Shown one piece after another: positions 1 to 61,511 of a stretch of 61,511 bases of DNA (positions within the stretch are counted from its first letter, which is position 1; every line of letters starts with the position of its first letter). The notes beneath the pieces were generated by a model that searched no databases, had not been told where the DNA came from, and saw nothing but the letters and a program-made list of their open reading frames with translations. The position numbers were made by a program, and so were the translations under genes. The DNA is taken from contig JAXLZV010000003.1 of assembly GCA_046350755.1 (NCBI GenBank), positions 1 through 61,511 on the forward strand, in the 5' to 3' direction. Source of the stretch: Candidatus Saccharimonadota bacterium. Its GTDB lineage: Bacteria > Patescibacteriota > Saccharimonadia > CAILAD01 > GCA-016700035.

Positions 1-486
1 ACCCTTGATACAGCTGAGAAGATTAAAACTCAAGTGGGGGCAGCGCAACCGCCCAAGCCAAAAGATACTAGTCGGATTGATCTAACGAAGATAGGGATTA
101 AAGGGACATTGCTGACTCGTGAGCTGGCGACTATCATTGATGCGCGGCTGAAAGAGATGTGCGCACTGATTAAAGAAGAACTGCAGCGTGCTCACGGTGA
201 CGCTTTGCTTTCTAGCGGTGTAGTGATTACCGGTGGTGGAGCTAAGCTTGATGGCTTGGCGGAGTATATGGAGACAGAGATGGATGTTCCAGTTGCTCTC
301 GGCAGGGCTAATGCGGTGACCGGCATTATTGATCGCATTCATGATCCAGCCCTTACGACGGCTATCGGCCTCATGCTAGAAGATCTGGATCGACCTCAGG
401 GCGGCAAGAGTATTAATGATCGCATTGGCAAGGCTTTTGGTCGACTCGGCTCTATCTTTAAAGGTATTATGCCAGGTAGTCGCTAG
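1..486 (+). CDS. ftsA: Cell division protein FtsA, C-terminal part (5' truncated by window)
   Basis: Frame open from base 1; GVVITGGGAKLDGL actin-fold motif, DPALTTAIGL, C-terminal amphipathic helix; directly upstream of ftsZ. Confidence 0.95.
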   Translation, partial: TLDTAEKIKTQVGAAQPPKPKDTSRIDLTKIGIKGTLLTRELATIIDARLKEMCALIKEELQRAHGDALLSSGVVITGGGAKLDGLAEYMETEMDVPVALGRANAVTGIIDRIHDPALTTAIGLMLEDLDRPQGGKSINDRIGKAFGRLGSIFKGIMPGSR

Positions 487-519
487 TTCATTTTAGGGAA
501 GTAAATCTCGAAGTCTACA

Positions 520-567
520 ATTGAGCTGCTTGTTTACTCATCATATTGAGTAGAAAAGCAGCTCAAT
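520..567. terminator. Long inverted repeat after ftsA, terminator-like hairpin
   Basis: ATTGAGCTGCTT (520-531)/AAGCAGCTCAAT (556-567) with inner TACTCA/TGAGTA; AT-rich downstream. Confidence 0.55.
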
Positions 568-724
568 ATATTTTATGAAAATTTGTGAACACATTATTTG
601 ACTCCGCTGCATAAGACATTTATACTTTTACGTAGAGTTATCGTGTTTTTGAGTGATATATGGGTGTGGCAAGAACTAGCGGTGTGGGCCGCAACTAGAG
701 TCCAAGAATAAGGAGTGGGTGAGT

Positions 725-2293
725 ATGGCAGAAGTACTTCCTGATATTGAAGCGTTTGCTCGTATTAAGGTGATAGGTATCGGTGGCGGTGGTGGCAACT
801 CGCTCAACCGCATGATCCAGTCGAAAATTCGAGGTATCGAATTCATCGCAATCAATACTGATGCGCAGGCGTTGCATTACAGTCAAGCTAATAAGAAGAT
901 TCATATTGGTAAAGAGACCACTCGTGGCCTTGGAGCTGGCGCCAACCCAGAAATTGGCGCTCAGGCCGCTGAAGAGAGTGAAGAGGAAATATACGCGGCC
1001 CTCAAGAATTCGGAGATGGTCTTCATCACTACTGGTGAAGGTGGTGGTACTGGTTCGGGGGCTGCCCCAGTTGTGGCGCAGATCGCCCGCGATATTGGCG
1101 CTCTTACTGTTGGTATCGTAACTCGACCTTTTAAGTTCGAAGGTGATCGGCGTCGTAAGATTGCTGAAGATGGCATCCAGAAACTGAAAGAGAAGGTCGA
1201 CACGCTGATTGTTATCCCGAATGATCGGATTTTACAGATTATCGATCGCAAAACTTCTTTGCTGGATGCTTTTGCTACGGTTGATGATATTTTGCGCCAA
1301 GGCGTGCAAGGGATATCGGATCTCATCACGGTCAACGGCTTAGTCAATCTAGACTTTGCCGATGTTGAGGCGATTATGCGAAATGCTGGATCAGCCTTAA
1401 TGGGAATTGGTCTCGGTAGCGGGGATAATCGCGCCGTTGAAGCGGTTAAGCAGGCGATAGAGAGCCCACTCCTTGAAGTATCTATTCAGGGTGCCCAGGG
1501 TGTGATGATTAACTTCACTGGCGGTCGCGATATGGGGATGCACGAAATCGAAGAAGCTGCTCAATTAGTACATAATTCGGTTGATAGTGATGCCAATATT
1601 ATCTGGGGTATGGTGATTGATGAAAATATGAATAATGAGATCAAGGTGACGTTGGTGGCCACCGGCTTTGAAGCTGAACGGGCTGATCGCAGTCCGACGC
1701 TTTTTGGAGGTATTCCTCAGCCGATTGCTCAGCGTTCGGTGGGAGAATTGGCTGATCAGCATGTTGAAACGACTGCCCAAGATGCCCAAGCTACTCAACC
1801 AGAACCGCAGCCAGCGGAGCCAGCGATTGCCGACCAGTCTGAAGCCTATGTGCCGTCGGCTTTTCGGGGAATCGAGGAGACAGACGCAGAACCAGAGGAG
1901 CCACCGATTCCTTTTGTGGCTGATCGGCCACGTGTCCGTGAGGATGCATTGATTAGTGATCAGCCTTTGGTGCGGGCTGAGCCGGAGTCCCAGGTGCGTG
2001 AGCGCTTTAAGGAGGACGAGATCGCTTCTCCAAGCCTATTTGATGAACCGATTCGACCATTTGATCGTGAGGTCGAGCCAGAGACCACTTCGGAAGCTAT
2101 TCACGCTACTCCAGAGCCAGAGCCAGTGCGCGTTCAGGATAAACCAATCGTCAAGACGTTGTCGTCGCGCTTCAATGATGCTGAGGAAGACGACTTTGAT
2201 CGCCCTGCTTACATGCGTCAGGGTATGAAAGTGGAGAGTTCGATCATTGAGATCGACGACACACCGGCTGAAACTACAAAAAAGACGAAGTAG
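725..2293 (+). CDS. ftsZ: Cell division protein FtsZ with long acidic C-terminal linker
   Basis: [22 protein letters not shown] tubulin signature, NLDFAD; C-terminal peptide [10 protein letters not shown]; ATG 725 after AGGAG. Confidence 0.98.
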
Positions 2294-2302
2294 CTATATA
2301 CT

Positions 2303-2761
2303 ATGCGCTGTCCTGCCTGTGGATCTGCCCGAAGTCGAGTTATAGAATCCCGTGATGTTGATGACACGGCGGCCGTTCGGCGTCGTCGCGAGTGTGATGA
2401 CTGTAATCATCGCTTCACAACCTACGAGCGTATTGAGTTGCCGCGACTCTTAGTAATCAAGAAAAACGGCGAGCGGGAGCTGTATGATCGCTCGAAGCTA
2501 GCGGGCGGTATCTATAAGGCCTGTGAGAAGCGCCCAGTCGGATCTGAGAAGATAGAAGAAGCGATCGCGGATATTGAACGCGACATCTACGGCCTAGGCG
2601 AGTCGGAAATTTCGAGCACCGATCTGGGAGAGCTGGTTATGAAGCGTCTCGCGGGGCTTGATGATGTTGCCTATGTGCGGTTTGCGAGCGTGTATCGCAG
2701 CTTTACGAGTCTCGATAGCTTTGAAAAAGCGTTGGCTCAGATCAAGAAGACGCGTAAATAA
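2303..2761 (+). CDS. nrdR: Transcriptional repressor NrdR
   Basis: MRCPACG...RRRRECDDCNHRFTTYE zinc ribbon, ATP-cone, VAYVRFASVY. Confidence 0.97.
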   Translation: MRCPACGSARSRVIESRDVDDTAAVRRRRECDDCNHRFTTYERIELPRLLVIKKNGERELYDRSKLAGGIYKACEKRPVGSEKIEEAIADIERDIYGLGESEISSTDLGELVMKRLAGLDDVAYVRFASVYRSFTSLDSFEKALAQIKKTRK

Positions 2762-2815
2762 TCAATTATTGTAATCGGCTCGGCATACGGTGAGATATAG
2801 GCTATCATAAGTGGT

Positions 2816-3079
2816 ATGAAGATATTAGTTATTGGTGAGGCAAAATCGCCCGAGCAGCGCGAAGAACTCGACTATTTGGTCGAGCAGTGCGATAAATTGC
2901 TCGATGGGCAGGTGGAACGTCGCTCAAGTACCTCACGGGCGGGAGTTGGTACTATGGAGGCCTATGACATATTGAACACGCCTGCTGTGCTGGTGGTGCG
3001 TGACGACGGCGGTGTGGTTGCTATGTGGCAGCATACTTTGCCGCTCTTTAGTGACGTAAGCTATTATTATCATTCTTAG
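2816..3079 (+). CDS. Small thioredoxin-fold-like hypothetical protein without CxxC
   Basis: YDILNTPAVLVVRDDG...WQHTLP pattern resembles small CPR proteins found near ftsZ/nrdR (recollection); TATCAT 7 nt upstream. Confidence 0.7.
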   Translation: MKILVIGEAKSPEQREELDYLVEQCDKLLDGQVERRSSTSRAGVGTMEAYDILNTPAVLVVRDDGGVVAMWQHTLPLFSDVSYYYHS

Positions 3080-3129
3080 TCGCTCCGGCATCTTGCCGAA
3101 AACAGGCCGAAAGCAGTACAATAACAGAT

Positions 3130-6027
3130 ATGGAAAAATCTTCTCTCTCAACTTTAGCTGCGGCTGAAGAGGCTCAGCTCGCTGTTTGGGCAAAGCAGCA
3201 TACTTTTGAGCGATCAGTTCAGCAGCGTGAGGGCGCCGAGCCGTATATCTTTTATGATGGACCGCCCTTCGCTAATGGTATGCCTCATCTCGGGCATATG
3301 CTCACGTCAACGTTAAAAGACGCTGTAACGCGCTATAAGACAATGCGTGGCTATTACGTTCCGCGGCGGTTTGGTTGGGATTGTCATGGTTTGCCACCAG
3401 AAATGCTGGCCGAAAAAGAGTTAGGAATTTCAGGCAAGAAGGCGATCGAGTCGTACGGTATTGATAAGTTTGTTGGCTACTGTCGTGATTCGGTGCTGCG
3501 GTTCACCGCAGAATGGCACGAATATGTAACGCGCCTGGGTCGCTGGGTGGATTTTGCTGATGATTACCGAACGATGGACGTCGACTACATGGAGTCGGTC
3601 TTGTGGGCTTTCAAGACGCTTTATGAAAAAGGTCTTATTTATGAAGGCGAACGAGTCGTGCCGTATAGCTATGGCGCGCAAACTTCACTCAGTATATCGG
3701 AGACACGCCTTGATGATAGCATGCGTGATCGGGAGGACCTGACGGCGACCATTCGGTTTGCGCTAGCAGATGGTCGTCACCTGTTAGGCTGGACGACTAC
3801 ACCATGGACGTTGCCAGCGAATTTACTTTTGGCCGTTCATGAATCGCTTGACTATGTCGAAATGGGACGGGAGGGTGAGACAGTGGTATTGGCGGCTGAG
3901 GCCCTCGAACGCTATACAGCTGAACTCACTGGCTGGCAGCAGCAGAGGCGCTTCAAGGGCTCAGAGCTTGTTGGACTAACCTACGAGCCACTTTTCCCGT
4001 ACTTTGTAGGTACCGAGAACGCCTTTCGGGTCGTGGCGGCTGATTTTGTCGAAGCCGGAGAGGGTACCGGTGTGGTACACATTGCTCCCGGGCACGGTGA
4101 AGATGATTACTGGCTCGGTAAAGCTGAACAGGTAGCAATTTTGAGTCCCGTCGATGACGAAGGTCGATTTACTGCTGAGGTGAAAGACTACGTCGGTCGA
4201 CTAGTGTTTGATGCCAATAATGAGATTGTGGCCGACTTAGATCATCAGCATAAACTGTTCGCCAAGGCCATCATCACGCATAAATACCCCCATTGTTGGC
4301 GTACTGATGTGCCGATCATCTATCGGGCATTAAGCGCCTGGTTTGTCGATGTACCGAAGATTAAAGATCAACTTCTCAAGGCAAATCAGGAAATACATTG
4401 GTTTCCAGCTCACATTAAAGATGGCGCCTTTGGTAAATGGCTAGAGAACGCACGGGAATGGAATATTAGCCGTAATCGTTATTGGGGCGCGCCTTTACCA
4501 GTTTGGAAAACAGACGATGGTGAAATCATGGTGATGGGCTCGCTCGAAGAGATTCGTGAGCGAGCGGTGAAGCCAGAGTTGGTGACTGATCTGCATCGCC
4601 CGAATATTGATGTCGTGGAGCTTAAGACTGATTCTGGTAAGATCGCTCATCGTATCGGTGATGTGTTTGACTGCTGGTTTGAATCGGGTAGTATGCCCTT
4701 TGCTCAGCTACACTACCCGTTTGAGAATAAAGAGCAGTTTGAGTCTACGTATCCCGCTGACTTTATTACTGAATATGTGGGGCAAACTCGCGGTTGGTTT
4801 TATAATTTGCACGTCATGAGTGTTGCCCTATTTGGGAAGCCGGCCTTTAAAAATGCTGTGGCGCACGGAATTTTGCTTGGCAATGATGGTCGGAAGCTCA
4901 GTAAACGACTCGGTAATTATCCCGAGAATTCAGAAACGTTTGATCAATTTGGCGCTGACGCGATTCGATTCTACTTGCTATCTACGCCACTTGTATCTGG
5001 TGATACGGCCGCCTACGACAGTAAGTCTCTGCAGGAGGCGCAGCGGAACGTCATCCAAAGATTCAAAAACGTACACAGTTTTTATGCAATGTATGCAGAG
5101 GTTGATGCCTATCAACCGAACAAGCAACTTACCCAGCCAAAGTCTGATCACCCGCTTGATCAATGGGTACTTGCTCGGCTTTCGCAGACCGTTACGCAGG
5201 TCTCTGAGGCGGCTGATAGTTTTGATACCCCCCGACTTTGCCGCTCGTTATCTGAGTATCTCGACGATGTCTCCAATTGGTATGTCCGTCGTAGTCGACG
5301 GCGCTTCTGGAAGAGTGGTGATGATACTGATAAGCAGACAGCTTTTGCAACTCTGCACTACGTTCTTGCTACGACCGCCCAGCTGATGGCTCCGTGGGCA
5401 CCCTTTGTCGCTGATGAAATCTGGCAGGCAGTGATGTCGACTACCGACGAGGCAAAGTCGGTACATTTAAGTGATTGGCCACAGGCAAGTGAGCCGGATA
5501 TGGGGACTATTAATAAGATGGCGATTGTGCGAGAGGCCGTCACTCTTGGATTAGCTGAACGGGCGAGCGCGGGCATTAAAGTCCGCCAGCCACTGGCTTC
5601 AGCTACGATACAAGCTACCGAGAAGTTATCGACCGCGTTAACTGAGATCATTGCCGAAGAACTTAATGTGAAGATGGTTAAGTTTAAGTTCAATCCGACT
5701 AACGCAAACGGTGAGGATAGCGCCGCTACCGTCACTCTTGATACCAAGCTCAACTCTGATTTGAAGGCAGAAGGTGTGGCGCGCGATATTATTCGTTTCG
5801 TGCAGGCGGCCCGTAAGTCGGCTGGCCTGCAAGTTGATGATCGTATCGAGTTAGCGCTAGTCGGTGGTGAACAATTGACCTCTGCTCTAGCTGCGCATCA
5901 GGAGCTCATATGTGAAGAGACTCTAGCTACTGAGTTTATGACCGCTCCTACCGACCGGCAAACGGTTTCGACCGTTCAACTCAATGGTGAAGAGCTGACT
6001 ATCGGCCTGGCAGTACGTAAGGGCTAA
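3130..6027 (+). CDS. ileS: Isoleucine--tRNA ligase (type 2)
   Basis: FYDGPPFANGMPHLGH, GWDCHGLP, WTTTPWTLPAN, WNISRNRYWG, KLSKR; IleRS2-style C-terminus. Confidence 0.97.
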   Translation: MEKSSLSTLAAAEEAQLAVWAKQHTFERSVQQREGAEPYIFYDGPPFANGMPHLGHMLTSTLKDAVTRYKTMRGYYVPRRFGWDCHGLPPEMLAEKELGISGKKAIESYGIDKFVGYCRDSVLRFTAEWHEYVTRLGRWVDFADDYRTMDVDYMESVLWAFKTLYEKGLIYEGERVVPYSYGAQTSLSISETRLDDSMRDREDLTATIRFALADGRHLLGWTTTPWTLPANLLLAVHESLDYVEMGREGETVVLAAEALERYTAELTGWQQQRRFKGSELVGLTYEPLFPYFVGTENAFRVVAADFVEAGEGTGVVHIAPGHGEDDYWLGKAEQVAILSPVDDEGRFTAEVKDYVGRLVFDANNEIVADLDHQHKLFAKAIITHKYPHCWRTDVPIIYRALSAWFVDVPKIKDQLLKANQEIHWFPAHIKDGAFGKWLENAREWNISRNRYWGAPLPVWKTDDGEIMVMGSLEEIRERAVKPELVTDLHRPNIDVVELKTDSGKIAHRIGDVFDCWFESGSMPFAQLHYPFENKEQFESTYPADFITEYVGQTRGWFYNLHVMSVALFGKPAFKNAVAHGILLGNDGRKLSKRLGNYPENSETFDQFGADAIRFYLLSTPLVSGDTAAYDSKSLQEAQRNVIQRFKNVHSFYAMYAEVDAYQPNKQLTQPKSDHPLDQWVLARLSQTVTQVSEAADSFDTPRLCRSLSEYLDDVSNWYVRRSRRRFWKSGDDTDKQTAFATLHYVLATTAQLMAPWAPFVADEIWQAVMSTTDEAKSVHLSDWPQASEPDMGTINKMAIVREAVTLGLAERASAGIKVRQPLASATIQATEKLSTALTEIIAEELNVKMVKFKFNPTNANGEDSAATVTLDTKLNSDLKAEGVARDIIRFVQAARKSAGLQVDDRIELALVGGEQLTSALAAHQELICEETLATEFMTAPTDRQTVSTVQLNGEELTIGLAVRKG

Positions 6028-6032
6028 GTCGC

Positions 6033-7148
6033 ATGCAGAGAGGGTTGAGACGCATAGACTGGATTGTCCTGATTGTCGCATTGCTCATCACGGCATTGGG
6101 TCTGCTAGTTCTATATTCATCAGGCATCAAAGCGCAGGAAGTGCGGGCAGAAATCGATGCTACGCGTCAATTCTTGTACGCTGCCGTTGGTCTGGTTGGC
6201 TTGGCGATCGTGGCGCGCATTGATTATCGAGTGTTCAAAAGCTATGCCGTGATTTTATATATCCTGATGGTTGGCTCGTTGGTCGCGGTCGATGTGCTTG
6301 GCTTTACGGCACTTGGCGCTCAACGCTGGATCAGTATTGGCTTCTTTCAATTCCAGCCATCCGAGTTTGCAAAACTGGCCTTGATAATTGTTTTAGCAGC
6401 GTATTATTCACGGGTTTACGATGTGAGTCACCAGCTGCGCTATCTGGTGATCTCACTGCTACTGGTTGGATTACCGATGGCTCTCGTTGTAGCTCAGCCC
6501 GATCTTGGGACCGGACTGGTTTTTTTTGCGATCTGGCTGCCAATGACATTAGCCACCCAAGTCAAAAAACGTTATCTCGTGTTTGGAGCGGCCCTGGGCG
6601 CTGCTGCCTTGCCGCTCATCTATAGCTTATTGGCGCCCTATCAGAAAAATCGTTTGGTGGTGCTGCTGAACCCTCAGGCTGACAAGCTAGGGACGGGATA
6701 TAACGTTACTCAGTCTGTGATTGCAGTTGGTAGTGGCGGTTGGTTTGGTCGAGGGCTGTCATCAGGGAGTCAGAGTCAGCTCAACTTTTTGCCTTCGCAA
6801 CACACTGACTTTATTTTTGCGGTTTTAGCTGAAAAACTCGGCTTTGTCGGGGCAGCTTTGGCAATTACCCTCTATCTCATCTTAATCGTGCGGATATATA
6901 TCTTAAGCACTCAGTCGATAGATCGCTTTGGGGCATATATTTGTATAGGGGTAGCCAGTATGTTGCTCTTTCATGTGCTCGTGAATGTCGGGATGAATAT
7001 GGGTATCATGCCCGTGACGGGAATCCCGCTACCACTTATCTCAGCGGGTGGTACGAGTATGTTGATGACGATGTTAGCGCTTGGCTTGGTTCTCAGTGTG
7101 GCCCGGAATCGCGAATCAAAGCGCCGCCTGAAAGATGAGACCGTATGA
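6033..7148 (+). CDS. rodA: Rod shape-determining protein RodA (SEDS family)
   Basis: GAQRWI, FQPSEFAK, QPDLGT, HTDFIF, GIPLPLISAGG; about 10 TM segments. Confidence 0.93.
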   Translation: MQRGLRRIDWIVLIVALLITALGLLVLYSSGIKAQEVRAEIDATRQFLYAAVGLVGLAIVARIDYRVFKSYAVILYILMVGSLVAVDVLGFTALGAQRWISIGFFQFQPSEFAKLALIIVLAAYYSRVYDVSHQLRYLVISLLLVGLPMALVVAQPDLGTGLVFFAIWLPMTLATQVKKRYLVFGAALGAAALPLIYSLLAPYQKNRLVVLLNPQADKLGTGYNVTQSVIAVGSGGWFGRGLSSGSQSQLNFLPSQHTDFIFAVLAEKLGFVGAALAITLYLILIVRIYILSTQSIDRFGAYICIGVASMLLFHVLVNVGMNMGIMPVTGIPLPLISAGGTSMLMTMLALGLVLSVARNRESKRRLKDETV

Positions 7149-7711
7149 GTCGTCGACCGAGTCGGCGACAGCTGCAGCGGGCTTTATTCGCGATCTTGGC
7201 GGCGATCGTAGCCGCGATACTCTTGCGGGCAGCTCCGCAAAAACCCCCAACGACTCAGTTGCAGGGTGGTGATAGCCTCGAAGTAAAAACCGTTTACGAT
7301 GGAGACACGATTGCTGTTATGCGCGGCTCAACACTCGAAAAGGTGCGCCTACTCGGTATTGATACGCCCGAGACGAAAGATCCACGTAAGCCTGTACAGT
7401 GTTTTGGTCGGGAGGCGAGCAGCCGAACGAAGGAGCTATTAACCGGGCGTCGCGTTAGGTTGGAGCTTGATCCGAGTCAGGGGGAGCGCGATCGCTATGA
7501 TCGACTACTAGTCTATGTTTGGCGAGATGATGGTTTATTCGTCAATAAGTCACTATTGGAAGACGGGTATGCGCATGAATACACCTATCAGTCAGTGCCG
7601 TACAGGTATCAAGCGGAATTTAAGGCCGCTGCACAACAGGCTGAGCAGGCTCAAAAGGGCTTGTGGTCGCCAAATACTTGCTCGGGAGACACAAAGCAGC
7701 CTGCGGGCTAG
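7145..7711 (+). CDS. Thermonuclease (SNase) family protein with N-terminal anchor
   Basis: DGDTI, VRLLGIDTPE, DRYDRLLVYV, LLEDGYA, AQKGLW; hydrophobic N-terminus. Confidence 0.93.
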   Translation: MSRRPSRRQLQRALFAILAAIVAAILLRAAPQKPPTTQLQGGDSLEVKTVYDGDTIAVMRGSTLEKVRLLGIDTPETKDPRKPVQCFGREASSRTKELLTGRRVRLELDPSQGERDRYDRLLVYVWRDDGLFVNKSLLEDGYAHEYTYQSVPYRYQAEFKAAAQQAEQAQKGLWSPNTCSGDTKQPAG

Positions 7712-7744
7712 AGTAGAAGTGGCTTTGGCCTGTATAATGTAGAC

Positions 7745-8677
7745 ATGACAAAAGCTCTCTGTGACGTTGTAATTATTGGAAGTGGACCAGCAGCCTACAC
7801 GGCAGGTATTTACACGGCGCGTGCTGCATTGAGCACGGTGATGTATGCCGGTGACGTGCCAGGTGGGCAGTTATTGCTCACCAGCGAAGTTGAGAACTGG
7901 CCAGGCTTTCGTGATGGCATTATGGGGCCGGAGCTGATGGAGGAGATGAAAGCGCAAACTGAGCGTTTCGGAGTAAAAATTCATCACGAGTTTGTTGCCA
8001 AGGTCGTGCCAGGTAAAGGACAGCACAGTGTTGAGCTCGCGAGCGGTGAAGTTATTTCCGCGCGGACGATTATTGTTGCCACCGGCGCACAGGCTCAATG
8101 GTTGGGTCTTGAAAATGAAACTCGTTTAATGGCGAAGGGTATTTCAGCTTGTGCAACCTGCGATGGGTACTTTTTCCAGAACAAACATGTCGTTGTTGTT
8201 GGTGGTGGCGATACGGCGATGGAAGAAGCCCTGACACTCACGAAGTTTGCCGATAAGGTAACCGTTGTCCATCGTCGGGACAGTTTGCGAGCCAGCAAGA
8301 TTATGCAGGAGCGAGCACGCAAGCATCCAAAAATTTCTTTTATCTGGGATAGCGCGGTAACTGACGTGCTGGGTGAGAATATGGTATCTGGCGTTGAGAT
8401 CACAAATCTTAAAACACAGGCTCAACAAACGCTAGACTGCGGAGGCTTATTTGTGGCTATCGGCCATCTACCAGCTACTGACTTTCTCAAGGGGGTCATT
8501 GATCTCGATGAGAAGGGCTATATTGCCGTTAAAGATAACGTCTTTACGAGTGTTGACGGGATTTTTGCAGCTGGCGACGTGGCTGATAAGCGCTATCGCC
8601 AGGCGATTACTGCCGCTGGCGATGGTTGCAGGGCAGCTCTTGAAGTTGAACATTATCTAGCAAATTTGGACGGCTAA
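7745..8677 (+). CDS. trxB: Thioredoxin-disulfide reductase
   Basis: GSGPAAYTA, CATCDG redox motif, GGGDTAMEEA, GIFAAGDV. Confidence 0.97.
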   Translation: MTKALCDVVIIGSGPAAYTAGIYTARAALSTVMYAGDVPGGQLLLTSEVENWPGFRDGIMGPELMEEMKAQTERFGVKIHHEFVAKVVPGKGQHSVELASGEVISARTIIVATGAQAQWLGLENETRLMAKGISACATCDGYFFQNKHVVVVGGGDTAMEEALTLTKFADKVTVVHRRDSLRASKIMQERARKHPKISFIWDSAVTDVLGENMVSGVEITNLKTQAQQTLDCGGLFVAIGHLPATDFLKGVIDLDEKGYIAVKDNVFTSVDGIFAAGDVADKRYRQAITAAGDGCRAALEVEHYLANLDG

Positions 8678-8687
8678 GGGAGGCGAT

Positions 8688-9290
8688 ATGGCAAATCCCC
8701 CTGATCTAGATGCTTATAAGGCCAGGATTGCCGATCTCCAGGCGCAGGTACAAGAGCTTCAAAAACGGCTTGTTACTGATGAGCTCACCCAAATCCTAAA
8801 CCGTCGAGGACTGATGGATTATCTCGAGGCGATCGCTAGTGAAGTGCGCTTCCAGCAAAAGCACCCCGATAAGCGTCGGTCAGTTGTTATTAAAGCACTG
8901 TCACTCATTTTTATTGATATTGATCATTTTAAGCGGATTAATGATACCTATGGTCATGATGCCGGCGATGCGGTTCTCCGCCAAGTGGCCGATTTGATTC
9001 AAGACCAAGTCCGACAGCTTGATATCGTTGGTCGGTATGGTGGTGAGGAGATCGTTGTAGGGTTAGTTGGGGCTGATGAAAAAAATGCCACCAGGATCGC
9101 TGAGATCTTACGGGCTGAGATTGAAGCCAGTGAGTTTATGGTGCCAAATAAAGATAACCTGAAGCTAACTGCGAGTTTAGGTGTGGCCGAATTAACGAAT
9201 GAAAAGTCGGTTGCAGCCGTCTTAAAGATGGCTGATGAGGCTCTGTATCGGGCTAAAGACGAAGGTCGAAATCGAGTTATTGTAGCTTGA
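8688..9290 (+). CDS. Diguanylate cyclase (coiled coil + GGDEF domain)
   Basis: DELTQILNRRG, IDIDHFKRINDTYGHDAGD, RYGGEEI, ADEALYRAKDEGRNR; RQLD I-site. Confidence 0.92.
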   Translation: MANPPDLDAYKARIADLQAQVQELQKRLVTDELTQILNRRGLMDYLEAIASEVRFQQKHPDKRRSVVIKALSLIFIDIDHFKRINDTYGHDAGDAVLRQVADLIQDQVRQLDIVGRYGGEEIVVGLVGADEKNATRIAEILRAEIEASEFMVPNKDNLKLTASLGVAELTNEKSVAAVLKMADEALYRAKDEGRNRVIVA

Positions 9291-9293
9291 GAG

Positions 9294-9812
9294 ATGATGA
9301 GTATGGGTGGCAATGTGACATATATGAACAAAGTAATTGACAGTCTGAGTATTCGTCCGGCGCGGATAAATGACATTATCAGACTGAATAAATTATTTAT
9401 ACAATCTATTGATTCAGACTTTACATATTTTAGTGATTCCTTCAAGAAAAAGCTTGCTTCGCAGCATAATATACCTCGCCTTGCGAAAGCCTATTTATCG
9501 CCATTTGCACAACTTATTCTGGCCTGGGATGGTCATGAATTAGTCGGCTATTGCTTATTGCGGAGTGAGCCGAAATCGCTCAGTTACTTGCACTGGATGT
9601 ATGTCAGGCCAGACCAACGAGGGCGGAAGCTGGGCGAGAGCCTCTTACAAGCAGCGATTGAAACCGCTGAGTCGCATCATGCCCACGCCTTACAGCTAGT
9701 AACGCACGACAAAGAAGAGTTTTACGCCCGGTATCATTTCACACCGCTACGCCGCATACCCGGATTAATTGGTGGCGCTGATATGACCGTCATGGAGCTG
9801 AAACTTGGTTAA
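9294..9812 (+). CDS. GNAT family N-acetyltransferase
   Basis: MYVRPDQRGRKLGESLL acetyl-CoA binding motif A; FYARYHF. Confidence 0.85.
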   Translation: MMSMGGNVTYMNKVIDSLSIRPARINDIIRLNKLFIQSIDSDFTYFSDSFKKKLASQHNIPRLAKAYLSPFAQLILAWDGHELVGYCLLRSEPKSLSYLHWMYVRPDQRGRKLGESLLQAAIETAESHHAHALQLVTHDKEEFYARYHFTPLRRIPGLIGGADMTVMELKLG

Positions 9813-11154
9813 TCGGCGATACACGACTCCCAGAACCCAGCGCAGGATGTCATCGATGCGGCGCGGCGTATATATATTGCTCTTTCTGATACTACCAATT
9901 GGCTTGATCACTTGGTTGATTTTTAGTGGTTCCAATATCATCGAGCGTCAGCCAGTCGTTGCTTCGACTACCAATACGAAACCAGCCAATAACGCCACGA
10001 CTGGTAAGGTCGTTGAGCAAGGTGCGGTGACTAGCTATACGCCCGAGCAGGTGAAGGCCATCATTAAGGAAACTAATCCTACCTATACTGGGCCGACCCC
10101 AGCTCTGAAAACTCAGACTTTTCGCTACACCATGAATGATACCAGCGGCAAAACGGTGAATGTATACGCGCGTGCCTATGTCCAGAGCGATTTGCCAACT
10201 AGTGGTCAAACGCCCATCTTCGCCTTTGCACCAGGGACAACCGGTATCGATGATCAGTGTGCGGCCTCGACTGAGGTACCCGCGAAGCGTAATTTTGCTA
10301 ATTATGCGAGCCATATGGCCGCCTATGCAGCCCAGGGCTACGCCGTTGTGATTACTGATTATGAGGGGATGCGCGATCCTGATCGGATTCATCACTACAT
10401 GGTGGGGGTACTTGAGGGTCGAGCAGTATTAGATTCGGCACGGGCGTTACGCAACTTATCCTTAACGAAAAATACTGCTGATACAAGCCAGATATTTGTG
10501 GCTGGCTACTCTCAGGGTGGACACGCTGCCTATTGGGCGGATAAAATTGCCGGCACTTACGCCCCGGAACTAGAGATAAAAGGCGTGATTGGTTTTGGGC
10601 CGGTGACTGATGTGCGGCAGACGCTCACTGATGTTACCCGCGGGGCAAATATTCTGTGGTTTGGGCCTTACTTACTCTATTCATATTCAGATTGGTATAA
10701 AGAGACCTATCCCTTAGATCTCATCCTCATGCCGCCGTACTCGAAAAATCTATCGACTGATATCGCAAAGAATTGTATCGACACGAATATTACCTACTGG
10801 GGGAATAAGGATATCAACCGAGTCTATACGAAAGACTTTATCGACGCGATGAGGACTGGCTCAGTGGCTTCGGTCGCACCGAGCTTTGATGCCCGGATGG
10901 TAGAAAATTTGACGGCGAATACTAAGACTTCCAGTCGTAAGCTGATTAATCATGGCAAACTAGATAATGTTGTTTTACCATCGCAATCTGACGCAGCAGT
11001 GAAGCGTTTGTGCAGCCTAGGTAGCCCAGTGTCATATCGACAGTATCCCGATGCCACGCACTACAATACGATGCTTAAGAGCTTCAATGACACACTCAAC
11101 TGGATGAAAGCGGTGCGAACCGGGGGCACCACTTCGAGTGAATGCAAGCGCTAG
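9805..11154 (+). CDS. Membrane-anchored secretory lipase-like alpha/beta hydrolase
   Basis: N-terminal TM; APGTTG, TDYEG, GYSQGG nucleophile elbow, HGKLDNVV, THY. Confidence 0.82.
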   Translation: MVNRRYTTPRTQRRMSSMRRGVYILLFLILPIGLITWLIFSGSNIIERQPVVASTTNTKPANNATTGKVVEQGAVTSYTPEQVKAIIKETNPTYTGPTPALKTQTFRYTMNDTSGKTVNVYARAYVQSDLPTSGQTPIFAFAPGTTGIDDQCAASTEVPAKRNFANYASHMAAYAAQGYAVVITDYEGMRDPDRIHHYMVGVLEGRAVLDSARALRNLSLTKNTADTSQIFVAGYSQGGHAAYWADKIAGTYAPELEIKGVIGFGPVTDVRQTLTDVTRGANILWFGPYLLYSYSDWYKETYPLDLILMPPYSKNLSTDIAKNCIDTNITYWGNKDINRVYTKDFIDAMRTGSVASVAPSFDARMVENLTANTKTSSRKLINHGKLDNVVLPSQSDAAVKRLCSLGSPVSYRQYPDATHYNTMLKSFNDTLNWMKAVRTGGTTSSECKR

Positions 11155-11174
11155 TGCACTAGGCTGCCGACAAA

Positions 11175-11199
11175 CAAAAATCCCCCTCTAGGGGGGATT
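11175..11199 (-). terminator. Intrinsic terminator of rplU
   Basis: AATCCCCC/GGGGGATT stem with an A-run on the + strand (U-tail on -). Confidence 0.7.
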
Positions 11200-11224
11200 A
11201 TGCAGCACGTGCCGTGGTTGAGCT

Positions 11225-11530
11225 TTACGCAGCGATAGACTTGATCGTCAAAACACTCAGGTGTTGACGGTGGCCGTGCATGGTCTTCTGACGCTTTTTC
11301 GCCTTGTATTTGAGGACCATAACCTTGTCTTGTTTGGCGTCTGGTTCGGTGACCGTAGCCACTACCTTGGCGCCAGCTACATTTGGTGTACCGATCTTGA
11401 CGTCGTCGCCGTCGATGATAAGTAGTGGCTCAAAAGTCACTTCTTTGTCATCGCCAACCAACTCAGTTTTGATGGTTTGACCTTGTTCAACCAAGTATTG
11501 CTTGGTTCCTGCTTGGATTACTGCCAGCAT
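11225..11530 (-). CDS. rplU: 50S ribosomal protein L21
   Basis: MLAVIQAGTKQYLVEQG...KYKAKKRQKTMHGHRQ. Confidence 0.96.
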   Translation of the reverse strand: MLAVIQAGTKQYLVEQGQTIKTELVGDDKEVTFEPLLIIDGDDVKIGTPNVAGAKVVATVTEPDAKQDKVMVLKYKAKKRQKTMHGHRQHLSVLTIKSIAA

Positions 11531-11651
11531 TATCTTTCTCGTTTAAGCAAACAATGTTGTATGGTATCAGGTTTGCGTGCAAAAGTAAACCCCCCAAAGC
11601 CGGCTCCACACCTGGTATAATGTGAAGAATGAAAACGGGTGAGCAATTAGG

Positions 11652-12407
11652 ATGGTAGTAATCGCAGTCGCGAACCAGAAAGGTGGGGTCGGTAAGACTA
11701 CCACTACGGTGAATTTGGGTGCGTATTTAGCCAAGCTCGGACAGCGTGTTTTGATTATCGATCTGGACCCGCAGGGGAATGCTAGCTCGGGGCTGGCAAT
11801 CGACAAAGATCATGTTGACCATAGCCTATACGATGTATTGGTTGAAGGTATGCCGCTAGCTGATGTGACGCTGGCGACACGCTATCCGCGCCTCTCGATC
11901 GTGCCAGCCTCACCGGTTTTGGCGGCGGCTGAGATTGAGCTCACAAAGCTGCCACAGCGCGAGCGCCGTTTGCGCGCATCGCTTGAAGCGGCTGACTACG
12001 ACATTGTGCTCATTGATTGTCCACCGTCGCTAGGCCTGCTGACGGTGAATGGTTTGGTGGCGGCCGATCGGCTGTTAATCCCCGTTCAGGCTGAATATTA
12101 TGCACTTGAGGGTTTGGGCCAGCTCCTGAACACAGTTGCTCGAGTCAAGCAGGCGTTGAACCCGCAGCTCAGCCTGGTTGGTGTAGTACTGACGATGCAC
12201 ACGGCACGGACGTCATTATCCTCGGCGGTAGCCGCTGAAGTGGAGCAACATTTTCCAGATATGGTATGCTCGACAGTGATACCGCGCAATATTCGTTTGG
12301 CTGAAGCGCCAAGTCATGGTCGAGCGATTATCGACTACGATCGTTTCTCGAAGGGAGCGCGGGCCTACAAAGCACTAGCAAAGGAGATTCTCGCTCGTGT
12401 CAGCTAA
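11652..12407 (+). CDS. parA: ParA/Soj chromosome partitioning ATPase
   Basis: NQKGGVGKTTT deviant Walker A, DLDPQGNA, IDCPPSLG, RLAEAPSHG. Confidence 0.96.
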   Translation: MVVIAVANQKGGVGKTTTTVNLGAYLAKLGQRVLIIDLDPQGNASSGLAIDKDHVDHSLYDVLVEGMPLADVTLATRYPRLSIVPASPVLAAAEIELTKLPQRERRLRASLEAADYDIVLIDCPPSLGLLTVNGLVAADRLLIPVQAEYYALEGLGQLLNTVARVKQALNPQLSLVGVVLTMHTARTSLSSAVAAEVEQHFPDMVCSTVIPRNIRLAEAPSHGRAIIDYDRFSKGARAYKALAKEILARVS

Positions 12408-13302
12408 AGCATCAAAACCGAGTCGGTTGGGTCGTGGCCTTGATGCCCTCATTCCCACGCAGATTGATGAAGCGACTAATCAAGAAGTCGAGGAAGCAAT
12501 TCATTTACCCACTGACTCAGTTCATCAACTTTCGGTTTATGATATTGACCCAAACCCTTTTCAGCCACGCAAAGAGTTTCGCGACGAAGATTTGGCTGAG
12601 CTATCTGAGTCAATAAAAATTCACGGCGTTGTCCAGCCTCTGGTAGTGACGAAGGCCGGCGATCGTTATCAGCTGATTGCTGGCGAACGCCGCTTACGAG
12701 CCTCGAAGCTGGCGAAAAAAGCCACCGTGCCAGCGATTATTCGGAGCTTCGATGAGCAGCAGTCGCTTGAAGTTGCGGTGGTTGAAAATATTCAGCGCGC
12801 CGAACTTGGCCCGCTCGAGCTAGCAGTGGCCTATCAGAAACTAATCGACCAGTTTAATTTAACGACTGAGGCGATAGCACAACGCGTTGGCAAAGGCAGT
12901 TCTACAATCCGGAATATTTTGCGCTTGCTGAATCTGCCCTACGACGCTAAAAAGGCCCTGCAGGACGGCAAGCTGTCTGAAGGCCAGGCGCGAGCCATTT
13001 TGTCGGTGGATGACCCAAAGCAACAGGTCGAGATGCTCAAGCTGGTTTTGAGTCAGGATATGACGGTGCGCGAGGCTGAACAGGTAGCGCGTGATTATCG
13101 TGAAGATAAGGCACTAGTTTCAAAGCGGGTAGAAAAGAAAGTCTCGGCCTACCAGTCAGTCAAGGATGGTCTCAGTAAGCATCTGAGTACTAAAGTTGAG
13201 ATCGGCAATAATGCTCAAGGTGGGCGAGTTATTATACGATTTTACTCAGAAGAAGAACTCAACCGCTTGTACGAGCAAATTACCGGCGAGAATCTACTCT
13301 AG
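12397..13302 (+). CDS. parB: ParB/Spo0J partition protein
   Basis: LGRGLDALI, QPRKEF, IAGERRLRA, ENIQR, HTH region; overlaps parA. Confidence 0.96.
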   Translation: MSAKASKPSRLGRGLDALIPTQIDEATNQEVEEAIHLPTDSVHQLSVYDIDPNPFQPRKEFRDEDLAELSESIKIHGVVQPLVVTKAGDRYQLIAGERRLRASKLAKKATVPAIIRSFDEQQSLEVAVVENIQRAELGPLELAVAYQKLIDQFNLTTEAIAQRVGKGSSTIRNILRLLNLPYDAKKALQDGKLSEGQARAILSVDDPKQQVEMLKLVLSQDMTVREAEQVARDYREDKALVSKRVEKKVSAYQSVKDGLSKHLSTKVEIGNNAQGGRVIIRFYSEEELNRLYEQITGENLL

Positions 13303-13314
13303 ACGTAAGCTTGA

Positions 13315-14214
13315 TTATTTTGGACTTGTCGAACTGCTAGGGCTCGAGGGTCCGGTGGTTGCGGTGTTGTAGTCGACATGATTAATGCTGCCGAACTCAT
13401 TGACTGGCAAGAGCCGGAGACTAGCGATTCCCACCATTTGGCGCTTCGGAATTGGCCCAAGGAAGCGTGAATCTTGGCTGGCGCCAGGATTACGGTTATC
13501 GCCGAGGACAAACACGCTATCGGCCGGCACGGTCCACTCGCCGTCGCCCTCGAGAGCGATATTGCCAACATACGGTTCATTCAAGACGAAGCCATTTGGG
13601 TTGGCATCATTGATGACTCGTACTTGTCCGTTTCTTACTACCACTTTTTCGCCCGGCAGACCGATAGCGCGTTTTATATAAAAGACATCACGTGCCATAC
13701 CGACCGGCGTGAAGATTACGACATCGCCACGCTGAATATCAAGTTTGTCGGCCTGTCCGGTCATTTTTTTCCAGCTAGCATCAAATTTTGAGACGATGAG
13801 GTAATTACCGTTTTCAAGAGTTGGCTCCATCGAAGAGCCATCAACGTACCAGGCCTGAAAGACGAAGGTGTGGACGAAATAGACGAGGATAGCCGGAACT
13901 ACTACCCAGGAAACAAGAAAACCCAGTACGCGTCGCCAGAGGGGTTTTTCGGTTGGCTCATCGCTGTCGCCGCCACTATCAGTTGAGGCTGCCTCTGCGG
14001 TCGGCGGTGTCTGGCTGGTGGGAGCTGGAGAGGACGGGGGGGTCGGCTGTGGACTCGCTGGTGGCTGAACGGAAAGTGGTTGTGGTTTGCTGAGCTGGCT
14101 GATCGGCTGCTGGGCAGCTGGTACCGACCCAGCCGGTGGCGCTGGTTGCGGCGCGACGGGCTCAGGCTGACTAGGTACTGCTGGCTGAGGGGTAGGATCA
14201 GTGTTTGGATTCAT
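13315..14214 (-). CDS. lepB: Signal peptidase I with Pro-rich N-terminal extension
   Basis: VDGSSMEPTL (Ser), YIKRAIGLPG (Lys), VLGDNR...DSRFLG; one TM. Confidence 0.94.
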   Translation of the reverse strand: MNPNTDPTPQPAVPSQPEPVAPQPAPPAGSVPAAQQPISQLSKPQPLSVQPPASPQPTPPSSPAPTSQTPPTAEAASTDSGGDSDEPTEKPLWRRVLGFLVSWVVVPAILVYFVHTFVFQAWYVDGSSMEPTLENGNYLIVSKFDASWKKMTGQADKLDIQRGDVVIFTPVGMARDVFYIKRAIGLPGEKVVVRNGQVRVINDANPNGFVLNEPYVGNIALEGDGEWTVPADSVFVLGDNRNPGASQDSRFLGPIPKRQMVGIASLRLLPVNEFGSINHVDYNTATTGPSSPSSSTSPK

Positions 14215-14288
14215 TCTTGAACTAGTATACCGACTTTTTAGGCTTTACGCACTTGGAGTCGAGTAGGGCTATCAGCTATACTGTCCTT

Positions 14289-15689
14289 ATGCTAATCCGT
14301 TCTCGTCGTCCGGCGTCTCAGTCTCCCAAAAGTCCACATCCCGCCGAACAACAGGGCTCATATAGTCAATTTCGGATTCGACGTCGGTCGCGTAATAAAA
14401 AACTCATCATAGCAGCAGTTCTCATTGTACTGGTCGGGGTACCGAGTTTTTTGGTGCTAAAAAGCTTGCGGGCGGCGGCCAATGTGCTCCAGGCGCACTC
14501 TGGTGCCACGACTGACGCCCTCAAGCAACCCGCTCAGGCACCCGATGCGAAAGTTGAAGCCGAAGGTCGCGTGAATATTGTTTTACTGGGTGTCGGTGAC
14601 GCCGCACACGCTGGTTCTACACTGTCTGACACGATGATTGTGGCCAGCGTCGATCCTGAGACCAAAGAAGTGGCGATGCTATCTTTGCCGCGAGACCTCT
14701 ATGTGCCGATACCTGGTCGTGGTTACGATAAGATCAACGCCGCGCACGCCTATGGAGAACTCAAAAAGCAGGGTGAAGGCCCAAATCTTGCGAAAGAAGT
14801 AGTTGGTAATGTTCTCGATGTGCCAATCCATTATTTTGTACGGGCTGATTTTACAGGCTTTCGTAAGGCTATCGACACGCTGGGCGGCGTTAAGGTTGAT
14901 GTGCCGGTTGGTTTATCTGACAGTGAGTACCCCTGTGATAATGATGAGCGACGGGCCTGTGGCTTCTCGATCAAGGCAGGTATGCAGCAGATGAATGGCG
15001 CTTTAGCCCTCAAGTATGCCCGTTGTCGGAAGGGTACTTGTGGTAATGATTTTGGTCGAGCCAGTCGTCAGCAGCAGGTCCTTATGGCGATGCGCGAGAA
15101 AGCTTTGACGCTGTCAACTCTATCGAACCCAGCGAAGCTGGCGAGTCTGATTGACACCGTAGGCAGCCATGTTCGGACTGATTTGGGGACCGAAGAGCTA
15201 GGTCGGCTGTCCGAGATTTTGCGAGAAGTTAAGCCAGAGGCGGTAGTCAGTCGGGTAGTTGATGGCGAGCAGGAAAAACTAGTGCGCTCAACGATGATCG
15301 ATGGGGCCAGCGTAGTCGTGCCAGAGCTTGGGCCGAAAAACTATGACGCGATTCGTGCCTTTGCTCATACTCTGTTTTTTGATCGTCATATCGTCAGTGA
15401 AAATATCCCGATAACTGTCATCGATGCTAGTGGCAAGGCCGGACAAGCACAAAAGGTCGCCGACTTACTCAAGACCTATCGATATAATGTCATCGAAGTG
15501 AAGAGCGCCACTCAGATCGCATCCAGTTCGACACTGGTGGCTACAAAGGTCGATTTGGGCTCGTACACGCGCCGCTATCTTGAGCATCGTTTCGGCTTGA
15601 CGGCTTCGGAGGTTCAGGATGGCCAAAGTCCACAGCTGACGCTTACAATAGGTAGTGACTACACTGGCCTAAACGGAAAGAATCAATAG
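14289..15689 (+). CDS. LCP (LytR-CpsA-Psr) family protein with LytR C-terminal domain
   Basis: RVNIVLLG, SDTMIVASV, SLPRDLYV, KINAAHA, DFGRASRQQQV; N-terminal TM. Confidence 0.93.
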   Translation: MLIRSRRPASQSPKSPHPAEQQGSYSQFRIRRRSRNKKLIIAAVLIVLVGVPSFLVLKSLRAAANVLQAHSGATTDALKQPAQAPDAKVEAEGRVNIVLLGVGDAAHAGSTLSDTMIVASVDPETKEVAMLSLPRDLYVPIPGRGYDKINAAHAYGELKKQGEGPNLAKEVVGNVLDVPIHYFVRADFTGFRKAIDTLGGVKVDVPVGLSDSEYPCDNDERRACGFSIKAGMQQMNGALALKYARCRKGTCGNDFGRASRQQQVLMAMREKALTLSTLSNPAKLASLIDTVGSHVRTDLGTEELGRLSEILREVKPEAVVSRVVDGEQEKLVRSTMIDGASVVVPELGPKNYDAIRAFAHTLFFDRHIVSENIPITVIDASGKAGQAQKVADLLKTYRYNVIEVKSATQIASSSTLVATKVDLGSYTRRYLEHRFGLTASEVQDGQSPQLTLTIGSDYTGLNGKNQ

Positions 15690-16472
15690 ATGGTCAAGAG
15701 GGGGAAACAGCGACTTACGCCGACACAACGGATTTTGTTGTGGCATATTGTGTTGCTTACCCCGGCGCTTGGACTATCGCTAGCCGGTAGTAGCTGGTAT
15801 TTTCTTTCGGCCCTGGCGGCGATTATGGTGACAATCTTAACCGTGCGTCGCCTCGTGGTGCAGCGGACGGTTCGTATTATCTTGACGCGTTCGCTTGAGC
15901 CGGCTATGTTGGTGGGCTTTGCGATCGCTTACCTCGGCCTGTCGAATGCGATTGTACCTTTGCCACTTTGGCAGCAAACGCTTGTACTGATCGGGGTGTT
16001 TGTTTTGCAGTTGCGTTATCTCTTAGCGCAATTTCGGGTCCAAACTGTACACATTCAAAGCATTTTCTCAATAATCCTCATTATATTGGTAAATACCGTT
16101 TGGGCGCTGATAGCAACGACCAACGGCGTGGCTGGCTTTGTTGGCTTATTGGTAGTTTGGATCGCCAACTACGTTATCGTCCATTTCTGGTTGGAGCGGA
16201 CTGGCTTTCACAATTCATTCTTAGCTGCGGTGTGGAGTATTATCGCAGTTGAGGCCCTCTGGGTTACCAGTATGGCGCTGGTGTTCTACACCCTACCAGG
16301 AACGACACTCGTGGTATCACGTTCGGCACTCTTTCTGGTTATTATTGCCTACGCCTGGGGAAGTATGTTGATACTACATAGTAAGCGCAAGCTGTCGAAG
16401 CGTCTGGTGGTGGAATATGGCACTATCTGTGCGTTTTTACTACTGATATTGTTGGTGATGACCGGGCAATGA
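15690..16472 (+). CDS. Multi-pass membrane hypothetical protein
   Basis: 260 aa with about 8 hydrophobic segments, starts immediately after the LCP stop. Confidence 0.75.
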   Translation: MVKRGKQRLTPTQRILLWHIVLLTPALGLSLAGSSWYFLSALAAIMVTILTVRRLVVQRTVRIILTRSLEPAMLVGFAIAYLGLSNAIVPLPLWQQTLVLIGVFVLQLRYLLAQFRVQTVHIQSIFSIILIILVNTVWALIATTNGVAGFVGLLVVWIANYVIVHFWLERTGFHNSFLAAVWSIIAVEALWVTSMALVFYTLPGTTLVVSRSALFLVIIAYAWGSMLILHSKRKLSKRLVVEYGTICAFLLLILLVMTGQ

Positions 16473-16512
16473 ACTTTTATTGACAAACAGAAGATTATTT
16501 AAAGGAGGTATG

Positions 16513-17766
16513 ATGAAAGAAGCAGATGAAACACCCAAGGACGTGGTAGCAAAGCCGACCAAATCAGTGGCCGGTGATACGCCACGACGGGCGAGCGCCA
16601 AGCCAGAGCCAGCTGAACCCCCGCGCCCAGTAAATTATTCTTCACGCCCACAGTCGGCTCCTGCTGGCATGAATCTGGTGGTGGTTTTTCTCGTGGCATT
16701 TGTGGCTGGTATATTAGGCGCTGGTCTCTATGCGCGTTATGCGCCGGCTAGCAATAACTCGACCGTCGAACAGTCGAAGCAGGTTACTCTCCAGGAGAAT
16801 TCGGCGACGATTGATCTGGTGAAGAAAGTGGGCCCGAGCGTAGTCAGCATCAATACGAGCTCGCAGGTGCAAGGCTTTTTTGGTAGCCAAGAGCAGAAAG
16901 GTGCTGGCACCGGCGTTATCGTCAAGGACGATGGCCTCATTTTGACAAATAAGCATGTAGTCGAGGGTGCTTCGACCGTGACGGTTATCATGAATGATGG
17001 CAAGCAGTATGACGGTAAGGTGCTGGCTACAGACCCAACTAACGACATCGCGTTTGTGAAGGTGAGCGCTAGTGGGTTGCCAGCCGCTGATCTTGGGGAT
17101 TCTGACAAGGTCGAAGTCGGCCAGCGAGCTATCGCGATTGGCAACGCGCTTGGTGAATACGACAATACCGTCACGACCGGTGTCATCTCGGGAAAGAAAC
17201 GGCCAGTCCAAGCCTCTGATGGCCAAGGCAATACGGAGACCCTGACAAATCTCTTCCAGACTGATGCAGCTATTAACCCTGGTAATTCAGGTGGGCCATT
17301 ACTGAATATCGAAGGTCAGGTAATCGGCATCAATACGGCTGTCGCTAGTGGTAATAATGCCCAAAATATTGGTTTCGCGATTCCTATCAATGAAGTAAAG
17401 GGCGCGCTGGATTCGGTAGTTGCCAAGGGTACCATCGTCAGACCTTATCTTGGGGTGCGCTATGTGATGATTACCCCAACTTTTGCCGAGAAGAATCAGC
17501 TAACTGTTAAAGAAGGGGCTCTCTTGCGAGGGGATACGGAGACGCTAGCGGTATTGCCGAATAGTCCAGCCGCCAAAGCCGGGCTGAGAGAGGGTGATAT
17601 CATTATCAAGATCAACGGCACAGCCGTGACAACTGATAGTCCATTACAGAATGTGGTGGCCCGACAAAAGGCTGGCGATACTGTGACTGTGACCTACGTC
17701 CGTGATGGCAAGGAACAAACTACTCAGGTGAAACTCGAAGAATATCAGGCAAATACTCGGAACTAG
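16513..17766 (+). CDS. htrA: HtrA/DegP-like serine protease with one PDZ domain
   Basis: ILTNKHVV (His), DIAFVK (Asp), TDAAINPGNSGGPL (Ser), PYLGV PDZ; AAAGGAGG SD. Confidence 0.94.
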   Translation: MKEADETPKDVVAKPTKSVAGDTPRRASAKPEPAEPPRPVNYSSRPQSAPAGMNLVVVFLVAFVAGILGAGLYARYAPASNNSTVEQSKQVTLQENSATIDLVKKVGPSVVSINTSSQVQGFFGSQEQKGAGTGVIVKDDGLILTNKHVVEGASTVTVIMNDGKQYDGKVLATDPTNDIAFVKVSASGLPAADLGDSDKVEVGQRAIAIGNALGEYDNTVTTGVISGKKRPVQASDGQGNTETLTNLFQTDAAINPGNSGGPLLNIEGQVIGINTAVASGNNAQNIGFAIPINEVKGALDSVVAKGTIVRPYLGVRYVMITPTFAEKNQLTVKEGALLRGDTETLAVLPNSPAAKAGLREGDIIIKINGTAVTTDSPLQNVVARQKAGDTVTVTYVRDGKEQTTQVKLEEYQANTRN

Positions 17767-17853
17767 CAAGAGTAAATATGGGGATTGGTTGCTGTTCTGC
17801 AGCGAGCAAGATGTGTGTTTCTAGCAAAAAGAGTTCATCAACGGGAGGTAATT

Positions 17854-18672
17854 TCAGCTGATTTTCTCGAAGCCGAGGATAAAATAATCTTGGTAGATTG
17901 GCTTGAGCAGGGTAGCTGCAGCGATCTTGATGAGCTCGGGCTGTTGCCATGGGTCTGACTCGATAAAAACCAGTGCGCGCGAATTGAGATGCACGGGGAT
18001 GTGCTCAAAAAACTTTCGATATAACGCCAGTCCGTCGTCGTCGCCGCCAAAGAGTGCGACATGCGGTTCATTTTCGACTTCCGGCATCAGCTCGATCGAG
18101 CGCGCGACATAGGGTAAGTTAGCTGCGATGGCATCAAATTTTCCAGAGATGTTTGAGAAAATATCTGATTTGATAAACGTAATATCATTCGTACTCGGCA
18201 ATAATCTTGCTGCGTTTTCGTGTGCTAATTCCAGAGCTTCATCACTGATTTCGCTAGCGGTAAGGCTCAGGTCTGGTCGTAAGTACTTGAGTGAGATAGC
18301 GATCGCGCCACAGCCGGTACCCATGTCGAGGACAGAGGCATTCTGCGGTAAGCGCTTGGTCAGCTCGGCTACAATGGTCTCAGTTTCAACCCTTGGAGTA
18401 AGGGCTCGCGCATCGACGGCGAACTCTAGGCCCGCGAATTCGCGATGGCCAAGCACATAACTGAGCGGCTGGCGGCTGGCGCGCTTTGCGGCCAGAGAAC
18501 GGATCGCGGCAATGTCTGAGGCCCCTAACTCATCGTCGCTATGCGCGAGCAGCCAGGCTTTATCTTGATTGAGCACGTCGGCTGCGATCAGCTCAGCATC
18601 AGTGCGCCCGCCAGTTATTCCTGCGGCCACGAGCTTGTCAGCTACCTCTCGAATGATTTCGTCGACGGTCAT
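17854..18672 (-). CDS. prmC: Release factor glutamine methyltransferase
   Basis: [31 protein letters not shown]; overlaps prfA. Confidence 0.95.
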
Positions 18673-19736
18673 GATTGTTCGGCAAGCGCGCGATCGATAT
18701 CGGCTTGATGGAGGGCTTCGTGATGTTCATCGAGCGCTCCGTCCATAAAACGACTGATGCCATGGGTCGTAAAGCCAATCCGATGATCGGTGATGCGGTC
18801 TTGTGGAAAATTATAGGTCCGAATCTTTTCCGAGCGGTCCCCGGTGCCAATCTGTGAGAGTCGGGCATCACCGAGTTCTTTGCGCCGCTTTTCTTCCTCG
18901 AGCGCCAGCAAGCGAGAGCGTAGGACGTTGAGGGCTTTAGCGCGGTTCTTGATCTGGCTTTTCTCATCCTGACAGGTGACGACGATCCCGGTTGGCAGGT
19001 GAGTTAGGCGGACGGCCGAGTCGGTCGTATTGACGCTCTGTCCGCCATTGCCACTCGAGCGGTACACATCGACGCGGATCTCATTATCGGCAATCTCGAG
19101 CTCGGTTTCCTCGGCTTCGGGGAGGACGGCTACCGTCACGGTTGAAGTATGGGTGCGACCTTGAGACTCGGTGGCCGGGACACGCTGCACGCGGTGGACA
19201 CCTGATTCATACTTAAAGGCCGCATAGGGTGCAGCACCGCTGGCCTCGAGAATGACTTCTTTGTAACCGCCGACTTCATTGGGGGATTCGGAGAGAATCT
19301 GGAGTTTGAGGCCATGTGTTTCGGCATAGCGGGCGTACATGCGAGCGAGTTCGCCAGCGAAGAGGGAGCTCTCATCACCACCAGCACCAGCGCGGATTTC
19401 GATAATGGCGGTTTTATTATCGTGCGGATCGATGGGCACGAGAGCAGCACGGACCTTGTCCTGCAAGCTTTCCAGCTTTGACTCAAGCTGTGGAATCTCG
19501 GCGGTTGCCAACTCACTCATCTCCGGATCATGAGCCAGCGTACGGGCCTCCGCAAGATCGTCTTCAGTCTTGGTGACATCTTCAAAGAGGGCAAGCTTAG
19601 TCATGAGATCGCGCTGCTCGTGCACCAAGGCGGCTGCTTTTGGGCTAGCATAGACATCTGGACGTGCTAAATCAGCCTCGATTTGGGCGAGTCGAGTCTT
19701 CATCTTCTCAATGGTGGCGGGATCGATCATACTCAT
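18669..19736 (-). CDS. prfA: Peptide chain release factor 1
   Basis: [22 protein letters not shown] (PAT), [19 protein letters not shown]. Confidence 0.97.
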
Positions 19737-19805
19737 AGTCCTATTTTACAGCAGAAAGACGCCAGGTCAGCGGACCGCAGCGTCTTTCGTGAGCAATGTA
19801 TTTAG

Positions 19806-20177
19806 TTACTTGTCGGCAGATTCGTCGATTTTGGCATCTTTAGCAGGCGCGTCAACGGTATCGGCCTTGATCTCTTTTTTGATCTCCGCGAGAGCCGCTT
19901 TGGCATCTTTCGTCTCGACGGCTGGCTTGTCAGCTTTCTTGCTGGCCTTTGGCTTGGCGGTTTTCTTGATCTCGCCACTCTTCTTGCGGAGAGCCTCGAA
20001 GCGATCCACGCGACCGGCGGTGTCGACGAGCTTCTGCTTGCCGGTGTAGAACGGATGGCAATTCGAACAGATTTCCACGGTAATCTCTGGCACCGTAGAG
20101 TGGCTCGTGAAGGTCGTGTTACAACCGAGGCAGGTTACCTTGGTCTCGACCCAGTCGGGATGAATATTCGCTTTCAT
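19806..20177 (-). CDS. rpmE: 50S ribosomal protein L31 (Zn-binding type) with Lys/Ala-rich tail
   Basis: [31 protein letters not shown]. Confidence 0.96.
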
Positions 20178-20250
20178 AACTCGAGTATGATACCAGGTTT
20201 GATCAGGCGGGTCAAGAACGGATTAGTCGGTAGTATTGCAGGAAAACCAC

Positions 20251-20280
20251 AAAACCCCCACTCGGATGAGCGGGGGTTTT
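20251..20280. terminator. Intrinsic terminator downstream of the Rpf-like gene
   Basis: AAAACCCCC...GGGGGTTTT inverted repeat. Confidence 0.75.
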
Positions 20281-20306
20281 GCTTGTGCCCTATGGCGAGA
20301 GCCGAT

Positions 20307-20879
20307 TTACATCAAGCCAAGCTTACGAGCACATGATGGCCAAGGTGACCAGCCGCGAGCGGCTTGGGTGGCCTGAGCCTTAGCGTCCTGGACGGCCGGT
20401 GGCGCAAGGTCTGGACGGGCATAGCCGCCATAGTTGCCCCAGGTCGACAGGGAGTACTGGTAGGCACCGTAGTAGCCGTTACCAGTGTTTTTGGTGTAGT
20501 CACCGCCAGCTTCACAGAAACGTAGCTTGGCGAAGGCGTCAGCACCGCCAATGATGACAGGAGCGACGGTCGCACGTACGGTCTGGACACGGGCCTTCAG
20601 CTTAGCTTTCGCAGCCGCTTCAGCCTGGGCAGCAGCTTCTTGTTTAGCCTTGAGGGGCTTCACAACCGCGTCGTCAAATGACGGCTTGGTCGAAACAACT
20701 GCTAGGGGTTTATACGATTTTATGTCGTTTGAGATGTTTAAGGTGACGATGTGGGTCGTAGTGCCCGCAGCCTCGGCGCGGGGCGTCAGCTGGGCGGTAG
20801 CCGGGATTTGCACGAGTGAAGTGGCTACCTGGGAAATGAGAATGGCCGCAGTGGCCAAAACTTCTGTGTAGATACGCAT
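20307..20879 (-). CDS. Resuscitation-promoting factor (Rpf)-like transglycosylase, secreted
   Basis: LRFCEAGGDY..NTGNGYYGAYQY..STW..YGG, APPAVQD, GWSPWPSC; signal-like N-terminus; ATG 20879 preferred to GTG 20918. Confidence 0.9.
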   Translation of the reverse strand: MRIYTEVLATAAILISQVATSLVQIPATAQLTPRAEAAGTTTHIVTLNISNDIKSYKPLAVVSTKPSFDDAVVKPLKAKQEAAAQAEAAAKAKLKARVQTVRATVAPVIIGGADAFAKLRFCEAGGDYTKNTGNGYYGAYQYSLSTWGNYGGYARPDLAPPAVQDAKAQATQAARGWSPWPSCARKLGLM

Positions 20880-21056
20880 GAGCGTCCCTAAAGTGGGAAG
20901 AAGTGAACTCCTTTCCACCCTCCGTCGAACCTGTTATCAGGGGTTAGCCTGACGTTTAGAGGTTCCTGCCAGCCTATCTGGAGCACATATAGCTTCCAGG
21001 TAAGCCCCTCTGAAAGAAAACGACCCTACCAGGTAGGGCCATTTCTCCAGAACGGC
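20880..21056 (-). ncRNA. Structured 5' leader, candidate c-di-AMP (ydaO)-like riboswitch variant
   Basis: GGGG-CUUAC-hairpin-AUAGG...GUCAGGCUAACCCC; nested stems and possible pseudoknot; upstream of a cell-wall hydrolase gene. Confidence 0.55.
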
Positions 21057-21060
21057 GGCT

Positions 21061-21089
21061 ATCATACCAAATCATAAGCAGTTTGTCAA
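21061..21089 (-). promoter_or_regulatory. Sigma70-type promoter of the Rpf leader
   Basis: TTGACA (21089-21084)-N17-TATGAT (21066-21061) on - strand. Confidence 0.8.
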
Positions 21090-21161
21090 GGGTTTTTAGG
21101 GCTAGTTTTTAGGTTATACTAGTAAACAACAGATAGTGAATGAGGCTCTACAGGAGGGGAT

Positions 21162-21596
21162 GTGGCGAGAAAAAAGGCACATAAGAAGAAAAAGCGGCAA
21201 GCTAGAGTTCAAGCCGCTCCAAAATCTCAAGCCCCTGTGGTAGGTGAGACGAATTACGTCGAGTCTGGTTCAGTCGTCGGCTCAGCTCAGGCTGCTTCGA
21301 AGAGTAATGATTGGAGCTGGCAAACCTACGTGATTCTGGCCGCCGCCGCGGTTATTATCCTGTTTGCTGGCTGGCTGGTGATTCGCTCGCTAACTACCAG
21401 TCAGATCGCTCCGCCGAAAAGCCCATCTGGGAGTAGTTCAATCCCCATTAGCGGTGAGGCTAACCCGCAACAGTTGCAGGCTGGCACACCTGAGGTGCAA
21501 TCGGGGGGTAATCCGGGAGGCGCCAGCTCATCAGAGAACAATGGCTTACAGGAGCCACAGTCGCTGACGCCAGAGCAACTGCAAGGCCTGCAATAA
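21162..21596 (+). CDS. Hypothetical single-pass membrane protein
   Basis: Basic N-terminus, one TM (YVILAAAAVIILFAGWLVI), low-complexity tail; AGGAGG SD. Confidence 0.7.
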   Translation: MARKKAHKKKKRQARVQAAPKSQAPVVGETNYVESGSVVGSAQAASKSNDWSWQTYVILAAAAVIILFAGWLVIRSLTTSQIAPPKSPSGSSSIPISGEANPQQLQAGTPEVQSGGNPGGASSSENNGLQEPQSLTPEQLQGLQ

Positions 21597-21654
21597 CCTT
21601 GACCGAGAGCCCCAGATAGGGTAAGATAGTCGAGCTAATCTATTAATCACCACA

Positions 21655-21719
21655 GCAGCTTCATGCTTATCGTCTCTACGGAGCATAAGCCAACTTCCTC
21701 CCGCTCGGGACGAAGCTGC
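21655..21719 (+). promoter_or_regulatory. Structured rpsB leader (probable S2 autoregulatory element)
   Basis: GCAGCTTC/GAAGCTGC closing stem with inner GCTTAT/ATAAGC and TCCC/GGGA stems. Confidence 0.6.
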
Positions 21720-21741
21720 CAGGTAACAAGGAAGAGGAAAT

Positions 21742-22494
21742 ATGCCTACTAAAGCAACTGCGTCGAAAACTGACGCTTCTACAAATTTGCAAGAGCTCTT
21801 GCAAGCTGGTGCCCACTTTGGTCATCGCACTGAGCGTTGGCACCCAAAGATGGGTCAGTACATTCATTCTGCCCGCAATGGCGTGCATATCATTGATCTT
21901 ATTCAGACCGAGAGTCAGCTCGAAAAGGCTGAGAAATTCGTTCGTGAGCTGACTGCTGACGGCAAGCTCATTATGTTTGTCGCAACCAAGCGCCAGGCGA
22001 AAGGCATTGTGACTGAAGCTGCTCAATCGGCTGGCATGCCGTATGTGACTCACCGCTGGCTCGGTGGCATGATGACGAACTGGGAGACGATTTCGAGTCG
22101 TATTCGCCATCTGAAGAAGCTCGAAGCTGCAAAGGCCGATGGGAGCTTGGAGCGTTTGACGAAAAAAGAGCGTTTGCTGATTGATAACGAGATCGAGAAG
22201 TTAACTAAAGTGTTCTCAGGGGTGAAAGAACTAACGGCTCCCCCAGCGGCGATTTTTGTGATCGATGTGATGCGTGAAATGACCGCGATTAAGGAAGCTG
22301 GCACTCTGAAGATACCGGTTATCGCAATGGTTGATACCAACGCTGATCCGAGTCTTGTGCAGTATCCGATTCCGGCTAATGACGACGCTATCAAGTCGAT
22401 TGCGCTGATTACTGGTCGAATCGCCCGGGCTGCGGCCGAAGGCCAGGCTGCTTATAACGCCAAAACAAAAGCTGAGACCAAGGAGGAAGAGTAA
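21742..22494 (+). CDS. rpsB: 30S ribosomal protein S2
   Basis: LLQAGAHFGH..WHPKM, RWLGGMMTN, DTNADP, PANDDAIKS. Confidence 0.98.
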   Translation: MPTKATASKTDASTNLQELLQAGAHFGHRTERWHPKMGQYIHSARNGVHIIDLIQTESQLEKAEKFVRELTADGKLIMFVATKRQAKGIVTEAAQSAGMPYVTHRWLGGMMTNWETISSRIRHLKKLEAAKADGSLERLTKKERLLIDNEIEKLTKVFSGVKELTAPPAAIFVIDVMREMTAIKEAGTLKIPVIAMVDTNADPSLVQYPIPANDDAIKSIALITGRIARAAAEGQAAYNAKTKAETKEEE

Positions 22495-22496
22495 AT

Positions 22497-23090
22497 ATGG
22501 CAATTTCAGTAACTGATATTCAGAAGCTCCGGCAGATGACCGGTGCTGGCATGATGAAGGCTAAAGAGGCACTCGAAGAAGCCAACGGCGACATGACCAA
22601 GGCCCAAGAAATCCTGCGCGTTAAAGGAATGGCGAGTGCTGACAAAAAATCAGATCGCGCTGCTAGCGCCGGGATGATTGGTAGCTATGTTCATGGTGGT
22701 CGCATTGGTGTCTTAGTTGAGGTGAACTGTGAGACTGACTTCGTCGTTAAGACAGAAGACTTCCAAGAGCTGGTTGAAGAGCTCTCTCTGCATATCGCGG
22801 CAATGAATCCACAGGTGGTGAGCCGGGAAGATGTTGTGGAAGACGTGCTGGCTAAAGAAAAGAGCCTGTTTGTAGAAGAAGTCAAAGAATCGGGTAAGCC
22901 CGCCGAACATGCTGCTAAGATCGTCGAAGGCAAGCTCGATAAATGGCTTGGAAGCATCGCCTTGATGGAGCAGACCTACTACAAGGATGACTCGATGACT
23001 ATCGAGCAGCTCGTGAAGGCTACCATCGGTAAACTGGGTGAAAATATCGTTGTTCGTCGCTTCGTACGCTTCGAACTTAACGGCGAATAG
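22497..23090 (+). CDS. tsf: Elongation factor Ts (short form)
   Basis: LRQMTGAGMM, EVNCETDFV, ENIVVRRFVRF. Confidence 0.97.
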   Translation: MAISVTDIQKLRQMTGAGMMKAKEALEEANGDMTKAQEILRVKGMASADKKSDRAASAGMIGSYVHGGRIGVLVEVNCETDFVVKTEDFQELVEELSLHIAAMNPQVVSREDVVEDVLAKEKSLFVEEVKESGKPAEHAAKIVEGKLDKWLGSIALMEQTYYKDDSMTIEQLVKATIGKLGENIVVRRFVRFELNGE

Positions 23091-23107
23091 ATCGCGCCTA
23101 CTCGTAG

Positions 23108-23142
23108 AAAAGCAGCCCCAAAGACCAAGCGGGGCTGTTTTT
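23108..23142 (+). terminator. Intrinsic terminator of rpsB-tsf
   Basis: AAAAGCAGCCCC/GGGGCTGTTTT. Confidence 0.75.
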
Positions 23143-23213
23143 AGATAATTGACTAAATGACAATATTATGATATATGTAATCATTACTGTACCTTCGATA
23201 TAAGGAGTTCGTT

Positions 23214-23747
23214 TTGAATCTCAAGCGAGAGTTGTCATTCCTCCGTGAGCGACTGCGTCGCCGTGAGGGGCGCAAGCCCAGCGCGGAAGATGTTTCCATC
23301 AGCTACCCAGGGCGTCCCTTCAATGCTACGCCAAACTTCTATTACTTCGCGCAGTGCGGACGACCCTGCTACCTGCCGATCTACCCGGGGCCTCGTCTCG
23401 GTGGGCGAGACTGGGCGGTGACTGAGGGTTGGCCGTGTGAGTTCTACAGCCGACACGAACGAACTGCCGGCCCGCACTGCTACTGCGAGACCGGTGTGAA
23501 ACCGGGTGACTGGGTCCAAGTCGTAGCCCAGGTGCGTGGTCAGATGATCACCAATGAGATTGGCCATCGGAGCGACATTTGGGACGTGATCCTGCTGCCG
23601 CGCGAGAAGGCCACTCGCAACGTAGGGCTTCTGGTTCCCGCGGATCAAGAGTCCTACTACGGACTTGCTTCAGATATGTGGCTCGGCAATACCGGCTGGC
23701 ACGGTATTCCGTTCCATCGCCTCAATGGCGATCCATGGCCGAAGTGA
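23214..23747 (+). CDS. Orphan hypothetical protein (Cys/Trp-rich, GC-rich codons)
   Basis: 177-aa ORF, TAAGGAG SD before TTG, own promoter-like region and downstream hairpin. Confidence 0.6.
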   Translation: MNLKRELSFLRERLRRREGRKPSAEDVSISYPGRPFNATPNFYYFAQCGRPCYLPIYPGPRLGGRDWAVTEGWPCEFYSRHERTAGPHCYCETGVKPGDWVQVVAQVRGQMITNEIGHRSDIWDVILLPREKATRNVGLLVPADQESYYGLASDMWLGNTGWHGIPFHRLNGDPWPK

Positions 23748-23767
23748 TCTCGGTCATCTCATTCTCA

Positions 23768-23806
23768 AGTCGGGGCGCTTCGTACGCTCCGACTCTTTCT
23801 TTTTTA
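23768..23806 (+). terminator. Hairpin plus U-tract after the orphan gene
   Basis: AGTCGGGGCG-CTTCGTA-CGCTCCGACT followed by CTTTCTTTTTT. Confidence 0.7.
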
Positions 23807-23834
23807 TCGATACAAACCTGATATAATGATCGGT

Positions 23835-24392
23835 ATGCAAGAAATTCTCAAAAACTCCGAAGAGGCGATGAAGCGTGGCCTCGACTACTTTCAGACTGAA
23901 ATGGATGGCGTCCAGGCTGGTCGGGCGCAGACTAGCTTAATTGAAGGTGTGAAGGTTGATGCCTATGGTCAAGAAATGACTATGAAGCAGGTTGGTACCA
24001 TCTCAACGCCCGATCAACGTACCCTTCAGGTCCAGGTGTGGGACACTGCGTTGGTGTCAGCGGTTGAGAAGGCGATTCGTGACAATCAGTCGCTCGGTCT
24101 GTCCCCCGCTACAGATGGCAATATGGTGCGTATGCAGATCCCGGCCATGACTGAAGAGCGCCGTCTCGATCTGGTGAAGGGGCTGTCTGAAAAACTCGAA
24201 GCCGCGAACGTCACGCTGCGAAACGCTCGTCATGATGGTCTCAAGAAGGCTAAGACCGCCAAAGAAGACGGCTCGATGCCCGAAGACGAGTACTTCAAGA
24301 CCGAAAAAGCTCTCGACGAACTGATCAAAAAGTATCAAGCGCAAGCCGAGCAGATTTTCGCGGCAAAAAAACAAGAAGTACTGACAGTCTAG
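23835..24392 (+). CDS. frr: Ribosome recycling factor
   Basis: GRAQTSLIE, MTEERRLDLVK, RNARHD; ATG 23835 is 7 nt after TATAAT. Confidence 0.95.
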   Translation: MQEILKNSEEAMKRGLDYFQTEMDGVQAGRAQTSLIEGVKVDAYGQEMTMKQVGTISTPDQRTLQVQVWDTALVSAVEKAIRDNQSLGLSPATDGNMVRMQIPAMTEERRLDLVKGLSEKLEAANVTLRNARHDGLKKAKTAKEDGSMPEDEYFKTEKALDELIKKYQAQAEQIFAAKKQEVLTV

Positions 24393-24440
24393 CGACGTTT
24401 TTCAGTCCGTCCTCAGAAAATATCAGCTATAATACTGGTA

Positions 24441-25520
24441 ATGATTTTGATTATTCTGCTGGTGCTGTTGGTCTTCTCAGTACTCGTGATCGCTCACGAG
24501 TTTGGGCATTTTATCGTTGCCAAACGTAACGGTATCAAGGTCTATGAATTTGGGGTTGGTTTCCCACCCAAGCTGTGGGGTAAAAAGTGGCGCGGCACCG
24601 AGTATACGGTGAATCTCTTGCCGCTTGGCGGTTTTGTTCGTCTCGAAGGCGAAGATAATGAATCGAAGGGTCCGAAGAGCTTCGCTTCGAAGTCCCTTTG
24701 GGTGAAGACGAAGGTCCTGATGGCGGGTGTTGCGATGAATACGCTGATCGCTTGGGTTATCTTTACTTACTTGGCGGCGACTGGCATTCCGCAGATCTTT
24801 CCCTTTAAGATGCCCAGCCTTGGCCCCATCACCCCGATAGAGACTACAGCGCCTAAACTGGTGGTATTCCAAGTCGGCAAAGACAGCGTGGCAGAGGCAG
24901 CCGGTATTACCACCGGAGACTCCCTGGTTACGATCAACGGCCAGGCTTTTCGAGATGAAGCGGCGCTCAAAGAGTTTACGAGTGCCAATGCCGGCAAATC
25001 TGTAAAAATTGTCTATACCCACAGTGGTGTAGACAAGACTGTCGATGCCACCCTTGGTAATGATCCATCGAAGGGGATACTTGGTGTGGTTGCCATTCCA
25101 CAGACGAAAGATAAGTACGAGTGGTGGGCAGCACCAATCGCCGGGCTGCTGATAATGTGGCAGGCGATGTTGGCAACAGTCGTGGCCTTTTTTGGCGCCA
25201 TCGCGACTCTCCTCACCCAGTTTAAAGTGGCTGAAACGGTGACTGGCCCCGTGGGTGTAACTGCGGTTTTTGGGCAGGTTGTACGTTTTGGCATGGACTA
25301 TGTATTAGTGCTGGTAGCCTCGATATCGTTATCGCTGGCAGTTATTAATGCCCTGCCATTACCGGCGCTCGATGGTGGTCGTTTATTCTTGCTGGTCTTG
25401 AAACGACTTGGTGTTCCGATCAGCGATAAGTCGGAAACCTGGGCTCACGTCGCGGGTTTTGTAGCCTTGATTGCACTAGGAATAATCATTGCTCTCAGTG
25501 ACATCAGCCGTTTCTTCTAG
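24441..25520 (+). CDS. rseP: RIP metalloprotease RseP (M50) with PDZ domain
   Basis: HEFGH, LLPLGGFV, AGVAMN, NALPLPALDGG. Confidence 0.94.
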   Translation: MILIILLVLLVFSVLVIAHEFGHFIVAKRNGIKVYEFGVGFPPKLWGKKWRGTEYTVNLLPLGGFVRLEGEDNESKGPKSFASKSLWVKTKVLMAGVAMNTLIAWVIFTYLAATGIPQIFPFKMPSLGPITPIETTAPKLVVFQVGKDSVAEAAGITTGDSLVTINGQAFRDEAALKEFTSANAGKSVKIVYTHSGVDKTVDATLGNDPSKGILGVVAIPQTKDKYEWWAAPIAGLLIMWQAMLATVVAFFGAIATLLTQFKVAETVTGPVGVTAVFGQVVRFGMDYVLVLVASISLSLAVINALPLPALDGGRLFLLVLKRLGVPISDKSETWAHVAGFVALIALGIIIALSDISRFF

Positions 25521-25524
25521 AGAT

Positions 25525-26247
25525 GTGACCAGCGGCGGTCAAAAAGCTGCCTGGCGGTTTGAGGATGCGATTTGGGTCCTGATATTGCCAATATTGCTGC
25601 CGCTGGTCGTAGTCTTTAGTTTGCAGATATACGCCGGGCTCGGCTTGCTACCAGGCCGATGGCTCGAGCTTATGAGCGCCGATTCGCGACTCGCATTAGT
25701 GGTGCAGTATTTCTTCAGCCTGATGATCTATGGTGCGGTGATTGGCTGGTTGGTATGGCGCCGCCGAGCCCGCTGGCAGGATCTGGGGGTCAAGACTTTT
25801 CAACCCCGTTGGCTAGCGGTGGTGGGTGGCCTCTATATCGTGCAGGTTATCGCAATGATCGCGGTGTTTGCACTTGTCGAGTTACTGTTGCCGCAGGTTA
25901 ATCTCGATGAAAAGCAGTCGGTGCTAGAATTCGGCTTGCAAGGCTGGGGGTGGTGGTTGAGTTTTGTATCGACCGTAGTGATAGCACCGGTACTTGAAGA
26001 AATAATGTTTCGGGGCATAATGTTTACGGCTCTAACATCTCGCTGGCGGGTTTGGCTAGCGGCCATCGTGTCATCGCTGGCTTTCGCCTTCCTGCACGGA
26101 CAGGTAAATGTTGGTATCTACACCTTTATCTTTGGCTTATTGCTCTGCTGGCTCTATCGCAAGAGCCGCAGTATCGTCCCGGGTATTATCTTGCATTTTC
26201 TGAATAATCTGGTGGCATTTTGGCTGTTGAGTCAGGCGGTAACGTGA
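25525..26247 (+). CDS. CPBP/Abi (CAAX-like) intramembrane glutamic protease
   Basis: APVLEEIMFRG, FAFLH, HFLNN; GTG 25525 likely start. Confidence 0.9.
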   Translation: MTSGGQKAAWRFEDAIWVLILPILLPLVVVFSLQIYAGLGLLPGRWLELMSADSRLALVVQYFFSLMIYGAVIGWLVWRRRARWQDLGVKTFQPRWLAVVGGLYIVQVIAMIAVFALVELLLPQVNLDEKQSVLEFGLQGWGWWLSFVSTVVIAPVLEEIMFRGIMFTALTSRWRVWLAAIVSSLAFAFLHGQVNVGIYTFIFGLLLCWLYRKSRSIVPGIILHFLNNLVAFWLLSQAVT

Positions 26248-26290
26248 TAAAGGTTGAGGCCACCTATCTACTCCTGGTAGACTGGTAAGA

Positions 26291-27361
26291 ATGAAACTGC
26301 CACGAGTCCGCCTTCCAGAATTTATTGGGCGGCTGTCCCACGATATTGGTATCGATTTGGGGACAGCCAACACGCTTGTGTATTTGCGTGGTAAGGGCAT
26401 TGTGATCGATGAGCCCAGCGTAGTGGCGATTAATAATAAGACGCGTCAAATTTTAGCAATTGGCGATGAAGCGAAGCGCATGGTTGGGAAGACTCCGGCG
26501 AATATTGTTGCTTCGCGCCCTCTGGTCGATGGGGTCGTCTCGGACTTTGAGGTGACGGAGCAGATGTTGAAGTATTTTATTGATAAGGTGCACAAACAGA
26601 GTTTTGCTTTGATCCCGCGCCCGCGGGTTGTGATTGGCATTCCATCTGGCGTCACGGAGGTCGAAAAACGGGCCGTCGAAGATGCTGCTACCAACGCCGG
26701 TGCGCGTTCAGCGTATTTGATCGAAGAGCCGATGGCGGCGGCAGTGGGAGCTGAATTGCCAGTCCACGATGCCGCTGGCTCGATGATCGTTGATATTGGT
26801 GGTGGTACTAGCGAAGTCGCCGTTATCTCACTGGGTGGCATTGTGGCCTCGCGGTCGATTCGTATCGCGGGTGATGAGTTGACTGAGGATATCATGACGT
26901 TTGCGAAAGAAGAGTTTAATCTCCAGGTAGGTGAGCGCACAGCTGAAGCGATTAAGATTTCGGTTGGCTCCGCTAGTGAGCTTGATCATATGCTCGAGGC
27001 ACCAATTCGCGGTCGTGATATCGTCACTGGCCTACCAAAAGAGGTGATCATTAATTCTGATCAAGTGCGGGCCGCGCTCTCTAAGTCAGTGCGGGCAATC
27101 GTCAACGCCGTCAAAGACACTATCGAAGAGACCCCACCCGAACTGATCGCTGATATTATGGACCGAGGCATTCATCTGGCCGGGGGCGGTGCGCTGTTAC
27201 GCGGCCTGGATCAATTATTGCAACAACAAACCAAGATGCCAGTGGTGATTGTAGATGATCCATTGACGGCCGTTGCGCGGGGGACCGGTGCGGTGCTTGA
27301 GGATCTTGATACGCTAAAAGATGTTCTGGTGTCGACGCAGTACGAAAAAACTCCGCGTTAA
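26291..27361 (+). CDS. mreB: Rod shape-determining protein MreB
   Basis: GIDLGTANT, EEPMAAA, VDIGGGTSE, GGGALLRG. Confidence 0.98.
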   Translation: MKLPRVRLPEFIGRLSHDIGIDLGTANTLVYLRGKGIVIDEPSVVAINNKTRQILAIGDEAKRMVGKTPANIVASRPLVDGVVSDFEVTEQMLKYFIDKVHKQSFALIPRPRVVIGIPSGVTEVEKRAVEDAATNAGARSAYLIEEPMAAAVGAELPVHDAAGSMIVDIGGGTSEVAVISLGGIVASRSIRIAGDELTEDIMTFAKEEFNLQVGERTAEAIKISVGSASELDHMLEAPIRGRDIVTGLPKEVIINSDQVRAALSKSVRAIVNAVKDTIEETPPELIADIMDRGIHLAGGGALLRGLDQLLQQQTKMPVVIVDDPLTAVARGTGAVLEDLDTLKDVLVSTQYEKTPR

Positions 27362-27386
27362 TTGACGCTGAAGATATGGAGGGTAG

Positions 27387-28181
27387 ATGCGGAAAAACTC
27401 AAGAGCGCGCCTAGCGGCAATTATTACAGTCGTGGTAGTGACGGTGATTTTGGCTTTTCAGCTACTTGGTCTGTGGCGTCCTTTTCAAATCGTGATTGAT
27501 GGGATTACCCGCCCGATTAGCGGCGCGTTGTCGGGTATGACGCGCGGCATTGGCTCTGGCATATCCACATTAGGGTCGCTAGCGACTTTATCGAAAGAAA
27601 ACGCTCGCTTGAGCCAAGCTCTGTCCGAAAAGGAGTCACAGCTGGCGGAACGCAAGGAGGTTGAGCAAGAGAACGAACTTTTGAGGCAGCAGCTCAATTT
27701 TTCAAAAAATCAGCCCTTCCAACTGATTGGCGCCTCAGTCGTCGGTTATAGTCCAGATAATGTTCGCCGCAGTTTGACAATCGATCGCGGCTCGAACGAT
27801 GGCATTACTGCCGGCCAAGCTGTCATGAGCTCGGGGGTGATGGTTGGTAAGGTTGATAAGGTCAATGATCGCTCAGCCATAGTGTATTTGGTTAATGACC
27901 CAGAATTTCGTGTCCAAGGCCTCAGTCAATCTGGTCGCGCACGTGGCATCGTTCGTGGGCAATTGGGTAGTGGTCTGCATTTTGAAAATATCGCCCAAAG
28001 TGAAACTCTCGAAAAGGGTGAGTACGTCCTGTCGGCCGGTTCGGAGTTGGTGCCTAAGGGCATTCTTATTGGCGCTATTGAATCGATCGACCGCAGTGAT
28101 AATGAGATTTTTCAGGCGGCAAACTTACGTCCGTTAGTTGATTATCGGCGACTTGAGACCGTCTTTGTGGTGAAGAACTAG
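27387..28181 (+). CDS. mreC: Rod shape-determining protein MreC
   Basis: TM + coiled coil (ENARL, ENELLRQQL), IDRGSNDGI, PKGILIG; follows mreB. Confidence 0.93.
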   Translation: MRKNSRARLAAIITVVVVTVILAFQLLGLWRPFQIVIDGITRPISGALSGMTRGIGSGISTLGSLATLSKENARLSQALSEKESQLAERKEVEQENELLRQQLNFSKNQPFQLIGASVVGYSPDNVRRSLTIDRGSNDGITAGQAVMSSGVMVGKVDKVNDRSAIVYLVNDPEFRVQGLSQSGRARGIVRGQLGSGLHFENIAQSETLEKGEYVLSAGSELVPKGILIGAIESIDRSDNEIFQAANLRPLVDYRRLETVFVVKN

Positions 28182-28684
28182 TGCGTACAGGGTGGCTCAT
28201 TTTTCTGGCGCTGGTAACTGCACTGCTGCAGACCGCACTCCATGGTTTGGGGGCAAATGTGGTTATCCCGAATCTTCCTTTAGTATTAATCGTATGGATT
28301 GCGCCGCGAGTATCCGCAGCCCGGTTGTCGGCAATCGCGGTGACGATGGGGATCATTCTTGAGTCAAATAGTCTGCTGCCATTTGGGACACAGCTACTTG
28401 GGTTACTCGTATTTGTCTTGGCGGCGAAGTTAATTTTGCAGGAAGAAACCGAAAGCCGTCTGGGCTTCCAGGTTGCTCTAGTGGTTGCCGCAACCATGAT
28501 TTCGGTGGCTATTTCCGCGGCTAGCTTGCCATTTAGTGATATCGCTCAATTTTGGACCACAATACTCTTCCAGGGAGCCCTAGAAAGCTTGTATAATGGA
28601 ATTATTATTGTGTTACTTGCTGGCTTGACCAATGGTCGGTCAAGGCGTGGCGATCAGCAGCGTCGTTATCGCTTGCCTGCTTAA
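28181..28684 (+). CDS. mreD: Rod shape-determining protein MreD-like membrane protein
   Basis: About 5 TM segments, PNLPLVL, between mreC and mrdA. Confidence 0.75.
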   Translation: MRTGWLIFLALVTALLQTALHGLGANVVIPNLPLVLIVWIAPRVSAARLSAIAVTMGIILESNSLLPFGTQLLGLLVFVLAAKLILQEETESRLGFQVALVVAATMISVAISAASLPFSDIAQFWTTILFQGALESLYNGIIIVLLAGLTNGRSRRGDQQRRYRLPA

Positions 28685-28823
28685 GTCTCACAGTGTGGGA
28701 ATGAACTAATGTTGAGAGAGAGGGGTAGCTATCGCACGATCTATCTTCGGTAACCACGACCAAAAACTAGCAATCAAGTCCTCTTCAAAAGAGCGAGCGG
28801 TTCGCGATAGCGAGGCGTGGTCG

Positions 28824-30719
28824 GTGGCGATCTTGCCAGGCAGTGGAGAGACATCACGGTCGTCTCATCAGATGGATTACCGGTATGTCCGTTGGTGCTT
28901 GGGGGTAGTAGTTATCAGTGCGTTGCTGCTCATTGGCCAGCTCTTTCAGTTGCAGGTGGTGCAGGGCGCGCGCAACCAAGCCTTAGCTGATGGTAATCGT
29001 ATCCGTCAGAACGTCATTCGAGCTCCTCGCGGCGCGATTTATGATAGCAAGGGTGTGCTGCTGGCACGCAATGTGGCTAACTTTGACCTAGTCGTAATCC
29101 CGGCCCGATTACCAAAAAAAGCACCTGATCGTGATGCGTTGTATGCCAAGTTGGGGGCTATCATTGCCAGGCCAGCCGCCGACATTAAGGCGGTCGTCGA
29201 AAAAGATACTCTGGCTACGCCGCTGCCTGTCTTGCTGCAAGAGAATGTCGATCGTGAGATTGCGTTATCGATCGAAGAGCAGATTACTGACCTACCGGGA
29301 GTTGATCTTGATACGAACCCGGTGCGCGAATATCTTGATGGTGGACAGCTGTCCCACTTTCTCGGCTATACCGGGCGAGTGTCGGCAGATGATTTAAAGA
29401 AAGCTCAAGCCGCTACCAGCTATCGACCGACCGATTTTATCGGTAAGCTGGGCATCGAACGGGCTTATGAAAGCGATTTACGCGGGAATAATGGGGCCGA
29501 GCAAACGGAAGTCGACGCGACTGGCAAACCGATTAAGGTCTTAGCGTCCAAGGATCCAGTGGCGGGCAACTCCTTGAAGCTATCGATTAATTTTGGCTTG
29601 CAAAAAGCGATGTCGGATGCGCTCGCTCGCGAAGTCAATGCGGCTGGCTCCGGTCGGGGTGCCGCGGTCGCTATGGACCCTCGAACAGGCCAGATTTTGG
29701 CAGCCGCTAACTATCCCAGCTACGATAATAACCTTTTCGCCCGCGGCATCAAGCAAGCCGATTATCAATCCTTACTGAATAACGAGAATCGCCCGCTCTT
29801 TAATAAGGTGGCTGGTGGTGGCTATCCAGTTGGCTCAACGATCAAGCCATTCGTGTCGGCCGCAGCGTTTCAGGAAAAGGTGATCAATACATCGACCGTA
29901 ATTCAGGATAATGGCAAGATTGAAGTCCCAAACATGTATGATCCATCGATCGTATATACCTTCAAAGGCTGGAAGCCAGAGGGCTTGGGTAGCGTTGATG
30001 TGTTTAAGGCGATCTCTATGAGCTCGGATGTCTTTTACTATACGGTTGGCGGTGGCTATCAGAATTTTAAGGGTCTAGGCGTGACTCGACTGCTGTCGTA
30101 TTACAGTAAATTTGGTTTTGGTTCAAAAACCGGCCTCGATATCGGTGACGAAACGGCGGGATCAATGCCGAGCCCTGAAAAGAAAAAGAAAGCCACTGGT
30201 GAAACTTGGGGAGTAGGTGACACCTATAATATTTCGATTGGACAGGGGGACTTTATGGCTAGCCCATTACAGCTGGCGACCGCCCTCAGCTCCATCGTGA
30301 ATGGCGGCACACTTTATAAGCCATACTTAGTCAAAGAAATTACCGATGAAAACGGTAAGCTTGTGAAAACTGTTCAGCCACAGGTTACTCGCAGTAACTT
30401 GATAAGCCCAGAGTATCTCGCGCTAGTTCGCAAGGGCATGCGTCAAACCGTAGAATCGGGGACTGGTTGCTGCTCGATTAATCGTGAAGTTCCGGTGCCG
30501 GTGGCCGGGAAAACTGGCACGGCCGAAACGAGTTCGGAGGGCTATGATGGCAAGAATCCCCGCACCAAGCCTCATGCTTGGTTTGAAGCCTATGCACCGA
30601 GTGATAATCCCGAAATAGTCGTCGTTGCACTGGTGGAGTACTCCGGCGAGGGGGCTGAATATGCCCTGCCGGTCGTTCGCGATACCCTCAAGTGGTACTT
30701 TACAGAAGGAAAGAAGTAG
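28824..30719 (+). CDS. mrdA: Penicillin-binding protein 2 (true start may be ATC at 28731)
   Basis: RAPRGAIYD, GSTIKPF (SxxK), SSD, KTGTAE; N-terminal TM. Confidence 0.95.
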   Translation: MAILPGSGETSRSSHQMDYRYVRWCLGVVVISALLLIGQLFQLQVVQGARNQALADGNRIRQNVIRAPRGAIYDSKGVLLARNVANFDLVVIPARLPKKAPDRDALYAKLGAIIARPAADIKAVVEKDTLATPLPVLLQENVDREIALSIEEQITDLPGVDLDTNPVREYLDGGQLSHFLGYTGRVSADDLKKAQAATSYRPTDFIGKLGIERAYESDLRGNNGAEQTEVDATGKPIKVLASKDPVAGNSLKLSINFGLQKAMSDALAREVNAAGSGRGAAVAMDPRTGQILAAANYPSYDNNLFARGIKQADYQSLLNNENRPLFNKVAGGGYPVGSTIKPFVSAAAFQEKVINTSTVIQDNGKIEVPNMYDPSIVYTFKGWKPEGLGSVDVFKAISMSSDVFYYTVGGGYQNFKGLGVTRLLSYYSKFGFGSKTGLDIGDETAGSMPSPEKKKKATGETWGVGDTYNISIGQGDFMASPLQLATALSSIVNGGTLYKPYLVKEITDENGKLVKTVQPQVTRSNLISPEYLALVRKGMRQTVESGTGCCSINREVPVPVAGKTGTAETSSEGYDGKNPRTKPHAWFEAYAPSDNPEIVVVALVEYSGEGAEYALPVVRDTLKWYFTEGKK

Positions 30720-30747
30720 GCTTTTGTTCACGTCAGTCGGCAACTGC

Positions 30748-30880
30748 TTGACCTGCCAATTAACGGCGTGCGATAATACGTCGCGACAAGGATTACAACC
30801 TGAAGGCAGACTCTACGTAAGAGAGGCTCATGGCAGCCTTTTTTACGTAGGGAAGAGCCTCTCGGCGAAAGGAGCTAATT
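30748..30880 (+). promoter_or_regulatory. greA promoter and structured leader with alternative pairings
   Basis: TTGACC-N18-GATAAT; 17-bp stem 30811-30852 versus 9-bp stem 30821-30829/30855-30863. Confidence 0.6.
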
Positions 30881-31342
30881 GTGAATAAGAAATCATTTTA
30901 CGTTACGAGCGATGGGCTGGAGAAGCTCAGAGAAGAACTTGATGATTTGGTCAATGTGCAACGCAAGAAGATTGCCGCTGCGCTGAAAGAAGCTAAAGAA
31001 TTTGGCGATCTATCGGAAAACGCCAGTTGGGACGACGCCAAAGAGCGCCAAGCATTTATCGAAGGGCGTATCGCTGAGATCGAAAATATCCTCAAGAATG
31101 CTGTCGCGATCGAAAAAGGCAAAGGCGATATCGTAGCAGTTGGCTCAACCGTCCACGTTGAGCTAGAAGAGGGTGAGCAGCAGTTTAGTATCGTCGGTTC
31201 AACTGAAGCCGATCCTGAACTCGGCAAGATCTCAAATGAGAGTCCGATCGGAAAGGCACTGTTAGGCAAGAAACCGGGTGATGAAGTTGAAGTCCAGGTA
31301 CCGGCCGGAACAATCACCTATAAGATTACAAAGATCGCCTAA
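30881..31342 (+). CDS. greA: Transcription elongation factor GreA
   Basis: EAKEFGDLSENASWDDAKE, ISNESPIGKALLG; AAAGGAG SD, GTG start. Confidence 0.97.
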   Translation: MNKKSFYVTSDGLEKLREELDDLVNVQRKKIAAALKEAKEFGDLSENASWDDAKERQAFIEGRIAEIENILKNAVAIEKGKGDIVAVGSTVHVELEEGEQQFSIVGSTEADPELGKISNESPIGKALLGKKPGDEVEVQVPAGTITYKITKIA

Positions 31343-31378
31343 TTCCTCGTACGCGCACAGCTTCCGTCATTTGTTCAC

Positions 31379-31405
31379 AAACCCGCTGCGCTATCGGCGG
31401 GTTTT
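31379..31405 (+). terminator. Intrinsic terminator of greA
   Basis: AAACCCGC/GCGGGTTTT. Confidence 0.7.
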
Positions 31406-31447
31406 CTGATAGAGTACATATAATAACGAGCCGTTAAGTTTTTACCA

Positions 31448-33007
31448 ATGAATCCTGAATCCACCCCATCTAAATACTGGCTAGCCCAACTCCTTGACCT
31501 GATTACTGAACGCAAGTCAGCCGGTCGAGTTGTTGTGGCCTCAGGCATTACCCCGTCGGGGCCGTATCATGTCGGGCATTCGCGCGAGATTTTGACGGCC
31601 GAGGCAATCCGCCGTGGTCTTGAGACGCGTGGGCGTGAGGCGCTTCATATTCATAATGTCGATGATTTTGACGCCCTAAGAAAGCGCTACGATTATCTAC
31701 CGGAGCGCTTTGAGACTGAGGTTGGCAAGCCGGTTTATCTCGTGCCTTCACCGACTGATGATGGTTTGAGCTATGCGGATCACTTTTTTAACAGTTATGC
31801 GGCAGCTGCTGAGAAGTTAGCGATTCCTATGGAGATTTGGCGCTCGCACGAGGAATATCAGCGCGGGGTATTTGCCGACGCAATTGTGACCGCTTTAGAG
31901 CGTCGGGATGATATCGCCCGGCTGCTACAATTGATCTCCAGCCGTGAAGTGCCTGCGGACTGGCAGCCGGTGCAGGTTCTCGATGTGACGACCAGTAGCT
32001 TGCGAACCGCCGAGTTTTTACGTTTCGATGCAAGTAGTCGGTCGGTTGAATATCGGGCCGGAGATGGTTCGGTGCATCAGGCCGATATCACAGCTGGACA
32101 GGTTAAGCTCGATTGGCGAGTTGATTGGCCAGCACGTTGGGCCATTCTCGGGGTAGATGTCGAAGGTTTCGGCAAAGAGCATGCCACGAAGGGTGGTAGC
32201 TATGATACGGGAGCGGCGATAGTGCGAGAAATATTCCAGGCTGAGCCACCGATTCCTGTACCCTTTAATCCCATCCATCTGCACGGTGAGACGAAAAAGA
32301 TGAGCTCTTCTTTAGGTAACCTGATCACGATTGAAGATGCCCTCGAGGTTATTCCTCCCGACATTCTGCGCTATTTTGTGTTTAAGAGTTTGCCGAATAA
32401 AGTCCTGAGTTTCGACCCGGGCTTGGGTATGGCGCAGCTGATTGATGAGTATGCGGCTACTGAGACGGCGGCTCAGGCTGGAGAGCCGGCCGAGTTTGCG
32501 GAAGCATGGGCAGTATCGGTCCTGGATGCCGCACACGCGACGGTTTCGACGGTACCTTTCACCCATCTAGCGACGGTATATCAGACGGCTCGAGGTGATG
32601 TCGGGCGGGTACTCAGCTTGCTGCGGGGAACTCATCCGGGGGCGGTTGATACACAAGCTAGCGTGATTGAACGCGAGCTTGTGTATCTCGAGCGCTGGCT
32701 GCAGCAATTTGCTCCCGACTCAATCAAATTTGAAATTCAAGATGCACTGCCTGCTTGCGAGCTTGATAGTGACGAGCAACGTTACGGCGACGAGCTGGCC
32801 AATCGGCTCGAGCAGACAGCTTGGGAGGGTGAAGCGCTACAGGTGGTTATTTTTGCGACTGCTCAGGCGCAAGGATTAGCACCGCGGACTGCCTTCAAGA
32901 CGCTCTATCGACTGTTTCTTGATCGTGAGGCTGGTCCTAAGCTGGGGCCATTTCTGGCTAGTCTTGAGCCAGAATTTGTGATTCGGCGCATCCGTCGACT
33001 TGGCTAG
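31448..33007 (+). CDS. lysS: Lysine--tRNA ligase, class I
   Basis: SGITPSGPYHVGH (HIGH-like), KLDWRVDWPARW, GKEHATKGGS, KMSSSLGN, GPKLGPF. Confidence 0.95.
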   Translation: MNPESTPSKYWLAQLLDLITERKSAGRVVVASGITPSGPYHVGHSREILTAEAIRRGLETRGREALHIHNVDDFDALRKRYDYLPERFETEVGKPVYLVPSPTDDGLSYADHFFNSYAAAAEKLAIPMEIWRSHEEYQRGVFADAIVTALERRDDIARLLQLISSREVPADWQPVQVLDVTTSSLRTAEFLRFDASSRSVEYRAGDGSVHQADITAGQVKLDWRVDWPARWAILGVDVEGFGKEHATKGGSYDTGAAIVREIFQAEPPIPVPFNPIHLHGETKKMSSSLGNLITIEDALEVIPPDILRYFVFKSLPNKVLSFDPGLGMAQLIDEYAATETAAQAGEPAEFAEAWAVSVLDAAHATVSTVPFTHLATVYQTARGDVGRVLSLLRGTHPGAVDTQASVIERELVYLERWLQQFAPDSIKFEIQDALPACELDSDEQRYGDELANRLEQTAWEGEALQVVIFATAQAQGLAPRTAFKTLYRLFLDREAGPKLGPFLASLEPEFVIRRIRRLG

Positions 33008-33025
33008 AGCTGGTATACTAGAAGT

Positions 33026-34252
33026 ATGATAAATTTACAGTTTCTACGCGAGAATCCTGATGTGGTTCGTGAATCAATCTTGCGTCGTGGTATGAAGGTC
33101 GATCTTGATCGATGGTTAGTTCTTGATGCGCGCCGGGCTGAACTGATTCCTGAAGTCGAGGCGGCACGGTCAAAGTTTAAGCTCAAGGGTAAGCCGAACC
33201 CCGAAGAGTTAGAAGCATTACAGATAGCCAAGACTCAGTTGGCCGAGCATGAAGAAGAGCTGAGTTATGTTGAGGCCGAGTGGCAGCGCTTACTCGAGGA
33301 TTTACCGAATATCATTGCCGACGGTACGCCGGACGGAGGCGAGGAAGCGAATCGCGAAGAGCGCAAAGGTGGTGTCCAGCCGAGCTTTGACTTTCAACCA
33401 AAGGATCATCTGGAGCTCAATGACCAGTTGAGATTTGTAGATTTTGAGTCAGGCGCAAAAGTAGCCGGTAGCCGTTTCTACTATTTGCGCGGCCCAGGAG
33501 TGAGACTTTGGGACGCCATACTGACCTTAGCTAAGCAGGTACTCACTGAGCATGGTTTTGAGCTACTGTATGTCCCGCATATGGTGAATAGCCGGGTAGC
33601 TGCCGGGACCGGATTTTTGCCGCGTGGGGAAGAGCGCCAAATCTACAAAACTGAAGATGTCGATTTGAATCTTATTGCCACGGCCGAGCTACCATTGACC
33701 GGCCTCTATATGGACTCGGAAGTAGACGTCACAGAGCCGACTAAGTTGGCAGCAGTGAGCCCGTGCTACCGGATGGAAGCCGGCACGTATGGTAAGTTTT
33801 CAAAGGGTCTCTATCGAGTGCATCAGTTTGAAAAGCTCGAGATGTATGTCTATGCGCAGCCGGGGCAGGGCGAGTCGATTCTGGAGCAGATTTTGGCGGT
33901 TGAGGAGGAGCTCTGTGAGCGACTGGAGATCCCTTATCGTGTCGTTCGTATCGCTGCCGGTGATCTGTCGGCACCAGCTTATAAAAAATACGACGTCGAG
34001 TATTGGAGTCCGGTGGATCAGAGCTATAAAGAGCTGACGAGCTGTAGTGATTGCACTGATTATCAGGCGCGACGCCTGAATGTTCGCGCTCGGGCCGAGG
34101 ATGGCACTTTGACCTATCCTCATACGCTGAATGGCACTGCCGTCACCTCGAGTCGTACGCTCATCGCGATTCTTGAGAATCATCAGACGGCTGAGGGTCG
34201 CGTGAAGTTACCAGCCGCATTAGCCGAAATTTATGGAGGAGAATTTTTATGA
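33026..34252 (+). CDS. serS: Serine--tRNA ligase
   Basis: N-terminal coiled arm, LIATAELP, YRMEAG..GLYRVHQFEK, ELTSCSDCTDYQARRL, HTLNGT. Confidence 0.97.
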   Translation: MINLQFLRENPDVVRESILRRGMKVDLDRWLVLDARRAELIPEVEAARSKFKLKGKPNPEELEALQIAKTQLAEHEEELSYVEAEWQRLLEDLPNIIADGTPDGGEEANREERKGGVQPSFDFQPKDHLELNDQLRFVDFESGAKVAGSRFYYLRGPGVRLWDAILTLAKQVLTEHGFELLYVPHMVNSRVAAGTGFLPRGEERQIYKTEDVDLNLIATAELPLTGLYMDSEVDVTEPTKLAAVSPCYRMEAGTYGKFSKGLYRVHQFEKLEMYVYAQPGQGESILEQILAVEEELCERLEIPYRVVRIAAGDLSAPAYKKYDVEYWSPVDQSYKELTSCSDCTDYQARRLNVRARAEDGTLTYPHTLNGTAVTSSRTLIAILENHQTAEGRVKLPAALAEIYGGEFL

Positions 34253-34605
34253 TTAAACACACTATTACCGCTCGCAAATTAGAAGTTGATCAGGAGCTCA
34301 AAGAATACATCGAGCGCAAACTCGGTCGACTTGATAAATATTTCCCACGTACCCATCAGCCGGAGTCGATGCGGGTTGAGCTCCATCGCGACGAAGCGGC
34401 CGAGCCGGATAAGCGCTATCACGTTACGGCGCAAATTTCCGTTAGCGGACCAGATTTGCAGGCTGAAACGGCTACCATTAATCCGCATAGTGCAGTCGAC
34501 ATCATCGAAGCCAAGCTCAAGGACAAGATTCGCAAATATAAGGCGAAGCATTCACCGCGCCGTTTCACGCTCAAGCGTGAAACTCCCCAACCGCAAGAAG
34601 ATTGA
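34249..34605 (+). CDS. hpf: Ribosome hibernation factor HPF/RaiA (short form)
   Basis: LKEYIERKLGRLDKYF, HSAVDIIEAKLKDKIRKYK. Confidence 0.9.
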   Translation: MIKHTITARKLEVDQELKEYIERKLGRLDKYFPRTHQPESMRVELHRDEAAEPDKRYHVTAQISVSGPDLQAETATINPHSAVDIIEAKLKDKIRKYKAKHSPRRFTLKRETPQPQED

Positions 34606-34691
34606 CGCATTCTGTAGCCTGGAGTATATTCTGGGTATTCTGAACAAACCTGTTCGATGTACCCAGAATCTTCTACCCCCAGGAGAAAATC

Positions 34692-35111
34692 ATGGCACTT
34701 GTACGAGCTACTTGTGATAGTTGTGGTGATGTCGAGCTCAAGTCTCACGACATCTGGACGAATCGCATTACCGATGGAGCAGTCACGATCCTGCGTCAGT
34801 ATGGCTTCCAATGCCCGGCTTGCCGCCAGTTCACTTTGCGGCCAGCTGATGAGCATGTCATCAGTGTTCTCCGTGCGACCGGCGTGGTGATGCGCGAGAT
34901 TGATGCGCGGTCAGTTTGGCCGACCGGTGTCGACCTGGCAGCTAGCCCGTTCAATCATGATGATTTGCTCGAATTCCATCGCCGACTGTGGGGGAGTTTT
35001 GAGAATTATCCCCCCCATAACTCTCCGGTCATGGATGAGGCTGCCGCCGATTTGGATTCGATAGCACTCAAGCGTGGCTTGGCTCGGATTCGGAGAGCCT
35101 TTGTTAGCTAG
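34692..35111 (+). CDS. Hypothetical zinc-ribbon protein (CxxC...CxxC)
   Basis: RATCDSCGDVEL...FQCPAC...HDDLLEFH; TTGACG-N17-TATATT promoter, AGGAG SD. Confidence 0.8.
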   Translation: MALVRATCDSCGDVELKSHDIWTNRITDGAVTILRQYGFQCPACRQFTLRPADEHVISVLRATGVVMREIDARSVWPTGVDLAASPFNHDDLLEFHRRLWGSFENYPPHNSPVMDEAAADLDSIALKRGLARIRRAFVS

Positions 35112-35130
35112 GTCAGTCAATCGCTGATGG

Positions 35131-35162
35131 CCCGCCCTTATATAGGGGGCGGGATTTTTTTG
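35131..35162 (+). terminator. Intrinsic terminator
   Basis: CCCGCCCT-TATAT-AGGGGGCGGG followed by a T-run. Confidence 0.75.
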
Positions 35163-35186
35163 TATCTGGTATAATAATCAGGTTAT

Positions 35187-37811
35187 ATGGCAAATCTTTT
35201 TCAGAAAATTTTTGGTGATCCCAATGAGCGCGAGGTAAAAAAAGCTCGCGTGCGGGTTGAGCGTATCAACGCTCTAGAAGCCGAGATCAAAGCACTATCT
35301 GATAAGGACCTCAAGGCTGAGACCGCAACACTCAAGGCCGAACTTTCAGCCGGTAAGAAGCTTGATGACGTACTTGAGCGCGCTTTTGCAGTTGTCCGCG
35401 AAACTAGTCGACGCGTCCTGAAAATGCGTCATTTTGACGTTCAGCTGATCGGTGGGATCGTGTTGCATGAAGGTAAGATCGCCGAAATGAAAACCGGTGA
35501 AGGTAAGACACTAGTTGCCACTGCCCCGGTTTACCTCAATGCCCTAACAGGCAATGGGGTGCACGTGATTAGTGTGAATGATTACCTAGTACGTCGTGAT
35601 GCCGGCTGGATGGCGCAAATATACCATTTTCTTGGCTTGACAACTGGTATTATTACTCATGAATCGGCGTTTATTTATGATCCTACGTATGTCAATGAGG
35701 AGCATACTGATGTCCGGCTGCGTCACCTGAAGCCAGTGACGCGTCGCGAGGCGTACCAAGCTGACATCACCTACGGGACAAATAATGAGTTTGGCTTTGA
35801 TTACCTGCGCGACAACATGGTGCAGGACATTGATCAAATGGTCCAACGCGAGTTATCGTTTGCGATAGTCGACGAAGTTGACTCAATTCTGATTGACGAA
35901 GCCCGTACGCCGCTGATTATTTCGCAGCCCCATGCTAAGTCGACCGACCGCTACTATACGTTTGCCAAGATTGCGAAGAGCCTGGTGCCGGGCGAGGATT
36001 ACGAGCTGGACGAGAAGCAAAAAGCCGTTAGTATCTCGGAAGACGGCATTACAAAGATTGAGAAAGCCCTCGGTGTAGATAACGTCTATGAAGCGGGTCG
36101 TATCGAGGATGTACATCATATTGAATCGGCTTTGAAGGCTGAGGCGGTTTTTCTCAAAGATCGTGATTATGTTGTGACGCCCGACGGCGAGATCGTTATT
36201 GTTGATGAGTTTACCGGTCGTCTCCTACCGGGTCGTCGCTATAGCGAGGGTTTGCACCAGGCAATTGAGGCAAAGGAAGGCGTACAAATTCAGCAAGAGA
36301 GTCAGACGCTGGCAACGATCTCGTTTCAAAATCTCTTCCGACTTTACACTAAGCTAGCCGGTATGACGGGTACCGCCGCCACTGAAGCTGAGGAATTTGG
36401 CAAAATTTATAAACTCGAAGTAACTACCATCCCGACTCATCAGCCGATGATTCGGCAGGATTTGCCAGATCGCGTGTATAAGACACTGAAAGGTAAGTTT
36501 ACGGCCGTGGTGGAAGATGTGCGCGAGCGCCATGAGAAGGGCCAGCCAGTGCTGTTGGGAACCGTTTCAATCGAGAAAAATGAGTTGCTCTCTCGTATGC
36601 TTACCCAAGCCGGAGTCAAACACACCGTCTTAAATGCCAAGAATAATGAAGCTGAGGCCGACATTGTTGCGGCGGCGGGTCAAAAAGGTGCCGTCACCTT
36701 AGCGACTAACATCGCCGGTCGTGGTACGGACATTGTGCTGGGTGAAGGTGTGACCGAAGTTGGTGGCCTGCATGTGATTGGTACAGAACGTCATGAGAGC
36801 CGTCGAATCGACAATCAGCTGCGAGGTCGGGCAGGACGACAGGGCGATCCAGGATCGAGCCAATTCTACGTATCGATGGAAGACGATCTGATGCGTATCT
36901 TTGGGAGTGAGCGGTTGAGCTCGATGATGGACAGCTTAGGTTTGCCGGAAGACACGCCGATTGAGAATAGTATGGTGAGTCGGTCGCTCGAATCAGCTCA
37001 GAAGAAGGTCGAAGGGCACAACTTCGATACCCGTAAACACTTGGTCGATTATGACGACGTCATGAACCAGCACCGCGAGATTATTTACGCCCGTCGTCGA
37101 GCGATTCTCAAACAAGATTCGTTGAAGGATGATCTTATGCCACTGTTTGAGGCCGAATTCCGGGGTGCTATCACCGCTGCCACCGACGTCCAGACCGAAC
37201 ACTTAGATCTGGATAAACTGGCAGATCAGATTCGAACCGTCATCCCGCTCGATAGAGATTGGGTGAAGCAGCAAGACCGACGCGATGCTGATCATCTGGT
37301 GGATAGGTTTATGAAGCAGGCTGAGGAGATGTACCGCCAGCGCACGATGGAGTTTGGCGATGATGGCATGATGGTGATCGAGCGCCTGGTGAGCCTCAAG
37401 ACGATTGATTCGGCTTGGCTCGAGCACCTTGAGGCGATGGATCACCTCCGTGACGGCATTGGTCTGCGGGGCTATGGTCAGCGTGATCCATTGGTTGAAT
37501 ATAAGCAGGAAGCATTCCGAATGTTTGGTATGCTTCAGGCACGGATTGATAGTGAAATCGTTCATACTCTCTTTAAGGTGAAACTCGAGCTGAATGCTCC
37601 GAGTGAAGCGCCGATTGAGACCGAAATAACGCGCGGTGCTGATCGAGCGATTGCCTCCGGACCGAGTGAGTCAGGGGCAATTGAGACTGAGAAAGCGGTT
37701 GCTAAGGCTAAGCGTCAAGCCGAACGTTCTGGCCATGAGGCGGGTCCGATTCATCGGGTTGGTAGTCAGTCGGTCAAGAAAAAGATGAAGAAAAAGAAAA
37801 AGCGCCGCTAA
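35187..37811 (+). CDS. secA: Preprotein translocase ATPase SecA
   Basis: [49 protein letters not shown]. Confidence 0.98.
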
Positions 37812-37831
37812 AGCTGGTTTCGTAACGTATG

Positions 37832-37859
37832 AATATCCTCCAACTGGAGGATATTTTTG
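37832..37859 (+). terminator. Intrinsic terminator of secA
   Basis: AATATCCTCC-AACT-GGAGGATATT followed by TTT. Confidence 0.8.
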
Positions 37860-37884
37860 TGTGCTATCTGGTATCATAAGGGGA

Positions 37885-40683
37885 ATGAATAGTGAAGCAC
37901 CACGCATTGATCAGGATTTTCCACCAGCCGCCGGCGAGGCCGCTCGACAACTCAGAAAAACATTAGCCGAGATTGCACTGGTCAAGATGCAGCTTGAGTC
38001 TGCCCTTAAGAAAGAACGCAATCCGGCTCGACGCGAGCAAGTGGCGGCCAGTACCGAAGCCAAGCTGACCGAGCTGAACCAGGCGAGACAAGACGCTTTG
38101 GTAGCCATGCGTGAAGGGCTGGAGGAAGTACCCGAGCATGCGTCCCCAGAAGTGCCTCGTGATCAGGTGGGCATAGAGCTCCCCGCGACTGAGGATCCCT
38201 ACAGGCTGGCTGGTCAGCCGCTACCGCGCATCGTGCAGACTCTCCAAGCGACGAAGGGTTGGGCGGGAGTTGAAAATCGCATTAATCGTCACTATGGCTC
38301 GTCCGGCACCGGTATAACCGCTGAGGATTACGTTCAAGAGCTGGCTCGCCAGATACAATCGGGTATGCGGCCGCTCGATGGCCAGATATGGCAAGATGTA
38401 TACGATCGATATGATAGCCAGGGGCAGGTAATTGCAGAGCCACAGCCGGACTTGCCGTCAGTAAGCGTAAGCGGTTATGATAAGCACGATACACAACCTA
38501 GGAGTGACGGAATGCCCAACCCAGAACACAACCCATCAGAGCCGCCGGCTCAAAATCATCAGGAGGCGGTGGCTGATGATCTTGAGGAAATCTTAGCTCA
38601 GCAGGGTGGCTACCAGCCGCGGTATGAGGCTCATGTGCCGCGCAGTCCACTCGAGCAAGCCCATCAGCCGGAAGCTTCGGCTAGTCAATCACGTGGTTAT
38701 AACGCACGAGCTACGGAATTTGCTCGTCAACGACCCGAATCGCAACAAGCTGTGCCCCGAGCTACGGCAGAGCCAGAAGCTCAACCTGCCGCTGAGCGCG
38801 TCACGGCGGCTGAAACTGAGGCTTTCGAGCGTTCGAGTACAGCCGAGTTTGGCGGTCAGTCGTTTGAACGGGGTGATCGGATAGTTTATGAATCTGATTC
38901 AGGGCGGATAGCCGAGTACTATGTCTTATGTAACTCGTTTGGTGATCCTCCGGGCCTCGTTGTTCAATCGACCACTAATGAGTCGATGGTGTTTGCTATC
39001 GGTGGTGATACTGAAGCCGGACGGGTCCGTCGAGTCCTCGGTGCCCCTGGCGAAGACGAGCCAGGTCCACCGAGTGGCGGTGGTGCTGGTCCGGGTGAAG
39101 GTGAACCAGGCGAAGGCCCCGGTGAACGTCGACGGCCGGGTGGAGAGCAATTTGTCCCAGAAAATCTACTCGAGAGAATTCCGCGCATACCAAATCGCGA
39201 GGAGATGCTCGCCGCGGGTGATGTGATGCGCGGGATGCTGGACCAACGGATTCAGGACGTTGCCCAGGCCAAAGAGCAGCGCGAGAAGTTATTTGGTAAG
39301 TTTGGCGATAAGGCGGCCTTGGCTGAAGCGGCCGAGGATTTAGGCGCAGCTTATAATCAATATCTTGAGAATTGGGCGTCACAACTAGCAACCTATCGCA
39401 ATATCGGCAATGAAATTTCGACGACGAAATCAGGTTTTCAAAACGAGCTTCAGTCGCGGCGCGAATCTCTCGAACGCCTTCAGGCCGATCAAGATCTCGA
39501 TCCCGCAATCAAGGAAGATCGTATTCGCGTTAAGCAAGCTGCGATTCGCGATACGGAAGCTGCTATCGACGAGTGTGACACTCGTCTAGCTCAGTTTGAG
39601 GAGTCGAAGGAGCTGATTGAGCGGGTCACGCGTGAAGTTGAGATTCAGATCACCCTCGAACTCGCTCAAGCCCGTACGAAGATAGAAACTGCCCAGGCCG
39701 AGCTCAAGGAAGGCAATAAGGTTCAGCGTGCGATCAAATGGGCGAAGGACGCTTGGCGTAAACATCCAAAGACTCGTCTAGCAATAACCGTAGGTCTTGG
39801 TGTCGCGTCGTTAGCTACTGGTTTCGCTGGTTTCGCCGTGGCGGCGGCTGGGATGCGCGCGGTTGGCGCTGGAGTTGGTACCGAGCTAGGTGTGAATACT
39901 CGAAGGCAGTGGTGGGCCAATCGCAGTGAGTCCAAGGGTGCCGAAAAAGCTTGGGGCCAGACTGATGAAGCTACTCGCACGGAAGCGGAAGCGGTTGGTG
40001 GCTGGGTCGGTGAAACTACCCCTGATCTGAGTCAGCAGGCCAAAACTGACCTTGAACTTTTCCAGCAGCGCCATGGTCGCGAAATCTACAGCGAAGATAT
40101 GATTTTGAAGGTCTTGCGGGGCGACCCAGACGCCTCGGCTGAGGTTGCAACGATGTTGGTGAGTGATCAGATCGGTGAAAAGGGGCGTGTCCAGAAGGAT
40201 GCCTCATCAAATCGACGGGCCAAAGTCGCGGCGGTAGCCGCCGCGACAACCGTTGGGCTGTTTGGGCTCTATCGCTCAGTAGGTTCGTCGGGACGCGCTA
40301 CGGACAGCATGGAGAGTAATGTTCGGCCCAAACCACCAACGGCTGATTATGATCCGAATGCCGACCGCTGGTATGGAATGGCCAAAGTGAATCCAAATAC
40401 GATGAACGCTGACTGGGAGGCTATGCACGCGGGAGCCACTCCGGCAGCTGAAGCCGCCGCCCACGTCGGTGAAGGCGCTCTCGACACCGCCTACAATTCG
40501 GCTTCGGAAGGCATGAATCTTGCCCAATTACGTCAACTCAATCAGATCATTGGTACTGGAGCGCGAACTATTGGCAATGATCGCGTGGCCGAGCTGATGC
40601 CAGGAATCGCCCGCCAGGTCGTCAACGGACGCTCAACGGATCAGATCTTAAGTCTATATGGCATACCGCCAACGGCAGCCTAA
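37885..40683 (+). CDS. Large orphan protein (about 930 aa) with coiled coils and Gly/Ala-rich hydrophobic segments
   Basis: Long uninterrupted ORF; TATCAT 7 nt before ATG 37885; heptad-rich region then LAITVGLGVASLATGFAGFAVAAAG. Confidence 0.85.
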   Translation: MNSEAPRIDQDFPPAAGEAARQLRKTLAEIALVKMQLESALKKERNPARREQVAASTEAKLTELNQARQDALVAMREGLEEVPEHASPEVPRDQVGIELPATEDPYRLAGQPLPRIVQTLQATKGWAGVENRINRHYGSSGTGITAEDYVQELARQIQSGMRPLDGQIWQDVYDRYDSQGQVIAEPQPDLPSVSVSGYDKHDTQPRSDGMPNPEHNPSEPPAQNHQEAVADDLEEILAQQGGYQPRYEAHVPRSPLEQAHQPEASASQSRGYNARATEFARQRPESQQAVPRATAEPEAQPAAERVTAAETEAFERSSTAEFGGQSFERGDRIVYESDSGRIAEYYVLCNSFGDPPGLVVQSTTNESMVFAIGGDTEAGRVRRVLGAPGEDEPGPPSGGGAGPGEGEPGEGPGERRRPGGEQFVPENLLERIPRIPNREEMLAAGDVMRGMLDQRIQDVAQAKEQREKLFGKFGDKAALAEAAEDLGAAYNQYLENWASQLATYRNIGNEISTTKSGFQNELQSRRESLERLQADQDLDPAIKEDRIRVKQAAIRDTEAAIDECDTRLAQFEESKELIERVTREVEIQITLELAQARTKIETAQAELKEGNKVQRAIKWAKDAWRKHPKTRLAITVGLGVASLATGFAGFAVAAAGMRAVGAGVGTELGVNTRRQWWANRSESKGAEKAWGQTDEATRTEAEAVGGWVGETTPDLSQQAKTDLELFQQRHGREIYSEDMILKVLRGDPDASAEVATMLVSDQIGEKGRVQKDASSNRRAKVAAVAAATTVGLFGLYRSVGSSGRATDSMESNVRPKPPTADYDPNADRWYGMAKVNPNTMNADWEAMHAGATPAAEAAAHVGEGALDTAYNSASEGMNLAQLRQLNQIIGTGARTIGNDRVAELMPGIARQVVNGRSTDQILSLYGIPPTAA

Positions 40684-40698
40684 TAATAAGGAGTAATT

Positions 40699-41040
40699 AT
40701 GGATACCACTCAACCTCAAACCCAAGCTGATATTTTCACACGTCTAGGCATGGCTTCGGCCAGCGATGAACAGAAGCAAAAGCTGGCTGAACAACTCGCC
40801 GAGCTCACGATGGTGCGCGTTATGGAGAAAGTCTCGAGTACCATCCCCGAAGAGACGATGGACGAAATTGAGGCCCTGATTGATAAGGGAGCCGATGATC
40901 AGGTAGAGGATCGACTGCGTCAGGCGATTCCTGGCTATGATGAACTAGTCCAAACGACCGCCAGTGAAGTGGCCGATCAGATCGTAGCTGACCAGCAAGC
41001 GGTGCTGGCTAAAGTGCGCTCTCAGACGACCTCGGCCTAG
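40699..41040 (+). CDS. Small acidic helical protein, DUF5663-like
   Basis: DIFTRLGMAS.SDEQKQKLAEQL...RVMEKVS...IPGYDELV pattern recalled from CPR DUF5663 proteins; AAGGAG SD. Confidence 0.7.
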   Translation: MDTTQPQTQADIFTRLGMASASDEQKQKLAEQLAELTMVRVMEKVSSTIPEETMDEIEALIDKGADDQVEDRLRQAIPGYDELVQTTASEVADQIVADQQAVLAKVRSQTTSA

Positions 41041-41130
41041 TCAGTAACCAGTAAGTTAGATTGACTTTACCCTGAAAAAATGGTAAAGTTTTTCTGTTTT
41101 TCCTGCACCTTCCAACCTTAGGAGGCCCAT

Positions 41131-42324
41131 ATGGGCAGTACTCATTCAGCCAAGAAAGGCATCACTGATCCCGCCGATCTCACAGCCGCGCTGGCGGCCG
41201 CGCAGGTGAGCAGCAATGGCGCCAGCCCACCGGTCACCGCCAACCAGACTGCCTCAAGCTTGTCTGGAGGAGACGAGCCGGCCGTCATGGCTACCGAAGC
41301 AGTCGCTCCCCGGAAGCGGGTTGGCGATGTCATTGATGCCTTGCATGTTGCCGGCATTCTGCCGCCGGATGATGACGGCATTGGTTTTATCCAGTCGATC
41401 TACCGCACGTTGAATCTGATCAAGTTGGACCAACCACTGCCCAAGATCAACCGCGGTACCTTGGTTCGGCCAGCCATCATCACTCACGTCGATCTGCTAC
41501 TGGCACAGGGCCACGCTTCGGCCACAACGCCAGTCGCGACGGCTGCATCTTCAGCTCAGACTCCGCGGATCAAGCAGCACGCTCAGTTTGCGGAGTTGAC
41601 ACCAGAGCTGCAGCAGCTGGTGCTGCTGGCTGATGAGGCGCGTGGCCGCCATCAGATGGTGGTCGCCCTGCAAGGTAAGCCTGGAGATGACAATGATGAG
41701 CTCTATCATCAGGAGTCTGCCGACGCGTTTCAGGCGGTTTCTGATCAGATGCGAGCAATTGCGAGCATGATCCCCGGTATCACGCCGCGCTACTTGGCTA
41801 GCTGGTTGCGACGAGTCGGTGTGTATTTCGAAGCAGTTATCAAGTCTGACGAGGACTTGGTGACAGCCGTGAGCACGCTGCGCTGGCCGAAGGCACGACC
41901 TGAAGCAACAGCGGTACCGGTATCGACGCCCCCATCTGCGTCAGCTCCGGCTGAGGTGGAACCTGCAGTTGCTGAACCAAGCGACCGAGCCTTCGTGGTG
42001 ACGTCGACTGGTGGGGTCACCGAGCCTGCGCGTCATCGAGTGACGAGCGGGGCGAGGCGAGTAGCAGCCAGTCAGCCGACAGTCGAGACGCAAGCGGTGA
42101 GCCAGGAATCAGCTGATTCCGAGCAAGAGTTGGTTGAGCCGACTGCCAGTGAATTCACCGACCAGCAGCTCATTGAGCTGGTGGGCGGCGATGAGGTCGA
42201 TCAACTCTTCGACGCGATCTACCAACGCTATGGCTGGGACTCTCCTGACATGGACGCAGTTGAGGCCGAAGTACGGTCTCTGTTGATTGCTCGAGCCCGC
42301 GAACTGAGTGTGTCGCCGGCGTAA
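41131..42324 (+). CDS. Orphan hypothetical protein with low-complexity linkers
   Basis: 397-aa ORF; TTGACT-N17-TAAAGT promoter, AGGAGG SD, downstream hairpin. Confidence 0.8.
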   Translation: MGSTHSAKKGITDPADLTAALAAAQVSSNGASPPVTANQTASSLSGGDEPAVMATEAVAPRKRVGDVIDALHVAGILPPDDDGIGFIQSIYRTLNLIKLDQPLPKINRGTLVRPAIITHVDLLLAQGHASATTPVATAASSAQTPRIKQHAQFAELTPELQQLVLLADEARGRHQMVVALQGKPGDDNDELYHQESADAFQAVSDQMRAIASMIPGITPRYLASWLRRVGVYFEAVIKSDEDLVTAVSTLRWPKARPEATAVPVSTPPSASAPAEVEPAVAEPSDRAFVVTSTGGVTEPARHRVTSGARRVAASQPTVETQAVSQESADSEQELVEPTASEFTDQQLIELVGGDEVDQLFDAIYQRYGWDSPDMDAVEAEVRSLLIARARELSVSPA

Positions 42325-42330
42325 ACGATC

Positions 42331-42363
42331 GGGGTGGTTTGGATCTATTTCCAAGCCACCCTT
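42331..42363 (+). terminator. Hairpin after the 41131 orphan
   Basis: GGGGTGGTTTGGA-TCTATT-TCCAAGCCACCCT. Confidence 0.6.
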
Positions 42364-42483
42364 ATTCATTGGTGCGCATGTATGGCATAAGTTTATTGAC
42401 AAGCTATAAAAGTATTGCAAAATATACATTTTTATGCTATAGTGCGCGCAGTACCTTCATTCCTCAACAGAAAGGGGATCGGC

Positions 42484-43209
42484 ATGGCCGACCTCACGCA
42501 ACGCAACAACGCCGCTCGCCACCGTGAGCACGATCGCAAGCATCGGCTGCTCAACGAGCAGTACGAGCTGGTCACTGGTCAGGTCACCGACCTCCAGGGA
42601 CGGATCACACGGCTCGAGCAGGCTGGCGCCTCCGATGAGACGCTGGCCGGCATGCGTCAGGAGCTCGAGCGCTTGCTCGGGATCCAGACCAGCTTCGGCA
42701 ATCAGCTGACCGAGTTCTCGACCCAGTTGGCTTCGGTCGACGGTCGCGTCTCGTCACTCGAGCGCTGGAAGCCGCATGTCAACGAGCGGCTCGAAGCCGT
42801 CGAGGTGAGCAGCAATGCCCACGCCACGGCGATCGCTCGGCTGAGTGACGCCAATGGCTGGGTGCCCATCGCTGCCGCCGCGGTGGCTGGTCTCATCACC
42901 TACGTGGTGATCGAGGTCTTCCACGACACCGCCACCCACATCCAGTGGGCTTGGGTGTTGGTCTTGGCCGCGGTGGCTGGCATCGTTGCCAGCTTCTTGG
43001 CCGGTTCGGCGACCAGCCGGGCCTCGGCCTCCAGCCAGGCTTCGGCCACCGTCGGCACTGCGCCGGCTCCGGCCGACCAGGCTCCGGCTGAGCCGCCCAC
43101 GGCGACCGTTCCGGTTGCCGATGCTCAGCCGCCTGCGCCACCCATGCCGGCACCAGTTCCTTCTCGCAGGAACGTCAGTGCCAGTGCGGCCGCTCAGGTC
43201 AACGGCTGA
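42484..43209 (+). CDS. Orphan coiled-coil + 2-TM membrane protein, GC-rich
   Basis: TTGCAA-N17-TATAGT promoter, AAAGGGG SD, ATG 42484; heptads, two TMs, Pro/Ala tail. Confidence 0.8.
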   Translation: MADLTQRNNAARHREHDRKHRLLNEQYELVTGQVTDLQGRITRLEQAGASDETLAGMRQELERLLGIQTSFGNQLTEFSTQLASVDGRVSSLERWKPHVNERLEAVEVSSNAHATAIARLSDANGWVPIAAAAVAGLITYVVIEVFHDTATHIQWAWVLVLAAVAGIVASFLAGSATSRASASSQASATVGTAPAPADQAPAEPPTATVPVADAQPPAPPMPAPVPSRRNVSASAAAQVNG

Positions 43210-43218
43210 TCATCCCTC

Positions 43219-43248
43219 GTGTTTGGGGGTCTTCGGACCCCCAAACAC
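43219..43248 (+). terminator. Perfect 13-bp hairpin with C(UUCG)G loop and no U-tail
   Basis: GTGTTTGGGGGTC-TTCG-GACCCCCAAACAC. Confidence 0.7.
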
Positions 43249-43303
43249 ATCATTCTAGCTTTTGGTATTATTCTGATGACGATTCTTCGCCGTCAGAACC
43301 CGT

Positions 43304-44497
43304 ACCTGAACACCGCCGCAATCCCGCGGCCCGTCCATGAAAGGGGGCCGCCATGCGCGCGCCCAACTCTCCGCAGCAGAAGTTCTTCTTCTCGCTGCTC
43401 GGGGCGGCAGCTCTGCTGCTGATCACCCCAACCCTCTACCATCGTCTGGTGGATGACGACCCGGCTTCGGCCAGTCCCACCACCACGACGACTGCCGCCC
43501 CGGCTCCGGCCGGAACCTGCGGCAGCTCTCCCTGGTTCTACGCCCGGGACACGGAAGGTAACCAGTTCGGTCCCGCCGCTCCGGAAGAGGTGAATGCCGC
43601 CCAGGCGGAGTTCACCAAGCGCCGTTGCGTCGATCCGGCCCTGCTGGTCGCCGACTCGGAGTATCTCTTCAACGAGTTCTCCGATCCGACTGCCCGCGTC
43701 GCCAAGACGCAGGACTTCATCGCCAATCCCGACCACTGGGCCCTCAGTGAGCTGCGCTTCCAGCAGAAGCTCGGGACGGCCACGAAGGTCGAGGTGGCGA
43801 CGATGTCTGGCGGGTACCAGACCATGGACATGGTGGATCGGGATCGTTCGATCCCGGAGATCTACCAGATCCCGGTCGAAGCCGCACCCTTCCGGGTGCT
43901 GCGGTACACCTTCCCCGATGGATCGGTGAAGAACTTCAAGCTCAATTGTGGCTTCCAGCCCGTTGAGCAGTCCTTCCCGCCCAGCGTGCCCGGCAAGGGA
44001 GCTCCTCCGGCGCCCAACCAGCCGGCTGGACCGGTCACACCGTCCCGGCCCGGTGGCCACAGGCCGCCGACGCCGCCGGTGGGACCCACGGTTCCGCCCA
44101 CTCCTGGCAAGTGCGCCAATCAGCAGGGTCAGTACTGTGGTACTCCCGACTCCGGACCGGAATTCGATCCGGTTCAGTCGAACCCGCAGTCGCCCACGCC
44201 GGGCTATGTCCCGGGGAATGCCGAGACGGTGATCAATCAGCAGCAGAACGATGCTGCGATCACTGCTGGAGGTGGCGATCCCTATCGCCCAACCCAGTAC
44301 GGCACCCCCGGTACCGGCACTGGCTCCGGAGTGACGACCCCCTCGGGTCAGACCTCCGGTCCGACCGGCAACACCACTGGTGGGACGGTCGGGGCTTCCA
44401 ACCCCGACAACAACACCAATACGGCTGGCCAGACCAGCTCGGGTACGGTGGCACCGCCTCCGTAACCCATGCCTGATCGCTCTCGCGGTGTTCAGGT
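43304..44497. repeat. 13-bp perfect inverted repeat bracketing the 43353-44465 gene
   Basis: ACCTGAACACCGC (43304-43316) and GCGGTGTTCAGGT (44485-44497). Confidence 0.85.
43353..44465 (+). CDS. Orphan secreted/anchored protein with Cys-containing domain and Pro/Gly/Thr-rich tail, GC-rich
   Basis: N-terminal hydrophobic segment, PTTTTT linker, five Cys, AAAGGGGG SD. Confidence 0.82.
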   Translation: MRAPNSPQQKFFFSLLGAAALLLITPTLYHRLVDDDPASASPTTTTTAAPAPAGTCGSSPWFYARDTEGNQFGPAAPEEVNAAQAEFTKRRCVDPALLVADSEYLFNEFSDPTARVAKTQDFIANPDHWALSELRFQQKLGTATKVEVATMSGGYQTMDMVDRDRSIPEIYQIPVEAAPFRVLRYTFPDGSVKNFKLNCGFQPVEQSFPPSVPGKGAPPAPNQPAGPVTPSRPGGHRPPTPPVGPTVPPTPGKCANQQGQYCGTPDSGPEFDPVQSNPQSPTPGYVPGNAETVINQQQNDAAITAGGGDPYRPTQYGTPGTGTGSGVTTPSGQTSGPTGNTTGGTVGASNPDNNTNTAGQTSSGTVAPPP

Positions 44498-44502
44498 CAA
44501 CA

Positions 44503-44532
44503 GCCCTCGGGGCGCTTCGGCGCTCCGAGGGC
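44503..44532 (+). terminator. 13-bp hairpin with C(UUCG)G loop
   Basis: GCCCTCGGGGCGC-TTCG-GCGCTCCGAGGGC. Confidence 0.7.
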
Positions 44533-44748
44533 AACCTCATTTACTGACCAAAATAAAACCATAAGCAATACCATTGACAAACCACAACAAATCTGATACA
44601 ATACAGCAGTCATTCACACCAGGTGTGGAGTCGCTACTTAACAGCTCAAATAGTCTTCCCAACAGAAGCAAGCAATTCTTGACGAAAGCTTAAAACTATC
44701 CAATAACCATAAGTATTATTCCTCACCAAGTGAGAGAAGGAGCAAGCT

Positions 44749-45912
44749 ATGAAGTTTGTCGCCAAACTCCGCACACTTGCCGCTGCTGCAGCCCTGGTAC
44801 TCGTACCAGCCGCCGCCGCCGCTACTGGCCAAGTTGCGATCGAAGCCCGCACCGCAGTTGCTAACCAAACTGCCGGCGATACGGTCTATCAAAAAGCCGT
44901 AAATGCCAAAACCGACGAAGTCGTAAAAGTCCAAGTCTGGTATCACAACAAAGAAGAGGCTAACTCGAATAAAGTAGCCAATAACCTCAAAGTCAAAATT
45001 GACCTGCCAACTACTACTGGCAAAAGCCAGGTAGTGAAGGGTACGGTCAGCGCCGATAACAGTAATACTGTTGTCGACACCGCTAACGTCAACCTTGCCC
45101 TCGACCAGAGCCGACTCGAGTATATCCCAGGCTCAGCTCAGTGGCGCCACAACACTGGTACCAATGAAGCTCCAAACTGGGTAACCGAGAAGATCAGCGA
45201 CCAAGTCGTTGGTACGGGTATTACTCTTGGTAACGAGAAGCCTTGCTTTAACTTTGAAGCTAACGTAACCGTTCTAGCCCGTGTCAAAACTCCTGCAGTT
45301 TCGATCACGAAGCAGGTTCGGGTGCTTGGCGAAAAAGATTGGAAGACTGAAAACACCGCCAAAGCCGGTGACACGCTCGAGTACTTGATCTCGTTCAAAA
45401 ACGAAGGTAACACTACGCTGAACAACGTTATCATTGCTGATAACATGCCAGCTAACGTCACCTACGTACCAGGTACTACCATGATAAAAAATGGTGCGAA
45501 CCCAAATGGTACTAAGATTAACTCGGACAATATCACCAAAGGTGGCGTGAATGTAGGTAACTACACACCAGGTGCCAACGGTTACGTATGGTTCCAGGCT
45601 AAGATTGACTCAAATCTCAAGCCAGGTAACTACACTTTCAAAAACGTTGGTATCGTGAAGCCTGAAGGTATGGGCGAGTACTTTAACGCCGCTCAGACTA
45701 AGGTTAGCGTGGCCGGTCCTACAACCGTCCCACCAACCACTCCTGTGACTCCAACTACCCCAACCACTCCAACTACCCCTGCCCTTCCGCAGACTGGTGT
45801 TGAAGCTGGTGCAGCTGGCCTCATGGGTACAGGTGCCCTGACCTACGCTGGTTACTTCTACCGGAAGAGCCGCAAGGGTCTGACCGAAGCTCTCAAAAAC
45901 GTTGTTAAGTAA
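44749..45912 (+). CDS. Cell-surface protein with Ig-like DUF11-type domains and LPXTG-like sorting signal
   Basis: Signal peptide; SITKQV...AKAGDTLEYLISFKNEG...IIADNMPANVTYVPGT; LPQTG + hydrophobic stretch + RKSRK; AGAAGGAG SD. Confidence 0.88.
   Translation: MKFVAKLRTLAAAAALVLVPAAAAATGQVAIEARTAVANQTAGDTVYQKAVNAKTDEVVKVQVWYHNKEEANSNKVANNLKVKIDLPTTTGKSQVVKGTVSADNSNTVVDTANVNLALDQSRLEYIPGSAQWRHNTGTNEAPNWVTEKISDQVVGTGITLGNEKPCFNFEANVTVLARVKTPAVSITKQVRVLGEKDWKTENTAKAGDTLEYLISFKNEGNTTLNNVIIADNMPANVTYVPGTTMIKNGANPNGTKINSDNITKGGVNVGNYTPGANGYVWFQAKIDSNLKPGNYTFKNVGIVKPEGMGEYFNAAQTKVSVAGPTTVPPTTPVTPTTPTTPTTPALPQTGVEAGAAGLMGTGALTYAGYFYRKSRKGLTEALKNVVK
45730..45780 (+). repeat. Degenerate 9-bp tandem repeat encoding Pro-Thr-Thr stalk
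   Basis: CCAACCACT/CCAACTACC units giving PPTTPVTPTTPTTPTTP. Confidence 0.8.
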
Positions 45913-45930
45913 CGTTTGAGCGATCACCAC

Positions 45931-45964
45931 AAACTCCCCAAGGGATTTCCCGAGGGGAGTTTTG
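45931..45964 (+). terminator. Intrinsic terminator of the surface-protein gene
   Basis: AAACTCCCC...GGGGAGTTTTT. Confidence 0.75.
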
Positions 45965-46003
45965 GTATCTGGAAAGAGATCTTGCAGGTATAATGAGAAA
46001 CGT

Positions 46004-47086
46004 ATGAAGCCGACGATTGATACATTATCGCGTTTACTCGCCGAAGTCCGCGAGGCCAAAGCCCAGCTCCAGCTCGATGACGAGCGGGGGCGGCTTCAAG
46101 TGCTCGAAGACCAGATTGCCGCTCCAGATTTCTGGAATGATGCGGAAACCGCGCAGAAAATCAGCCAGGACGCCGCTCAGCTCCGGAATTATCTAGCTGA
46201 TTGGGATAAGCTTGAGGACGAGCTGACAACAAATCTAGAGCTAGCGGAGATGTCAGACGAGTCGCAGGCTGATGAATTTACTGAACTCACGACCGATCTG
46301 GAGTCCCGAGTGGCCGCCGCTATGATCACCGTGAAGCTCTCGGGAGCGCATGATAAGCTGCCGGCGATTATGCAGCTGTCAGCGGGAGTTGGCGGTACGG
46401 ATGCCCAGGATTGGGCCGAGATGCTGCTGGCGATGTACACTCGGGCGGCCGAGAAGCTTAGCCTCAAAGCCGAACTCGTTGATATCTCGCGCGGTGAAGA
46501 AGCCGGTATAAAGTCGGCCACCCTTGAGTTCACTGGGCCTTTTGCTTTTGGCAAGCTCAAGAGTGAAAAGGGTGTGCATCGGTTAGTCCGACTGTCGCCA
46601 TTTAATAGCGATAATCTCCGTCAAACCAGTTTTGCCCTGGTGGATGTAGTGCCAGAGATCCCAATGGAAGAAATTGAGCTGGACGAAAAAGACTTGCGGG
46701 TTGATGTCTATCGCTCCGGCGGGCACGGGGGACAGAGCGTCAATACCACTGATTCGGCGGTGCGGATTACGCATCTTCCGACCGGCACCGTTGTAGCGAT
46801 TCAGAATGAACGCTCGCAGTTGAAGAATAAGCAAAAAGCCATGAGTATTTTGGCGGCTCGCTTGGCCGAATTGGCGCGTGAACAGCATCTGGAGTCGGTT
46901 GCGGAATTACGTGGCCAGGTAAAGTCTGCCGATTGGGGTGCCCAAATTCGCTCTTATGTCTTGCACCCCTACCAGAAAGTGAAGGATCACCGCACGGACT
47001 ACGAAACCAGCGATACCGATGGTGTCCTGGCTGGCGAGATCGAACCGTTTATCGAAGCATATCTTACCAAAAATCTGAGTCAATAA
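46004..47086 (+). CDS. prfB: Peptide chain release factor 2 (no programmed frameshift)
   Basis: GVGGTDAQDWAEML, GVHRLVRLSPF (SPF), [27 protein letters not shown]. Confidence 0.97.
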   Translation: MKPTIDTLSRLLAEVREAKAQLQLDDERGRLQVLEDQIAAPDFWNDAETAQKISQDAAQLRNYLADWDKLEDELTTNLELAEMSDESQADEFTELTTDLESRVAAAMITVKLSGAHDKLPAIMQLSAGVGGTDAQDWAEMLLAMYTRAAEKLSLKAELVDISRGEEAGIKSATLEFTGPFAFGKLKSEKGVHRLVRLSPFNSDNLRQTSFALVDVVPEIPMEEIELDEKDLRVDVYRSGGHGGQSVNTTDSAVRITHLPTGTVVAIQNERSQLKNKQKAMSILAARLAELAREQHLESVAELRGQVKSADWGAQIRSYVLHPYQKVKDHRTDYETSDTDGVLAGEIEPFIEAYLTKNLSQ

Positions 47087-48340
47087 TTATTCTCGGTGTT
47101 CAAGTTGCGCGCCGAGAGCGGTCAAGCGTTCTTCGATGTGCTCGTAGCCGCGGTGGATGTGCTCGATGCGATCTATGACGGTTGTACCTTGGGCAATTAA
47201 AGCCGCAATAAGCACGGTGGCACCAGCGCGAATGTCAAAGCTCACGAGATCAGCGCCAATCAGTGGCGTCGGGCCGGTGATGATGGCCGTGTGGGCATCG
47301 CGCATCGCCGCGGTTGCCCCCATGCGCTGGAGCTCAAAGAGGTATTGCAAGCGGCCTTCATAGAGGGTTTCGAAAATCTCAGAGGTGCCATCACACTGAG
47401 TGAGGAGCACGGACAGTGGGGCTTGTAAGTCACTAGGAAAATTTGGATACGGCTGGGTGCGAACTTTGATTGGCCGATACTCGCCACCGGGCATGATGTG
47501 GACCTTAGTCGGACTGTCTATCCGGTAATTCACGCCGATTTGGTCAAAAATCGTGAGCAGCGAATCATGCTCATCGACCAAAAAATCTTCGATCATGACG
47601 TTGCCGTGGGAGGCGGCAGCGGCGATCGCAATCGTGCCACTTTCCAGCTGGTCGGCCGAAACCCGCCAATCAGTGCCGTGCAGTCGGTCGACACCACGGA
47701 TCACCAGGTCATGTGTGCCGACTCCCTCAATGTGGGCGCCCATTTTGATGAGCAATCGAGTTAGCTCGATAACGTGTGGCTCAACGGCGACCATGCGGAG
47801 CTCAGTAGTGCCCTCAGCCAGCACGGCTGCCATGATCGCGTTCTCTGCTCCAGTGACGGTGAGCTCACCGAGGACGACTCGAGCTCCACGCGGACGGCCG
47901 CTGATAGTGGTATGACCCTGTTCGCGACGGACATCTAGGCCAAGTTGGGCAAAGGCCTTGAGGTGGCTGGCGATTGGTCGGGCGCCGATGATGTCGCCAC
48001 CAGGCTGGGCGATCGTTATTTCGCCGAGACGAGCGACTGCAGCACCAAGGATGAGAACTGACGCCCGCATTTTGGCCGTCAGCGCGTCGGGGATCACGCG
48101 AGAGTGTAGTTCGCGGGCAGTGACTTGTACCGTATGGTCATGGCGCTCGACATCAGCTCCGAGCGACTCGAGGATTTCGATCATCACCCCGACATCGCTA
48201 ATTTCGGGAACATTATGAATAGTGACAGTTTCGTCGGTCAGTAGGCAGGCCGCGAGCATTGGGAGAATGGCATTTTTTGAGCCGGCCGTTTGCCATATGC
48301 CTTCGAGCCGGGTTGGCCCGGAAATTGCAAGTTTTGTCAT
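47087..48340 (-). CDS. murA: UDP-N-acetylglucosamine 1-carboxyvinyltransferase
   Basis: GSKNAILP, KMRASVL, PGGDIIGARP, PYPNFPSDLQ, DIRAGA, HRGYE; ATG 48340. Confidence 0.95.
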   Translation of the reverse strand: MTKLAISGPTRLEGIWQTAGSKNAILPMLAACLLTDETVTIHNVPEISDVGVMIEILESLGADVERHDHTVQVTARELHSRVIPDALTAKMRASVLILGAAVARLGEITIAQPGGDIIGARPIASHLKAFAQLGLDVRREQGHTTISGRPRGARVVLGELTVTGAENAIMAAVLAEGTTELRMVAVEPHVIELTRLLIKMGAHIEGVGTHDLVIRGVDRLHGTDWRVSADQLESGTIAIAAAASHGNVMIEDFLVDEHDSLLTIFDQIGVNYRIDSPTKVHIMPGGEYRPIKVRTQPYPNFPSDLQAPLSVLLTQCDGTSEIFETLYEGRLQYLFELQRMGATAAMRDAHTAIITGPTPLIGADLVSFDIRAGATVLIAALIAQGTTVIDRIEHIHRGYEHIEERLTALGAQLEHRE

Positions 48341-48402
48341 GTTCGTATTGTAGCAGTTCATAAGCGGTTTCTGGCCAGCGAATATGCTAAAATAGAACGA
48401 AA

Positions 48403-49083
48403 GTGATCCTCTTAGACCGCGTTACCGTTATGTATCCCAATAAAACCGTCGCACTTTCCGGCGTCAGTTTGCATATTCAACCAAAAGAGTTCGTAACCGT
48501 AGTCGGTTCTTCCGGGGCTGGTAAATCAACGTTAATTCGCTTACTTATCAAGGAAGAAGTTCCGACCAGCGGGAAAATCATTGTTGGCTCAATTGACTAC
48601 GACACGATCGATAAAGCGAGTATCCCTCACTTGCGTCGCCGTATCGGCGTTGTTTTCCAAGACTTTAAACTGCTGCCTAATCTGACGGTTTATGAAAATG
48701 TGGCTTTTGCGCTCGAAGCCAGCGGCGTGAGTAACCACGAGATCAAGCGGGCGGTACCGAAGATTTTGCAGCTGGTCGGCCTAGCTGAGAAGGCCAATAG
48801 TTATCCAAAAGAAATTTCTGGCGGTGAAAAACAACGGGTGGCAATCGCCCGGGCGCTGGTGCGTAATCCGAAGATTTTGATTGCCGATGAGCCGACTGGT
48901 AACCTCGATCCGAAAAACTCCTGGGATATCATCGAGCTCCTGCTGAAGATCAATAAATTCGGCACGACAGTGCTCTTGACCACCCACAATAAGGAAATCG
49001 TGAATGCTTTAAAGCGTCGGGTGATTACTATTCAGAATGGTCGGATTCTGAAGGATGAGAAAGTGGGGCGCTACGTTTTGTAG
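48403..49083 (+). CDS. ftsE: Cell division ATP-binding protein FtsE
   Basis: GSSGAGKST, VVFQDFKLL, ISGGEKQR, ADEPTGNLD. Confidence 0.95.
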   Translation: MILLDRVTVMYPNKTVALSGVSLHIQPKEFVTVVGSSGAGKSTLIRLLIKEEVPTSGKIIVGSIDYDTIDKASIPHLRRRIGVVFQDFKLLPNLTVYENVAFALEASGVSNHEIKRAVPKILQLVGLAEKANSYPKEISGGEKQRVAIARALVRNPKILIADEPTGNLDPKNSWDIIELLLKINKFGTTVLLTTHNKEIVNALKRRVITIQNGRILKDEKVGRYVL

Positions 49084-49107
49084 CGTAAATATGGAGGGTA
49101 TGCAGGC

Positions 49108-50022
49108 ATGATTACACTGTGGCGCGTCTTCAAGACCGGTTTTCGCAATCTCTTTCGCAACGCTTGGTTGTCAATCGCAGCGACGGCGATCATGGTGGTG
49201 ACACTCGTGATCGTGGCTTTCTTCGCTTTCTCGGCTCTCTTTTTGCAGAATCAGCTCCAAGCCGTGAAGGAAAAGATTGATCTGACGGTTTTCCTGAAAG
49301 ACGAAGCTACGCCAGATCAAGTCAAGCAGTTACAGTCGACGATTTCTTCATACGACAATGTGAAAGAAGTGAAGTATGTTTCCAAGGCCGACGCGCTCGA
49401 GCGTTTGCGTAAGAGCTCTAAAGATGGTGAACAGCTAGCTAAGACCGCTACCGAGATCGGTAATCCGTTGCCAGCGTCTCTTGAAGTTCGCACGGTCACG
49501 TTGGATAATCTCGATGGCCTCAACTCGCAGATCAAGGCTGGCTCGTCAGCGGCGATTATTCAGAGTACTAGCAATGACGACAGCGATGTCCGGCGTAAGG
49601 TGGTTGATCGTATCGTATCGATCTCGCGGGGCGTATCACGTGTCGGTACCATCATCTCCGTCGCTTTCCTATTTATTAGCCTGATGATTATCTTCAATAC
49701 GATTCGGATGGCGATCTTTACCCGACGCGAGGAGATCGAGATTATGAAGTTAGTTGGCGCAACCAACTGGTTTATTCGTGGGCCATTCTTGATAGAAGGG
49801 GCGATGTATGGTGTTATTGGCGCGACGATTGCTTTGGCGATCACCTTGCCACTGATTTCCGCCACCCGGCCGCTCTTCATTAGCTATTTTAATGCCAGCG
49901 ATGTGCTCAACTTTGTGTCCGATAGGATTGTCTTGGTGGCCTTGACGACCTATGCGCTCGGGATTTTAATAGGCATTATTTCGAGTTTTCTGGCGATCTC
50001 ACGACACCTCAAGCTGACTTGA
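49108..50022 (+). CDS. ftsX: Cell division permease FtsX
   Basis: FRNAWLSIAA, NPLPASLEV, IFNTIRMAIFTRREEIEIMKLVGAT..FIRGPF. Confidence 0.95.
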   Translation: MITLWRVFKTGFRNLFRNAWLSIAATAIMVVTLVIVAFFAFSALFLQNQLQAVKEKIDLTVFLKDEATPDQVKQLQSTISSYDNVKEVKYVSKADALERLRKSSKDGEQLAKTATEIGNPLPASLEVRTVTLDNLDGLNSQIKAGSSAAIIQSTSNDDSDVRRKVVDRIVSISRGVSRVGTIISVAFLFISLMIIFNTIRMAIFTRREEIEIMKLVGATNWFIRGPFLIEGAMYGVIGATIALAITLPLISATRPLFISYFNASDVLNFVSDRIVLVALTTYALGILIGIISSFLAISRHLKLT

Positions 50023-50115
50023 AGCATGAGAAGATTTCTTATACAATAGTGGGGATTGCATTTCGCAAGGGGGCTTCTGATAACGCTGTGCAAAACAGAT
50101 AGGAGGGTGAATAAC

Positions 50116-51204
50116 TTGAATATACACAAACCGAAACGCAGACTCGTCTTTGTAGCTATCTGGCTAGCGGCGTTCATCGGGTTTGCACCAGTTGCGTTAG
50201 CAACCGACTTCGACGCTCAAATTCGTGAGCTACAAGGGAATATCAACCAAAATCAAGCAGCCGCCAATCAAAAGCGGGCCGAAGCTGACACTTTAGCGAA
50301 TAAAGTGGCGGCTTTGAACGCTGAAATCTCGGCCGCCCAAAATGCCCTCAATCTCACTCGCACCGAGATCGCAAAGACGACCAGCGAGATAGCCGCGCAG
50401 ACGGCTGAACTGGCCAACCAGCAAGACAATATGCGGGAGAGTTTGCGTTCGATGTACAAAGATCGTGACGTTACTCCGATCGAAGTTTTGGCATCGAGCG
50501 ATAATCTGTCAGATTTTGTCGGCAAGCAGCAGTACATGCAGCAGTTGAAAGATAAGATCGATGCGACCATTGCTTCCATTACTAAGTTAAAGGCTGAGCT
50601 AGAGACCAAAAAAGCGGCTTTAGCTAGTAAGGCTGATCAGGAAAAAGGTCAGGTCAATGCGATTGCGGCCAAACGAGCCGAACAGCAAAATCTTCTCGCT
50701 CAAACGAAGGGGCAAGAGGCTGCCTACCAACAACAGGTTGCTCAGAATAAAAATCAGCTCTCAGCTGTGTTTGCCGCCCGCGCTGCGGAAATCGCCCGTC
50801 AGCAGGCTCAGGGTGGTAGCTATCAGGGTGGCGGCGCTTGTGGTGGTGGCTATCCCGGCTTCCTCTGTAATCGGGCTCAAGACAGCGTAGTTGACCCCTG
50901 GGGCTACTATAATCGTGAATGCGTGAGTTATGCCGCTTGGAAGCGCTCGGCGATTGGTCGCTCAGTACCGATGTACTGGGGCAACGCTGGCGATTGGTAC
51001 TGGCGCGGCTCGGGTGGGTCACCTAGCTACGGTGATATCGCGGTGTGGGCCTATGGACCTGGTTACCCTTACGGACACGTCGCAATTGTTGAATCAGCGG
51101 GCGGAGGCATGATGACTGTGAGTGAATATAACTATGGTGCACCTGGCGTGTATTCGACTCGTACAATCCCGGTGAATTATCAAGGGGTTCGCTTCATCAA
51201 ATAG
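50116..51204 (+). CDS. Coiled-coil CHAP peptidoglycan hydrolase (PcsB/CwlO-like), copy 1
   Basis: Signal peptide, long coiled coil, RECVSYAAW (Cys), GNAGDW, YGHVAIVE (His); AGGAGG before TTG 50116. Confidence 0.9.
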   Translation: MNIHKPKRRLVFVAIWLAAFIGFAPVALATDFDAQIRELQGNINQNQAAANQKRAEADTLANKVAALNAEISAAQNALNLTRTEIAKTTSEIAAQTAELANQQDNMRESLRSMYKDRDVTPIEVLASSDNLSDFVGKQQYMQQLKDKIDATIASITKLKAELETKKAALASKADQEKGQVNAIAAKRAEQQNLLAQTKGQEAAYQQQVAQNKNQLSAVFAARAAEIARQQAQGGSYQGGGACGGGYPGFLCNRAQDSVVDPWGYYNRECVSYAAWKRSAIGRSVPMYWGNAGDWYWRGSGGSPSYGDIAVWAYGPGYPYGHVAIVESAGGGMMTVSEYNYGAPGVYSTRTIPVNYQGVRFIK

Positions 51205-51235
51205 TCCGTGCTCAATTAATATCATCTGAATCAAC

Positions 51236-52339
51236 ATGCTCAAATCAAACAACAAATTCATTCGCCGATACTCGTGGTGTTTCGGGCTAGTTCTCGGCGT
51301 CTGCCTTTTACTACCTGGCATTGCCCGCGCCGATGATTTGCAGCCTTTGATTGATGCAGTTACCAAGCAGATTGCCGATAACCAAGCGGTTGTGAATCAG
51401 AAGCAGGCCGAAGCCGACACGCTACAGAACCGCCTGACAGCAGTACAGGCTGATTTGGCGGCTGCGCGGTCAAATCTTGAGCTCACCAAGCTGCGGGTCA
51501 AACAGATTGCCCAAGATCAACAAAACACTCGCAAGGAGCTCGATTACCAGACTGAATTATTGCGCCAAAGCATAGCTTCGGCTTATAAGCAGGGGAATGT
51601 GACGCCGATGGAGGTGCTGGCTTCGAGCGATAACTTGTCTGAGCTTGTCAGTAAGCAAGAATATTACAGCTCGCTCCGTACGAAAATCTCGAGTAACCTC
51701 AACCGAATAAAAGATGTTAATAAGCAGCTTGATGACCTGAAAACCCAACTCAAGATTAAGGCCGAACAAGAAAAGCTCGAGCAAGTGGCCATTGCCGAAA
51801 AAGAAGCCCAATTGCAAATACTGGTCGCCCAGACGCGGGGTGAGGAGGGGGCTTATCGACAGCTTGTCGAAGCCGATAAGCTCAAGCTGTCGACTTTGCG
51901 AGCGCAACAAGCTGCGGCGATCGCCGCTTCGAGTGTTGGTCGCGATTTTGCATTGACGAGTGAGTATCCTTGGGCCAGCGTGGAGCCCTTTCCAAGCTAT
52001 GGAGTTGATCCGTGGGGCTTCTATTATCGGCAGTGCACTAGTTATGCGGCTTGGCGTCGGGCGAATCTTGGTCGGCCAATCCCGGCCTGGGGCTTTTTAG
52101 GGCCGGCTAATGCTAAGCAGTGGCCTGGTTGGGCGCAGAAATTTGGTATGCGGGTCGATAACCAGCCGGAGGTTGGGGCGCTCGGCGTGTATCCGGCCGG
52201 TGAATATGGCCACGTCATGGTGGTAGAGGCGATAGTTGCTAATGGTGAACAAGTGTTAGTTTCGGAGTTTAACGCTGATTGGGGCGGTCGTTACTCGCAG
52301 TCACTTTGGCCATCAAGCGTGCTGCAGTTTATTCATTAG
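51236..52339 (+). CDS. Coiled-coil CHAP peptidoglycan hydrolase, copy 2
   Basis: Signal peptide, coiled coil, RQCTSYAAW, NAKQW, YGHVMVVE. Confidence 0.9.
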   Translation: MLKSNNKFIRRYSWCFGLVLGVCLLLPGIARADDLQPLIDAVTKQIADNQAVVNQKQAEADTLQNRLTAVQADLAAARSNLELTKLRVKQIAQDQQNTRKELDYQTELLRQSIASAYKQGNVTPMEVLASSDNLSELVSKQEYYSSLRTKISSNLNRIKDVNKQLDDLKTQLKIKAEQEKLEQVAIAEKEAQLQILVAQTRGEEGAYRQLVEADKLKLSTLRAQQAAAIAASSVGRDFALTSEYPWASVEPFPSYGVDPWGFYYRQCTSYAAWRRANLGRPIPAWGFLGPANAKQWPGWAQKFGMRVDNQPEVGALGVYPAGEYGHVMVVEAIVANGEQVLVSEFNADWGGRYSQSLWPSSVLQFIH

Positions 52340-52410
52340 TCATTCTGAGCACAAACTGAGAGTCGAGACCACTTCCGCCAGATTACGAAAACCGGTACAA
52401 TGGTTTTTAT

Positions 52411-53631
52411 ATGGGTGAGGAAAAAGATCTGTCGAAGTCGCCAGCCAATCCGGCTACTCGTTCGACTCCGACGTTTTCGTTTGGCAAAGTAGTTGCGATT
52501 AGTGCCGCGTTATTAGTCGTCGGCTTAGTCGTCGGCTGGTTTACTGCCCGAGCGTATCCACAATTCACCTTGGCTCAATCGGCTTCACCATTGGAGACTC
52601 AACAGTTTCAAGAGGTTCGATCGATCCTGAAGAATAGTTATGATGGTGATCTAGATCCCGCCAAGCAGGGAGAGGGGGCAATTAGCGGTTACGTTGCGGC
52701 TCTCGGTGACCCTTATACTACCTATCTCAACCCGCAACAGGCAAAAGAGCTGGCCGATGACTTGAAAGGCGAACTGTCGGGTATCGGGGTTGAAGTCGGC
52801 ATCAAGAAAGATCGCTTGACGGTCATATCGCCGATCGATGGTACGCCCGCCGCAAAGGCCGGCTTAAAGTCGGGCGATGTCATAGCCTTGATCGATGGTC
52901 AAGACACCTCGCAAATGACTCTAGATGATGCGGTCAAAAAAATCCGTGGTGAAAAGGGGACCGAGGTAAAACTGACTATTCTGCGCGGTACCGAGTCCCC
53001 AAAAGAGATAATCGTGACGCGTGATACCATCACCGTTTCGAGCGTGAATGTCGAAGTTAAAGATGGCAATGTTGGCTATATACGCTTGCGGCGATTCGGC
53101 GATGATACTGATGAGGCGATTCGTAAAGCCACTGCTGATCTGGCGGCCAAGGGTATCAATAAAATTGTGCTTGATCTGCGAGATAATCCCGGTGGTTATC
53201 TCAACAGTGCGGTGACGGTGACATCTGAGTTCTTGGCTGACGGAACCGTGGTTGAGGAGCGAGGTCGTCATATCGCGACCAAGAAGTTGACCGCCAACCC
53301 GGGTGGCAATCTCACACAAGCTAAGCTCGTCATATTGATTAACGAGGGTTCGGCTTCGGCTTCAGAAATTACGGCTGGTGCCCTTAAGGACAATGGTCGA
53401 GCGATACTGGTTGGCGAGAAGAGTTACGGTAAGGGCAAGGTCCAGGAAGTGAAGGAGTTAAGCGGGGGCGCCCAGCTGAAGGTTACTGTGGCAAGTTGGT
53501 ATACGCCGAATGGTGTGAACATTTCCAAAGAGGGTATTAAGCCAGATATTGAAGTTAAAAACTCGAGCGAAGACTCAAATGCTGGACGTGACCCTCAGCT
53601 TGATCGCGCGCTGCAGGAGGCCAAACAATAA
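52411..53631 (+). CDS. ctpA: Carboxyl-terminal processing protease (S41)
   Basis: LGDPYT, GIGVEV PDZ, LDLRDNPGG, SASASEI, SYGKG. Confidence 0.94.
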   Translation: MGEEKDLSKSPANPATRSTPTFSFGKVVAISAALLVVGLVVGWFTARAYPQFTLAQSASPLETQQFQEVRSILKNSYDGDLDPAKQGEGAISGYVAALGDPYTTYLNPQQAKELADDLKGELSGIGVEVGIKKDRLTVISPIDGTPAAKAGLKSGDVIALIDGQDTSQMTLDDAVKKIRGEKGTEVKLTILRGTESPKEIIVTRDTITVSSVNVEVKDGNVGYIRLRRFGDDTDEAIRKATADLAAKGINKIVLDLRDNPGGYLNSAVTVTSEFLADGTVVEERGRHIATKKLTANPGGNLTQAKLVILINEGSASASEITAGALKDNGRAILVGEKSYGKGKVQEVKELSGGAQLKVTVASWYTPNGVNISKEGIKPDIEVKNSSEDSNAGRDPQLDRALQEAKQ

Positions 53632-53669
53632 TCGCGTAGCCGCCAAGCGGCTACAGGAAGGAGCGGCAC

Positions 53670-55325
53670 ATGCCCACCAAGCCACATCAACCCAAGTATA
53701 TCTTCGTCACTGGAGGGGTTGTTTCCGGCTCCGGCAAGGGCATCACCGCCGCTTCGATAGGAGCTATCCTTAAGGCTCGCGGTTTGCGCGTCAATATCCA
53801 AAAAATGGATCCCTATTTTAATTTTGACGCCGGGACATTAAATCCCGCCGAGCATGGCGAAGTCTTTGTGACCCGCGATGGGGGCGAGACGGATCTGGAT
53901 CTCGGGCACTACGAACGCTTTCTTGATCAGCAGCTGACACGTTCGAGCTCGGTGATGAGTGGACAGGTTTACTCTAAGGTTTTCGCTGATGAGCGTGATG
54001 GTGTGTATCTCGGCAAGACAGTTCAGGTGATTCCCCATATCACGGATGAGTATCAGCGTCGCATCGTTGAGGCAGCTAAGAATTTTGATGTTCATATTTG
54101 TGAAGTTGGTGGCACAATTGGTGATTATGAGTCGCTCGCCGTCATCGAGTCGATTCGGCAGTTTAAGCGTCGGGTTGGCGCCGATAATGTACTCTATGTA
54201 CACGTTGTCTTCTTGCCCTACCTCGCTGCTAGTAAAGAGGTAAAGACCAAACCCGCTCAGAATTCGGTGCGCGATCTTCGCGAGGTAGGTATTCAGCCGG
54301 ATATCCTAGCAGTACGGACCGATCACGAGGTTCGGGCCAGCGTGTTTGAGAAGCTGTCGATGTATTGTGACGTTGATAAAGAAGCGATTGTGGCTTTACC
54401 GACTGCCAAGACAGTGTATGAGGTGCCATTGCGCGTCGAGGAGTCTGGCGTGGGTGAGTATATTTGTGCCCGCCTGGGCTTAAGCTGCAAGAATCCCCAA
54501 CTGCATGATTGGGAGAACTTAGTAGAGCAAATCAAGAAGCCAAAAGCCAAGATTACGGTCGGGATCGTTGCCAAATATCTTGATCATGAAGATACCTATA
54601 TGTCGGTGGTCGAAGCCTTGCGCAGTGCGGCCTGGGCGAATAATCATAATCTTGAGTTTGAGTGGATTGATGCCGAGCAGCTGACCGAGTCAACCAAGCC
54701 GCTTGAGGTAGTCGATGGCATTGTGGTGCCAGGAGGTTTTGGGGTACGCGGGGTGGAAGGTAAGATTGTTGCCGCCCAATATGCGCGCGAAAATAACTTG
54801 CCATATCTTGGACTCTGCCTGGGCTTACAAATTGCCGTGATTGAGTGTGCTCGCAATCTAGCACATCTGACCGGCGCTCATTCAACCGAGTTTGATCATG
54901 ACTCACCGCACCCAGTAGTACATATTATGCCCGACCAGATCGGCATTCCGTTAGGCGGGACGATGCGCCTCGGTGATTATGATGCCAATATTACTCCGGG
55001 CACTCGAGCCGAGAAGCTATATGGGTCGTTAAGTATTACCGAGCGGCACCGCCATCGCTACGAGGTGAATAATACTTATCGAGAATTACTAGCGGCGGCG
55101 GGGCTGGTTTTCTCGGTGACGTCACATGATGGTCAACTAGTAGAGATGATTGAGTATCGGGATCATCCCTTTTTTGTCGCCAGTCAGTTCCATCCAGAGT
55201 TTACTTCGCGTCCGATGCGGCCAAATCCGATGTTCCATGGCTTCATTGCCGCTTGTACCCAGGCTTTGCCTGGTATCGTAAAAGTCGCTACAATGAAGAC
55301 AACGACCAAACAGAAGCGAGGGTAA
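53670..55325 (+). CDS. pyrG: CTP synthase
   Basis: VTGGVVSGSGKG, DLDLGHYERF, GLCLG, ERHRHRYE, QFHPEF. Confidence 0.98.
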   Translation: MPTKPHQPKYIFVTGGVVSGSGKGITAASIGAILKARGLRVNIQKMDPYFNFDAGTLNPAEHGEVFVTRDGGETDLDLGHYERFLDQQLTRSSSVMSGQVYSKVFADERDGVYLGKTVQVIPHITDEYQRRIVEAAKNFDVHICEVGGTIGDYESLAVIESIRQFKRRVGADNVLYVHVVFLPYLAASKEVKTKPAQNSVRDLREVGIQPDILAVRTDHEVRASVFEKLSMYCDVDKEAIVALPTAKTVYEVPLRVEESGVGEYICARLGLSCKNPQLHDWENLVEQIKKPKAKITVGIVAKYLDHEDTYMSVVEALRSAAWANNHNLEFEWIDAEQLTESTKPLEVVDGIVVPGGFGVRGVEGKIVAAQYARENNLPYLGLCLGLQIAVIECARNLAHLTGAHSTEFDHDSPHPVVHIMPDQIGIPLGGTMRLGDYDANITPGTRAEKLYGSLSITERHRHRYEVNNTYRELLAAAGLVFSVTSHDGQLVEMIEYRDHPFFVASQFHPEFTSRPMRPNPMFHGFIAACTQALPGIVKVATMKTTTKQKRG

Positions 55326-55327
55326 GT

Positions 55328-55807
55328 ATGGATAAAAAACCAATGATTCTTCTCGTCGAAGACGATGAGGAGTTAGCCAGTGTCTATCGGGCTCGGTTTG
55401 AGGCCGAAGGCTTTGCTACGGCTTGGGCAGAGAACGGCGAATTGGCATTAGCGCGTGTCACCGAGTCACAACCAGATTTAATCTTGCTCGATATTATGAT
55501 GCCGCGCGTATCGGGGTTTGATGTCTTGGACATCTTGCGCAACACGCCCCAGACACAACACGCGAAGATCGTCATGATGTCAGCGTTATCGAGCGATAAG
55601 GATATCGCCAAGGCCAAATCACTTGGTGTGGATGACTATCTCGTCAAAAGTCAGGTAGCGATGGCTGACGTGGTGCATATCGTCAAGAAGCATTTGGGGA
55701 TGTTAGACGATGGTTCTCGGCCGGCTCAAGCAGCCGGTGATATGCCGGCCGATGCCAGTATGACACCGCCGAGCCCACCGCCAGTTGAGCCGACATCGAC
55801 TACTTAG
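55328..55807 (+). CDS. Single-domain response regulator with Pro-rich tail
   Basis: ILLVEDD, LILLDIMMP, DYLVKS; no output domain. Confidence 0.92.
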   Translation: MDKKPMILLVEDDEELASVYRARFEAEGFATAWAENGELALARVTESQPDLILLDIMMPRVSGFDVLDILRNTPQTQHAKIVMMSALSSDKDIAKAKSLGVDDYLVKSQVAMADVVHIVKKHLGMLDDGSRPAQAAGDMPADASMTPPSPPPVEPTSTT

Positions 55808-55808
55808 A

Positions 55809-55850
55809 AACTACTCAAAAACCTCTCAGGCGAGAGGTTTTTGAGTAGTT
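55809..55850. terminator. Bidirectional terminator between convergent genes
   Basis: Perfect 19-bp inverted repeat AACTACTCAAAAACCTCTC-AGGC-GAGAGGTTTTTGAGTAGTT. Confidence 0.85.
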
Positions 55851-55859
55851 GAGTTCGGG

Positions 55860-56141
55860 TTATTCAGCCAAGGCGACGGATACAACAGTCTTGCGCTGCT
55901 TTGAGCCGGTGAAGTTCGTCTTACGAGCCTGGCGGAAGCTAACCACCCCGGCTTCAGCTGCGTGGATGGTGTAATCTTTCCCGACAAAGGTGCGTTCACC
56001 AGCTTCATATTTATTACCACGCTGACGCAAGATAATATCGCCTGGCTTGACGACTTGACCACCGAATAGCTTAACTCCGAGGCGGCGGCCAGCGGAATCG
56101 CGTCCGTTTTTTGTTGACCCACCAGCTTTTGTCTTCGACAT
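55860..56141 (-). CDS. rpmA: 50S ribosomal protein L27
   Basis: KAGGSTKNGRDSAGRRLGVK, IILRQRG, DYTIHA. Confidence 0.97.
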   Translation of the reverse strand: MSKTKAGGSTKNGRDSAGRRLGVKLFGGQVVKPGDIILRQRGNKYEAGERTFVGKDYTIHAAEAGVVSFRQARKTNFTGSKQRKTVVSVALAE

Positions 56142-56147
56142 GGCGAA

Positions 56148-57299
56148 TTAATCCTTGCTTAATTTGATGATTGAGCGCCCGACGGATTGATGACTGCGGT
56201 GATAACTGAGTCGATCGAGCCCGCGGGGCGCAAACTGCCTAAGAGTATACCCCATATCAGATAGATCGTCAAGGATATCAAGCTGTAAAACCGGCTTGCC
56301 GCTAGGGTGCCATTCAGGTAGGGCGAGTACGATCATCAGCGGCCCGTCAAAGCGCTGCAGACGACGGAAAAAGTCTAGGTAGAGTGGCTTGAGCTCAAGG
56401 GCTTCACGCTGCATGCGCGCCAGCTCAGTTTGTGCAAAGTCAGGGTTTCCCAGATAGCCCTCGGCGACAATGTGCGTAGTTTGCGGTGGCAGGCTGAGTT
56501 GGCGAGCATCTTGCTGGCGGATCAAAGCTTCGTGGTGAGGTAAATGATACGTGGCTTCCAGCCAGGCTAAATTTTGTTGAGTAGCACGCACCATGGCATC
56601 TGAGATGTCGCTCCCCGATACGCGTGCGTCCATGAGCCGTGCTTCTTGGAGCACTACTCCAGTACCGCAGAATGGGTCATGAACGTGTGATTGGGGGGTG
56701 ATTTCGGCCAAATTTAAGAGGATTTGGGCAAGTTTTGGGGGGAGCATACCGACGCGGGCATCACGAGCTGGTCGGCCGCGATCACGTAAGCCATAGGATT
56801 CGATATCTTGAAACCAGGTGGTTCGACCAATCGCGAGCTGCTGATCGGGCCCCTCGAGGATGATGAGCTCGGCGTTCGGGGTGTCGACTAAGCGATTATT
56901 CAAGAGTTGGCCGGCATTTAAGAGGTTATCGGTCTTTGGGTAAACGAGGCGGAGCTTGCGGCCGTAACGCTCGGCATAGGCCCGCTTGAACTTGCCTCCT
57001 ACCCGCATGAGCTCACGAGCCGGTAGGGCCGGCGCCGACAAGCCGACACTCACTTTTGAAGTCTCAGCATCTATTTCCCCAAGGGCCACGACCAGCTCGG
57101 CGGCAAGGTGGGTCGATCGTTTGAGGGCAGATGCCACAATTTTGCCACCCCGCATAACTCCCCCGAGACGATTCCAGGCTGGAGTGGCACCGAGACCAAA
57201 GGCGACGTTGTGAGTAAATACCAGCTCGCCTTGGGTTTGGGCGGCCAATTCAGCTTCTGAAAGTGCGGTCTCACGACCAAGTAGGGCAAACCATTGCAT
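56148..57299 (-). CDS. TRM11-like SAM-dependent (tRNA) methyltransferase
   Basis: GMLPPKLAQILLNL, DPFCGTGVVLQEA, GSDIS, EGYLG; ATG 57299. Confidence 0.85.
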   Translation of the reverse strand: MQWFALLGRETALSEAELAAQTQGELVFTHNVAFGLGATPAWNRLGGVMRGGKIVASALKRSTHLAAELVVALGEIDAETSKVSVGLSAPALPARELMRVGGKFKRAYAERYGRKLRLVYPKTDNLLNAGQLLNNRLVDTPNAELIILEGPDQQLAIGRTTWFQDIESYGLRDRGRPARDARVGMLPPKLAQILLNLAEITPQSHVHDPFCGTGVVLQEARLMDARVSGSDISDAMVRATQQNLAWLEATYHLPHHEALIRQQDARQLSLPPQTTHIVAEGYLGNPDFAQTELARMQREALELKPLYLDFFRRLQRFDGPLMIVLALPEWHPSGKPVLQLDILDDLSDMGYTLRQFAPRGLDRLSYHRSHQSVGRSIIKLSKD

Positions 57300-57375
57300 A
57301 GCGTCCACTATACGGGCTGACTGCGGTAGCTACAACAAGGTCGCCAAAATTCGGCTGAGGCCGTAAACTAGGATT

Positions 57376-58401
57376 ATGAAGTTTCGTCATTTCGCTTTTT
57401 TCCTGATGCTCATCTTGCTCGGATTGCTGGTATTGCGTAACCAAGGTCAGATTCAGCAGTTTATTGATCTCTTTCGTGAGCTCAATTTTCTGATCCTACT
57501 CCTGATTTTGCCGGTGCGGTTTGGGTATTACTGGTCAAACAGTCGCTTTTACGAACATTTCTTTAAGCTCTATCGTAAACATATTCCTTTTAAGGAGTTG
57601 TTTGCGGGGGTGGTTGGTATGAATTTTGTGAATACTGTGGTGCCGACTGCTGGTCTGTCGGGAGCAGCCTATTTTGCACAGATATTTAAGCGCGATGTTA
57701 CCCAGCGTCAGTCATATTTGGCGCAGTTTTTTTGGTATATTGCCACTTTTCTCAGCCTCGTGATTGCGCTGGGGATTAGTTTTACTATCTTATTCTTCTC
57801 GCAATCAATTGCCCAAATCAGCTTCCGGCTGACACTCATCGTGACGAGCTTCGTGTTGCTGGTTGCTTTAGCGGTCATCGCAGTAACCTTAAACCCACGT
57901 CTATTTGAGAGGCTGTTATTTATTATGACGCGGCCAATTAACTGGCTGCTGAAGCTCATTCGCAAGGGCGCAATCGACGAGCGACAAACCAAGCGTTTCG
58001 TGGACGGCTATACATCATTAATCGAGTTATTTTCAACCGATCCTCGTCAGGCGATACGGCCGTTTACTGATGCCTTACTATGTATCGGCTTCGAAGTCTT
58101 GAGTATCTATATCGTCTTTCTCGCGTTTGGTAACTGGGTGAATCCGGGCGCGGTCGGCGCTTCGTATGTCTTTGCCCTGTTGTTATCTGGACTGTCCTTC
58201 TTCACGTCAGGCATCGGGATGTATGAGGCAACGATGGTAGCAGTCGCGGTGGCTCTGGGTATACCTTTTAACTTGGCGTTCGGCGTGACAGCTGTCTATC
58301 GCTTGATTGCGCTCTGGCTATTTATCCCCATTGGCTTGTATTTTTACAAGCGACAAACCATTGATAAAGTCCATCAAGCTGAGCAGTCAGATGGAAAATG
58401 A
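57376..58401 (+). CDS. Lysylphosphatidylglycerol synthase TM-like (UPF0104) membrane protein
   Basis: FVNTVVPTAGLSG, GIGMYEATM, YRLIALWL; about 8 TM. Confidence 0.85.
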   Translation: MKFRHFAFFLMLILLGLLVLRNQGQIQQFIDLFRELNFLILLLILPVRFGYYWSNSRFYEHFFKLYRKHIPFKELFAGVVGMNFVNTVVPTAGLSGAAYFAQIFKRDVTQRQSYLAQFFWYIATFLSLVIALGISFTILFFSQSIAQISFRLTLIVTSFVLLVALAVIAVTLNPRLFERLLFIMTRPINWLLKLIRKGAIDERQTKRFVDGYTSLIELFSTDPRQAIRPFTDALLCIGFEVLSIYIVFLAFGNWVNPGAVGASYVFALLLSGLSFFTSGIGMYEATMVAVAVALGIPFNLAFGVTAVYRLIALWLFIPIGLYFYKRQTIDKVHQAEQSDGK

Positions 58402-59590
58402 AGTTCTCAGCGTAAGTGAGTTACGCGACTACATCAATCAGACTCTTACCTATGCATATCCACTGATTGTCGTACAGGGTGAAGTCTCTGGCTATAAGGT
58501 CAATCAAGGTAAATGGGTATTTTTTGACCTCAAAGATGCCGAGACGACGATTAGCTGTTTTATGACCACATATCAGTTGAAAACGGTACTTGAAGACGGG
58601 ATGCTGATTCGCGTAGCGGCGACTCCGAACCTGACGAAGTGGGGGCGTTTTTCATTAACGGTGAAGTCGGTCGAATTGGCGGGTGAAGGTGAGGTGAAGC
58701 GAGCCTTCGATCTGCTGAAAGCTCAGTTTGAACGAGAAGGGCTGTTTGATCCGGCTCGTAAGCGCGTTTTGCCCGCCTTCCCGCAGCGCATCGGACTGAT
58801 TACTTCAACCGAGGCTGCTGCTTACAATGATTTTGTGACGATCGCACGCGATCGCTGGCCGCTGGTTGAGATCATGCACACTCACGTTCATGTTCAAGGC
58901 ATGCAGGCTCCAGCCGATGTGGTGCGGGCGATTCAATCGTTCAATCTCAATCAAGCTGACTTGGATGCTCTGGTGGTGATTCGGGGTGGTGGGAGTGCCG
59001 AAGATTTGCAGGCCTTTAACCATGAGGATGTGGTGCGGGCGGTGTATGGGAGTCATATTCCGACTATCGTTGGGATTGGACATGAAGATGATGTGAGTTT
59101 GGCTGAGTTGGCGGCGGACGTGCGCGCGGCAACACCGACTGACGCCGCCCGACGATTACTGCCAGATCAACATGATGTGGCGCGGCAATTACGGGCCTTG
59201 GCAGAACGGCAAAGCCGAGCCACCCGTGATCACTTGCAAGCCGTGGCGCGTCAGATAGCAATATTCGAGTCGCATGTGCGGCGAGTATATCGAGTGGCAG
59301 GTGGCCAACTCACTACGCTGTCTGATCGACTGGATCGAGCCATGCAGCGACGCCTGACGGATTGGCGACATACCCTAGATCTAATGCGTCGAACGCTGGA
59401 TGGTGCGAACCCGAGTCGAATCCTTGCTCGGGGCTATGCCATAGCGCGGGTCCGTGATCAGGTAGTACATGCCCCCGACCAGATTCGCCCAGGAGATGCG
59501 GTGATGCTACAATTGCATAAAGGAACAATAACGTTGCATTCAGGAGGGGAAGATGACCAAACCGATAGCCAAATCAGCCTCGACCTTTAA
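58391..59590 (+). CDS. xseA: Exodeoxyribonuclease VII large subunit
   Basis: LSVSEL, VQGEVSG, RIGLITS, RGGGSAEDL, GIGHEDD, TPTDAA, LARGYA. Confidence 0.95.
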   Translation: MENEVLSVSELRDYINQTLTYAYPLIVVQGEVSGYKVNQGKWVFFDLKDAETTISCFMTTYQLKTVLEDGMLIRVAATPNLTKWGRFSLTVKSVELAGEGEVKRAFDLLKAQFEREGLFDPARKRVLPAFPQRIGLITSTEAAAYNDFVTIARDRWPLVEIMHTHVHVQGMQAPADVVRAIQSFNLNQADLDALVVIRGGGSAEDLQAFNHEDVVRAVYGSHIPTIVGIGHEDDVSLAELAADVRAATPTDAARRLLPDQHDVARQLRALAERQSRATRDHLQAVARQIAIFESHVRRVYRVAGGQLTTLSDRLDRAMQRRLTDWRHTLDLMRRTLDGANPSRILARGYAIARVRDQVVHAPDQIRPGDAVMLQLHKGTITLHSGGEDDQTDSQISLDL

Positions 59591-59810
59591 AGAAGACCTA
59601 GCCGAGCTCGAGACGCTAACCACTCAGCTCGAATCTGATGATATTGATCTAGATACGGCCCTCAAAGCATTTGAGAAGGGTAGTGAGTTGGTTAGTCGAC
59701 TGCAGTCTCAGCTTGAGGCCGCAGAACTGAAAATTACTCAGATACAGGCTCAGGCCAGTGGGTCGACTCGCGAGGATGCCCCAGAAGAGGAATCCTTGGC
59801 AGATAGCTAG
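59553..59810 (+). CDS. xseB: Exodeoxyribonuclease VII small subunit
   Basis: FKEDLAELETL..LE..DIDLDTALKAFEKG..L..AELKI. Confidence 0.93.
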   Translation: MTKPIAKSASTFKEDLAELETLTTQLESDDIDLDTALKAFEKGSELVSRLQSQLEAAELKITQIQAQASGSTREDAPEEESLADS

Positions 59811-59843
59811 ACAAAAACCTACAATTGTGGTATAGTACCGCGC

Positions 59844-60254
59844 ATGCACAATGATTATGCCACTATTCTCTTAAAACAGTACTCCAGCGCCAGCAATGAG
59901 CGCTCGGCTGCCCACGCTATGCGCGTGCTTGATCGTCATATTCTGGAAGCCTTTCCGGCTGAGAAGCGCGAGGTAGTTCAGCAGCTCTTACCAGGCCTGA
60001 CCCGTCGTCGCCTAGGGGCACGTTTTGGTCTCACTCGTAAGTTACCAACTGGCGAGGCTTTGGCTTACCCGGTGCTGATAGATAAAGTTCGTCGTGAACT
60101 GAGTTTAACTGACGAAGCCGAAGCTCAATCAATGTTTGATGCTTATCTCAAAGCTCATTTGTCGCTCATGACCAATAGCACCCGTCTGCAGTTTGCTTCA
60201 CTGTGTGAAGGCGATATACTGCGCTCGTATTTGCGGACCGTCGACGTTAGCTAA
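59844..60254 (+). CDS. Hypothetical protein
   Basis: 136-aa helical ORF; TATAGT 7 nt upstream of ATG. Confidence 0.7.
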   Translation: MHNDYATILLKQYSSASNERSAAHAMRVLDRHILEAFPAEKREVVQQLLPGLTRRRLGARFGLTRKLPTGEALAYPVLIDKVRRELSLTDEAEAQSMFDAYLKAHLSLMTNSTRLQFASLCEGDILRSYLRTVDVS

Positions 60255-60258
60255 GACC

Positions 60259-61119
60259 ATGCGTGAGGGTGAACCACGACTCATACTACAGACCGACCAA
60301 GCGCCGTCGGCTGGTTTATTATTTACATTATTGCCCGGACCCGCCACACGATCGCATCCGGCGCTAGTGGGTGGTAGTCGGCAGGGCTTTGCGCAATTGT
60401 CGGCAGCGTTTGAGTTGACACAGCTCGTAAAATTGCAGCCAAAGCTCATCGCTTCAGCCGAATTAGCTCATGCTCTGGCAGCGTTACCATCGGTCGCAGT
60501 ATTACCCGTACAATCACGTGAGCTACTCAGCTCGAGTGGCTGGCAGGCACTTCAGGATAGCGACTGCGTATTCATTGGTCTCGACATGCATCTTGCAAGT
60601 AGTCAGCAGATTATACTCTCGCAGGTCATGCGGACGTTGAGTACGCTCATGGTGTGCACCGATGAGCTCGCCGCGATGTTTCGATTTGAGCCAGAACTCT
60701 TGCGCCTATCAACAATTATCCCATTTTTACGCGTTGAATCCCTGAAGCGCCAGGCACTCGGACTACAAGTCCCGGTGCGCTCGACCGAGGCGCGTGGGGT
60801 CTATGGAGTAGCTGACGTGCTGCGGAGCGTTGATGCTTTAGGGCCACTACTGATTGCCTACACCGATAATCATTGGTATAGCTATGTCCGATCTGAGGAT
60901 TGCGTTGTACACTCGCCGTTGCCCGCGGGGAGTACGGTGGAGGAATTTATTCGAATTTATTGGGTGGCACTTTGTCTGACGGTATTTGCTCGTGGGCAGG
61001 TGGCATCATTGCTCGAGCGTGTACAGGTGGCACATTATTTGACTCACCAAGTGCTTGCTCAGGCGAACCCGTTGACGAGTGATCAAGCTCACTCACTCAC
61101 ACGCCTCCTAGAGGGCTAG
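60259..61119 (+). CDS. Hypothetical protein, possibly degenerate NnrD/YjeF-C (ribokinase-like) fold
   Basis: LVGGSRQGFA and DCVFIGLD positioned like the NnrD-like proteins of CPR; canonical catalytic GxGD not seen. Confidence 0.5.
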   Translation: MREGEPRLILQTDQAPSAGLLFTLLPGPATRSHPALVGGSRQGFAQLSAAFELTQLVKLQPKLIASAELAHALAALPSVAVLPVQSRELLSSSGWQALQDSDCVFIGLDMHLASSQQIILSQVMRTLSTLMVCTDELAAMFRFEPELLRLSTIIPFLRVESLKRQALGLQVPVRSTEARGVYGVADVLRSVDALGPLLIAYTDNHWYSYVRSEDCVVHSPLPAGSTVEEFIRIYWVALCLTVFARGQVASLLERVQVAHYLTHQVLAQANPLTSDQAHSLTRLLEG

Positions 61120-61511
61120 GCCGGCTCAGGCAGATAGTTACGCTTTGGGGCGGCCGGGCTTTGGCTAGGGCTCGGAGTTTTAGATTCGGTTGGCTTACCG
61201 AAGCCAAAAAAACTTTTTACTTGATCGAAGAATGAAGGGGCATTGCCCGGCAGGGCGGCCTTGGTGTCGTTAGCAGTGATGGCCACAGCAGCTTTATCTT
61301 CCGGTTTGACCGGTGATGGTTGAATCTGGTTGGCAGTAATGATCAGCCGCTTCCAGCTTGTTCCTGGAGGTGTACAGGTGATCAGCGTTAGAATTGGCTG
61401 AGTGGTTGGCTGCAGGACGGATATCTCGGTTGGCTCAACGACCTTTGAGCCAGCCACTTGGTAGACATATTTGCGCTTTTGATAATTGATTTGAATCTGG
61501 TCACCGGGGGC
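61116..61511 (-). CDS. Sortase, C-terminal part (5' end beyond window)
   Basis: Frame open to the window edge (APGDQIQINYQKRKYVYQV), LTLITCTPPGTSWKRLII = TLxTC...R catalytic motif. Confidence 0.9.
   Translation of the reverse strand, partial: APGDQIQINYQKRKYVYQVAGSKVVEPTEISVLQPTTQPILTLITCTPPGTSWKRLIITANQIQPSPVKPEDKAAVAITANDTKAALPGNAPSFFDQVKSFFGFGKPTESKTPSPSQSPAAPKRNYLPEPA

Follow-up and report, generated by a model that had tools for sequence, protein, structure and literature searches.

A −10 promoter box next to ATG start codons suggests leaderless expression of many core genes, alongside Shine-Dalgarno initiation, in a Saccharibacteria genome

The window, that is, the whole stretch of 61,511 nucleotides analysed here, carries a series of genes in which a TANNNT hexamer lies shortly before the start codon (Table 1). 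An earlier note on this DNA had described such hexamers 6–11 nt upstream of about 20 starts. All 19 pairs of hexamer and gap that it listed were present in the sequence exactly as described, and a further one, in front of mreB, had been missed. The gene names at these sites agreed with NCBIfam profiles. In the window, 15 starts showed TANNNT at a gap of 6 or 7 nt compared with approximately 2.6 expected (binomial P = 3e-8).

Table 1. Box-bearing starts in the window. Coordinates run from the hexamer to the start codon; the gap is the number of nucleotides between the two.
Gene and start codon	Coordinates	Strand	Box and gap (nt)	Remarks
87-aa ORF, ATG 2816	2803..2818	+	TATCAT, 7	no NCBIfam/Pfam match
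ileS, ATG 3130	3117..3132	+	TACAAT, 7	
trxB, ATG 7745	7733..7747	+	TATAAT, 6	
lepB, ATG 14214	14212..14229	-	TATACT, 9	near-leaderless type; diverges from LCP gene
LCP-family transferase, ATG 14289	14277..14291	+	TATACT, 6	ORF-track start TTG 14253
prfA, ATG 19736	19734..19748	-	TAAAAT (TG-extended), 6	
rpmE (L31), ATG 20177	20175..20192	-	cTGGTATCAT, 9	
frr, ATG 23835	23822..23837	+	TATAAT, 7	ORF-track start 23826
rseP, ATG 24441	24428..24443	+	TATAAT, 7	
mreB, ATG 26291	26278..26293	+	cTGGTAGACT, 7	absent from the earlier list
serS, ATG 33026	33014..33028	+	cTGGTATACT, 6	
secA, ATG 35187	35170..35189	+	cTGGTATAAT, 11	directly 3' of terminator 35131-35153
932-aa ORF, ATG 37885	37872..37887	+	cTGGTATCAT, 7	no family match
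prfB, ATG 46004	45989..46006	+	AGGTATAAT, TATAAT, 9	
murA, ATG 48340	48338..48352	-	TGcTACAAT, 6	
ftsE, GTG 48403	48388..48405	+	TAAAAT, 9	without Shine-Dalgarno match
ctpA, ATG 52411	52396..52413	+	cGGTACAAT, 9	near-leaderless type
methyltransferase-like, ATG 57299	57297..57312	-	TATAGT, 7	ORF-track start GTG 57308
flippase-like membrane protein, ATG 57376	57364..57378	+	TAAACT, 6	diverges from 57299
136-aa ORF, ATG 59844	59831..59846	+	gTGGTATAGT, 7	no family match

Residue 1 of the protein read from the box-adjacent ATG corresponded to position 1 of the family profile for serS, murA and rpmE, and the profile alignments of ileS, trxB, secA and prfB lay within a few residues of that codon. 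The prfB product has an N-terminus, MKP(I/T)I, which is conserved in relatives, and its ORF-track start, TTG 45962, lies within the T-tail following a weak hairpin that resembles a terminator. In front of the 932-aa ORF, the Shine-Dalgarno (SD)-like GGAGG preceding GTG 37861 belongs to the secA terminator hairpin (about 37831–37856, −15.1 kcal/mol), whose 3' arm it makes up; this favours ATG 37885. In the ORF track, the starts that would need correction are those of frr, the LCP gene, prfB, rpmE, murA and the gene at 57299, and probably that of 37885. The start corrections put forward in the earlier note were thereby borne out by the profiles for murA and rpmE, by the N-terminus and the hairpin for prfB, and by the terminator hairpin for 37885.

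Two sites of the earlier list call for reservations. The secA gene, with its gap of 11 nt, probably has a leader of 4–5 nt and would not be strictly leaderless; its orthologues have the box 10–14 nt upstream within the family, and 20–30 nt upstream together with an SD in other families. A leaderless ftsE is doubtful because GTG starts show no genome-wide box peak.

The analysis was extended to the whole genome, a 921 kb Saccharibacteria (TM7) sequence of 51% GC belonging to the class Saccharimonadia, phylum Patescibacteria/CPR, in which a custom simple caller gave approximately 960–990 genes. The start chooser used the box motif itself, and the controls were therefore decoy offsets and profiles independent of the motif. 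TANNNT peaked 6–7 nt before in-frame N-terminal ATGs (8.2% of the candidates at gap 6 and 5.4% at gap 7), with a weaker shoulder at 8–9 nt, compared with about 2% at gaps 12–30 and 0.7% for internal ATGs. When boxes were scored with a position weight matrix (PWM, at least 7 bits), the counts at gaps 6, 7, 8, 9, 10 and 11 were 57, 34, 22, 27, 8 and 8 over a background of about 6. The 6–11 nt range of the earlier note was thus supported for gaps 6–9, and genome-wide the PWM counts showed no clear excess of boxes at gaps 10–11. A rule without training on this genome, requiring at least five of six matches to TATAAT, retrieved 7.9% of the N-terminal in-frame ATGs and 0.4–0.85% of the other ATGs (odds ratio 18, Fisher P = 1e-62), the value for out-of-frame ATGs being 0.4%. 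The signal was confined to ATG: a PWM box at gaps 6–9 was present at 140 of 1119 ATG candidates, compared with 2 of 498 GTG and 4 of 560 TTG candidates (P = 1e-34), so that no box peak existed before GTG or TTG starts genome-wide (6/1058).

The consensus of the box was tGgTAtAAT, often TGn-extended and accompanied by a weak −35 element. TGn preceded 61 of 187 boxes (33%) compared with 7.4% of all genomic TANNNT, and TTG occurred 27 times at a spacer of 17–18 bp, against about 3.5 times per other spacer. At gap-6 sites, T occupied position −1 in 72% of cases and either pyrimidine did so in 92%, in line with the preference of transcription start sites for a pyrimidine at −1 and a purine at +1. 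Judged by these sequence hallmarks, the boxes behave as promoters. The absence of a clear SD, also claimed in the earlier note, was confirmed: a match of at least 4 nt was found in 12 of the 125 genes with a box at gap 6 or 7, compared with 371 of the 742 genes without a box at gaps 5–11. Leaderless-type starts, with a −10 box 6–9 nt before an ATG and no ribosome-binding site, were rare where genes are tightly packed: 18 of 290 genes with an upstream gap of at most 15 nt had one, versus 149 of the 664 others. Leaderless-type and SD-led starts could not be told apart by predicted 5' structure; start regions in this genome are weakly structured.

Leaderless-type genes numbered 169 genome-wide, compared with 30–56 when the box position was offset, and subtraction of the decoys gave an estimate of about 115–140 genes (12–14%). 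The overall share was about 12–17% of the genes, or approximately one in seven, and about a fifth (about 22%) of the genes able to head a transcript. The tail of the 16S rRNA, whose inspection had been suggested earlier, has an intact and canonical anti-SD, GGATCACCTCCTTTCT, with CCUCC, and an SD peak was located 5–9 nt before starts, which indicates that the genome employs both modes of initiation. SD-led starts, with about 40% or more of the genes, outnumber leaderless-type starts, and leaderless initiation is therefore not the dominant mode. The "pervasive" of the earlier note must be tempered in this sense, the signal itself being real, conserved and promoter-like. A canonical SD-led genome (GeneMarkS-2 group A) does not describe the situation either, with SD at only about 40% of the genes and leaderless-type starts that are not negligible.

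The positional plot over all starts, proposed in the earlier note as a check, showed the enrichment both here and in relatives: the genome-scale box peak was found in four of them, covering the same family, order and class. It is patchy across Patescibacteria, and the same-phylum control genome G054 displayed an SD peak only and no box peak, indicating that the peak is not created by the analysis pipeline. Orthologues of leaderless-type genes remained leaderless-type in 31 of 35 cases in the same family, 33 of 52 in the same order and 7 of 15 in the same class, whereas only 4–14% of the SD-led genes were leaderless-type in the orthologue. For serS, the box was 6–9 nt before the ATG in 24 of 28 same-order orthologues, exactly 6 nt in 18 of them, and its distance persisted though the spacer sequence varied. 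The prfB box was 6–11 nt upstream in nearly all relatives. The N-termini of orthologues were conserved from the box-adjacent ATG. The leaderless-type layout is gene-specific and conserved.

We propose, with good confidence, that this bacterium uses two modes, a sigma-70-type −10 box 6–9 nt before the ATG for leaderless-type genes and an SD for the others. The position of the transcription start and the mode of ribosome binding are what we infer from the geometry, promoter features, lack of SD, ATG exclusivity, operon context and conservation. Leaderless-type genes are most frequent among potential transcript heads and include ileS, serS, prfA, prfB, frr, rpmE, trxB, murA, mreB, rseP, lepB and ctpA. 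In this model, the RNA polymerase would begin transcription 0–3 nt from the A of the ATG, leaving an mRNA without room for an SD, and many core translation and cell-envelope genes probably have an mRNA beginning at the start codon. By analogy with mapped leaderless mRNAs of other bacteria, ribosomes would bind the 5'-terminal AUG directly, which would explain a peak at ATG alone and never at GTG or TTG. At SD-led genes, especially those internal to operons, the canonical SD would pair with the intact CCUCC. A TANNNT box located roughly 10 nt ahead of the start codon is the recognized mark of leaderless genes in bacteria (PMC3160421, PMC6028130), and leaderless translation has a strong AUG preference and is inhibited by extra leader bases; in Caulobacter reporters, each added base cut translation about two-fold (PMC8459731). 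Gaps of 8–11 nt would imply leaders of 1–5 nt, which counts against a strictly leaderless reading of those genes.

The loose TANNNT motif has an upstream background of about 2% per position, so that a 6–11 nt span matches about 12% of starts by chance; AT-rich intergenic DNA and a selective choice of starts could in principle produce such a pattern, and the lack of clear enrichment at gaps 10–11 would agree with it. For gaps 6–9 an artefact of this kind is refuted by the sharp positional peak, the decoy offsets, the window and genome-wide statistics, the peak-free G054 and the layout kept in orthologues, and as a general account its probability is negligible. It is also very improbable that the boxes are real promoters of genes whose true starts lie further downstream, the adjacent ATG being incidental or opening a tiny upstream ORF. 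The starts are predictions, those at 2816, 37885 and 59844 have no family match to fix the N-terminus, and leadered E. coli mRNAs with 5'-terminal AUGs are reported (PMC4965119). Such a downstream shift is at odds with the profile agreement at serS, murA, rpmE, ileS, trxB, secA and prfB, with the conserved N-termini of the orthologues and with a peak specific to in-frame N-terminal ATGs.

A/U-rich unstructured upstream regions aid SD-independent initiation in some bacteria. The hexamers might accordingly be translation enhancers or ribosome landing sites on leadered mRNAs, a reading with which the weakly structured start regions would be compatible, as would a short S1 homologue encoded in the genome. 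We consider it hardly probable, since the fixed T1, A2 and T6, the TGn, the TTG at 17–18 bp and the −1 pyrimidine are features of RNA polymerase and not of the ribosome, while the motif hardly occurs at genes internal to operons, where the need for an enhancer should be greatest, and GTG and TTG starts do without it. The terminators directly upstream of secA, 37885 and prfB also leave no upstream transcript for read-through.

The two-mode organization proposed here resembles GeneMarkS-2 group C and the TA-led genes of Zheng et al. 2011, known mostly from Actinobacteria and Deinococcus-Thermus (PMC6028130, PMC3160421): a Pribnow-type TANNNT 6–8 nt before the first genes of operons, motif-bearing genes without SD, and remaining genes relying on an SD-type ribosome-binding site. 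As described for the TA-led genes, orthologues share their initiation mode less often the more distant the relatives are. The share of 12–17% of the genes falls within, or slightly under, the values given for Actinobacteria (more than 20%; 18.9% in S. coelicolor) (PMC6028130, PMC3160421). The leaderless share of transcripts, estimated at roughly 20–25% here, would lie at the low end of the 25–50% reported for group C. Other differences are the lineage, Saccharimonadia within Patescibacteria with a reduced 0.9-Mb genome of 51% GC, and the box, a full TAtAAT with frequent TGn compared with the low-information TAnnnT of high-GC groups. Mycobacteria also combine leaderless and SD-led genes, with a −10 near the start codon and housekeeping genes included, although those cases rest on mapped transcription starts and ribosome profiling (PMC3898074, PMC4633059) and ours on deduction from sequence; GUG is about as frequent as AUG in their leaderless mRNAs (PMC8459731), whereas the present signal is ATG-only. 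Caulobacter crescentus is similar in its strong AUG preference, with non-AUG codons in only 4.4% of leaderless mRNAs, and in the large excess of fully leaderless over short-leadered mRNAs, matching the fall-off from gaps 6–7 to 10–11; however, 5'-end accessibility separated the classes there (PMC8459731) and not here, and Caulobacter is a high-GC proteobacterium.

Leaderless expression is a known mode, and the surprise for a specialist is accordingly moderate; our literature search found no description of it for the Saccharibacteria and no paper listing a Saccharimonadia lineage as leaderless-type. A mid-GC, reduced-genome lineage would join the leaderless-rich bacteria, with an initiation mode conserved gene by gene across class-level distances. 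The chances appear even that leaderless core genes (serS, prfB, ileS, frr and others) are an old, gene-specific trait of the class Saccharimonadia, patchy elsewhere in Patescibacteria. If so, the CPR would follow Actinobacteria and Deinococcus-Thermus as a third large bacterial lineage rich in leaderless genes, with a variant that is ATG-only and has an extended −10 and a weak −35 alongside a canonical SD system. Some proposals place the CPR within or near Terrabacteria, home of the other leaderless-rich phyla, and leaderless CPR core genes would fit them.

The same hypothesis implies systematic start-codon errors in CPR annotations. Gene callers centred on the SD would put start codons in the wrong place in Saccharibacteria and in the rest of the CPR, and with them the ends of intergenic regions, the N-termini and the signal peptides, in organisms known almost only from metagenomes. 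The layout offers a view of how essential translation and envelope genes may be expressed in an ultra-small, host-dependent bacterium, and the promoter model TGnTAtAAT, 6–7 nt, ATG could help in building reporters and genetic tools for those few Saccharibacteria that can be cultivated.

All 19 pairs of hexamer and gap listed by the earlier note were present in the window as described, the gap being the number of nucleotides between the hexamer and the start codon. NCBIfam agreed with its gene names (ileS, trxB, lepB, LCP, prfA, rpmE, frr, rseP, serS, secA, prfB, murA, ftsE and ctpA), and the Pfam and NCBIfam profiles gave no match for ORFs 2816, 37885 and 59844, named by their start positions. 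The mreB gene was a clear extra case absent from that list (see the table). Given a local background rate of 2% at each position, TANNNT preceded 15 starts of the window at gaps 6–7 against approximately 2.6 expected (P = 3e-8), and 23 starts at gaps 6–11 against approximately 7.5 (P = 4e-7).

The genome comprises 921,564 bp in 8 contigs (51% GC, estimated 98% complete), the window being the entire 61.5-kb contig C3. The closest relatives of its SecA, with 58% identity, were Candidatus Saccharimonas or Saccharibacteria metagenome assemblies. Genes were called with our own self-trained six-frame Markov caller (964–991 genes, 90% coding density), and starts were selected by a naive-Bayes chooser using the coding score, the start codon and the Shine-Dalgarno (SD) or −10 feature. 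Profiles free of start choice took in every in-frame ATG, GTG and TTG found in a gene's N-terminal zone. The positional enrichment of the hexamer was observed genome-wide: TANNNT preceded 8.2, 5.4, 3.0 and 4.0% of the N-terminal ATG candidates at gaps 6, 7, 8 and 9, respectively, over a background of about 2% at gaps 12–30 and of 0.7% for internal ATGs. The peak was absent before the N-terminal in-frame GTG and TTG candidates. A 10-nt position weight matrix (at least 7 bits) gave 57, 34, 22, 27, 8 and 8 sites at gaps 6–11, with a background of about 6. An independent rule, untrained on this genome and demanding at least five of six matches to TATAAT, selected 7.9% of the N-terminal in-frame ATGs at gaps 6–7 (odds ratio 18, P = 1e-62), compared with 0.85% of in-frame internal, 0.43% of out-of-frame and 0.37% of intergenic or antisense ATGs.

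The boxes had the character of promoters. Alignment of the sites at the hexamer gave the consensus tGgTAtAAT, and the extended −10 element TGn was found before 61 of 187 boxes (33%) as compared with 7.4% of all genomic TANNNT. A TTG was seen 16 times at a 17-bp spacer and 11 times at an 18-bp spacer, against approximately 3.5 at other spacers. This modest enrichment indicates a weak −35, probably compensated by the extended −10, and explains why a conventional two-hexamer sigma-70 scan missed most of these promoters, being informative only for the terminators upstream of secA and prfB. Since a −10 hexamer occupies positions −12 to −7, a gap of 6 nt places +1 on the A of the ATG. At this gap, position −1 was a T in 57 of 79 sites, a C in 16 and a G in none; such a pyrimidine(−1)/purine(+1) preference would be expected of a start site located at the A of the ATG. 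Terminator-like hairpins, strong for secA and 37885 and weak for prfB, lie directly upstream of these three promoters and leave little scope for a transcript arriving from further upstream. The intergenic regions of three divergent pairs, murA/ftsE, 57299/57376 and lepB/LCP, measure only 62–76 bp, and each carries two back-to-back promoters of the leaderless type.

SD-led initiation also operates in this genome. The single 16S gene has an intact canonical CCUCC anti-SD tail, and the SD words GGAG, AGGA and AGGAG peaked as well, 5–9 nt before the candidate starts. An SD match of at least 4 nt accompanied 12 of the 125 genes with an ATG and a box at gaps 6–7; the figure was 371 of 742 for genes devoid of a box at gaps 5–11. 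The leaderless-type class (box 6–9 nt before an ATG, no SD) counted 167–169 genes. The motifs TNNNAT and ATNNNA overlap TATAAT and were poor decoys; decoys with the box position shifted by 10–22 nt were used in their place and put 30–56 genes in the same class, so that about 115–140 genes (12–14%) are truly leaderless-type. Their share was 6% among tightly packed genes (upstream gap of 15 nt or less), 33% at upstream gaps of 16–50 nt and 21% among divergent genes. Among all genes that could come first in a transcript it reached 22%, transcription units having been counted only approximately. In the window, 19 starts were called leaderless-type, 28 SD-led and 16 of neither clear class. The earlier note had proposed leaderless initiation as a main mode and as pervasive; at these proportions the first expression is fair and the second too strong.

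The feature is real, statistically robust and conserved across the lineage. Orthologues were classed from reciprocal best hits with aligned N-termini. The leaderless type was kept in 31 of 35 cases within the family, 33 of 52 within the order and 7 of 15 within the class, against 5 of 84, 10 of 133 and 5 of 35 SD-led genes, respectively, with a leaderless-type orthologue (P = 4e-19, 1e-14 and 0.03). Conservation of the initiation mode is therefore gene-specific and declines with distance, as Zheng et al. described in other phyla (PMC3160421). For serS, 28 relatives from the same genus, family or order could be evaluated, and in 24 of them a TANNNT stood 6–9 nt upstream of the ATG that aligns with residue 1; the distance was exactly 6 nt in 18, with differing spacer letters. 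One exception had switched to an SD and three were apparently operon-internal. Phylum-wide, the serS starts were mixed: leaderless-type, SD-led or with 20-nt leaders. The prfB box was kept at 6–11 nt in nearly all relatives. The secA box was situated 10–14 nt upstream within the family, and 20–30 nt upstream with an SD (AAGGAG, AAGGGG) in other families; given this drift, the 11-nt gap of secA in the window is best read as a leader of 4–5 nt.

At the genome scale, TANNNT was counted before N-terminal ATG candidates in samples of 400 or 200 kb. Gaps 6 and 7 gave 34 and 32 occurrences in a genome of the same family (G007; background about 12 per gap), 47 and 36 (G028; about 16) and 52 and 33 (G022; about 13) in two of the same order, and 41 and 47 in one of another order of the class (G040; about 15). 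The peak was weaker in three other Patescibacteria (G033, G053 and G080). A fourth, G054, had a distinct SD peak but lacked the −10 peak; its leaderless-type class equalled the decoys (33 and 34 genes), making it a negative control for the pipeline. The 36% GC genome G033 (loci L221–L230) combined a −10 peak at gaps 6–7 with a nearly absent SD peak. The phylum seems to be highly diverse in its modes of initiation.

Several starts of the ORF track (start codons supplied beforehand) had been corrected from the hexamer positions. Residue 1 of the corrected murA and rpmE aligned with profile position 1, as did that of serS and ftsE. The prfB orthologues all begin with MKP(I/T)I at the ATG corresponding to the corrected start; the ORF-track TTG falls in the T-tail of the weak hairpin (−6.9 kcal/mol). 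Close relatives carry the GGGGAGTTTTGG motif of this hairpin at the same place before prfB. The prfB gene of many bacteria contains a programmed +1 frameshift site; here it is a single open frame without one. For ORF 37885, the start chooser picked a GTG preceded by GGAGG. This GGAGG is the 3′ arm of the secA terminator hairpin, so the ATG is the better start, as the earlier note had it; such an arm mimics an SD and can mislead start predictors. No orthologue of 37885 was found downstream of secA in relatives. The ftsE gene starts with a GTG lacking an SD; as GTG starts genome-wide carry no leaderless signal, its mode of translation is unexplained.

Coordinates of the features discussed (contig C3 unless C2 is indicated)
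Feature	Position (strand)	Details
mreB	ATG 26291	cTGGTAGACT, 7 nt
murA	start 48340	not 48361
rpmE (L31)	19806–20177 (−)	start 20177; 123 aa; L31 domain, residues 1–62
prfB	45962–47086	start 46004; ORF-track TTG 45962
secA terminator	37831–37860	11-bp hairpin ATATCCTCC..GGAGGATAT (−15.1 kcal/mol), then TTTTTGTGTG
37885, favoured start	ATG 37885	cTGGTATCAT, 7 nt
37885, rejected start	GTG 37861	upstream GGAGG
ftsE	GTG 48403	TAAAAT, 9 nt upstream (48388–48405)
murA/ftsE intergenic	48341–48402	
57299/57376 intergenic	57300–57375	
lepB/LCP intergenic	14215–14288	
GC-rich block	40001–45000	especially 43293–44540
Overlapping ORFs in block	43353–44465 (+); 43293–44540 (−)	
Neighbouring ORF	41131–42324	
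16S gene	C2:49488–51014 (−)	3′ end ...GGATCACCTCCTTTCT
S1 homologue	C2:18091–19101 (−)	369 aa, about four S1 domains

We propose that transcription would begin at the A of the ATG for gaps 6–7 and 1–3 nt upstream for gaps 8–9, and that ribosomes would load straight onto the 5′-terminal AUG. Transcription can start equally well on a G or an A, and the lack of a box before GTG starts therefore argues for a constraint at the level of translation. Leaderless translation strongly prefers AUG, and in Caulobacter it drops about two-fold per added leader base (PMC8459731). The minimum free energy of the first 25–50 nt was equal for leaderless-type and SD-led starts, both far less folded than internal ATGs; this low predicted structure is compatible with leaderless initiation and does not discriminate. 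A short homologue of ribosomal protein S1 scored 229 bits, below the 577-bit cut-off for rpsA, and matched positions 12–343 of the 516-position rpsA profile; it was present in all 31 genomes searched, with a similar size in all 30 relatives.

The same signature serves to define TA-led (leaderless) genes (PMC3160421) as well as the group C genomes of GeneMarkS-2 (PMC6028130), and was confirmed experimentally in mycobacteria (PMC3898074, PMC4633059). Compared with the known leaderless-rich groups, the lineage is different, the genome is reduced and of mid GC, the box is a full TAtAAT with TGn, and the share of genes is somewhat lower. The signal is also confined to ATG; in mycobacteria, GUG is used about as often as AUG (PMC8459731). 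A full-text literature search returned no paper describing leaderless starts for Saccharibacteria, Patescibacteria, the candidate phyla radiation or TM7. A preprint on the TM7x transcriptome is silent on leaders and promoters, and a 2025 paper that used 188 RNA-seq-inferred transcription start sites of Nanosynbacter lyticus noted only an unusually variable distance between the −10 and the start site (PMC12641261). The kind of signal is already known; the addition at the level of the lineage is new.

Two other features of the window were observed. The rpmE product has a C-terminal extension of about 60 residues after the L31 domain, with no match. A GC-rich block (59% vs 52%) with reversed GC skew contains two long overlapping ORFs on opposite strands; Pfam and NCBIfam gave nothing for its ORFs, nor did Pfam for the neighbouring one. 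Foreign DNA is one possible explanation of this block, a single gene of ambiguous strand another.

Follow-up and report, generated by a model that had tools for sequence, protein, structure and literature searches.

A strand-specific leader hexamer and a covarying 5′/3′ complementarity at four fast-evolving Saccharibacteria genes

Introduction

The 5′ UTRs of the E. coli cspA family carry a cold box/upstream box, a short sequence that several unrelated transcripts share near the start of their leaders; the cold box contains GUAC. The RfaH ops element and the sigma-70 pause elements are strand-specific motifs that lie early in the transcribed region, are recognised on the non-template strand and often stand before genes for atypical or surface proteins.

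Two further systems involve the 3′ UTR. In B. subtilis hbs, a 14-nt segment that follows a 5′ hairpin is paired with 14 nt immediately before the terminator (-19 kcal/mol; PMC5737220). [quoted passage not shown] In S. aureus icaR, the 3′ UTR sequence UCCCCUG pairs with the Shine-Dalgarno (SD) sequence and blocks initiation (Ruiz de los Mozos et al. 2013, PMC3868564).

The stretch of DNA analysed here, hereafter the window, comprises 61,511 nt of a Saccharibacteria (CPR) chromosome. Its genes o1, o2, o3 and o4 each have a similar short string in the leader, termed sites 1 to 4 (Table 1).

Genes and genomic context

The genes o1–o4 are fast-evolving, lineage-specific genes in conserved synteny, and recent insertion is rejected. 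They have the highest GC content of all genes in the window (0.60–0.66 vs ~0.51), and can therefore be selected without reference to the motif.

The o1 family is confined to Saccharibacteria, with 18 homologues, and distant homologues occur in Actinomycetota. Its tsf-frr position recurs in the relatives' loci L011 and L013/L017. The AF2 model of o1 has a pLDDT of 88, and a fold search of the PDB with it gave no match. o2 has only 2 matches among 1.84 billion representative proteins. The proteins that fill the o2 slot in relatives are weakly similar to one another in pairwise comparison and otherwise very divergent; being joined by this weak homology, they are fast-evolving positional orthologues, not replacements. 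Homologues of o3 at 30–54% identity occur in L027, L035, L064, L065 and L066. o4 has 26 homologues, and the fold search with its AF2 model gives papain-like matches only weakly (E ~0.04). The gene order DUF5663-o2-o3-o4-CLIPPER-prfB-murA is conserved in L035, L036, L064, L065 and L066, where the positional orthologues are GC-rich without exception.

Table 1. Positions of genes, promoters, sites and paired segments in the window
Feature	Position	Strand	Description
o1 promoter	23149..23184	+	-35 TTGACT at 23149-23154; -10 TATATG at 23172-23177 with TG before; from sequence and consensus scan
o1 alternative predicted promoter		+	ATGACA-16-AATCAT, -10 at 23179-23184
Site 1, GTACCTTC	23189..23196	+	o1 leader
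o1	23214..23747	+	177-aa Cys-rich protein, GC 0.60, between tsf and frr; TTG start at 23214
o2 promoter	41061..41089	+	TTGACT-17-TAAAGT, TG before -10; kept in L064, L065, L066
Site 2, GCACCTTC	41105..41112	+	o2 leader; begins 15 nt past -10, 26 nt ahead of ATG
o2	41131..42324	+	397-aa Ala-rich protein, GC 0.60; ATG at 41131
o3 promoter	42415..42443	+	TTGCAA-17-TATAGT, TG before -10; kept in L027, L065
Site 3, GTACCTTC	42451..42458	+	o3 leader; begins 7 nt past -10, 33 nt ahead of ATG
o3	42484..43209	+	241 aa, coiled coil, two hydrophobic segments, Pro/Ala-rich tail, GC 0.65; ATG at 42484
o4 promoter	43263-43271	+	Extended -10 TGgTATTAT
5′ leader hairpin	~43272-43297	+	Directly after o4 -10; from fold
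Site 4, GTACCTGAAC	43302-43311	+	o4 leader
Site 4 with 5′ arm, GTACCTGAACACCGC	43302..43316	+	Paired part 43304-43316
o4	43353..44465	+	370 aa, N-terminal membrane helix, globular domain at ~residues 60-210, Pro/Thr/Gly-rich tail, GC 0.66
3′ arm, GCGGTGTTCAGGT	44485..44497	+	Starts 19 nt past o4 stop codon, ends 5 nt ahead of terminator hairpin
Terminator-like hairpin	44503..44532	+	GC-rich; hairpin at equivalent place in all six relatives

Placement of the sites in the window

A sequence-only reading had assigned coordinates to the four strings and placed each between a promoter and an SD. The coordinates are all exact on the + strand, and every site indeed has a sigma-70-like promoter upstream and a strong SD downstream. 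Upstream of o1, two candidate -10 boxes lie 7 nt apart; site 1 starts 11 nt past TATATG or 4 nt past AATCAT, 25 nt ahead of the TTG start, and the SD AAGGAG (23202-23207) is 13 nt downstream of the site's start. Upstream of o3, a second -35-like sequence, TTGACA, is present at 42396.

Across the window, 3 copies of GYACCTTC stand against 3.2 expected, which is not above chance, and 35 of GYACCT against 44.6. All three GYACCTTC 8-mers of the window fall in sense-strand leaders. With window-wide counts at chance, the unusual feature is placement. The 8-mer C-N-G-Y-A-C-C-T, with at most one mismatch, is common to all four leaders, a result matched by ~5/10,000 mononucleotide shuffles; under the looser criterion of 3/4 leaders sharing, the value in leader shuffles is 0.05.

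A sense-strand element at sites 1 to 3

Sites 1 to 3 represent one short element, G(U/C)ACCU, which is specific to the sense strand and located 6–15 nt past the -10 box. A promoter-anchored count covered 366 promoter-like sites in 27 non-redundant loci of relatives, with positions relative to +1 deduced from -10 matches. Sense GYACCT was found 13 times at offsets of 5–16 nt after the -10 and 9 times over offsets 17–50; for its reverse complement the numbers were 0 and 10. The distance from the -10 (6–15 nt) is tighter than that to the start codon (21–50 nt).

The hexamer is present in 10/37 candidates with promoter, leader and SD. When hexamers are ranked in these 37 candidate leaders, GTACCT comes first and GCACCT third. 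Raw hexamer counts are inflated by orthologous leaders, because loci were fetched via the families of o1 and o4; with independent families as the unit, the excess amounts to ~8 vs ~3 expected. In the full set of 232 upstream regions, GTACC occurs 18 times vs 9.2 expected, only a ~2-fold excess.

The carriers represent about eight unrelated gene families, and in relatives the same hexamer occupies the same promoter-relative position before unrelated genes. One of these encodes the M50 protease of L018, a site-2-protease homologue with a housekeeping role; its orthologue in the window, at 24441, is apparently leaderless and lacks the motif. The earlier statement that core-gene leaders are free of the motif is thus true within the window and fails in relatives, where this protease carries it. 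Because it also precedes unrelated genes, the M50 protease among them, the hexamer is not orphan-specific.

Conservation in orthologous leaders

The element is conserved, tied to the promoter in position and strand-specific, and the hexamer is retained where the rest of the orthologous leaders has diverged. Across the o1 leaders of the window, L011, L017, L018 (38% GC) and L021, the G-ACCT core and the -35 are the sole invariant blocks; in the stretch from promoter to SD, G[T/C]ACCT is the only one. In o2, GCACCT is invariant in 4/4 orthologue leaders, 12–15 nt past the -10. There the conserved block is unbroken from the -10 via TTTGTTTT to GCACCT, and the downstream sequence diverges. In o3, GTACCT is found in 3/6 leaders, standing ~12 nt past the -10 in L027 and L065; L035 has GGACCT instead, and L064 and L066 have GAACCC. 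The second base of the hexamer is free in some orthologues (GGACCT, GAACCT), and the core is just 6 nt long.

The sequence-only reading had proposed an operator or RNA signal for an orphan-gene regulon. The orthologous leaders of o1–o3 bear out a conserved cis-acting signal; the orphan-specific regulon falls away, since unrelated genes carry the hexamer. Searches for a partner sequence, a fold or a known RNA family at sites 1 to 3 gave nothing. Rfam 15 covariance models gave no gathering-score match in the whole window and only noise in the leader regions (E up to 5), and the leader folds show no extra stability over shuffles (z -0.9 to +0.8).

Complementarity around o4

Site 4 belongs to a 12–14 nt complementarity of the o4 leader with the o4 trailer, of which it forms the 5′ arm and which shows compensatory evolution in seven species. 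The view that all four sites are one motif accordingly survives for sites 1 to 3, which are one conserved element, and not for site 4. The two arms in the window are complementary over 13/13 nt (chance ~7e-5). Their duplex has a predicted energy of -25.7 kcal/mol, within a range across species of -16 to -26 kcal/mol. The same layout, with 10–14 nt of complementarity, is found in L064, L066, L035, L065, L027 and L036. Distant o4 homologues have the leader hairpin at the same place with a different sequence. The o4 terminator of the window has a weak U-tract.

Over the seven species, 6/14 pairs are altered on both sides. In the alignment of arms 89.8% of cells are paired, vs 21–40% in register-shifted controls, and both the covariation score and the paired fraction are reached by 0/500 shuffles. 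Within GTACCT, the 3′ arm carries compensating changes for T to C (L064, L066), for the second base to A (L065) and for the fourth base to T (L036); the second-base change in the 5′ arm of L027 has no compensation. In L066, an internal U-G wobble keeps the RNA pair while DNA identity is lost, and this line of evidence is thin, comprising one internal U-G and two terminal G-U pairs. Two sites for one DNA-binding protein would likewise co-vary between species.

Alternative explanations

One alternative for sites 1 to 3 is a duplex-DNA operator, at which a repressor bound over +1 to +15 would block RNA polymerase and govern a small regulon of envelope and secreted proteins. We regard this as rather unlikely. 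The position just downstream of the -10 is a classic repressor location, the promoter distance of the hexamer is better conserved than its start-codon distance, the conserved o2 block is continuous from -10 to GCACCT, and several carrier genes encode membrane or secreted proteins. However, a steric repressor needs no fixed orientation, and the hexamer is sense-only (13 to 0 at 5–16 nt). Only 6 bp are conserved, a dyad or direct-repeat partner half-site was not found, the carriers include unrelated genes, with a housekeeping protease in one lineage only, and no candidate regulator was found. The same bias of strand and position makes it clearly improbable that the hexamer has no function, its recurrence reflecting chance and common descent of leaders and its enrichment the choice of fetched loci. 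It is also carried by independent families, forms an island of identity in unalignable leaders (45–60% protein identity, genomes of 38% to 52% GC) and gives ~5e-4 in the four-leader shuffle test, all against a short motif, a window-wide count at expectation, a sample skewed to o1 and o4 neighbourhoods and a modest enrichment over all upstream regions. An anti-SD mimic (cf. 16S CACCUCC) would fold onto the SD 13–20 nt downstream and throttle translation. CCU(U/C) is able to pair with AAGG or GGAG, and motif-SD pairing appears in the ensembles of the window o1, L011, L017 and L018 M50 leaders, but there is little or none in 7/11 leaders. Across the 11 leaders the unpaired probability of the SD equals that with a shuffled motif; leader folds are no stabler than shuffles, the invariant G and A are unaccounted for, and CCUCC is not formed, because C follows ACCU in just 1/21 instances. 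This possibility is very improbable.

The other earlier proposal, that the motif marks an integron- or cassette-like junction putting foreign genes behind resident promoters, is scarcely credible. The genes and promoters are syntenic in each relative possessing the locus, no recombinase gene was found among the neighbours in the window and the relatives' loci examined, and there is no GTTRRRY-type core. Empty sites in relatives, which it had led one to expect, were not seen among the fetched loci. Nor does a breakpoint fall at the motif: L035 has the most divergent o2-slot occupant among the relatives, and its similarity to the window stops at the DUF5663 stop codon, before the o2 promoter is reached. 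The composition of o1–o4 is distinct, o1 has its distant homologues in Actinomycetota, and conservation of the o2 leader ends directly after GCACCT. The very divergent proteins of the o2 slot also speak for a junction, but they are weakly homologous. In o1 and o3 the sequence from -10 to motif diverges as well, which makes the motif an island rather than an edge. The conclusion is that sites 1 to 3 are not an insertion scar and probably not a duplex-DNA operator, although a monomeric or asymmetric protein might bind there. Around o4, the inverted repeat could instead act as DNA, either as recombination sites of an ON/OFF inversion switch or as two operators of one looping protein. Perfect inverted repeats enclose the o4 ORF and SD with the promoter outside, and co-variation of the arms would also follow if they recombined or co-evolved with a binding protein. 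Yet a single orientation is found in 23 contigs with an identical o4 protein, in 5 contigs with a near-identical o3 protein (P0019) and in seven species; no invertase gene lies nearby, both arms fall within the predicted transcript as in hbs, and the U-G wobble is tolerated in L066. Action as DNA is unlikely here.

Proposed mode of action

The best joint explanation, which we hold with moderate confidence, is that sites 1 to 3 are an RNA-level 5′ signal and that site 4 is an arm of the o4 5′/3′ pairing. The element would lie at roughly +1 to +15 of the transcript, in a subset of SD-led, self-promoted genes of the Saccharibacteria lineage. A trans-acting factor, for example an RNA-binding protein, a ribonuclease or the ribosome, may recognise it at the 5′ end of the mRNA, nascent or mature, or in the non-template strand while the early transcription bubble is open. 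Recognition would then affect early elongation or the processing or stability of the mRNA.

In o4, both arms are predicted to lie on one transcript and would pair within the mRNA, as in B. subtilis hbs. Such pairing would close the transcript and shield the leader segment from endonuclease attack. More speculatively, GUACCU might be a recognition site for a nuclease or other factor, exposed in o1–o3 and masked by the 3′ UTR in o4.

Comparison with known systems

Sites 1 to 3 resemble an integron cassette arrangement in that a short motif separates genes of odd composition from a resident promoter, but here there is no attC structure, GTTRRRY core, integrase, cassette turnover or breakpoint at the motif. 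With the ops and pause elements they share being short, strand-specific and located in the early transcribed region. GYACCT nevertheless fits neither ops (GGCGGTAG) nor TAnnnT, the latter because the T-7-equivalent base is not conserved, and the o genes are short and monocistronic. A sigma-70-dependent promoter-proximal pause of the TAnnnT type was rejected: the A is invariant, but in 21 instances the T-7-equivalent base is T 8, A 6, G 6 and C 1 times. The likeness to the cspA cold box is one of functional analogy only, with identity limited to GUAC, a different phylum and no evidence of cold regulation.

For site 4, pairing of the 3′ UTR with the SD as in icaR was also rejected, since the 5′ arm of o4 ends 23 nt upstream of the SD GAAAGGGGG (43339-47). 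The closest parallel is hbs. Organism, gene and sequence are unrelated, and the evidence for o4 is phylogenetic, not experimental. The architecture is alike: the 5′ arm of o4 follows a leader hairpin (arm from 43304) and the 3′ arm precedes a terminator (44497 vs 44503), as they do in all relatives, the duplex amounts to ~-20 kcal/mol, and the gene is short and monocistronic with a strong SD.

Occurrence and placement of the four strings

The sequence-only reading had reported G(T/C)ACCT-type strings (sites 1–4) in the leaders of four orphan genes (o1–o4), and all four were found exactly where it had placed them. Each lies, as also claimed, between promoter and Shine-Dalgarno sequence (SD); the promoter is sigma-70-like with a TG-extended -10 box, and the SD is strong. 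The window-wide frequency of the hexamer is unremarkable; its placement is the unusual feature. GYACCTTC occurs 3 times in the window (3.2 expected) and GYACCT 35 times (44.6 expected). The 8-mer C-N-G-Y-A-C-C-T, with at most one mismatch, is common to all four leaders, a result matched by about 5 in 10,000 mononucleotide shuffles. Independently of the motif, the four genes stand out as the top four in the window by GC content (0.60-0.66 vs ~0.51). CTGAACA as a second shared word was at chance level in the window, and restriction-site avoidance was rejected, as GTAC is not depleted (observed/expected 0.88). Separately, CCAGGT is over-represented in the window (33 observed vs 21 expected, standard deviation 4.2), with 26 of the 33 copies on the + strand and several intergenic.

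Comparison with loci fetched from relatives (L-numbers) splits the finding in two: a conserved leader hexamer (sites 1–3) and a separate, predicted 5'/3'-UTR interaction (site 4).

Coordinates of the genes, leader strings and neighbouring features in the window
Feature	Position	Strand	Remark
Leaderless-looking starts, examples	3116-3132, 24424-24443, 26274-26293, 48384-48405, 52392-52413		first genes of operons
Near-palindrome GTAATCATTAC	23178-23188		overlaps o1 promoter/transcription start region, just upstream of site 1
Site 1	23189-23196		o1 leader
o1	23214-23747	+
Site 2	41105-41112		o2 leader
o2	41131-42324	+
Site 3	42451-42458		o3 leader
o3	42484-43209	+
o4 leader hairpin	43272-43297		opens the leader directly after the -10
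Antisense ORF, 415 aa	43293-44540	-	spans all of o4 and both arms
Site 4	43302-43311		o4 leader
5' arm core ACCTGAACACCGC	43304-43316	+	perfectly complementary to 44485-44497
o4	43353-44465	+
3' arm GCGGTGTTCAGGT	44485-44497	+	starts 19 nt after o4 stop; ends 5 nt before terminator hairpin
Terminator hairpin, predicted	44503-44532	+	after o4 3' arm
LPXTG/CLIPPER gene leader	44574-44748		conserved, ~150 nt
LPXTG/CLIPPER (DUF11-like) surface-protein gene	44749-45912

Genomic setting and age of the four genes

The 61.5-kb window is a piece of bacterial chromosome, not phage. Phage origin was rejected on the lack of any match in a phage collection and on gene content (ftsZ, ileS, secA, lysS, tsf, frr, prfB, murA and similar), the products being FtsZ, IleRS, SecA, class-I LysRS, PBP2, CTP synthase, EF-Ts, RRF, RF2, MurA and a DUF5663 protein. 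No tRNA genes were detected across the window. Homologues of its lineage-specific genes derive from uncultured Candidatus Saccharibacteria, and aquatic metagenome assemblies contain proteins identical to its own. About 18 of 60 genes have a leaderless-like layout (TAnnnT box, 5-10 nt upstream of the start codon) and about 25 of 60 carry an SD; the genome therefore mixes two initiation modes. The leaderless look is common at the first genes of operons.

Homologues number 18 for o1 and 26 for o4; o3 gave a single distant match and o2 two matches among 1.84 billion representative proteins. In L011 and L013/L017, tsf and frr flank the o1 orthologue. L035, L036, L064, L065 and L066 all preserve the order secA, large protein, DUF5663, o2, o3, o4, LPXTG/CLIPPER protein, prfB, murA. 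Occupants of the o2 and o3 slots in relatives are joined by weak to moderate pairwise similarity and have a GC content of 0.57-0.67 in loci of about 0.52-0.56 (the exception being the L035 o2-slot gene, 0.52). The kept synteny, the slot similarity and the GC-rich occupants together indicate resident, fast-evolving, lineage-specific genes, several with predicted membrane or secreted features. The suggestion that the motif marks a junction where foreign genes were placed behind native promoters finds no support: synteny is kept, similarity between the window and L035 (the most divergent o2-slot protein) breaks off at the stop codon of DUF5663 rather than at the motif, and neither an empty site nor a recombinase gene was seen in the loci compared. 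This corrects a tempting misreading: the GC-rich "orphans" behind AT-rich promoters are long-resident, fast-evolving genes rather than recently captured cassettes.

The protein products gave no usable clue to a function shared by o1–o4. Pfam gave no match for o1, o2 or o4; o1 has a confident AF2 model (pLDDT 88) that matches no PDB fold, and the o4 model gave weak papain-like fold matches and nothing stronger. The o1 domain also forms, at 37% identity, the C-terminal part of larger Actinomycetota MAG proteins (L023 10001-10507, L024 5406-5912). Actinomycetota are known hosts of Saccharibacteria, which makes this phylum interesting.

Conservation of sites 1–3

Alignment of leaders shows that sites 1–3 are a conserved element. 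Among o1 leaders from five genomes (45-60% protein identity, 38-52% GC), no block is invariant except part of the -35 box and G-ACCT. Four o2 leaders share an invariant -35, -10, T-rich stretch and GCACCT, and diverge thereafter. The o3 leaders of the window, L027 and L065 have GTACCT, with GGACCT (L035) and GAACCC (L064, L066) as variants. The hexamer also occupies this position in relatives upstream of other genes: in L018 an SD-led homologue of the M50 protease, in L019 the genes of two small proteins, and further genes of L020 and L041. The M50 orthologue of the window, at 24441, has no such motif and looks leaderless. The earlier proposal of a cis signal for an orphan-gene regulon thus holds in its first half, the leader signal being conserved, and not in its second, since the same hexamer precedes unrelated genes.

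The hexamer is carried by 10 of 37 promoter+leader+SD candidates, and GTACCT ranks first and GCACCT third by frequency among leader hexamers. Around 366 promoter-like sites, the interval 5-16 nt downstream of the -10 contains 13 sense copies of GYACCT and none of its reverse complement; the next 34 positions contain 9 and 10, respectively. The excess shrinks, to about eight families, when each independent gene family is counted once, and the sample is biased because loci were fetched via the o1 and o4 families. Enrichment over all 232 upstream regions is just ~2-fold. The hexamer keeps a tighter spacing from the -10 (6-15 nt) than from the start codon (21-50 nt).

Candidate mechanisms for sites 1–3

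The strict sense orientation and promoter-proximal position favour a signal read from the 5' end of the RNA or from the non-template strand, and speak against a symmetric duplex operator; no second half-site or flanking conservation was found around the hexamer. A DNA operator is unlikely. An RNA-level signal, acting in processing or stability or in ribosome or protein binding, is the best-placed, though tentative, possibility. Several more specific readings gave nothing: the four leaders fold no better than their shuffles do, sites 1–3 have no intramolecular partner in 3' trailers (duplex z-scores near 0), and Rfam yielded no family at gathering or permissive thresholds. Occlusion of the SD by anti-SD pairing was rejected, as partition-function folding against shuffled-motif controls gave no systematic SD pairing or accessibility change; CCUCC is not formed, since a C hardly ever follows ACCU. 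As a candidate partner, the AGGTRC within the o1 reading frame was dropped, being present in the two closest orthologues only. A signal for early elongation, read from the non-template strand, would also fit that orientation and position, and is judged improbable. Reading TACCTT as a -10-like box was rejected because its last T (the T-7 equivalent) varies. That sites 1–3 are without function is very improbable.

The near-palindrome beside site 1 possibly resembles the Fur-box core, TAATCATTA.

Predicted pairing of the o4 leader and trailer

Site 4 is an element different from sites 1–3. Leaders of o4 share a longer conserved block, cagaaccc-GTACC(T/C)GAACA(C/T)C, after a 5' hairpin, and the leader/trailer pair of the window recurs in L064, L066, L035, L065, L027 and L036. 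The arms change in step: CCT/AGG to CCC/GGG, ACACC/GGTGT to ACATCC/GGATGT, and GTACC/GGTAC to GAACC/GGTTC or to GTATC/GATAC. Across relatives the 14-pair helix has 89.8% of cells paired (21-40% in shifted registers) and both-sided changes at 6 pairs, with a covariation score reached by 0 of 500 shuffles; duplex energies range from -16 to -26 kcal/mol. Leader-trailer complementarity as a general feature was rejected, as the o4 family alone stands out among 314 genes across relatives. A single gene orientation in all 23 contigs with an identical o4 protein and in all seven species leaves DNA inversion of o4 unsupported.

In distant o4 homologues (L040-L052), a hairpin of quite different sequence occupies the same place, and G[T/C]ACC lies between SD and start codon, as in GAAAGGGGAGTACC-TTG. 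The antisense ORF over o4, chosen by a simple longest-ORF caller, is most likely a by-product of 66% GC.

Other leaders nearby

The LPXTG/CLIPPER gene has a TTGACA-17-TACAAT promoter and a leader with the invariant blocks GTCATTCACACCAGGTGTGA (a hairpin), TTACTTAACAG, TTCTTGACG and ATAACCATAAG. A co-varying hairpin precedes its SD, and compensatory changes occur at 8 of 25 predicted pairs (window, L027, L064, L065, L066). The leader has no Rfam match; a new cis-regulatory RNA and a tandem promoter are two possible readings. In two close relatives, L064 and L066, the o3 leader contains CAGTTCGAC, which shows complementarity to GTCGAACTG at the stop codon of o3 (~6040-6050 with 6840-6850 in L064, equivalent positions in L066); the window's o3 has nothing like it. 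This may be a second leader/3'-end pairing or chance.

A possible leader code and known systems

To our knowledge, gene regulation in CPR/Patescibacteria is almost unexplored, and a literature search for Saccharibacteria transcription start sites or leader motifs found nothing relevant. A conserved, positioned, strand-specific hexamer offers a concrete handle toward a trans-acting factor in reduced genomes. One speculative and rather doubtful reading takes G(U/C)ACCU as a Saccharibacteria lineage-wide 5'-leader code for SD-led transcripts, read by a dedicated factor, with o4 a regulated form that is turned off when its own 3' UTR pairs with the site. The factor might be a ribonuclease, an RNA-binding protein or a ribosomal contact, and the code would set SD-led transcripts apart in a genome leaning heavily on leaderless starts. 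If true, this would be a previously undescribed layer of post-transcriptional control in CPR bacteria.

The predicted o4 pairing, which has phylogenetic support, is a new case of interaction between bacterial 5' and 3' UTRs; it would add to a rare class, two experimentally studied members of which, icaR and hbs, serve here for comparison. Its layout is that of the long-range interaction of B. subtilis hbs, where a 14-nt stretch directly following a 5' hairpin pairs (-19 kcal/mol) with another 14 nt immediately before the terminator, restraining RNase Y cleavage in the leader (PMC5737220). The hbs 5' arm overlaps an endonuclease site; were GUACCU an endonuclease-type recognition site of this kind, it would, speculatively, be exposed in o1–o3 and masked in o4. 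The icaR case differs from o4 in that its 3' UTR pairs with the SD (PMC3868564).

Follow-up and report, generated by a model that had tools for sequence, protein, structure and literature searches.

The interval between secA and prfB in the stretch of DNA analysed here (the window, 61,511 nt from a Candidatus Saccharimonadota genome) holds six plus-strand genes, A–F, spanning 37861–45912, which we consider likely to be an old, clade-specific envelope or surface locus made of single-gene units and diversified by fast divergence and by exchange within the clade. This reading draws on the conserved place and order of the genes, their restriction to one clade, the mosaic of their alleles, their regulatory signals, the predicted topology of their products and the fold of one of them, F. 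An ancestor at the base of a family-level clade would already have had the block, which its descendants would have inherited in place: a big membrane protein (A) followed by a DUF5663 protein (B), a soluble protein (C), a coiled-coil protein with two TM helices (D), a membrane-anchored protein with an exposed outer domain (E) and a sortase-anchored Ig-like protein (F).

Six genes in an envelope-gene neighbourhood

The six plus-strand reading frames between secA and prfB were found where the original prediction had placed them, except that gene A more likely begins at GTG 37861 than at the ATG 37885 named there: GGAGG lies 9 nt before the GTG, AAGGGG is only 2 nt before 37885, and the GTG was chosen by gene callers on six contigs of identical species. 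The neighbours of the block are cell-envelope genes (mreBCD–pbp2 upstream, murA–ftsEX–CHAP hydrolases downstream), and the rest of the window showed housekeeping genes only in Pfam scans of nearly all ORFs. The features of the block are collected in Table 1.

Table 1. Genes and predicted expression signals of the secA–prfB interval (window coordinates)
Feature	Position	Strand	Description
secA	35187..37811	+	Upstream flank; leaderless-looking, TATAAT about 10 nt before ATG (from Pfam domains via an identical protein, homologues and upstream sequence)
Hairpin and T-run after secA	37831..37856	+	ΔG −17.9 kcal/mol, z −4.3; 3′ arm includes the GGAGG SD of gene A
Gene A	37861..40683	+	940 aa; acidic, Ala/Glu/Gly-rich; coiled-coil centre; TM segment at residues 642–660
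Gene B	40699..41040	+	113 aa; small acidic soluble protein; DUF5663
Hairpin and T-run after B	41063..41100	+	Likely A–B terminator; overlaps promoter-like site 41061–41089
Gene C	41131..42324	+	397 aa; soluble, acidic, low-complexity
Terminator hairpin after C	42331..42362	+	ΔG −24.5 kcal/mol, z −4.4; position also occupied by a hairpin in relatives
D promoter	42415..42443	+	TTGCAA-17-TGcTATAGT; common to L090, other relatives with a different promoter class
Gene D	42484..43209	+	241 aa; N-terminal coiled coil, two TM helices, Ala/Pro-rich tail; GC3 0.80
Terminator-like hairpin after D	43219..43248	+	13 bp, UUCG loop; ΔG −26 kcal/mol, z −6.2
E promoter and leader	43263..43297	+	Extended −10 TGGTATTAT at 43263–43271, then conserved leader hairpin 43272–43297
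Gene E	43353..44465	+	370 aa; N-terminal membrane anchor; GC3 0.78
Terminator-like hairpin after E	44503..44532	+	ΔG −34 kcal/mol, z −6.4; structure kept in relatives
F promoter P1 and leader	44574..44748	+	P1 (44574–44602) TTGACA-17-TGATACAAT; leader of about 140 nt
Gene F	44749..45912	+	387 aa; signal peptide, two Ig-like beta-sandwich domains (DUF11 repeat), Pro/Thr stalk, LPQTG, hydrophobic segment, basic tail
Terminator hairpin and T-run after F	45931..45962	+	
prfB	46004..47086	+	Downstream flank; single unbroken ORF, leaderless-looking

Searches of the six proteins against NCBIfam, PHROGs, PADLOC and PDB sequences gave nothing useful except DUF11 in F and DUF5663 in B, no characterised relative was found for five of the six, and a literature search returned no paper describing a secA–prfB block. 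Gene A has no match in Pfam, NCBIfam, PHROG or PDB, and its family, with only 17 representatives among 1.8 billion proteins, is a clade-restricted orphan; for C, profile searches found no family match. B is assigned to DUF5663 (PF18908, 29.5 bits against a gathering cutoff of 23.7, profile positions 4–82 of 84). No paper mentioning DUF5663 was found in the literature. B lies 15 nt 3′ of A, with which it is probably co-transcribed, and adjoins the big gene in all relatives that carry it. The expectation that several products would be surface or membrane proteins was borne out for four of the six, with one clear TM segment predicted in A, two in D, an N-terminal anchor in E, and a signal peptide and LPQTG motif in F; the predicted set thus comprises cytoplasmic B and C, membrane-bound A, D and E, and wall-anchored F.

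After its anchor, E consists of a Thr-rich linker, an outer domain of about 150 aa, a Pro-rich linker, a Cys-x7-Cys mini-domain and a Gly/Thr/Ser tail. The outer domain, which occurs in two unrelated types, gave a confident structure model that had no significant PDB match in a fold search. A protease was considered and rejected, as the best fold match, staphopain, had an E-value of 0.13 and a TM-score of 0.10–0.15, and there is no invariant Cys/His pair. The E family forms 26 clusters among 5.8 billion proteins, none of them annotated and none from other phyla; a host-derived origin of E was likewise rejected, since this set yielded no actinobacterial or other outside homologue.

F, the most conserved gene of the block, matches the LPXTG sortase-substrate pattern (N-terminus MKFVAKLRTLAAAAALVLVPAAAAA..., C-terminus LPQTGVEAGAAGLMGTGALTYAGYFYRKSRK), and across 38 homologues the motif does not vary at L346, T349 and G350 and hardly varies at P347. 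Its DUF11 assignment comes from TIGR01451 (52.1 bits against a cutoff of 24, 4.7e-14) and PF01345 (25.4 bits against 24.6), and at least 304 homologues are widespread in Saccharibacteria. The structure model (pLDDT 84) matches the Ig-like domains of PrgB, BspA, ACE and CNA with Foldseek probability 1.0 and E-values of 6e-8 to 4e-5. F thus resembles these LPXTG adhesins (PrgB, the antigen I/II protein BspA, ACE and CNA; DUF11/TIGR01451) in the whole series of parts from signal peptide to basic tail, but differs from them in being only 9–12% identical to solved structures, in having no recognisable ligand-binding domain, in having no sortase nearby and in being the conserved rather than the variable gene of its block. 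Pfam scans of nearly all ORFs found no sortase gene in the 61.5-kb window. Neither here nor in the relatives does the block contain or adjoin a sortase, unlike a sortase-assembled pilus locus, where a pilus-specific sortase lies beside the pilin genes.

Expression signals of the individual units

The genes are predicted to be expressed individually, as the original prediction had proposed, on the evidence of conserved promoters, Shine–Dalgarno (SD) sequences and terminators. Of seven junctions, five have a promoter-like site and six a strong 3′ hairpin, and the 34–49 kb region contains 19 promoter-like sites compared with 8.8 ± 2.7 in shuffles. All the sites previously named as promoters (41061–41089, 42415–42443, 44574–44602 and the extended −10 at 43263–43271) were recovered; the first, however, overlaps a hairpin with a 9-bp stem and a T-run and may be the A–B terminator instead of, or besides, a promoter. 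The promoter elements of D, E and F are conserved in relatives, and that of F (TTGACA-17-TGATAnAAT) recurs in all nine genomes examined. The F leader carries a second conserved box, TTGAC...CATAAGTA, and two covarying hairpins, and F is probably highly expressed. An Rfam scan of 34–48.5 kb gave nothing credible.

The 3′ hairpins starting at 42331, 43219, 44503 and 45931 are real, with ΔG values of −24 to −34 kcal/mol, z-scores of −4.4 to −6.4 and none of 200 shuffles equally stable. Strong terminator hairpins are also frequent after other window genes, and the distinctive feature is the row of six single-gene (or A+B) units, not the hairpins per se. The prediction of a strong SD in most block genes turned out to be an understatement: all six have one, pairing with the anti-SD at −7.8 kcal/mol or stronger, compared with 14 of 48 other window genes at −6 kcal/mol or stronger (hypergeometric p about 0.0015), and many core genes look leaderless. 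Transcription would accordingly proceed in five units (A+B, C, D, E and F), every one of them with a separate promoter, a leader that carries an SD, and a terminator.

Conservation of the block in relatives

A SecA scan of the genome collection returned, among the matches listed, distant relatives only (at most 58% identity), and closer relatives were obtained by protein search and contig look-ups. The same block was found in the same order and place in nine relatives whose SecA is 67–88% identical (L087–L092, L095, L096 and the contig carrying P0143), with the exceptions that L096, the most distant variant, is without C and the P0143 contig without the big gene; in six contigs that belong to the species of the window, the content does not differ. 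E sits between secA and prfB in all 12 genomes whose context was read, although for one of them, on the short L094 contig, the block order is visible but not the flanks. In tblastn comparisons, identity to relatives was 29–34% for A, 60–65% for B, 34–40% for D, 43–65% for E and 62–82% for F, and C gave no match in relatives with SecA 74–88% identical. Families A and E are restricted to one Saccharibacteria clade, and in distant Saccharibacteria the secA–prfB region has no detectable A–F homologue.

These results bear on the reading from which the analysis started, namely that the interval is a chromosomal hotspot that repeatedly captures unrelated self-contained modules from outside, so that its content turns over. 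We regard this as very improbable and the original prediction, in this respect, as mostly wrong. Every gene does have a promoter and a terminator to itself, D and E stand out in composition, and the content differs at greater distance, where distant Saccharibacteria have an M16 peptidase and a MurD-like ligase in the interval, L093 has an additional ligase and a big protein that contains PP2C, and L094 has an extra 313-aa gene, besides the genes missing from L096 and the P0143 contig. Against capture, there is no turnover down to 67% SecA identity and presence is not patchy, the block being in every relative examined (SecA 67–100% identical); the families are clade-restricted, the GC3 anomaly described below is found in all orthologues, and self-contained hairpin units also occur elsewhere in the window, e.g. 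at 23214–23747. The machinery of capture was not found either. The absence of an integrase from the window, already noted, held when the block and almost every other ORF of the window were scanned with Pfam, and the annotated regions of relatives have no integrase or recombinase; there is no tRNA gene in the whole window, no flanking direct repeat beyond short chance matches, and no attC or repeated recombination site between cassettes. The block resembles genomic islands and integron arrays in being a same-strand, non-housekeeping run within a housekeeping stretch with a local shift in composition. In contrast to them, it lacks integrase, tRNA, direct repeats and attC and is conserved clade-wide, and whereas integrons have intI, attC and promoterless cassettes, the cassettes here have their own conserved promoters. 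A diversity-generating retroelement finds no support in 37–47 kb, with no RT domain and no long direct repeat (TR/VR) pair, and phage or defence genes gave no credible match, only marginal sub-threshold ones.

The kept order could also mean that the six products form one physical apparatus, envelope-spanning or host-attaching, with synteny held by functional coupling, a possibility that is compatible with an old surface locus and that we entertain only tentatively. Order is kept over deep divergence despite separate promoters, the products mix cytoplasmic, membrane and wall-anchored parts, and the neighbourhood is one of envelope genes. However, F is found across Saccharibacteria while the distant ones show no A–F homologue at secA–prfB, and either C or A can be missing. 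That the genes have promoters and terminators of their own also speaks against strict co-regulation, and they may not act in concert.

Codon composition of D and E

The genes at 42484–44465 are richer in C/G-ending codons, as had been predicted, with GC3 of 0.80 in D and 0.78 in E compared with 0.54 ± 0.05 in 48 other window genes. C is at 0.63, and the values for A (0.51), B (0.56) and F (0.52) are unremarkable. Along the region, GC reaches a maximum of 0.65. Of the two findings named beforehand as evidence against a hotspot, the same genes in the same order across relatives was observed, from identical SecA to 67%, but a GC3 equal to that of core genes was not. Third codon positions are the least conserved in the block genes, showing that the plus-strand frames are coding. 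An antisense ORF at 43293–44540 (415 aa) was considered as a gene and rejected, as relatives do not preserve it (149 codons in L091) and the third positions of the plus-strand frame vary most; high GC3 can be expected to give rise to such an ORF.

D and E have GC3 of 0.65–0.91 in all relatives. Being common to all orthologues, the high GC3 is no mark of a recent transfer and does not date one. Throughout the clade, synonymous sites of core genes have reached saturation (third-position identity of about 0.42 in secA; dS exceeding 1.4 even in the closest pair), and a GC3 that persists despite this points to active maintenance. We therefore infer that selection acting on synonymous sites preserves the unusual GC-ending codons of D and E, and the same would apply to the codon usage of F, which has few G-ending and more T-ending codons. 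Biased gene conversion fits poorly as the cause of the high GC3 in D and E, as the most variable parts of the block (the A N-terminus and C) have ordinary or low GC3. We also think it unlikely that at least C–D–E came by a single ancient horizontal gain from a high-GC donor (an actinobacterial host or a mobile element), fixed in the ancestor of the clade, with the GC3 as a remnant. The GC of C–E (0.60–0.66 against 0.51 in the genome) and the absence of the block from more distant Saccharibacteria would agree with such a gain, as would the Pro/Thr/Ala-rich linkers, which we take to resemble those of actinobacterial envelope proteins. On the other hand, E has no homologue outside the clade in the protein set searched, and an unmaintained donor signature should have decayed at saturated sites. 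Selection on synonymous sites in a locus inherited within the clade remains our preferred reading, and the block is then a clean case of a compositional 'island' without recent transfer, which calls for caution in GC-based island finding. The persistence of gene-specific codon signatures over saturated synonymous sites raises the question of synonymous-site selection in very small genomes.

Probable exchange of alleles and of one domain within the clade

The comparison of L092 and L095, whose SecA proteins are 94% identical, shows how unevenly the block has diverged: core proteins are 80–99% identical, A 62%, E 54% and C, the fastest-evolving member, 48%. In A, identity per 40-column block is 0–46% in the N-terminal half and 65–92% in the C-terminal half, the former being hypervariable and the latter conserved. 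In E, the outer domain is 16–21% identical and the C-terminal part 86–98%. The second outer-domain type is common to L095 and L088, whose E proteins are 50% identical over the whole protein at a SecA identity of only 75%, and each of these two has a sister genome with the first type. In separate lineages, an unrelated type has taken the place of the outer domain.

The nearest relative of the window also changes from cassette to cassette, which argues for homologous exchange within the clade. This incongruence rests on about 12 genomes, in five of which the pairing of SecA with E was indirect, the P0026–P0134 pairing being then confirmed directly. Very uneven rates could mimic part of it, but not the replacement of the outer domain. 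Judged by these sequences, the block matches a recombining mosaic surface-protein locus, with conserved flanks, predicted surface products, and alleles and domains that depart from the core phylogeny. The idea of a hotspot therefore survives in a restricted form: alleles and one domain appear to be exchanged or replaced within the clade, cassette by cassette, and it is the capture of outside modules that falls away. Likewise, the expected gene turnover in the secA–prfB interval was absent down to 67% SecA identity, and small changes of content were seen at greater distance. The products of the block would be under strong diversifying pressure; between members of the species, A and C have a dN/dS of no more than 0.11–0.19, with no sign of gene-wide positive selection.

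Mosaic surface loci at fixed sites are known from Gram-positive bacteria, e.g. pneumococcal pspA/pspC and the streptococcal M-like proteins, whose alleles and domains are exchanged by homologous recombination. The secA–prfB block resembles them in its conserved flanks and position, its surface products, alleles at odds with the species tree, and a domain that is replaced while anchor and stalk stay. It differs in having six different genes in a row, five of them orphan families of one Saccharibacteria clade, in varying between species rather than within a population, and in having two members with persistently GC-rich codons.

A possible role in host contact

Saccharibacteria are very small and live attached to bacteria of other kinds; to our knowledge, little is known about the proteins that make this contact. 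The predicted topology and the pattern of variation suggest a cell-surface role for the block, e.g. in contact with the bacterial host or in evasion of phages or host defences. A more specific scheme, which we regard as speculative and probably not correct as a whole, is that the block is a host-recognition kit in which E would be a modular receptor-binding protein with an outer domain swapped as in phages, E would set the host range together with the A N-terminus and C, and the codons of D and E would reflect dedicated translational or mRNA control. The locus is compact and readily found between secA and prfB, and its genes offer candidates for work on attachment and host range in relatives that can be grown in culture. 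A comparable case is the hypervariable surface-protein gene of Gracilibacteria (BD1-5), which has a PTD repeat array that varies within the population and a suggested role in attachment (PMC6851277). Both concern a CPR bacterium and a predicted extracellular, N-terminally anchored protein with extreme local variation; unlike the BD1-5 gene, the block has no repeat array, and its variation consists of divergence and domain replacement between lineages.

Six same-strand genes between secA and prfB

The window (GC ∼0.51) comes from a Saccharibacteria-type (CPR/Patescibacteria) genome whose nearest named relatives by SecA are Saccharibacteria/Saccharimonadales. This housekeeping stretch carries ftsZ, nrdR, ileS, ftsW, parAB, prfA, rpsB-tsf-frr, and mreBCD-pbp2, as well as greA, lysS, serS, hpf, secA, prfB, murA, ftsEX, two CHAP hydrolases, and pyrG, and no tRNA was found anywhere in it. 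All six plus-strand ORFs expected between secA and prfB (genes A–F) are present. A probably starts at GTG 37861 rather than ATG 37885, as a GGAGG lies 9 nt upstream and gene callers chose the same start on same-species contigs.

A scan recovered the promoter-like sites that had been named, and such sites occur in the region at about twice the shuffled expectation (19 versus 8.8 ± 2.7). The four named 3′ hairpins are all very stable (z −4.4 to −6.4), with additional hairpins after secA and B. Translation of A from secA read-through transcripts might be poor unless the first of these opens. Strong SDs, claimed for most of the genes, were found in all six, compared to 14 of the 48 genes outside the block. 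A TATAAT-like box lies 6–12 nt upstream of the start codon of many core genes, secA and prfB included, which lack an SD; their mRNAs are probably leaderless.

Positions of features in the window
Feature	Position	Remark
Gene A	37861–40683
Gene B	40699–41040
Gene C	41131–42324
Gene D	42484–43209
Gene E	43353–44465
Gene F	44749–45912
TATAAT-like boxes at core gene starts	35165–35189, 45985–46006, 7725–7747, 24420–24443, 33005–33028, 52390–52413	no SD
Hairpin after secA	37831–37856	contains GGAGG SD of A in 3′ arm
Hairpin after B	41063–41090	followed by T-run; overlaps supposed promoter 41061–41089
E leader	43272–43310	conserved hairpin (TCTGATGACG...CGCCGTCAGA) and conserved GAACCCGTACC box
F leader	44603–44748	∼140 nt
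Antisense ORF	43293–44540 (−)	415 aa; covers whole of E
Orphan ORF between tsf and frr	23214–23747 (within 23150–23830)	177 aa
ORF between hpf and secA	34692–35111	139 aa, with Cys
prfB	46004–47086	360 aa

Strong terminator hairpins are also frequent elsewhere in the window, and an orphan ORF in the usual place of pyrH is similarly self-contained, indicating that the layout of the block is the normal form here for non-operon genes; its unusual feature is that six such genes stand consecutively. The orphan is Cys/Trp-rich (GC3 0.67) and matches no Pfam family; it comes with a promoter-like site and an SD of its own, and its UUCG hairpin is similar to the E terminator.

The block is fixed in position across relatives

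The original prediction read the interval as a hotspot collecting independently acquired modules. A SecA search yielded relatives at graded distances, and we retrieved the gene neighbourhoods of several. On six contigs from other samples whose SecA is identical, both gene content and order are unchanged. Between secA and prfB, the related contigs L087 (SecA identity 88%), L088 (82%), L089 (80%), L090 (78%), L091 (77%), L092 and L095 (both 74%), and L096 (67%) hold a big protein of 900–1594 aa, a DUF5663 protein, genes of C, D, and E size, and an F homologue. The L087 contig stops after B, leaving only A and B visible, and L096 has no C. The order differs in L088 and L089, where B precedes A. 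The contig carrying P0143, a protein of a further relative, has a reduced block that lacks the big gene; in L093 (71%) there is an additional Mur ligase, and the big protein includes a PP2C domain. No gene was called at L089 13051–18002 because of a 100-N scaffold gap inside A, whose frame is otherwise intact and which is 88% identical to L088 A.

Orthology of A, B, D, E, and F is confirmed by tblastn, and C is recognisable between close genomes only (48%, L092 versus L095). In more distantly related Saccharibacteria, the same interval is instead occupied by an M16 peptidase and a MurD-like ligase. Among 1.8 billion proteins, the A family counts 17 representatives; the E family comprises 26 clusters among 5.8 billion, and all its members whose context was read lie at the secA–prfB locus. 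The same block, order, and place in relatives, together with the restricted A and E families, indicate that a family-level clade inherited the block in place from its ancestor.

The underlying observation was sound, including the lack of an integrase in the window, but the inference of a hotspot was not. Two findings had been named as evidence against it: the same gene order across relatives, which is what we found, and GC3 like that of core genes, from which D and E depart. A transposase (PF02371, weak match) inserted between lysS and serS at L093 6092–7333 shows that mobile DNA does reach the neighbourhood, though not the block.

Codon composition

The genes at 42484–44465 are indeed GC3-rich (D 0.80 and E 0.78, versus 0.54 ± 0.05 elsewhere); GC3 is ordinary in A, B, and F and slightly raised in C. 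As a mark of acquisition this does not hold, since all orthologues share it: GC3 of D and E is 0.65–0.91 in every relative, with neighbours near 0.52. A orthologues are at or under core level (0.43–0.51). In F and every one of its orthologues, G-ending fourfold codons are avoided (0.05–0.12) and T-ending ones favoured, in some genomes also C-ending ones, a signature distinct from core genes and from D and E that may mark very high expression. Because core synonymous sites are saturated (secA third-position identity ∼0.42; dS at least 1.4 even for the closest pair), signatures present in all orthologues of D, E, and F are not relics of transfer, and some process upholds each gene's signature separately. 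In the comparison of L092 with L095, D, E, and F have a dS of 0.56–0.81, below core genes, which is compatible with constraint on synonymous sites. The cause may be selection on codon usage or mRNA, or biased gene conversion; conversion is a poor fit to the high GC3 of D and E, as GC3 is ordinary in the most variable parts. The antisense ORF opposite E was rejected as a gene, being an expected by-product of high GC3 and not conserved in relatives.

Divergence and exchange within the clade

L092 and L095 share 99% identity in mreB, 94% in SecA, and 93% in pbp, versus 62% in A, 48% in C, 68% in D, 54% in E, and 95% in F. Per 40-column block, A is 0–46% identical in its N-terminal half and 65–92% in its C-terminal half. 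In E, the anchor (69%) and C-terminal part (86–98%) flank an outer domain of only 16–21% identity; the two genomes carry different domains here. The second type, that of L095, is common to L088 and L089 (50% over the protein) and to the E-family protein P0139; these genomes belong to a different SecA sub-clade from L095, and each has a sister bearing the first type.

The nearest relative of the window also changes by cassette: L092 for A, E, and F, L091 for D, and L090 for the C–D intergenic promoter class. L087 is the closest genome overall, yet its B is only 55% identical. Within the species, the A–B–C segment has 18–61 differences per kb versus ∼5 in secA, and dS is 0.29 in B versus 0.02 in secA, pointing to an imported tract. 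Within-species dN/dS (0.03–0.19) gives no support for gene-wide positive selection; at 0.11–0.19, constraint in A and C is relaxed relative to core genes. We read the block as a clade-specific, position-fixed envelope/surface gene locus built of single-gene transcription units and diversified by rapid divergence and exchange within the clade, with one outer domain (E) replaced.

Proteins and regulatory signals

A is acidic, with a coiled coil and at least one predicted TM segment; B is a small, acidic DUF5663 protein; C is low-complexity and predicted to be soluble; and D has a coiled coil, two predicted TM helices, and an Ala/Pro tail. E has an N-terminal anchor, an outer domain modelled at pLDDT > 90 without a match in the PDB, then linkers and a Cys-x7-Cys motif with both cysteines invariant. 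In F, which has at least 304 homologues in Saccharibacteria, a signal peptide is followed by two Ig-like sandwiches similar to those of wall-anchored adhesins in Gram-positive bacteria, then by a Pro/Thr stalk and an LPQTG sorting signal. Searches against phage and defence families gave no match for any of the six. Cultured Saccharibacteria are epibiotic, and this lifestyle, the topology, and the adhesin-like fold of F suggest a surface or host-contact role.

All nine genomes examined share the F promoter TTGACA-17-TGATAnAAT. In the window and in L088–L092 and L094–L096, the F leader contains a second conserved TTGAC...TAAsCATAAGTA box and two hairpins that differ in sequence between genomes yet pair in each (covariation). 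It has no Rfam match and could act as a cis-regulatory RNA or comprise tandem promoters. The extended −10 of E is also conserved, and in all relatives C, D, and E are each followed by a hairpin, although the hairpin sequences differ.

Next to the block, the ORF between hpf and secA has a weak zinc-finger-like match and a strong terminator of its own; it is kept only in the closest relatives (98–100% in the same species, 129 aa in L087) and is absent or different in others. prfB, which lacks the programmed +1 frameshift site found in many bacteria near codon 26, is a single unbroken ORF.

Follow-up and report, generated by a model that had tools for sequence, protein, structure and literature searches.

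The window, a stretch of 61,511 nt on the forward strand of contig JAXLZV010000003.1 (assembly GCA_046350755.1, Candidatus Saccharimonadota bacterium), carries behind secA a gene for a large protein, here termed BIG, and directly after it a gene for a small acidic protein with a match to DUF5663 (Table 1). The longest + strand frame of BIG (37861-40683) starts at an alternative GTG at 37861 and gives 940 residues; from the ATG at 37885, immediately preceded by AAGGGGA, it gives 932. The first-pass annotation had recognised this frame but counted 930 residues. It had also reported a small acidic ORF with its own Shine-Dalgarno sequence, and this agrees in full: the 113-residue protein has a pI of 4.18, starts 15 nt past the BIG stop and has AAGGAG upstream. 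Both ORFs have conserved relatives and, on this comparison, are therefore real genes, not chance ORFs.

Table 1. Features of the BIG/DUF5663 locus, in window coordinates.
Feature	Position	Strand	Basis or remark
Hairpin of terminator-like appearance	37831..37859	+	11-bp stem, 4-nt loop, then T-run; secA stop (37811) upstream, BIG gene downstream
Large protein BIG	37885..40683	+	932 aa from ATG
BIG, conserved N-terminal region (residues ~103-185)	38191..38439	+	Common to family members; alignment
BIG, small β-rich module (residues ~291-393)	38755..39063	+	hhalign and alignment
BIG, three long helices (residues 438-609)	39196..39711	+	Predicted cytoplasmic; AF2
BIG, first Gly/Ala-rich hydrophobic stretch (residues 631-665)	39775..39879	+	Read as re-entrant or two-pass hairpin
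BIG, helical mid-domain (residues 666-780)	39880..40224	+	Separates the two hydrophobic elements; AF2
BIG, second hydrophobic helix (residues 781-797)	40225..40275	+	Conserved basic motif ahead of the helix
BIG, Pro-rich linker	40276..40350	+	Disordered in AF2 (pLDDT <50); alignment
BIG, C-terminal six-helix domain (~110 aa)	40351..40680	+	Predicted outside the membrane; AF2
DUF5663 (PF18908) member, 113 aa, acidic, helical; candidate partner	40699..41040	+	Pfam
Promoter-like site	41061-41089		Ahead of the 397-aa ORF
397-aa protein, no family	41131..42324	+	ORF and Pfam scan
264-aa protein, coiled coil, then two hydrophobic helices	42415..43209	+	Similarly built proteins at the same place in relatives
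370-aa protein, N-terminal anchor or signal, Pro/Gly/Thr-rich tail	43353..44465	+	Adjoins the pair in relatives too
387-aa DUF11-repeat surface protein: LPQTG, hydrophobic helix, basic tail	44749..45912	+	Conserved beside the pair

The hairpin behind secA folds with an MFE of -23.9 kcal/mol (z -2.4, folding of the strand) and is absent from the list of a consensus terminator scan. Both genes are covered in part by short metatranscriptome contigs (four runs, two studies), none of which spans the junction by 31 nt on both sides; DNA carry-over is possible in these contigs, and co-transcription of the two genes is therefore not demonstrated. Together with the two-helix coiled-coil membrane protein, the Pro-rich exported protein and the DUF11 surface protein, the pair forms a conserved envelope gene module. 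The LPQTG motif, hydrophobic helix and basic tail of the DUF11 protein are, as read from its sequence, the layout of a sortase substrate; the genome encodes three sortases, which fit a Gram-positive-type wall.

The BIG profile has core matches in 30 genomes, and in all 30 a DUF5663-type ORF lies directly downstream of BIG, on the same strand (28 recognised by PF18908 and two, G001 and G004, by phmmer with the window protein); the co-occurrence that the first-pass annotation had suggested testing is thus supported. The adjacency spans at least five families and is kept despite changed neighbours; the pair's chromosomal place is fixed among housekeeping and envelope genes, also across families. 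In G084, which belongs to another family, the series BIG-DUF5663-2TM-p370-DUF11 adjoins two-component genes, and in G037 and G056 the pair is kept with secA not nearby. A Sec-related role, considered on account of the secA neighbour, was dropped, as the pair is also found away from secA and the hpf-secA...prfB frame of S. epibionticum is the same but holds different genes (Wang et al. 2023, PMC10633639). Likewise, a prophage or defence-island reading was set aside, given a place fixed between housekeeping genes, no PHROGs matches and no meaningful PADLOC matches.

Relatives of BIG are rare: a search of 1.8 billion representative proteins yielded only 17. The records of relatives are Saccharibacteria MAGs, and the conserved BIG/DUF5663 pair was seen only in these tiny epibiotic bacteria. 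The family is defined by the three-helix stalk, the Gly/Ala hairpin, the mid-domain, the basic motif with the second helix, and DUF5663 directly downstream, all of which are found in the window; the family profile matches the window protein with E 9.3e-228, the protein itself being part of that alignment. A scan of the related-locus collection with one alignment returned seven loci, and the same scan with the single BIG protein returned no relative. Three close relatives (G002, G003 and G006; completeness 96-99%) have no match to the BIG profile; BIG is therefore not universally required. The conserved N-terminal region is matched by P0013 and P0004, which align to BIG residues 1-231 and 9-194, respectively. 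Overall, the N-terminus is variable, with modules shuffled among relatives. The minimal form P0017, of 255 aa, is reduced to hairpin, second helix and C-terminal domain. The β module is missing from some homologues in the alignment (for example P0002); according to hhalign it is common to the 'giant' membrane proteins of 1400-1700 aa in relatives (68 columns, prob 96.7%, E 3.7e-10), and it is the sole part that BIG shares with them.

No 19-residue window of BIG exceeds a Kyte-Doolittle value of 1.2 before residue 630; BIG is thus without an N-terminal signal peptide, as the first-pass annotation had stated. Two hydrophobic segments follow, at residues ~630-665 (peak 1.77) and ~781-799 (peak 1.44), the second being short (15-17 residues) and moderately hydrophobic. 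Their Gly+Ala content is 0.37-0.65, above the genome's 95th percentile of 0.35 (n=1644 hydrophobic segments from ORFs of the same genome), and they contain the Gly/Ala-rich strings quoted in that annotation; the Pro/Glu/Gly stretches and the quoted β-rich segment are present as well, and the long coiled coil it had described appears in the AF2 model as three long helices.

Modelling of BIG covered residues 430-932 (503 residues). The model consists of a long three-helix bundle (residues 438-467, 476-534 and 540-609; pLDDT mostly >90), the Gly/Ala hairpin, over which the model is poor (pLDDT 31-60), a helical mid-domain (pLDDT mostly 78-91), the short second hydrophobic helix, the Pro-rich linker, and a small helical C-terminal domain (pLDDT 84.8 and pTM 0.77 in an AF2 model of its own). 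Across relatives the hairpin measures 35-44 aa, has a central Gly/Pro, and is preceded by 3-6 and followed by 2-5 Lys/Arg in all 19 aligned sequences; equally in 19/19, the 15 residues preceding the second helix hold 4-7 Lys/Arg. These flanking charges suggest a topology in which the N-terminus is inside, the hairpin is re-entrant, and the C-terminus is outside; since the second helix is short and reaches only 1.44 on the Kyte-Doolittle scale, the outside position of the C-terminus is one that we infer.

The reading that we favour, at about even odds of being right, takes BIG for a lineage-specific resident of the cell's own cytoplasmic membrane, the DUF5663 protein for its dedicated cytoplasmic partner, and the pair for a platform serving the surface; residence in the cell's own envelope is the most likely location of BIG. 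As an integral protein of the Saccharibacteria cytoplasmic membrane, BIG would have its residues 1 to ~630 in the cytoplasm, formed by helical and disordered acidic stretches, the optional β module, and the three-helix stalk, which would end in a Lys/Trp-rich helix. From there the hairpin would dip into the membrane, or cross it, and come back, placing the helical mid-domain again on the cytoplasmic side; the short second helix would then span the membrane, and the Pro-rich linker would set the C-terminal helical domain of ~110 aa in the wall zone. The most likely role of the DUF5663 protein would be that of a holdase or assembly factor bound to the helical and hydrophobic C-terminal half of BIG, and the pair would probably act as a membrane platform that builds or organises the surface to which the envelope module contributes. 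Such an architecture would resemble that of the bitopic scaffolds in the Gram-positive envelope (MapZ, RodZ, EzrA), in which a large cytoplasmic part, disordered or coiled-coil, is likewise combined with an anchor in the membrane and a small domain outside it; BIG differs from these in its additional Gly/Ala hairpin and its dedicated small partner, and homology of BIG to any protein outside its family was not detected.

The hairpin also admits another reading within the same membrane: the hairpins of several BIG copies, packing in the manner of Gly-zippers, could line a channel that is gated by the stalk and the DUF5663 protein. It would lie in the membrane of the epibiont itself and might, for instance, let molecules be taken up or released at the host contact. 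The Gly-rich hairpin is followed in 19/19 sequences by a conserved Gly/Tyr/Met motif, and the 255-residue form retains this hairpin together with just the second helix and the C-terminal domain, both of which findings would suit a channel, as would the essentiality of the probable S. epibionticum equivalent (Wang et al. 2023, PMC10633639; see below). Against it, Gly-zipper Pfam families did not match the isolated region at E up to 10, and the confidence of AF2 over the hairpin is low; we regard this reading as improbable.

Fold and profile comparisons place BIG near nothing of known function. Searches of Pfam, NCBIfam, PHROGs and PADLOC with BIG gave no match except coiled-coil noise (PHROGs, at E<=0.01, zero families), and Pfam searches with four sub-regions taken one by one, up to E 10, no useful one; profile searches of the PDB, run with the family alignment, the C-terminal domain and the DUF5663 subfamily, returned no significant match. 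The 503-residue model finds only generic long-helix matches in Foldseek and VIA-wide searches (best Z 10.8), including the helical hairpins of HlyD, LipC and SMC, and scores of <=0.77 in the ESM Atlas (residues 430-932); the C-terminal domain is without a known fold in these searches (Foldseek best E 2.6, VIA best Z 4.8). By these comparisons, BIG is a new family, and no relative whose function or fold is known could be detected for it.

These searches bear directly on what the first-pass annotation had proposed, a host-membrane-inserting effector or translocator with its chaperone. According to this proposal, BIG would be exported without a signal peptide, its Gly/Ala hairpin would insert into the membrane of the host bacterium, and the DUF5663 protein would be a chaperone that keeps the hydrophobic parts soluble. 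Type III translocators of the IpaB/IpgC type, with their class II chaperones, indeed have the layout of the BIG pair, in which a protein with a coiled coil and a hydrophobic hairpin is accompanied by the gene of a small acidic partner; the DUF5663 partner differs in not being a TPR protein (its two other Pfam matches, both sub-threshold, are non-TPR), and there is no FHIPEP gene. Translocators of the IpaB/SipB/YopB type are not among the PDB profile, Foldseek or VIA-wide matches, the fold searches having covered residues 430-932. Members of the ClyA family (ClyA, Hbl L1, AhlC) share with BIG a long helical bundle beside a hydrophobic helical element, and weak matches to them occur, all non-significant: Hbl L1 at E 0.14 in the PDB profile search, AhlC at E 1.0 (prob 0.30) and ClyA at E 1.9 in Foldseek; against the BIG model, AhlC and ClyA reach a TM of 0.13-0.17 and rank amid generic helical hairpins. 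The fold and profile comparisons, of the kind that the annotation had suggested, thus gave no significant match to translocators or pore-formers.

For a route of export, the window genome (98% complete) was searched for markers: FHIPEP of type III systems (PF00771; control positive in 4/14 genomes), WXG100 of type VII systems (PF06013) and VirB4 (PF03135) had 0 matches each, PF01580, used to look for the multi-domain EssC-type ATPase of type VII systems, found a single FtsK-type ORF of 729 aa above cut-off, and AAA_10 (PF12846) matched four ORFs (687-898 aa), all below threshold. A divergent type IV system may be behind these four matches, and the type IV systems of Saccharibacteria are described as unusual, divergent and essential, and as possibly exporting proteins (Wang et al. 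2023, PMC10633639). Export into the host would further be in keeping with the missing signal peptide, the unusually Gly/Ala-rich and moderately hydrophobic segments, the acidic partner that is always adjacent, and the variable N-terminus with its shuffled modules. The conserved positive-inside pattern, which fits insertion into the own membrane, and the Pro-rich linker past the second helix fit a resident membrane protein, and the fixed place of the pair amid housekeeping and envelope genes argues in the same direction; the proposal of a host-directed effector is not supported, and we rate it as distinctly unlikely.

The 113-residue protein matches PF18908 with 29.5 bits (gathering cut-off 23.7; E 1.1e-6) over profile positions 4-82 of 84, the genome scan agreeing, and its feature and structure neighbours in the Atlas are DUF5663 clusters. 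DUF5663 is a family of no known function, for which a literature search found no paper; the copies adjacent to BIG form a distinct, mutually alignable subfamily with weaker Pfam scores, and another subtype sits ahead of the 'giant' proteins. For DUF5663 paralogues, similarity to the C-terminal domain of trigger factor and to LTXXQ proteins (Spy, CpxP) has been reported (Wang et al. 2023, PMC10633639, Table S2); the same fold hits are not given for the BIG-adjacent paralogue SEML1_0162 in the available part of that study. A chaperone-like role is plausible by analogy to this published structural annotation of paralogues. Comparison of the subfamily to 20 Trigger_C domains of relatives by hhalign showed no similarity (prob 0.5%, E 0.11), and a canonical trigger factor is encoded elsewhere in the window genome.

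As a family, DUF5663 reaches far beyond the pair: many CPR phyla have it, and its genes also stand next to infB/rbfA/fmt, where no large membrane gene accompanies them, or next to a P-type ATPase gene, and its genes are marked 'core' and 'Patescibacteria enriched' (Wang et al. 2023, PMC10633639, Table S1). It could therefore be a general housekeeping factor of CPR, chaperone or translation-associated, that is a mere neighbour of BIG with no specific tie to it. Co-folding of the two proteins, as the first-pass annotation had advised, gave 0.48 against 0.00 for the best control, a result with the verdict 'weak support' and no interface returned (partner pLDDT at least 69, contact agreement between runs at least 57%); of 157 solved complexes 116 came up to this mark, as did 2 of 215 mismatched pairs, but at <=0.60 only 18 of the 157 did so, along with both mismatches. 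A score of this size leaves room for mere neighbours, whereas the controls at 0.00, the adjacency without exception across families with changing neighbours, and the separate subfamilies behind BIG and ahead of the 'giant' proteins argue for a specific tie; we hold mere neighbourhood to be unlikely.

For most envelope proteins of Saccharibacteria and other CPR, which spend their lives on the surface of host bacteria, no function is known; BIG is tied to a pan-CPR family of small proteins, DUF5663, and sits in a conserved module of surface-protein genes. In its most far-reaching form, the pair would be an essential device, particular to Saccharibacteria, at the interface of epibiont and host: DUF5663 would hold BIG until its hairpins form a pore in the host membrane or bridging the cells, and the neighbouring surface proteins would belong to the same apparatus. 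If so, the epibiont would gain access to resources of its host through such a pore; we consider this a long shot.

A probable equivalent of the pair exists in Ca. Southlakia epibionticum ML1, the one genetically tractable relative. There, SEML1_0161, a hypothetical protein of 767 aa, is followed 13 nt on by the DUF5663 gene SEML1_0162 (Wang et al. 2023, PMC10633639, Tables S1/S2); SEML1_0161 is listed without a Pfam hit and with a helical DPAM hit only. The Tn-seq calls of both genes are GD/ES/ES, that is, essential (Table S1 of the same study), and insertions in SEML1_0161 fall from 99 in the input DNA to 12, 0 and 0 thereafter; the main text of that study, as available, does not mention the two locus tags, and the pair has thus gone undiscussed there. 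The function of BIG and DUF5663 is therefore directly testable in this organism, and a functional result would provide the first functional context for DUF5663. The equivalence is drawn from layout and synteny only, with the difference that the S. epibionticum pair lies after infB, not secA; in two further genomes (G077 and G122), the ORF at this equivalent place, after infB and before fmt/def, matches the BIG profile with E 1.6e-9 and 1.8e-15, respectively.

In a profile search of 201 genomes of the class, BIG, the large coiled-coil membrane protein of the window, finds matches in 35: 30 are core matches extending from the stalk to the second helix, 3 match the beta module only, within the ORFs of giants (membrane proteins of relatives, described below), and 2 are weak and coil-only. 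A DUF5663-type ORF lies directly downstream on the same strand in 30/30 core-matching genomes (28 recognized via PF18908, and two, G001 and G004, via the window's own small protein), while none is found near either of the weak coil-only matches. The pairing is strongly conserved. Co-folding of BIG residues 430-932 with the small protein, a test of the pair that the first-pass annotation had proposed, yields a median score of 0.48 (runs 0.57, 0.48 and 0.33) against 0.00 for the best of three controls, with a partner pLDDT of at least 69 and a contact agreement between runs of at least 57%. This is graded 'weak support': of 157 solved complexes 116 attain the mark, as do 2 of 215 mismatched pairs, and in the band at or below 0.60 it is attained by only 18 of the 157 and by both mismatches. 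That the two genes are mere neighbours is unlikely.

Positions of the features discussed; L numbers denote loci of related genomes, all other positions refer to the window
Feature	Position	Strand	Remark
BIG ORF	37861-40683	+	from ORF listing
Small protein ORF, 113 aa	40699-41040	+	pI 4.18; starts 15 nt past BIG stop; AAGGAG upstream
hpf-secA...prfB frame	33026-47086		encloses insert of ~8 kb
DUF11-repeat protein	44749-45912	+	C-terminal LPQTG, hydrophobic helix, basic tail
Sortase fragment	61329-61508		at window's end
139-aa ORF	34692-35111		between hpf and secA
415-aa ORF	43293-44540	-	antisense to 370-aa gene
Lysyl-tRNA synthetase	31448-33007		upstream
Giant	L003:4181-5280
Giant	L016:6320-11001
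Giant	L030:4270-9487
Giant	L031:4124-8926
Giant	L032:3476-8683
PF18908 copy	L033:4603-4938		among strongest-scoring
PF18908 copy	L046:5049-5372		among strongest-scoring

Read from the ATG at 37885, which is preceded by AAGGGGA, BIG has 932 aa; P0001, a 99%-identical database protein, begins at an earlier GTG of the ORF. Its two hydrophobic stretches, residues 630-665 and 781-799 (Kyte-Doolittle peaks 1.77 and 1.44), have a Gly+Ala content of 0.37-0.65, exceeding 0.35, the 95th percentile for the hydrophobic segments (n = 1644) from ORFs of the same genome (921,564 bases, 98% complete). A Kyte-Doolittle scan finds no hydrophobic window upstream of residue 630; BIG is thus without a signal peptide. 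The small protein exceeds the curated Pfam threshold for DUF5663, scoring 29.5 bits where 23.7 are required. The first-pass description of both ORFs was right on all points, the lengths alone needing small corrections. BIG is a rare protein: a word-indexed search across 5.8 billion clusters yields 3 relatives, and 17 of 1.84 billion representatives match at E<=0.001; of seven related loci in named genome records, six belong to MAGs of 'uncultured Candidatus Saccharibacteria'. It matches no known family and stands far from known systems: Pfam, NCBIfam and PHROGs searches return no match, PADLOC returns none that is meaningful, and the PDB yields no significant hit to the family profile.

The AF2 model of residues 430-932 (19 relatives in the alignment, mean pLDDT 78.9) shows three long helices at 438-467, 476-534 and 540-609, mostly with pLDDT >90. 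These lead through a short helix rich in Lys and Trp to a Gly/Ala stretch, which is poorly modelled; next come the helical mid-domain, a long helix with the second hydrophobic segment in it, a Pro-rich linker that is disordered and a C-terminal domain of six helices. The latter is confidently predicted on its own (pLDDT 84.8, pTM 0.77) and has no fold match (Foldseek best E 2.6; VIA best Z 4.8); the whole model retrieves only generic long-helix proteins (Foldseek, VIA-wide). The beta-rich segment is a shuffled module: it is missing from P0002, a database relative, in the alignment, and is the sole part common to BIG and the giants (hhalign, 68 columns, probability 96.7%). In all 19 aligned family members, the first hydrophobic stretch spans 35-44 residues with a central Gly/Pro and carries 3-6 Lys/Arg before and 2-5 after it, and the second helix spans 15-17 residues with 4-7 Lys/Arg ahead of it. 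By the established positive-inside rule, this flanking pattern predicts a cytoplasmic N-terminus, a re-entrant or two-pass hairpin, an inner mid-domain, a crossing second helix and an outer C-terminal domain; the short second helix and the poorly modelled hairpin would leave room for other topologies. A channel function of BIG within its own cell's membrane is improbable.

The first-pass annotation had put BIG forward as a candidate host-membrane-inserting effector with a small acidic chaperone, and we consider this effector or translocator reading quite improbable. Profile searches of the window's genome, 98% complete, return no FHIPEP, WXG100 or VirB4 (PF03135) match; it has one FtsK-type gene, three sortases and only sub-threshold AAA_10 matches, which could be parts of a divergent type IV system. 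The best-supported reading, to which we give about even chances, is that BIG is a resident, lineage-specific membrane protein, whose stalk would lie in the cytoplasm and whose small domain would lie on the wall side; a DUF5663 protein would be its dedicated partner while it is made or held, the pair forming part of a conserved surface-protein module.

The usual gene order is serS-hpf-secA-(BIG)-DUF5663-...-p370-DUF11-prfB (p370 being the 370-aa product), and secA lies upstream of the pair within the fetched stretch in 22 of the 28 relatives' genomes fetched. The pair is independent of this frame: it adjoins acyltransferase-like membrane genes in G037 and G056, lies between infB/rbfA and fmt/def in G077 and G122, and in G084 forms a block of BIG, DUF5663, a 2TM protein and homologues of p370 (E 9e-14) and DUF11 (E 2.3e-35) next to two-component genes. 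Since it is kept in all these contexts, the pair, and probably the entire envelope block, is a unit. In the window, the insert comprises the genes for BIG, DUF5663, p397, p264, p370 and the DUF11-LPQTG protein, with a GC content of 0.56-0.63 against about 0.51 elsewhere; in the cultivated Southlakia epibionticum, the available part of Wang et al. 2023 (PMC10633639) places other genes within the same frame, namely insulinase, a hypothetical protein, murD and htpX. Two further sortases lie elsewhere in the genome than the fragment at the window's end. By eye, the two Cys-x-x-Cys pairs of the 139-aa ORF resemble a zinc ribbon; Pfam gives no match for this ORF, and it is absent from all fetched relatives' loci (phmmer); the Arg/Gly-rich antisense ORF, within a GC-rich stretch, is most likely a chance ORF; and the lysyl-tRNA synthetase appears to resemble the class I type, HxGH and KMSSS being seen by eye in the translation.

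The giants, of which none was found in the window's genome, measure 1400-1700 aa, contain hydrophobic helices rich in Gly and match nothing in Pfam. They have a second DUF5663 subtype directly upstream, matching PF18908 in G010 and G031; the corresponding ORF of G034 has no Pfam match and was assigned by its similar sequence end. The strongest-scoring PF18908 copies follow infB (with or without rbfA) and precede fmt/def; no large membrane gene accompanies them, which hints that this subtype has another role, perhaps tied to translation. No similarity to trigger-factor C domains emerges when the DUF5663 subfamily is compared with them profile to profile, and the literature searched holds no mention of DUF5663.

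Tables S1/S2 of Wang et al. 2023 (Cell, PMC10633639), as far as available, give the order infB - SEML1_0161 - SEML1_0162 - SEML1_0163 - fmt in S. epibionticum. SEML1_0161 (767 aa, no Pfam match, DPAM match helical only) is classed GD/ES/ES by Tn-seq, its insertion count falling from 99 in input DNA to 12, 0 and 0; the DUF5663 members SEML1_0162 (E 4.3e-7) and SEML1_0163 (E 4.4e-17) are classed GD/ES/ES and NE/GD/GD, and a third paralogue, SEML1_0221, NE. The available portion of the main text mentions none of these genes. Judged by its size, layout and 13-nt spacing, and by ORFs in the corresponding position of G077 and G122 that match the BIG profile, SEML1_0161 is a probable equivalent of BIG; BIG function is directly testable in this cultivated relative.

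Short metatranscriptome contigs from four runs of two studies cover parts of both the BIG and DUF5663 genes, DNA carry-over being possible, and under a 31-nt rule none from these runs bridges their junction. One contig (run X17) has an extra T at 40696, in the 15-nt spacer; the other runs show many synonymous-looking differences, a sign of related strains in the wastewater and sludge samples.
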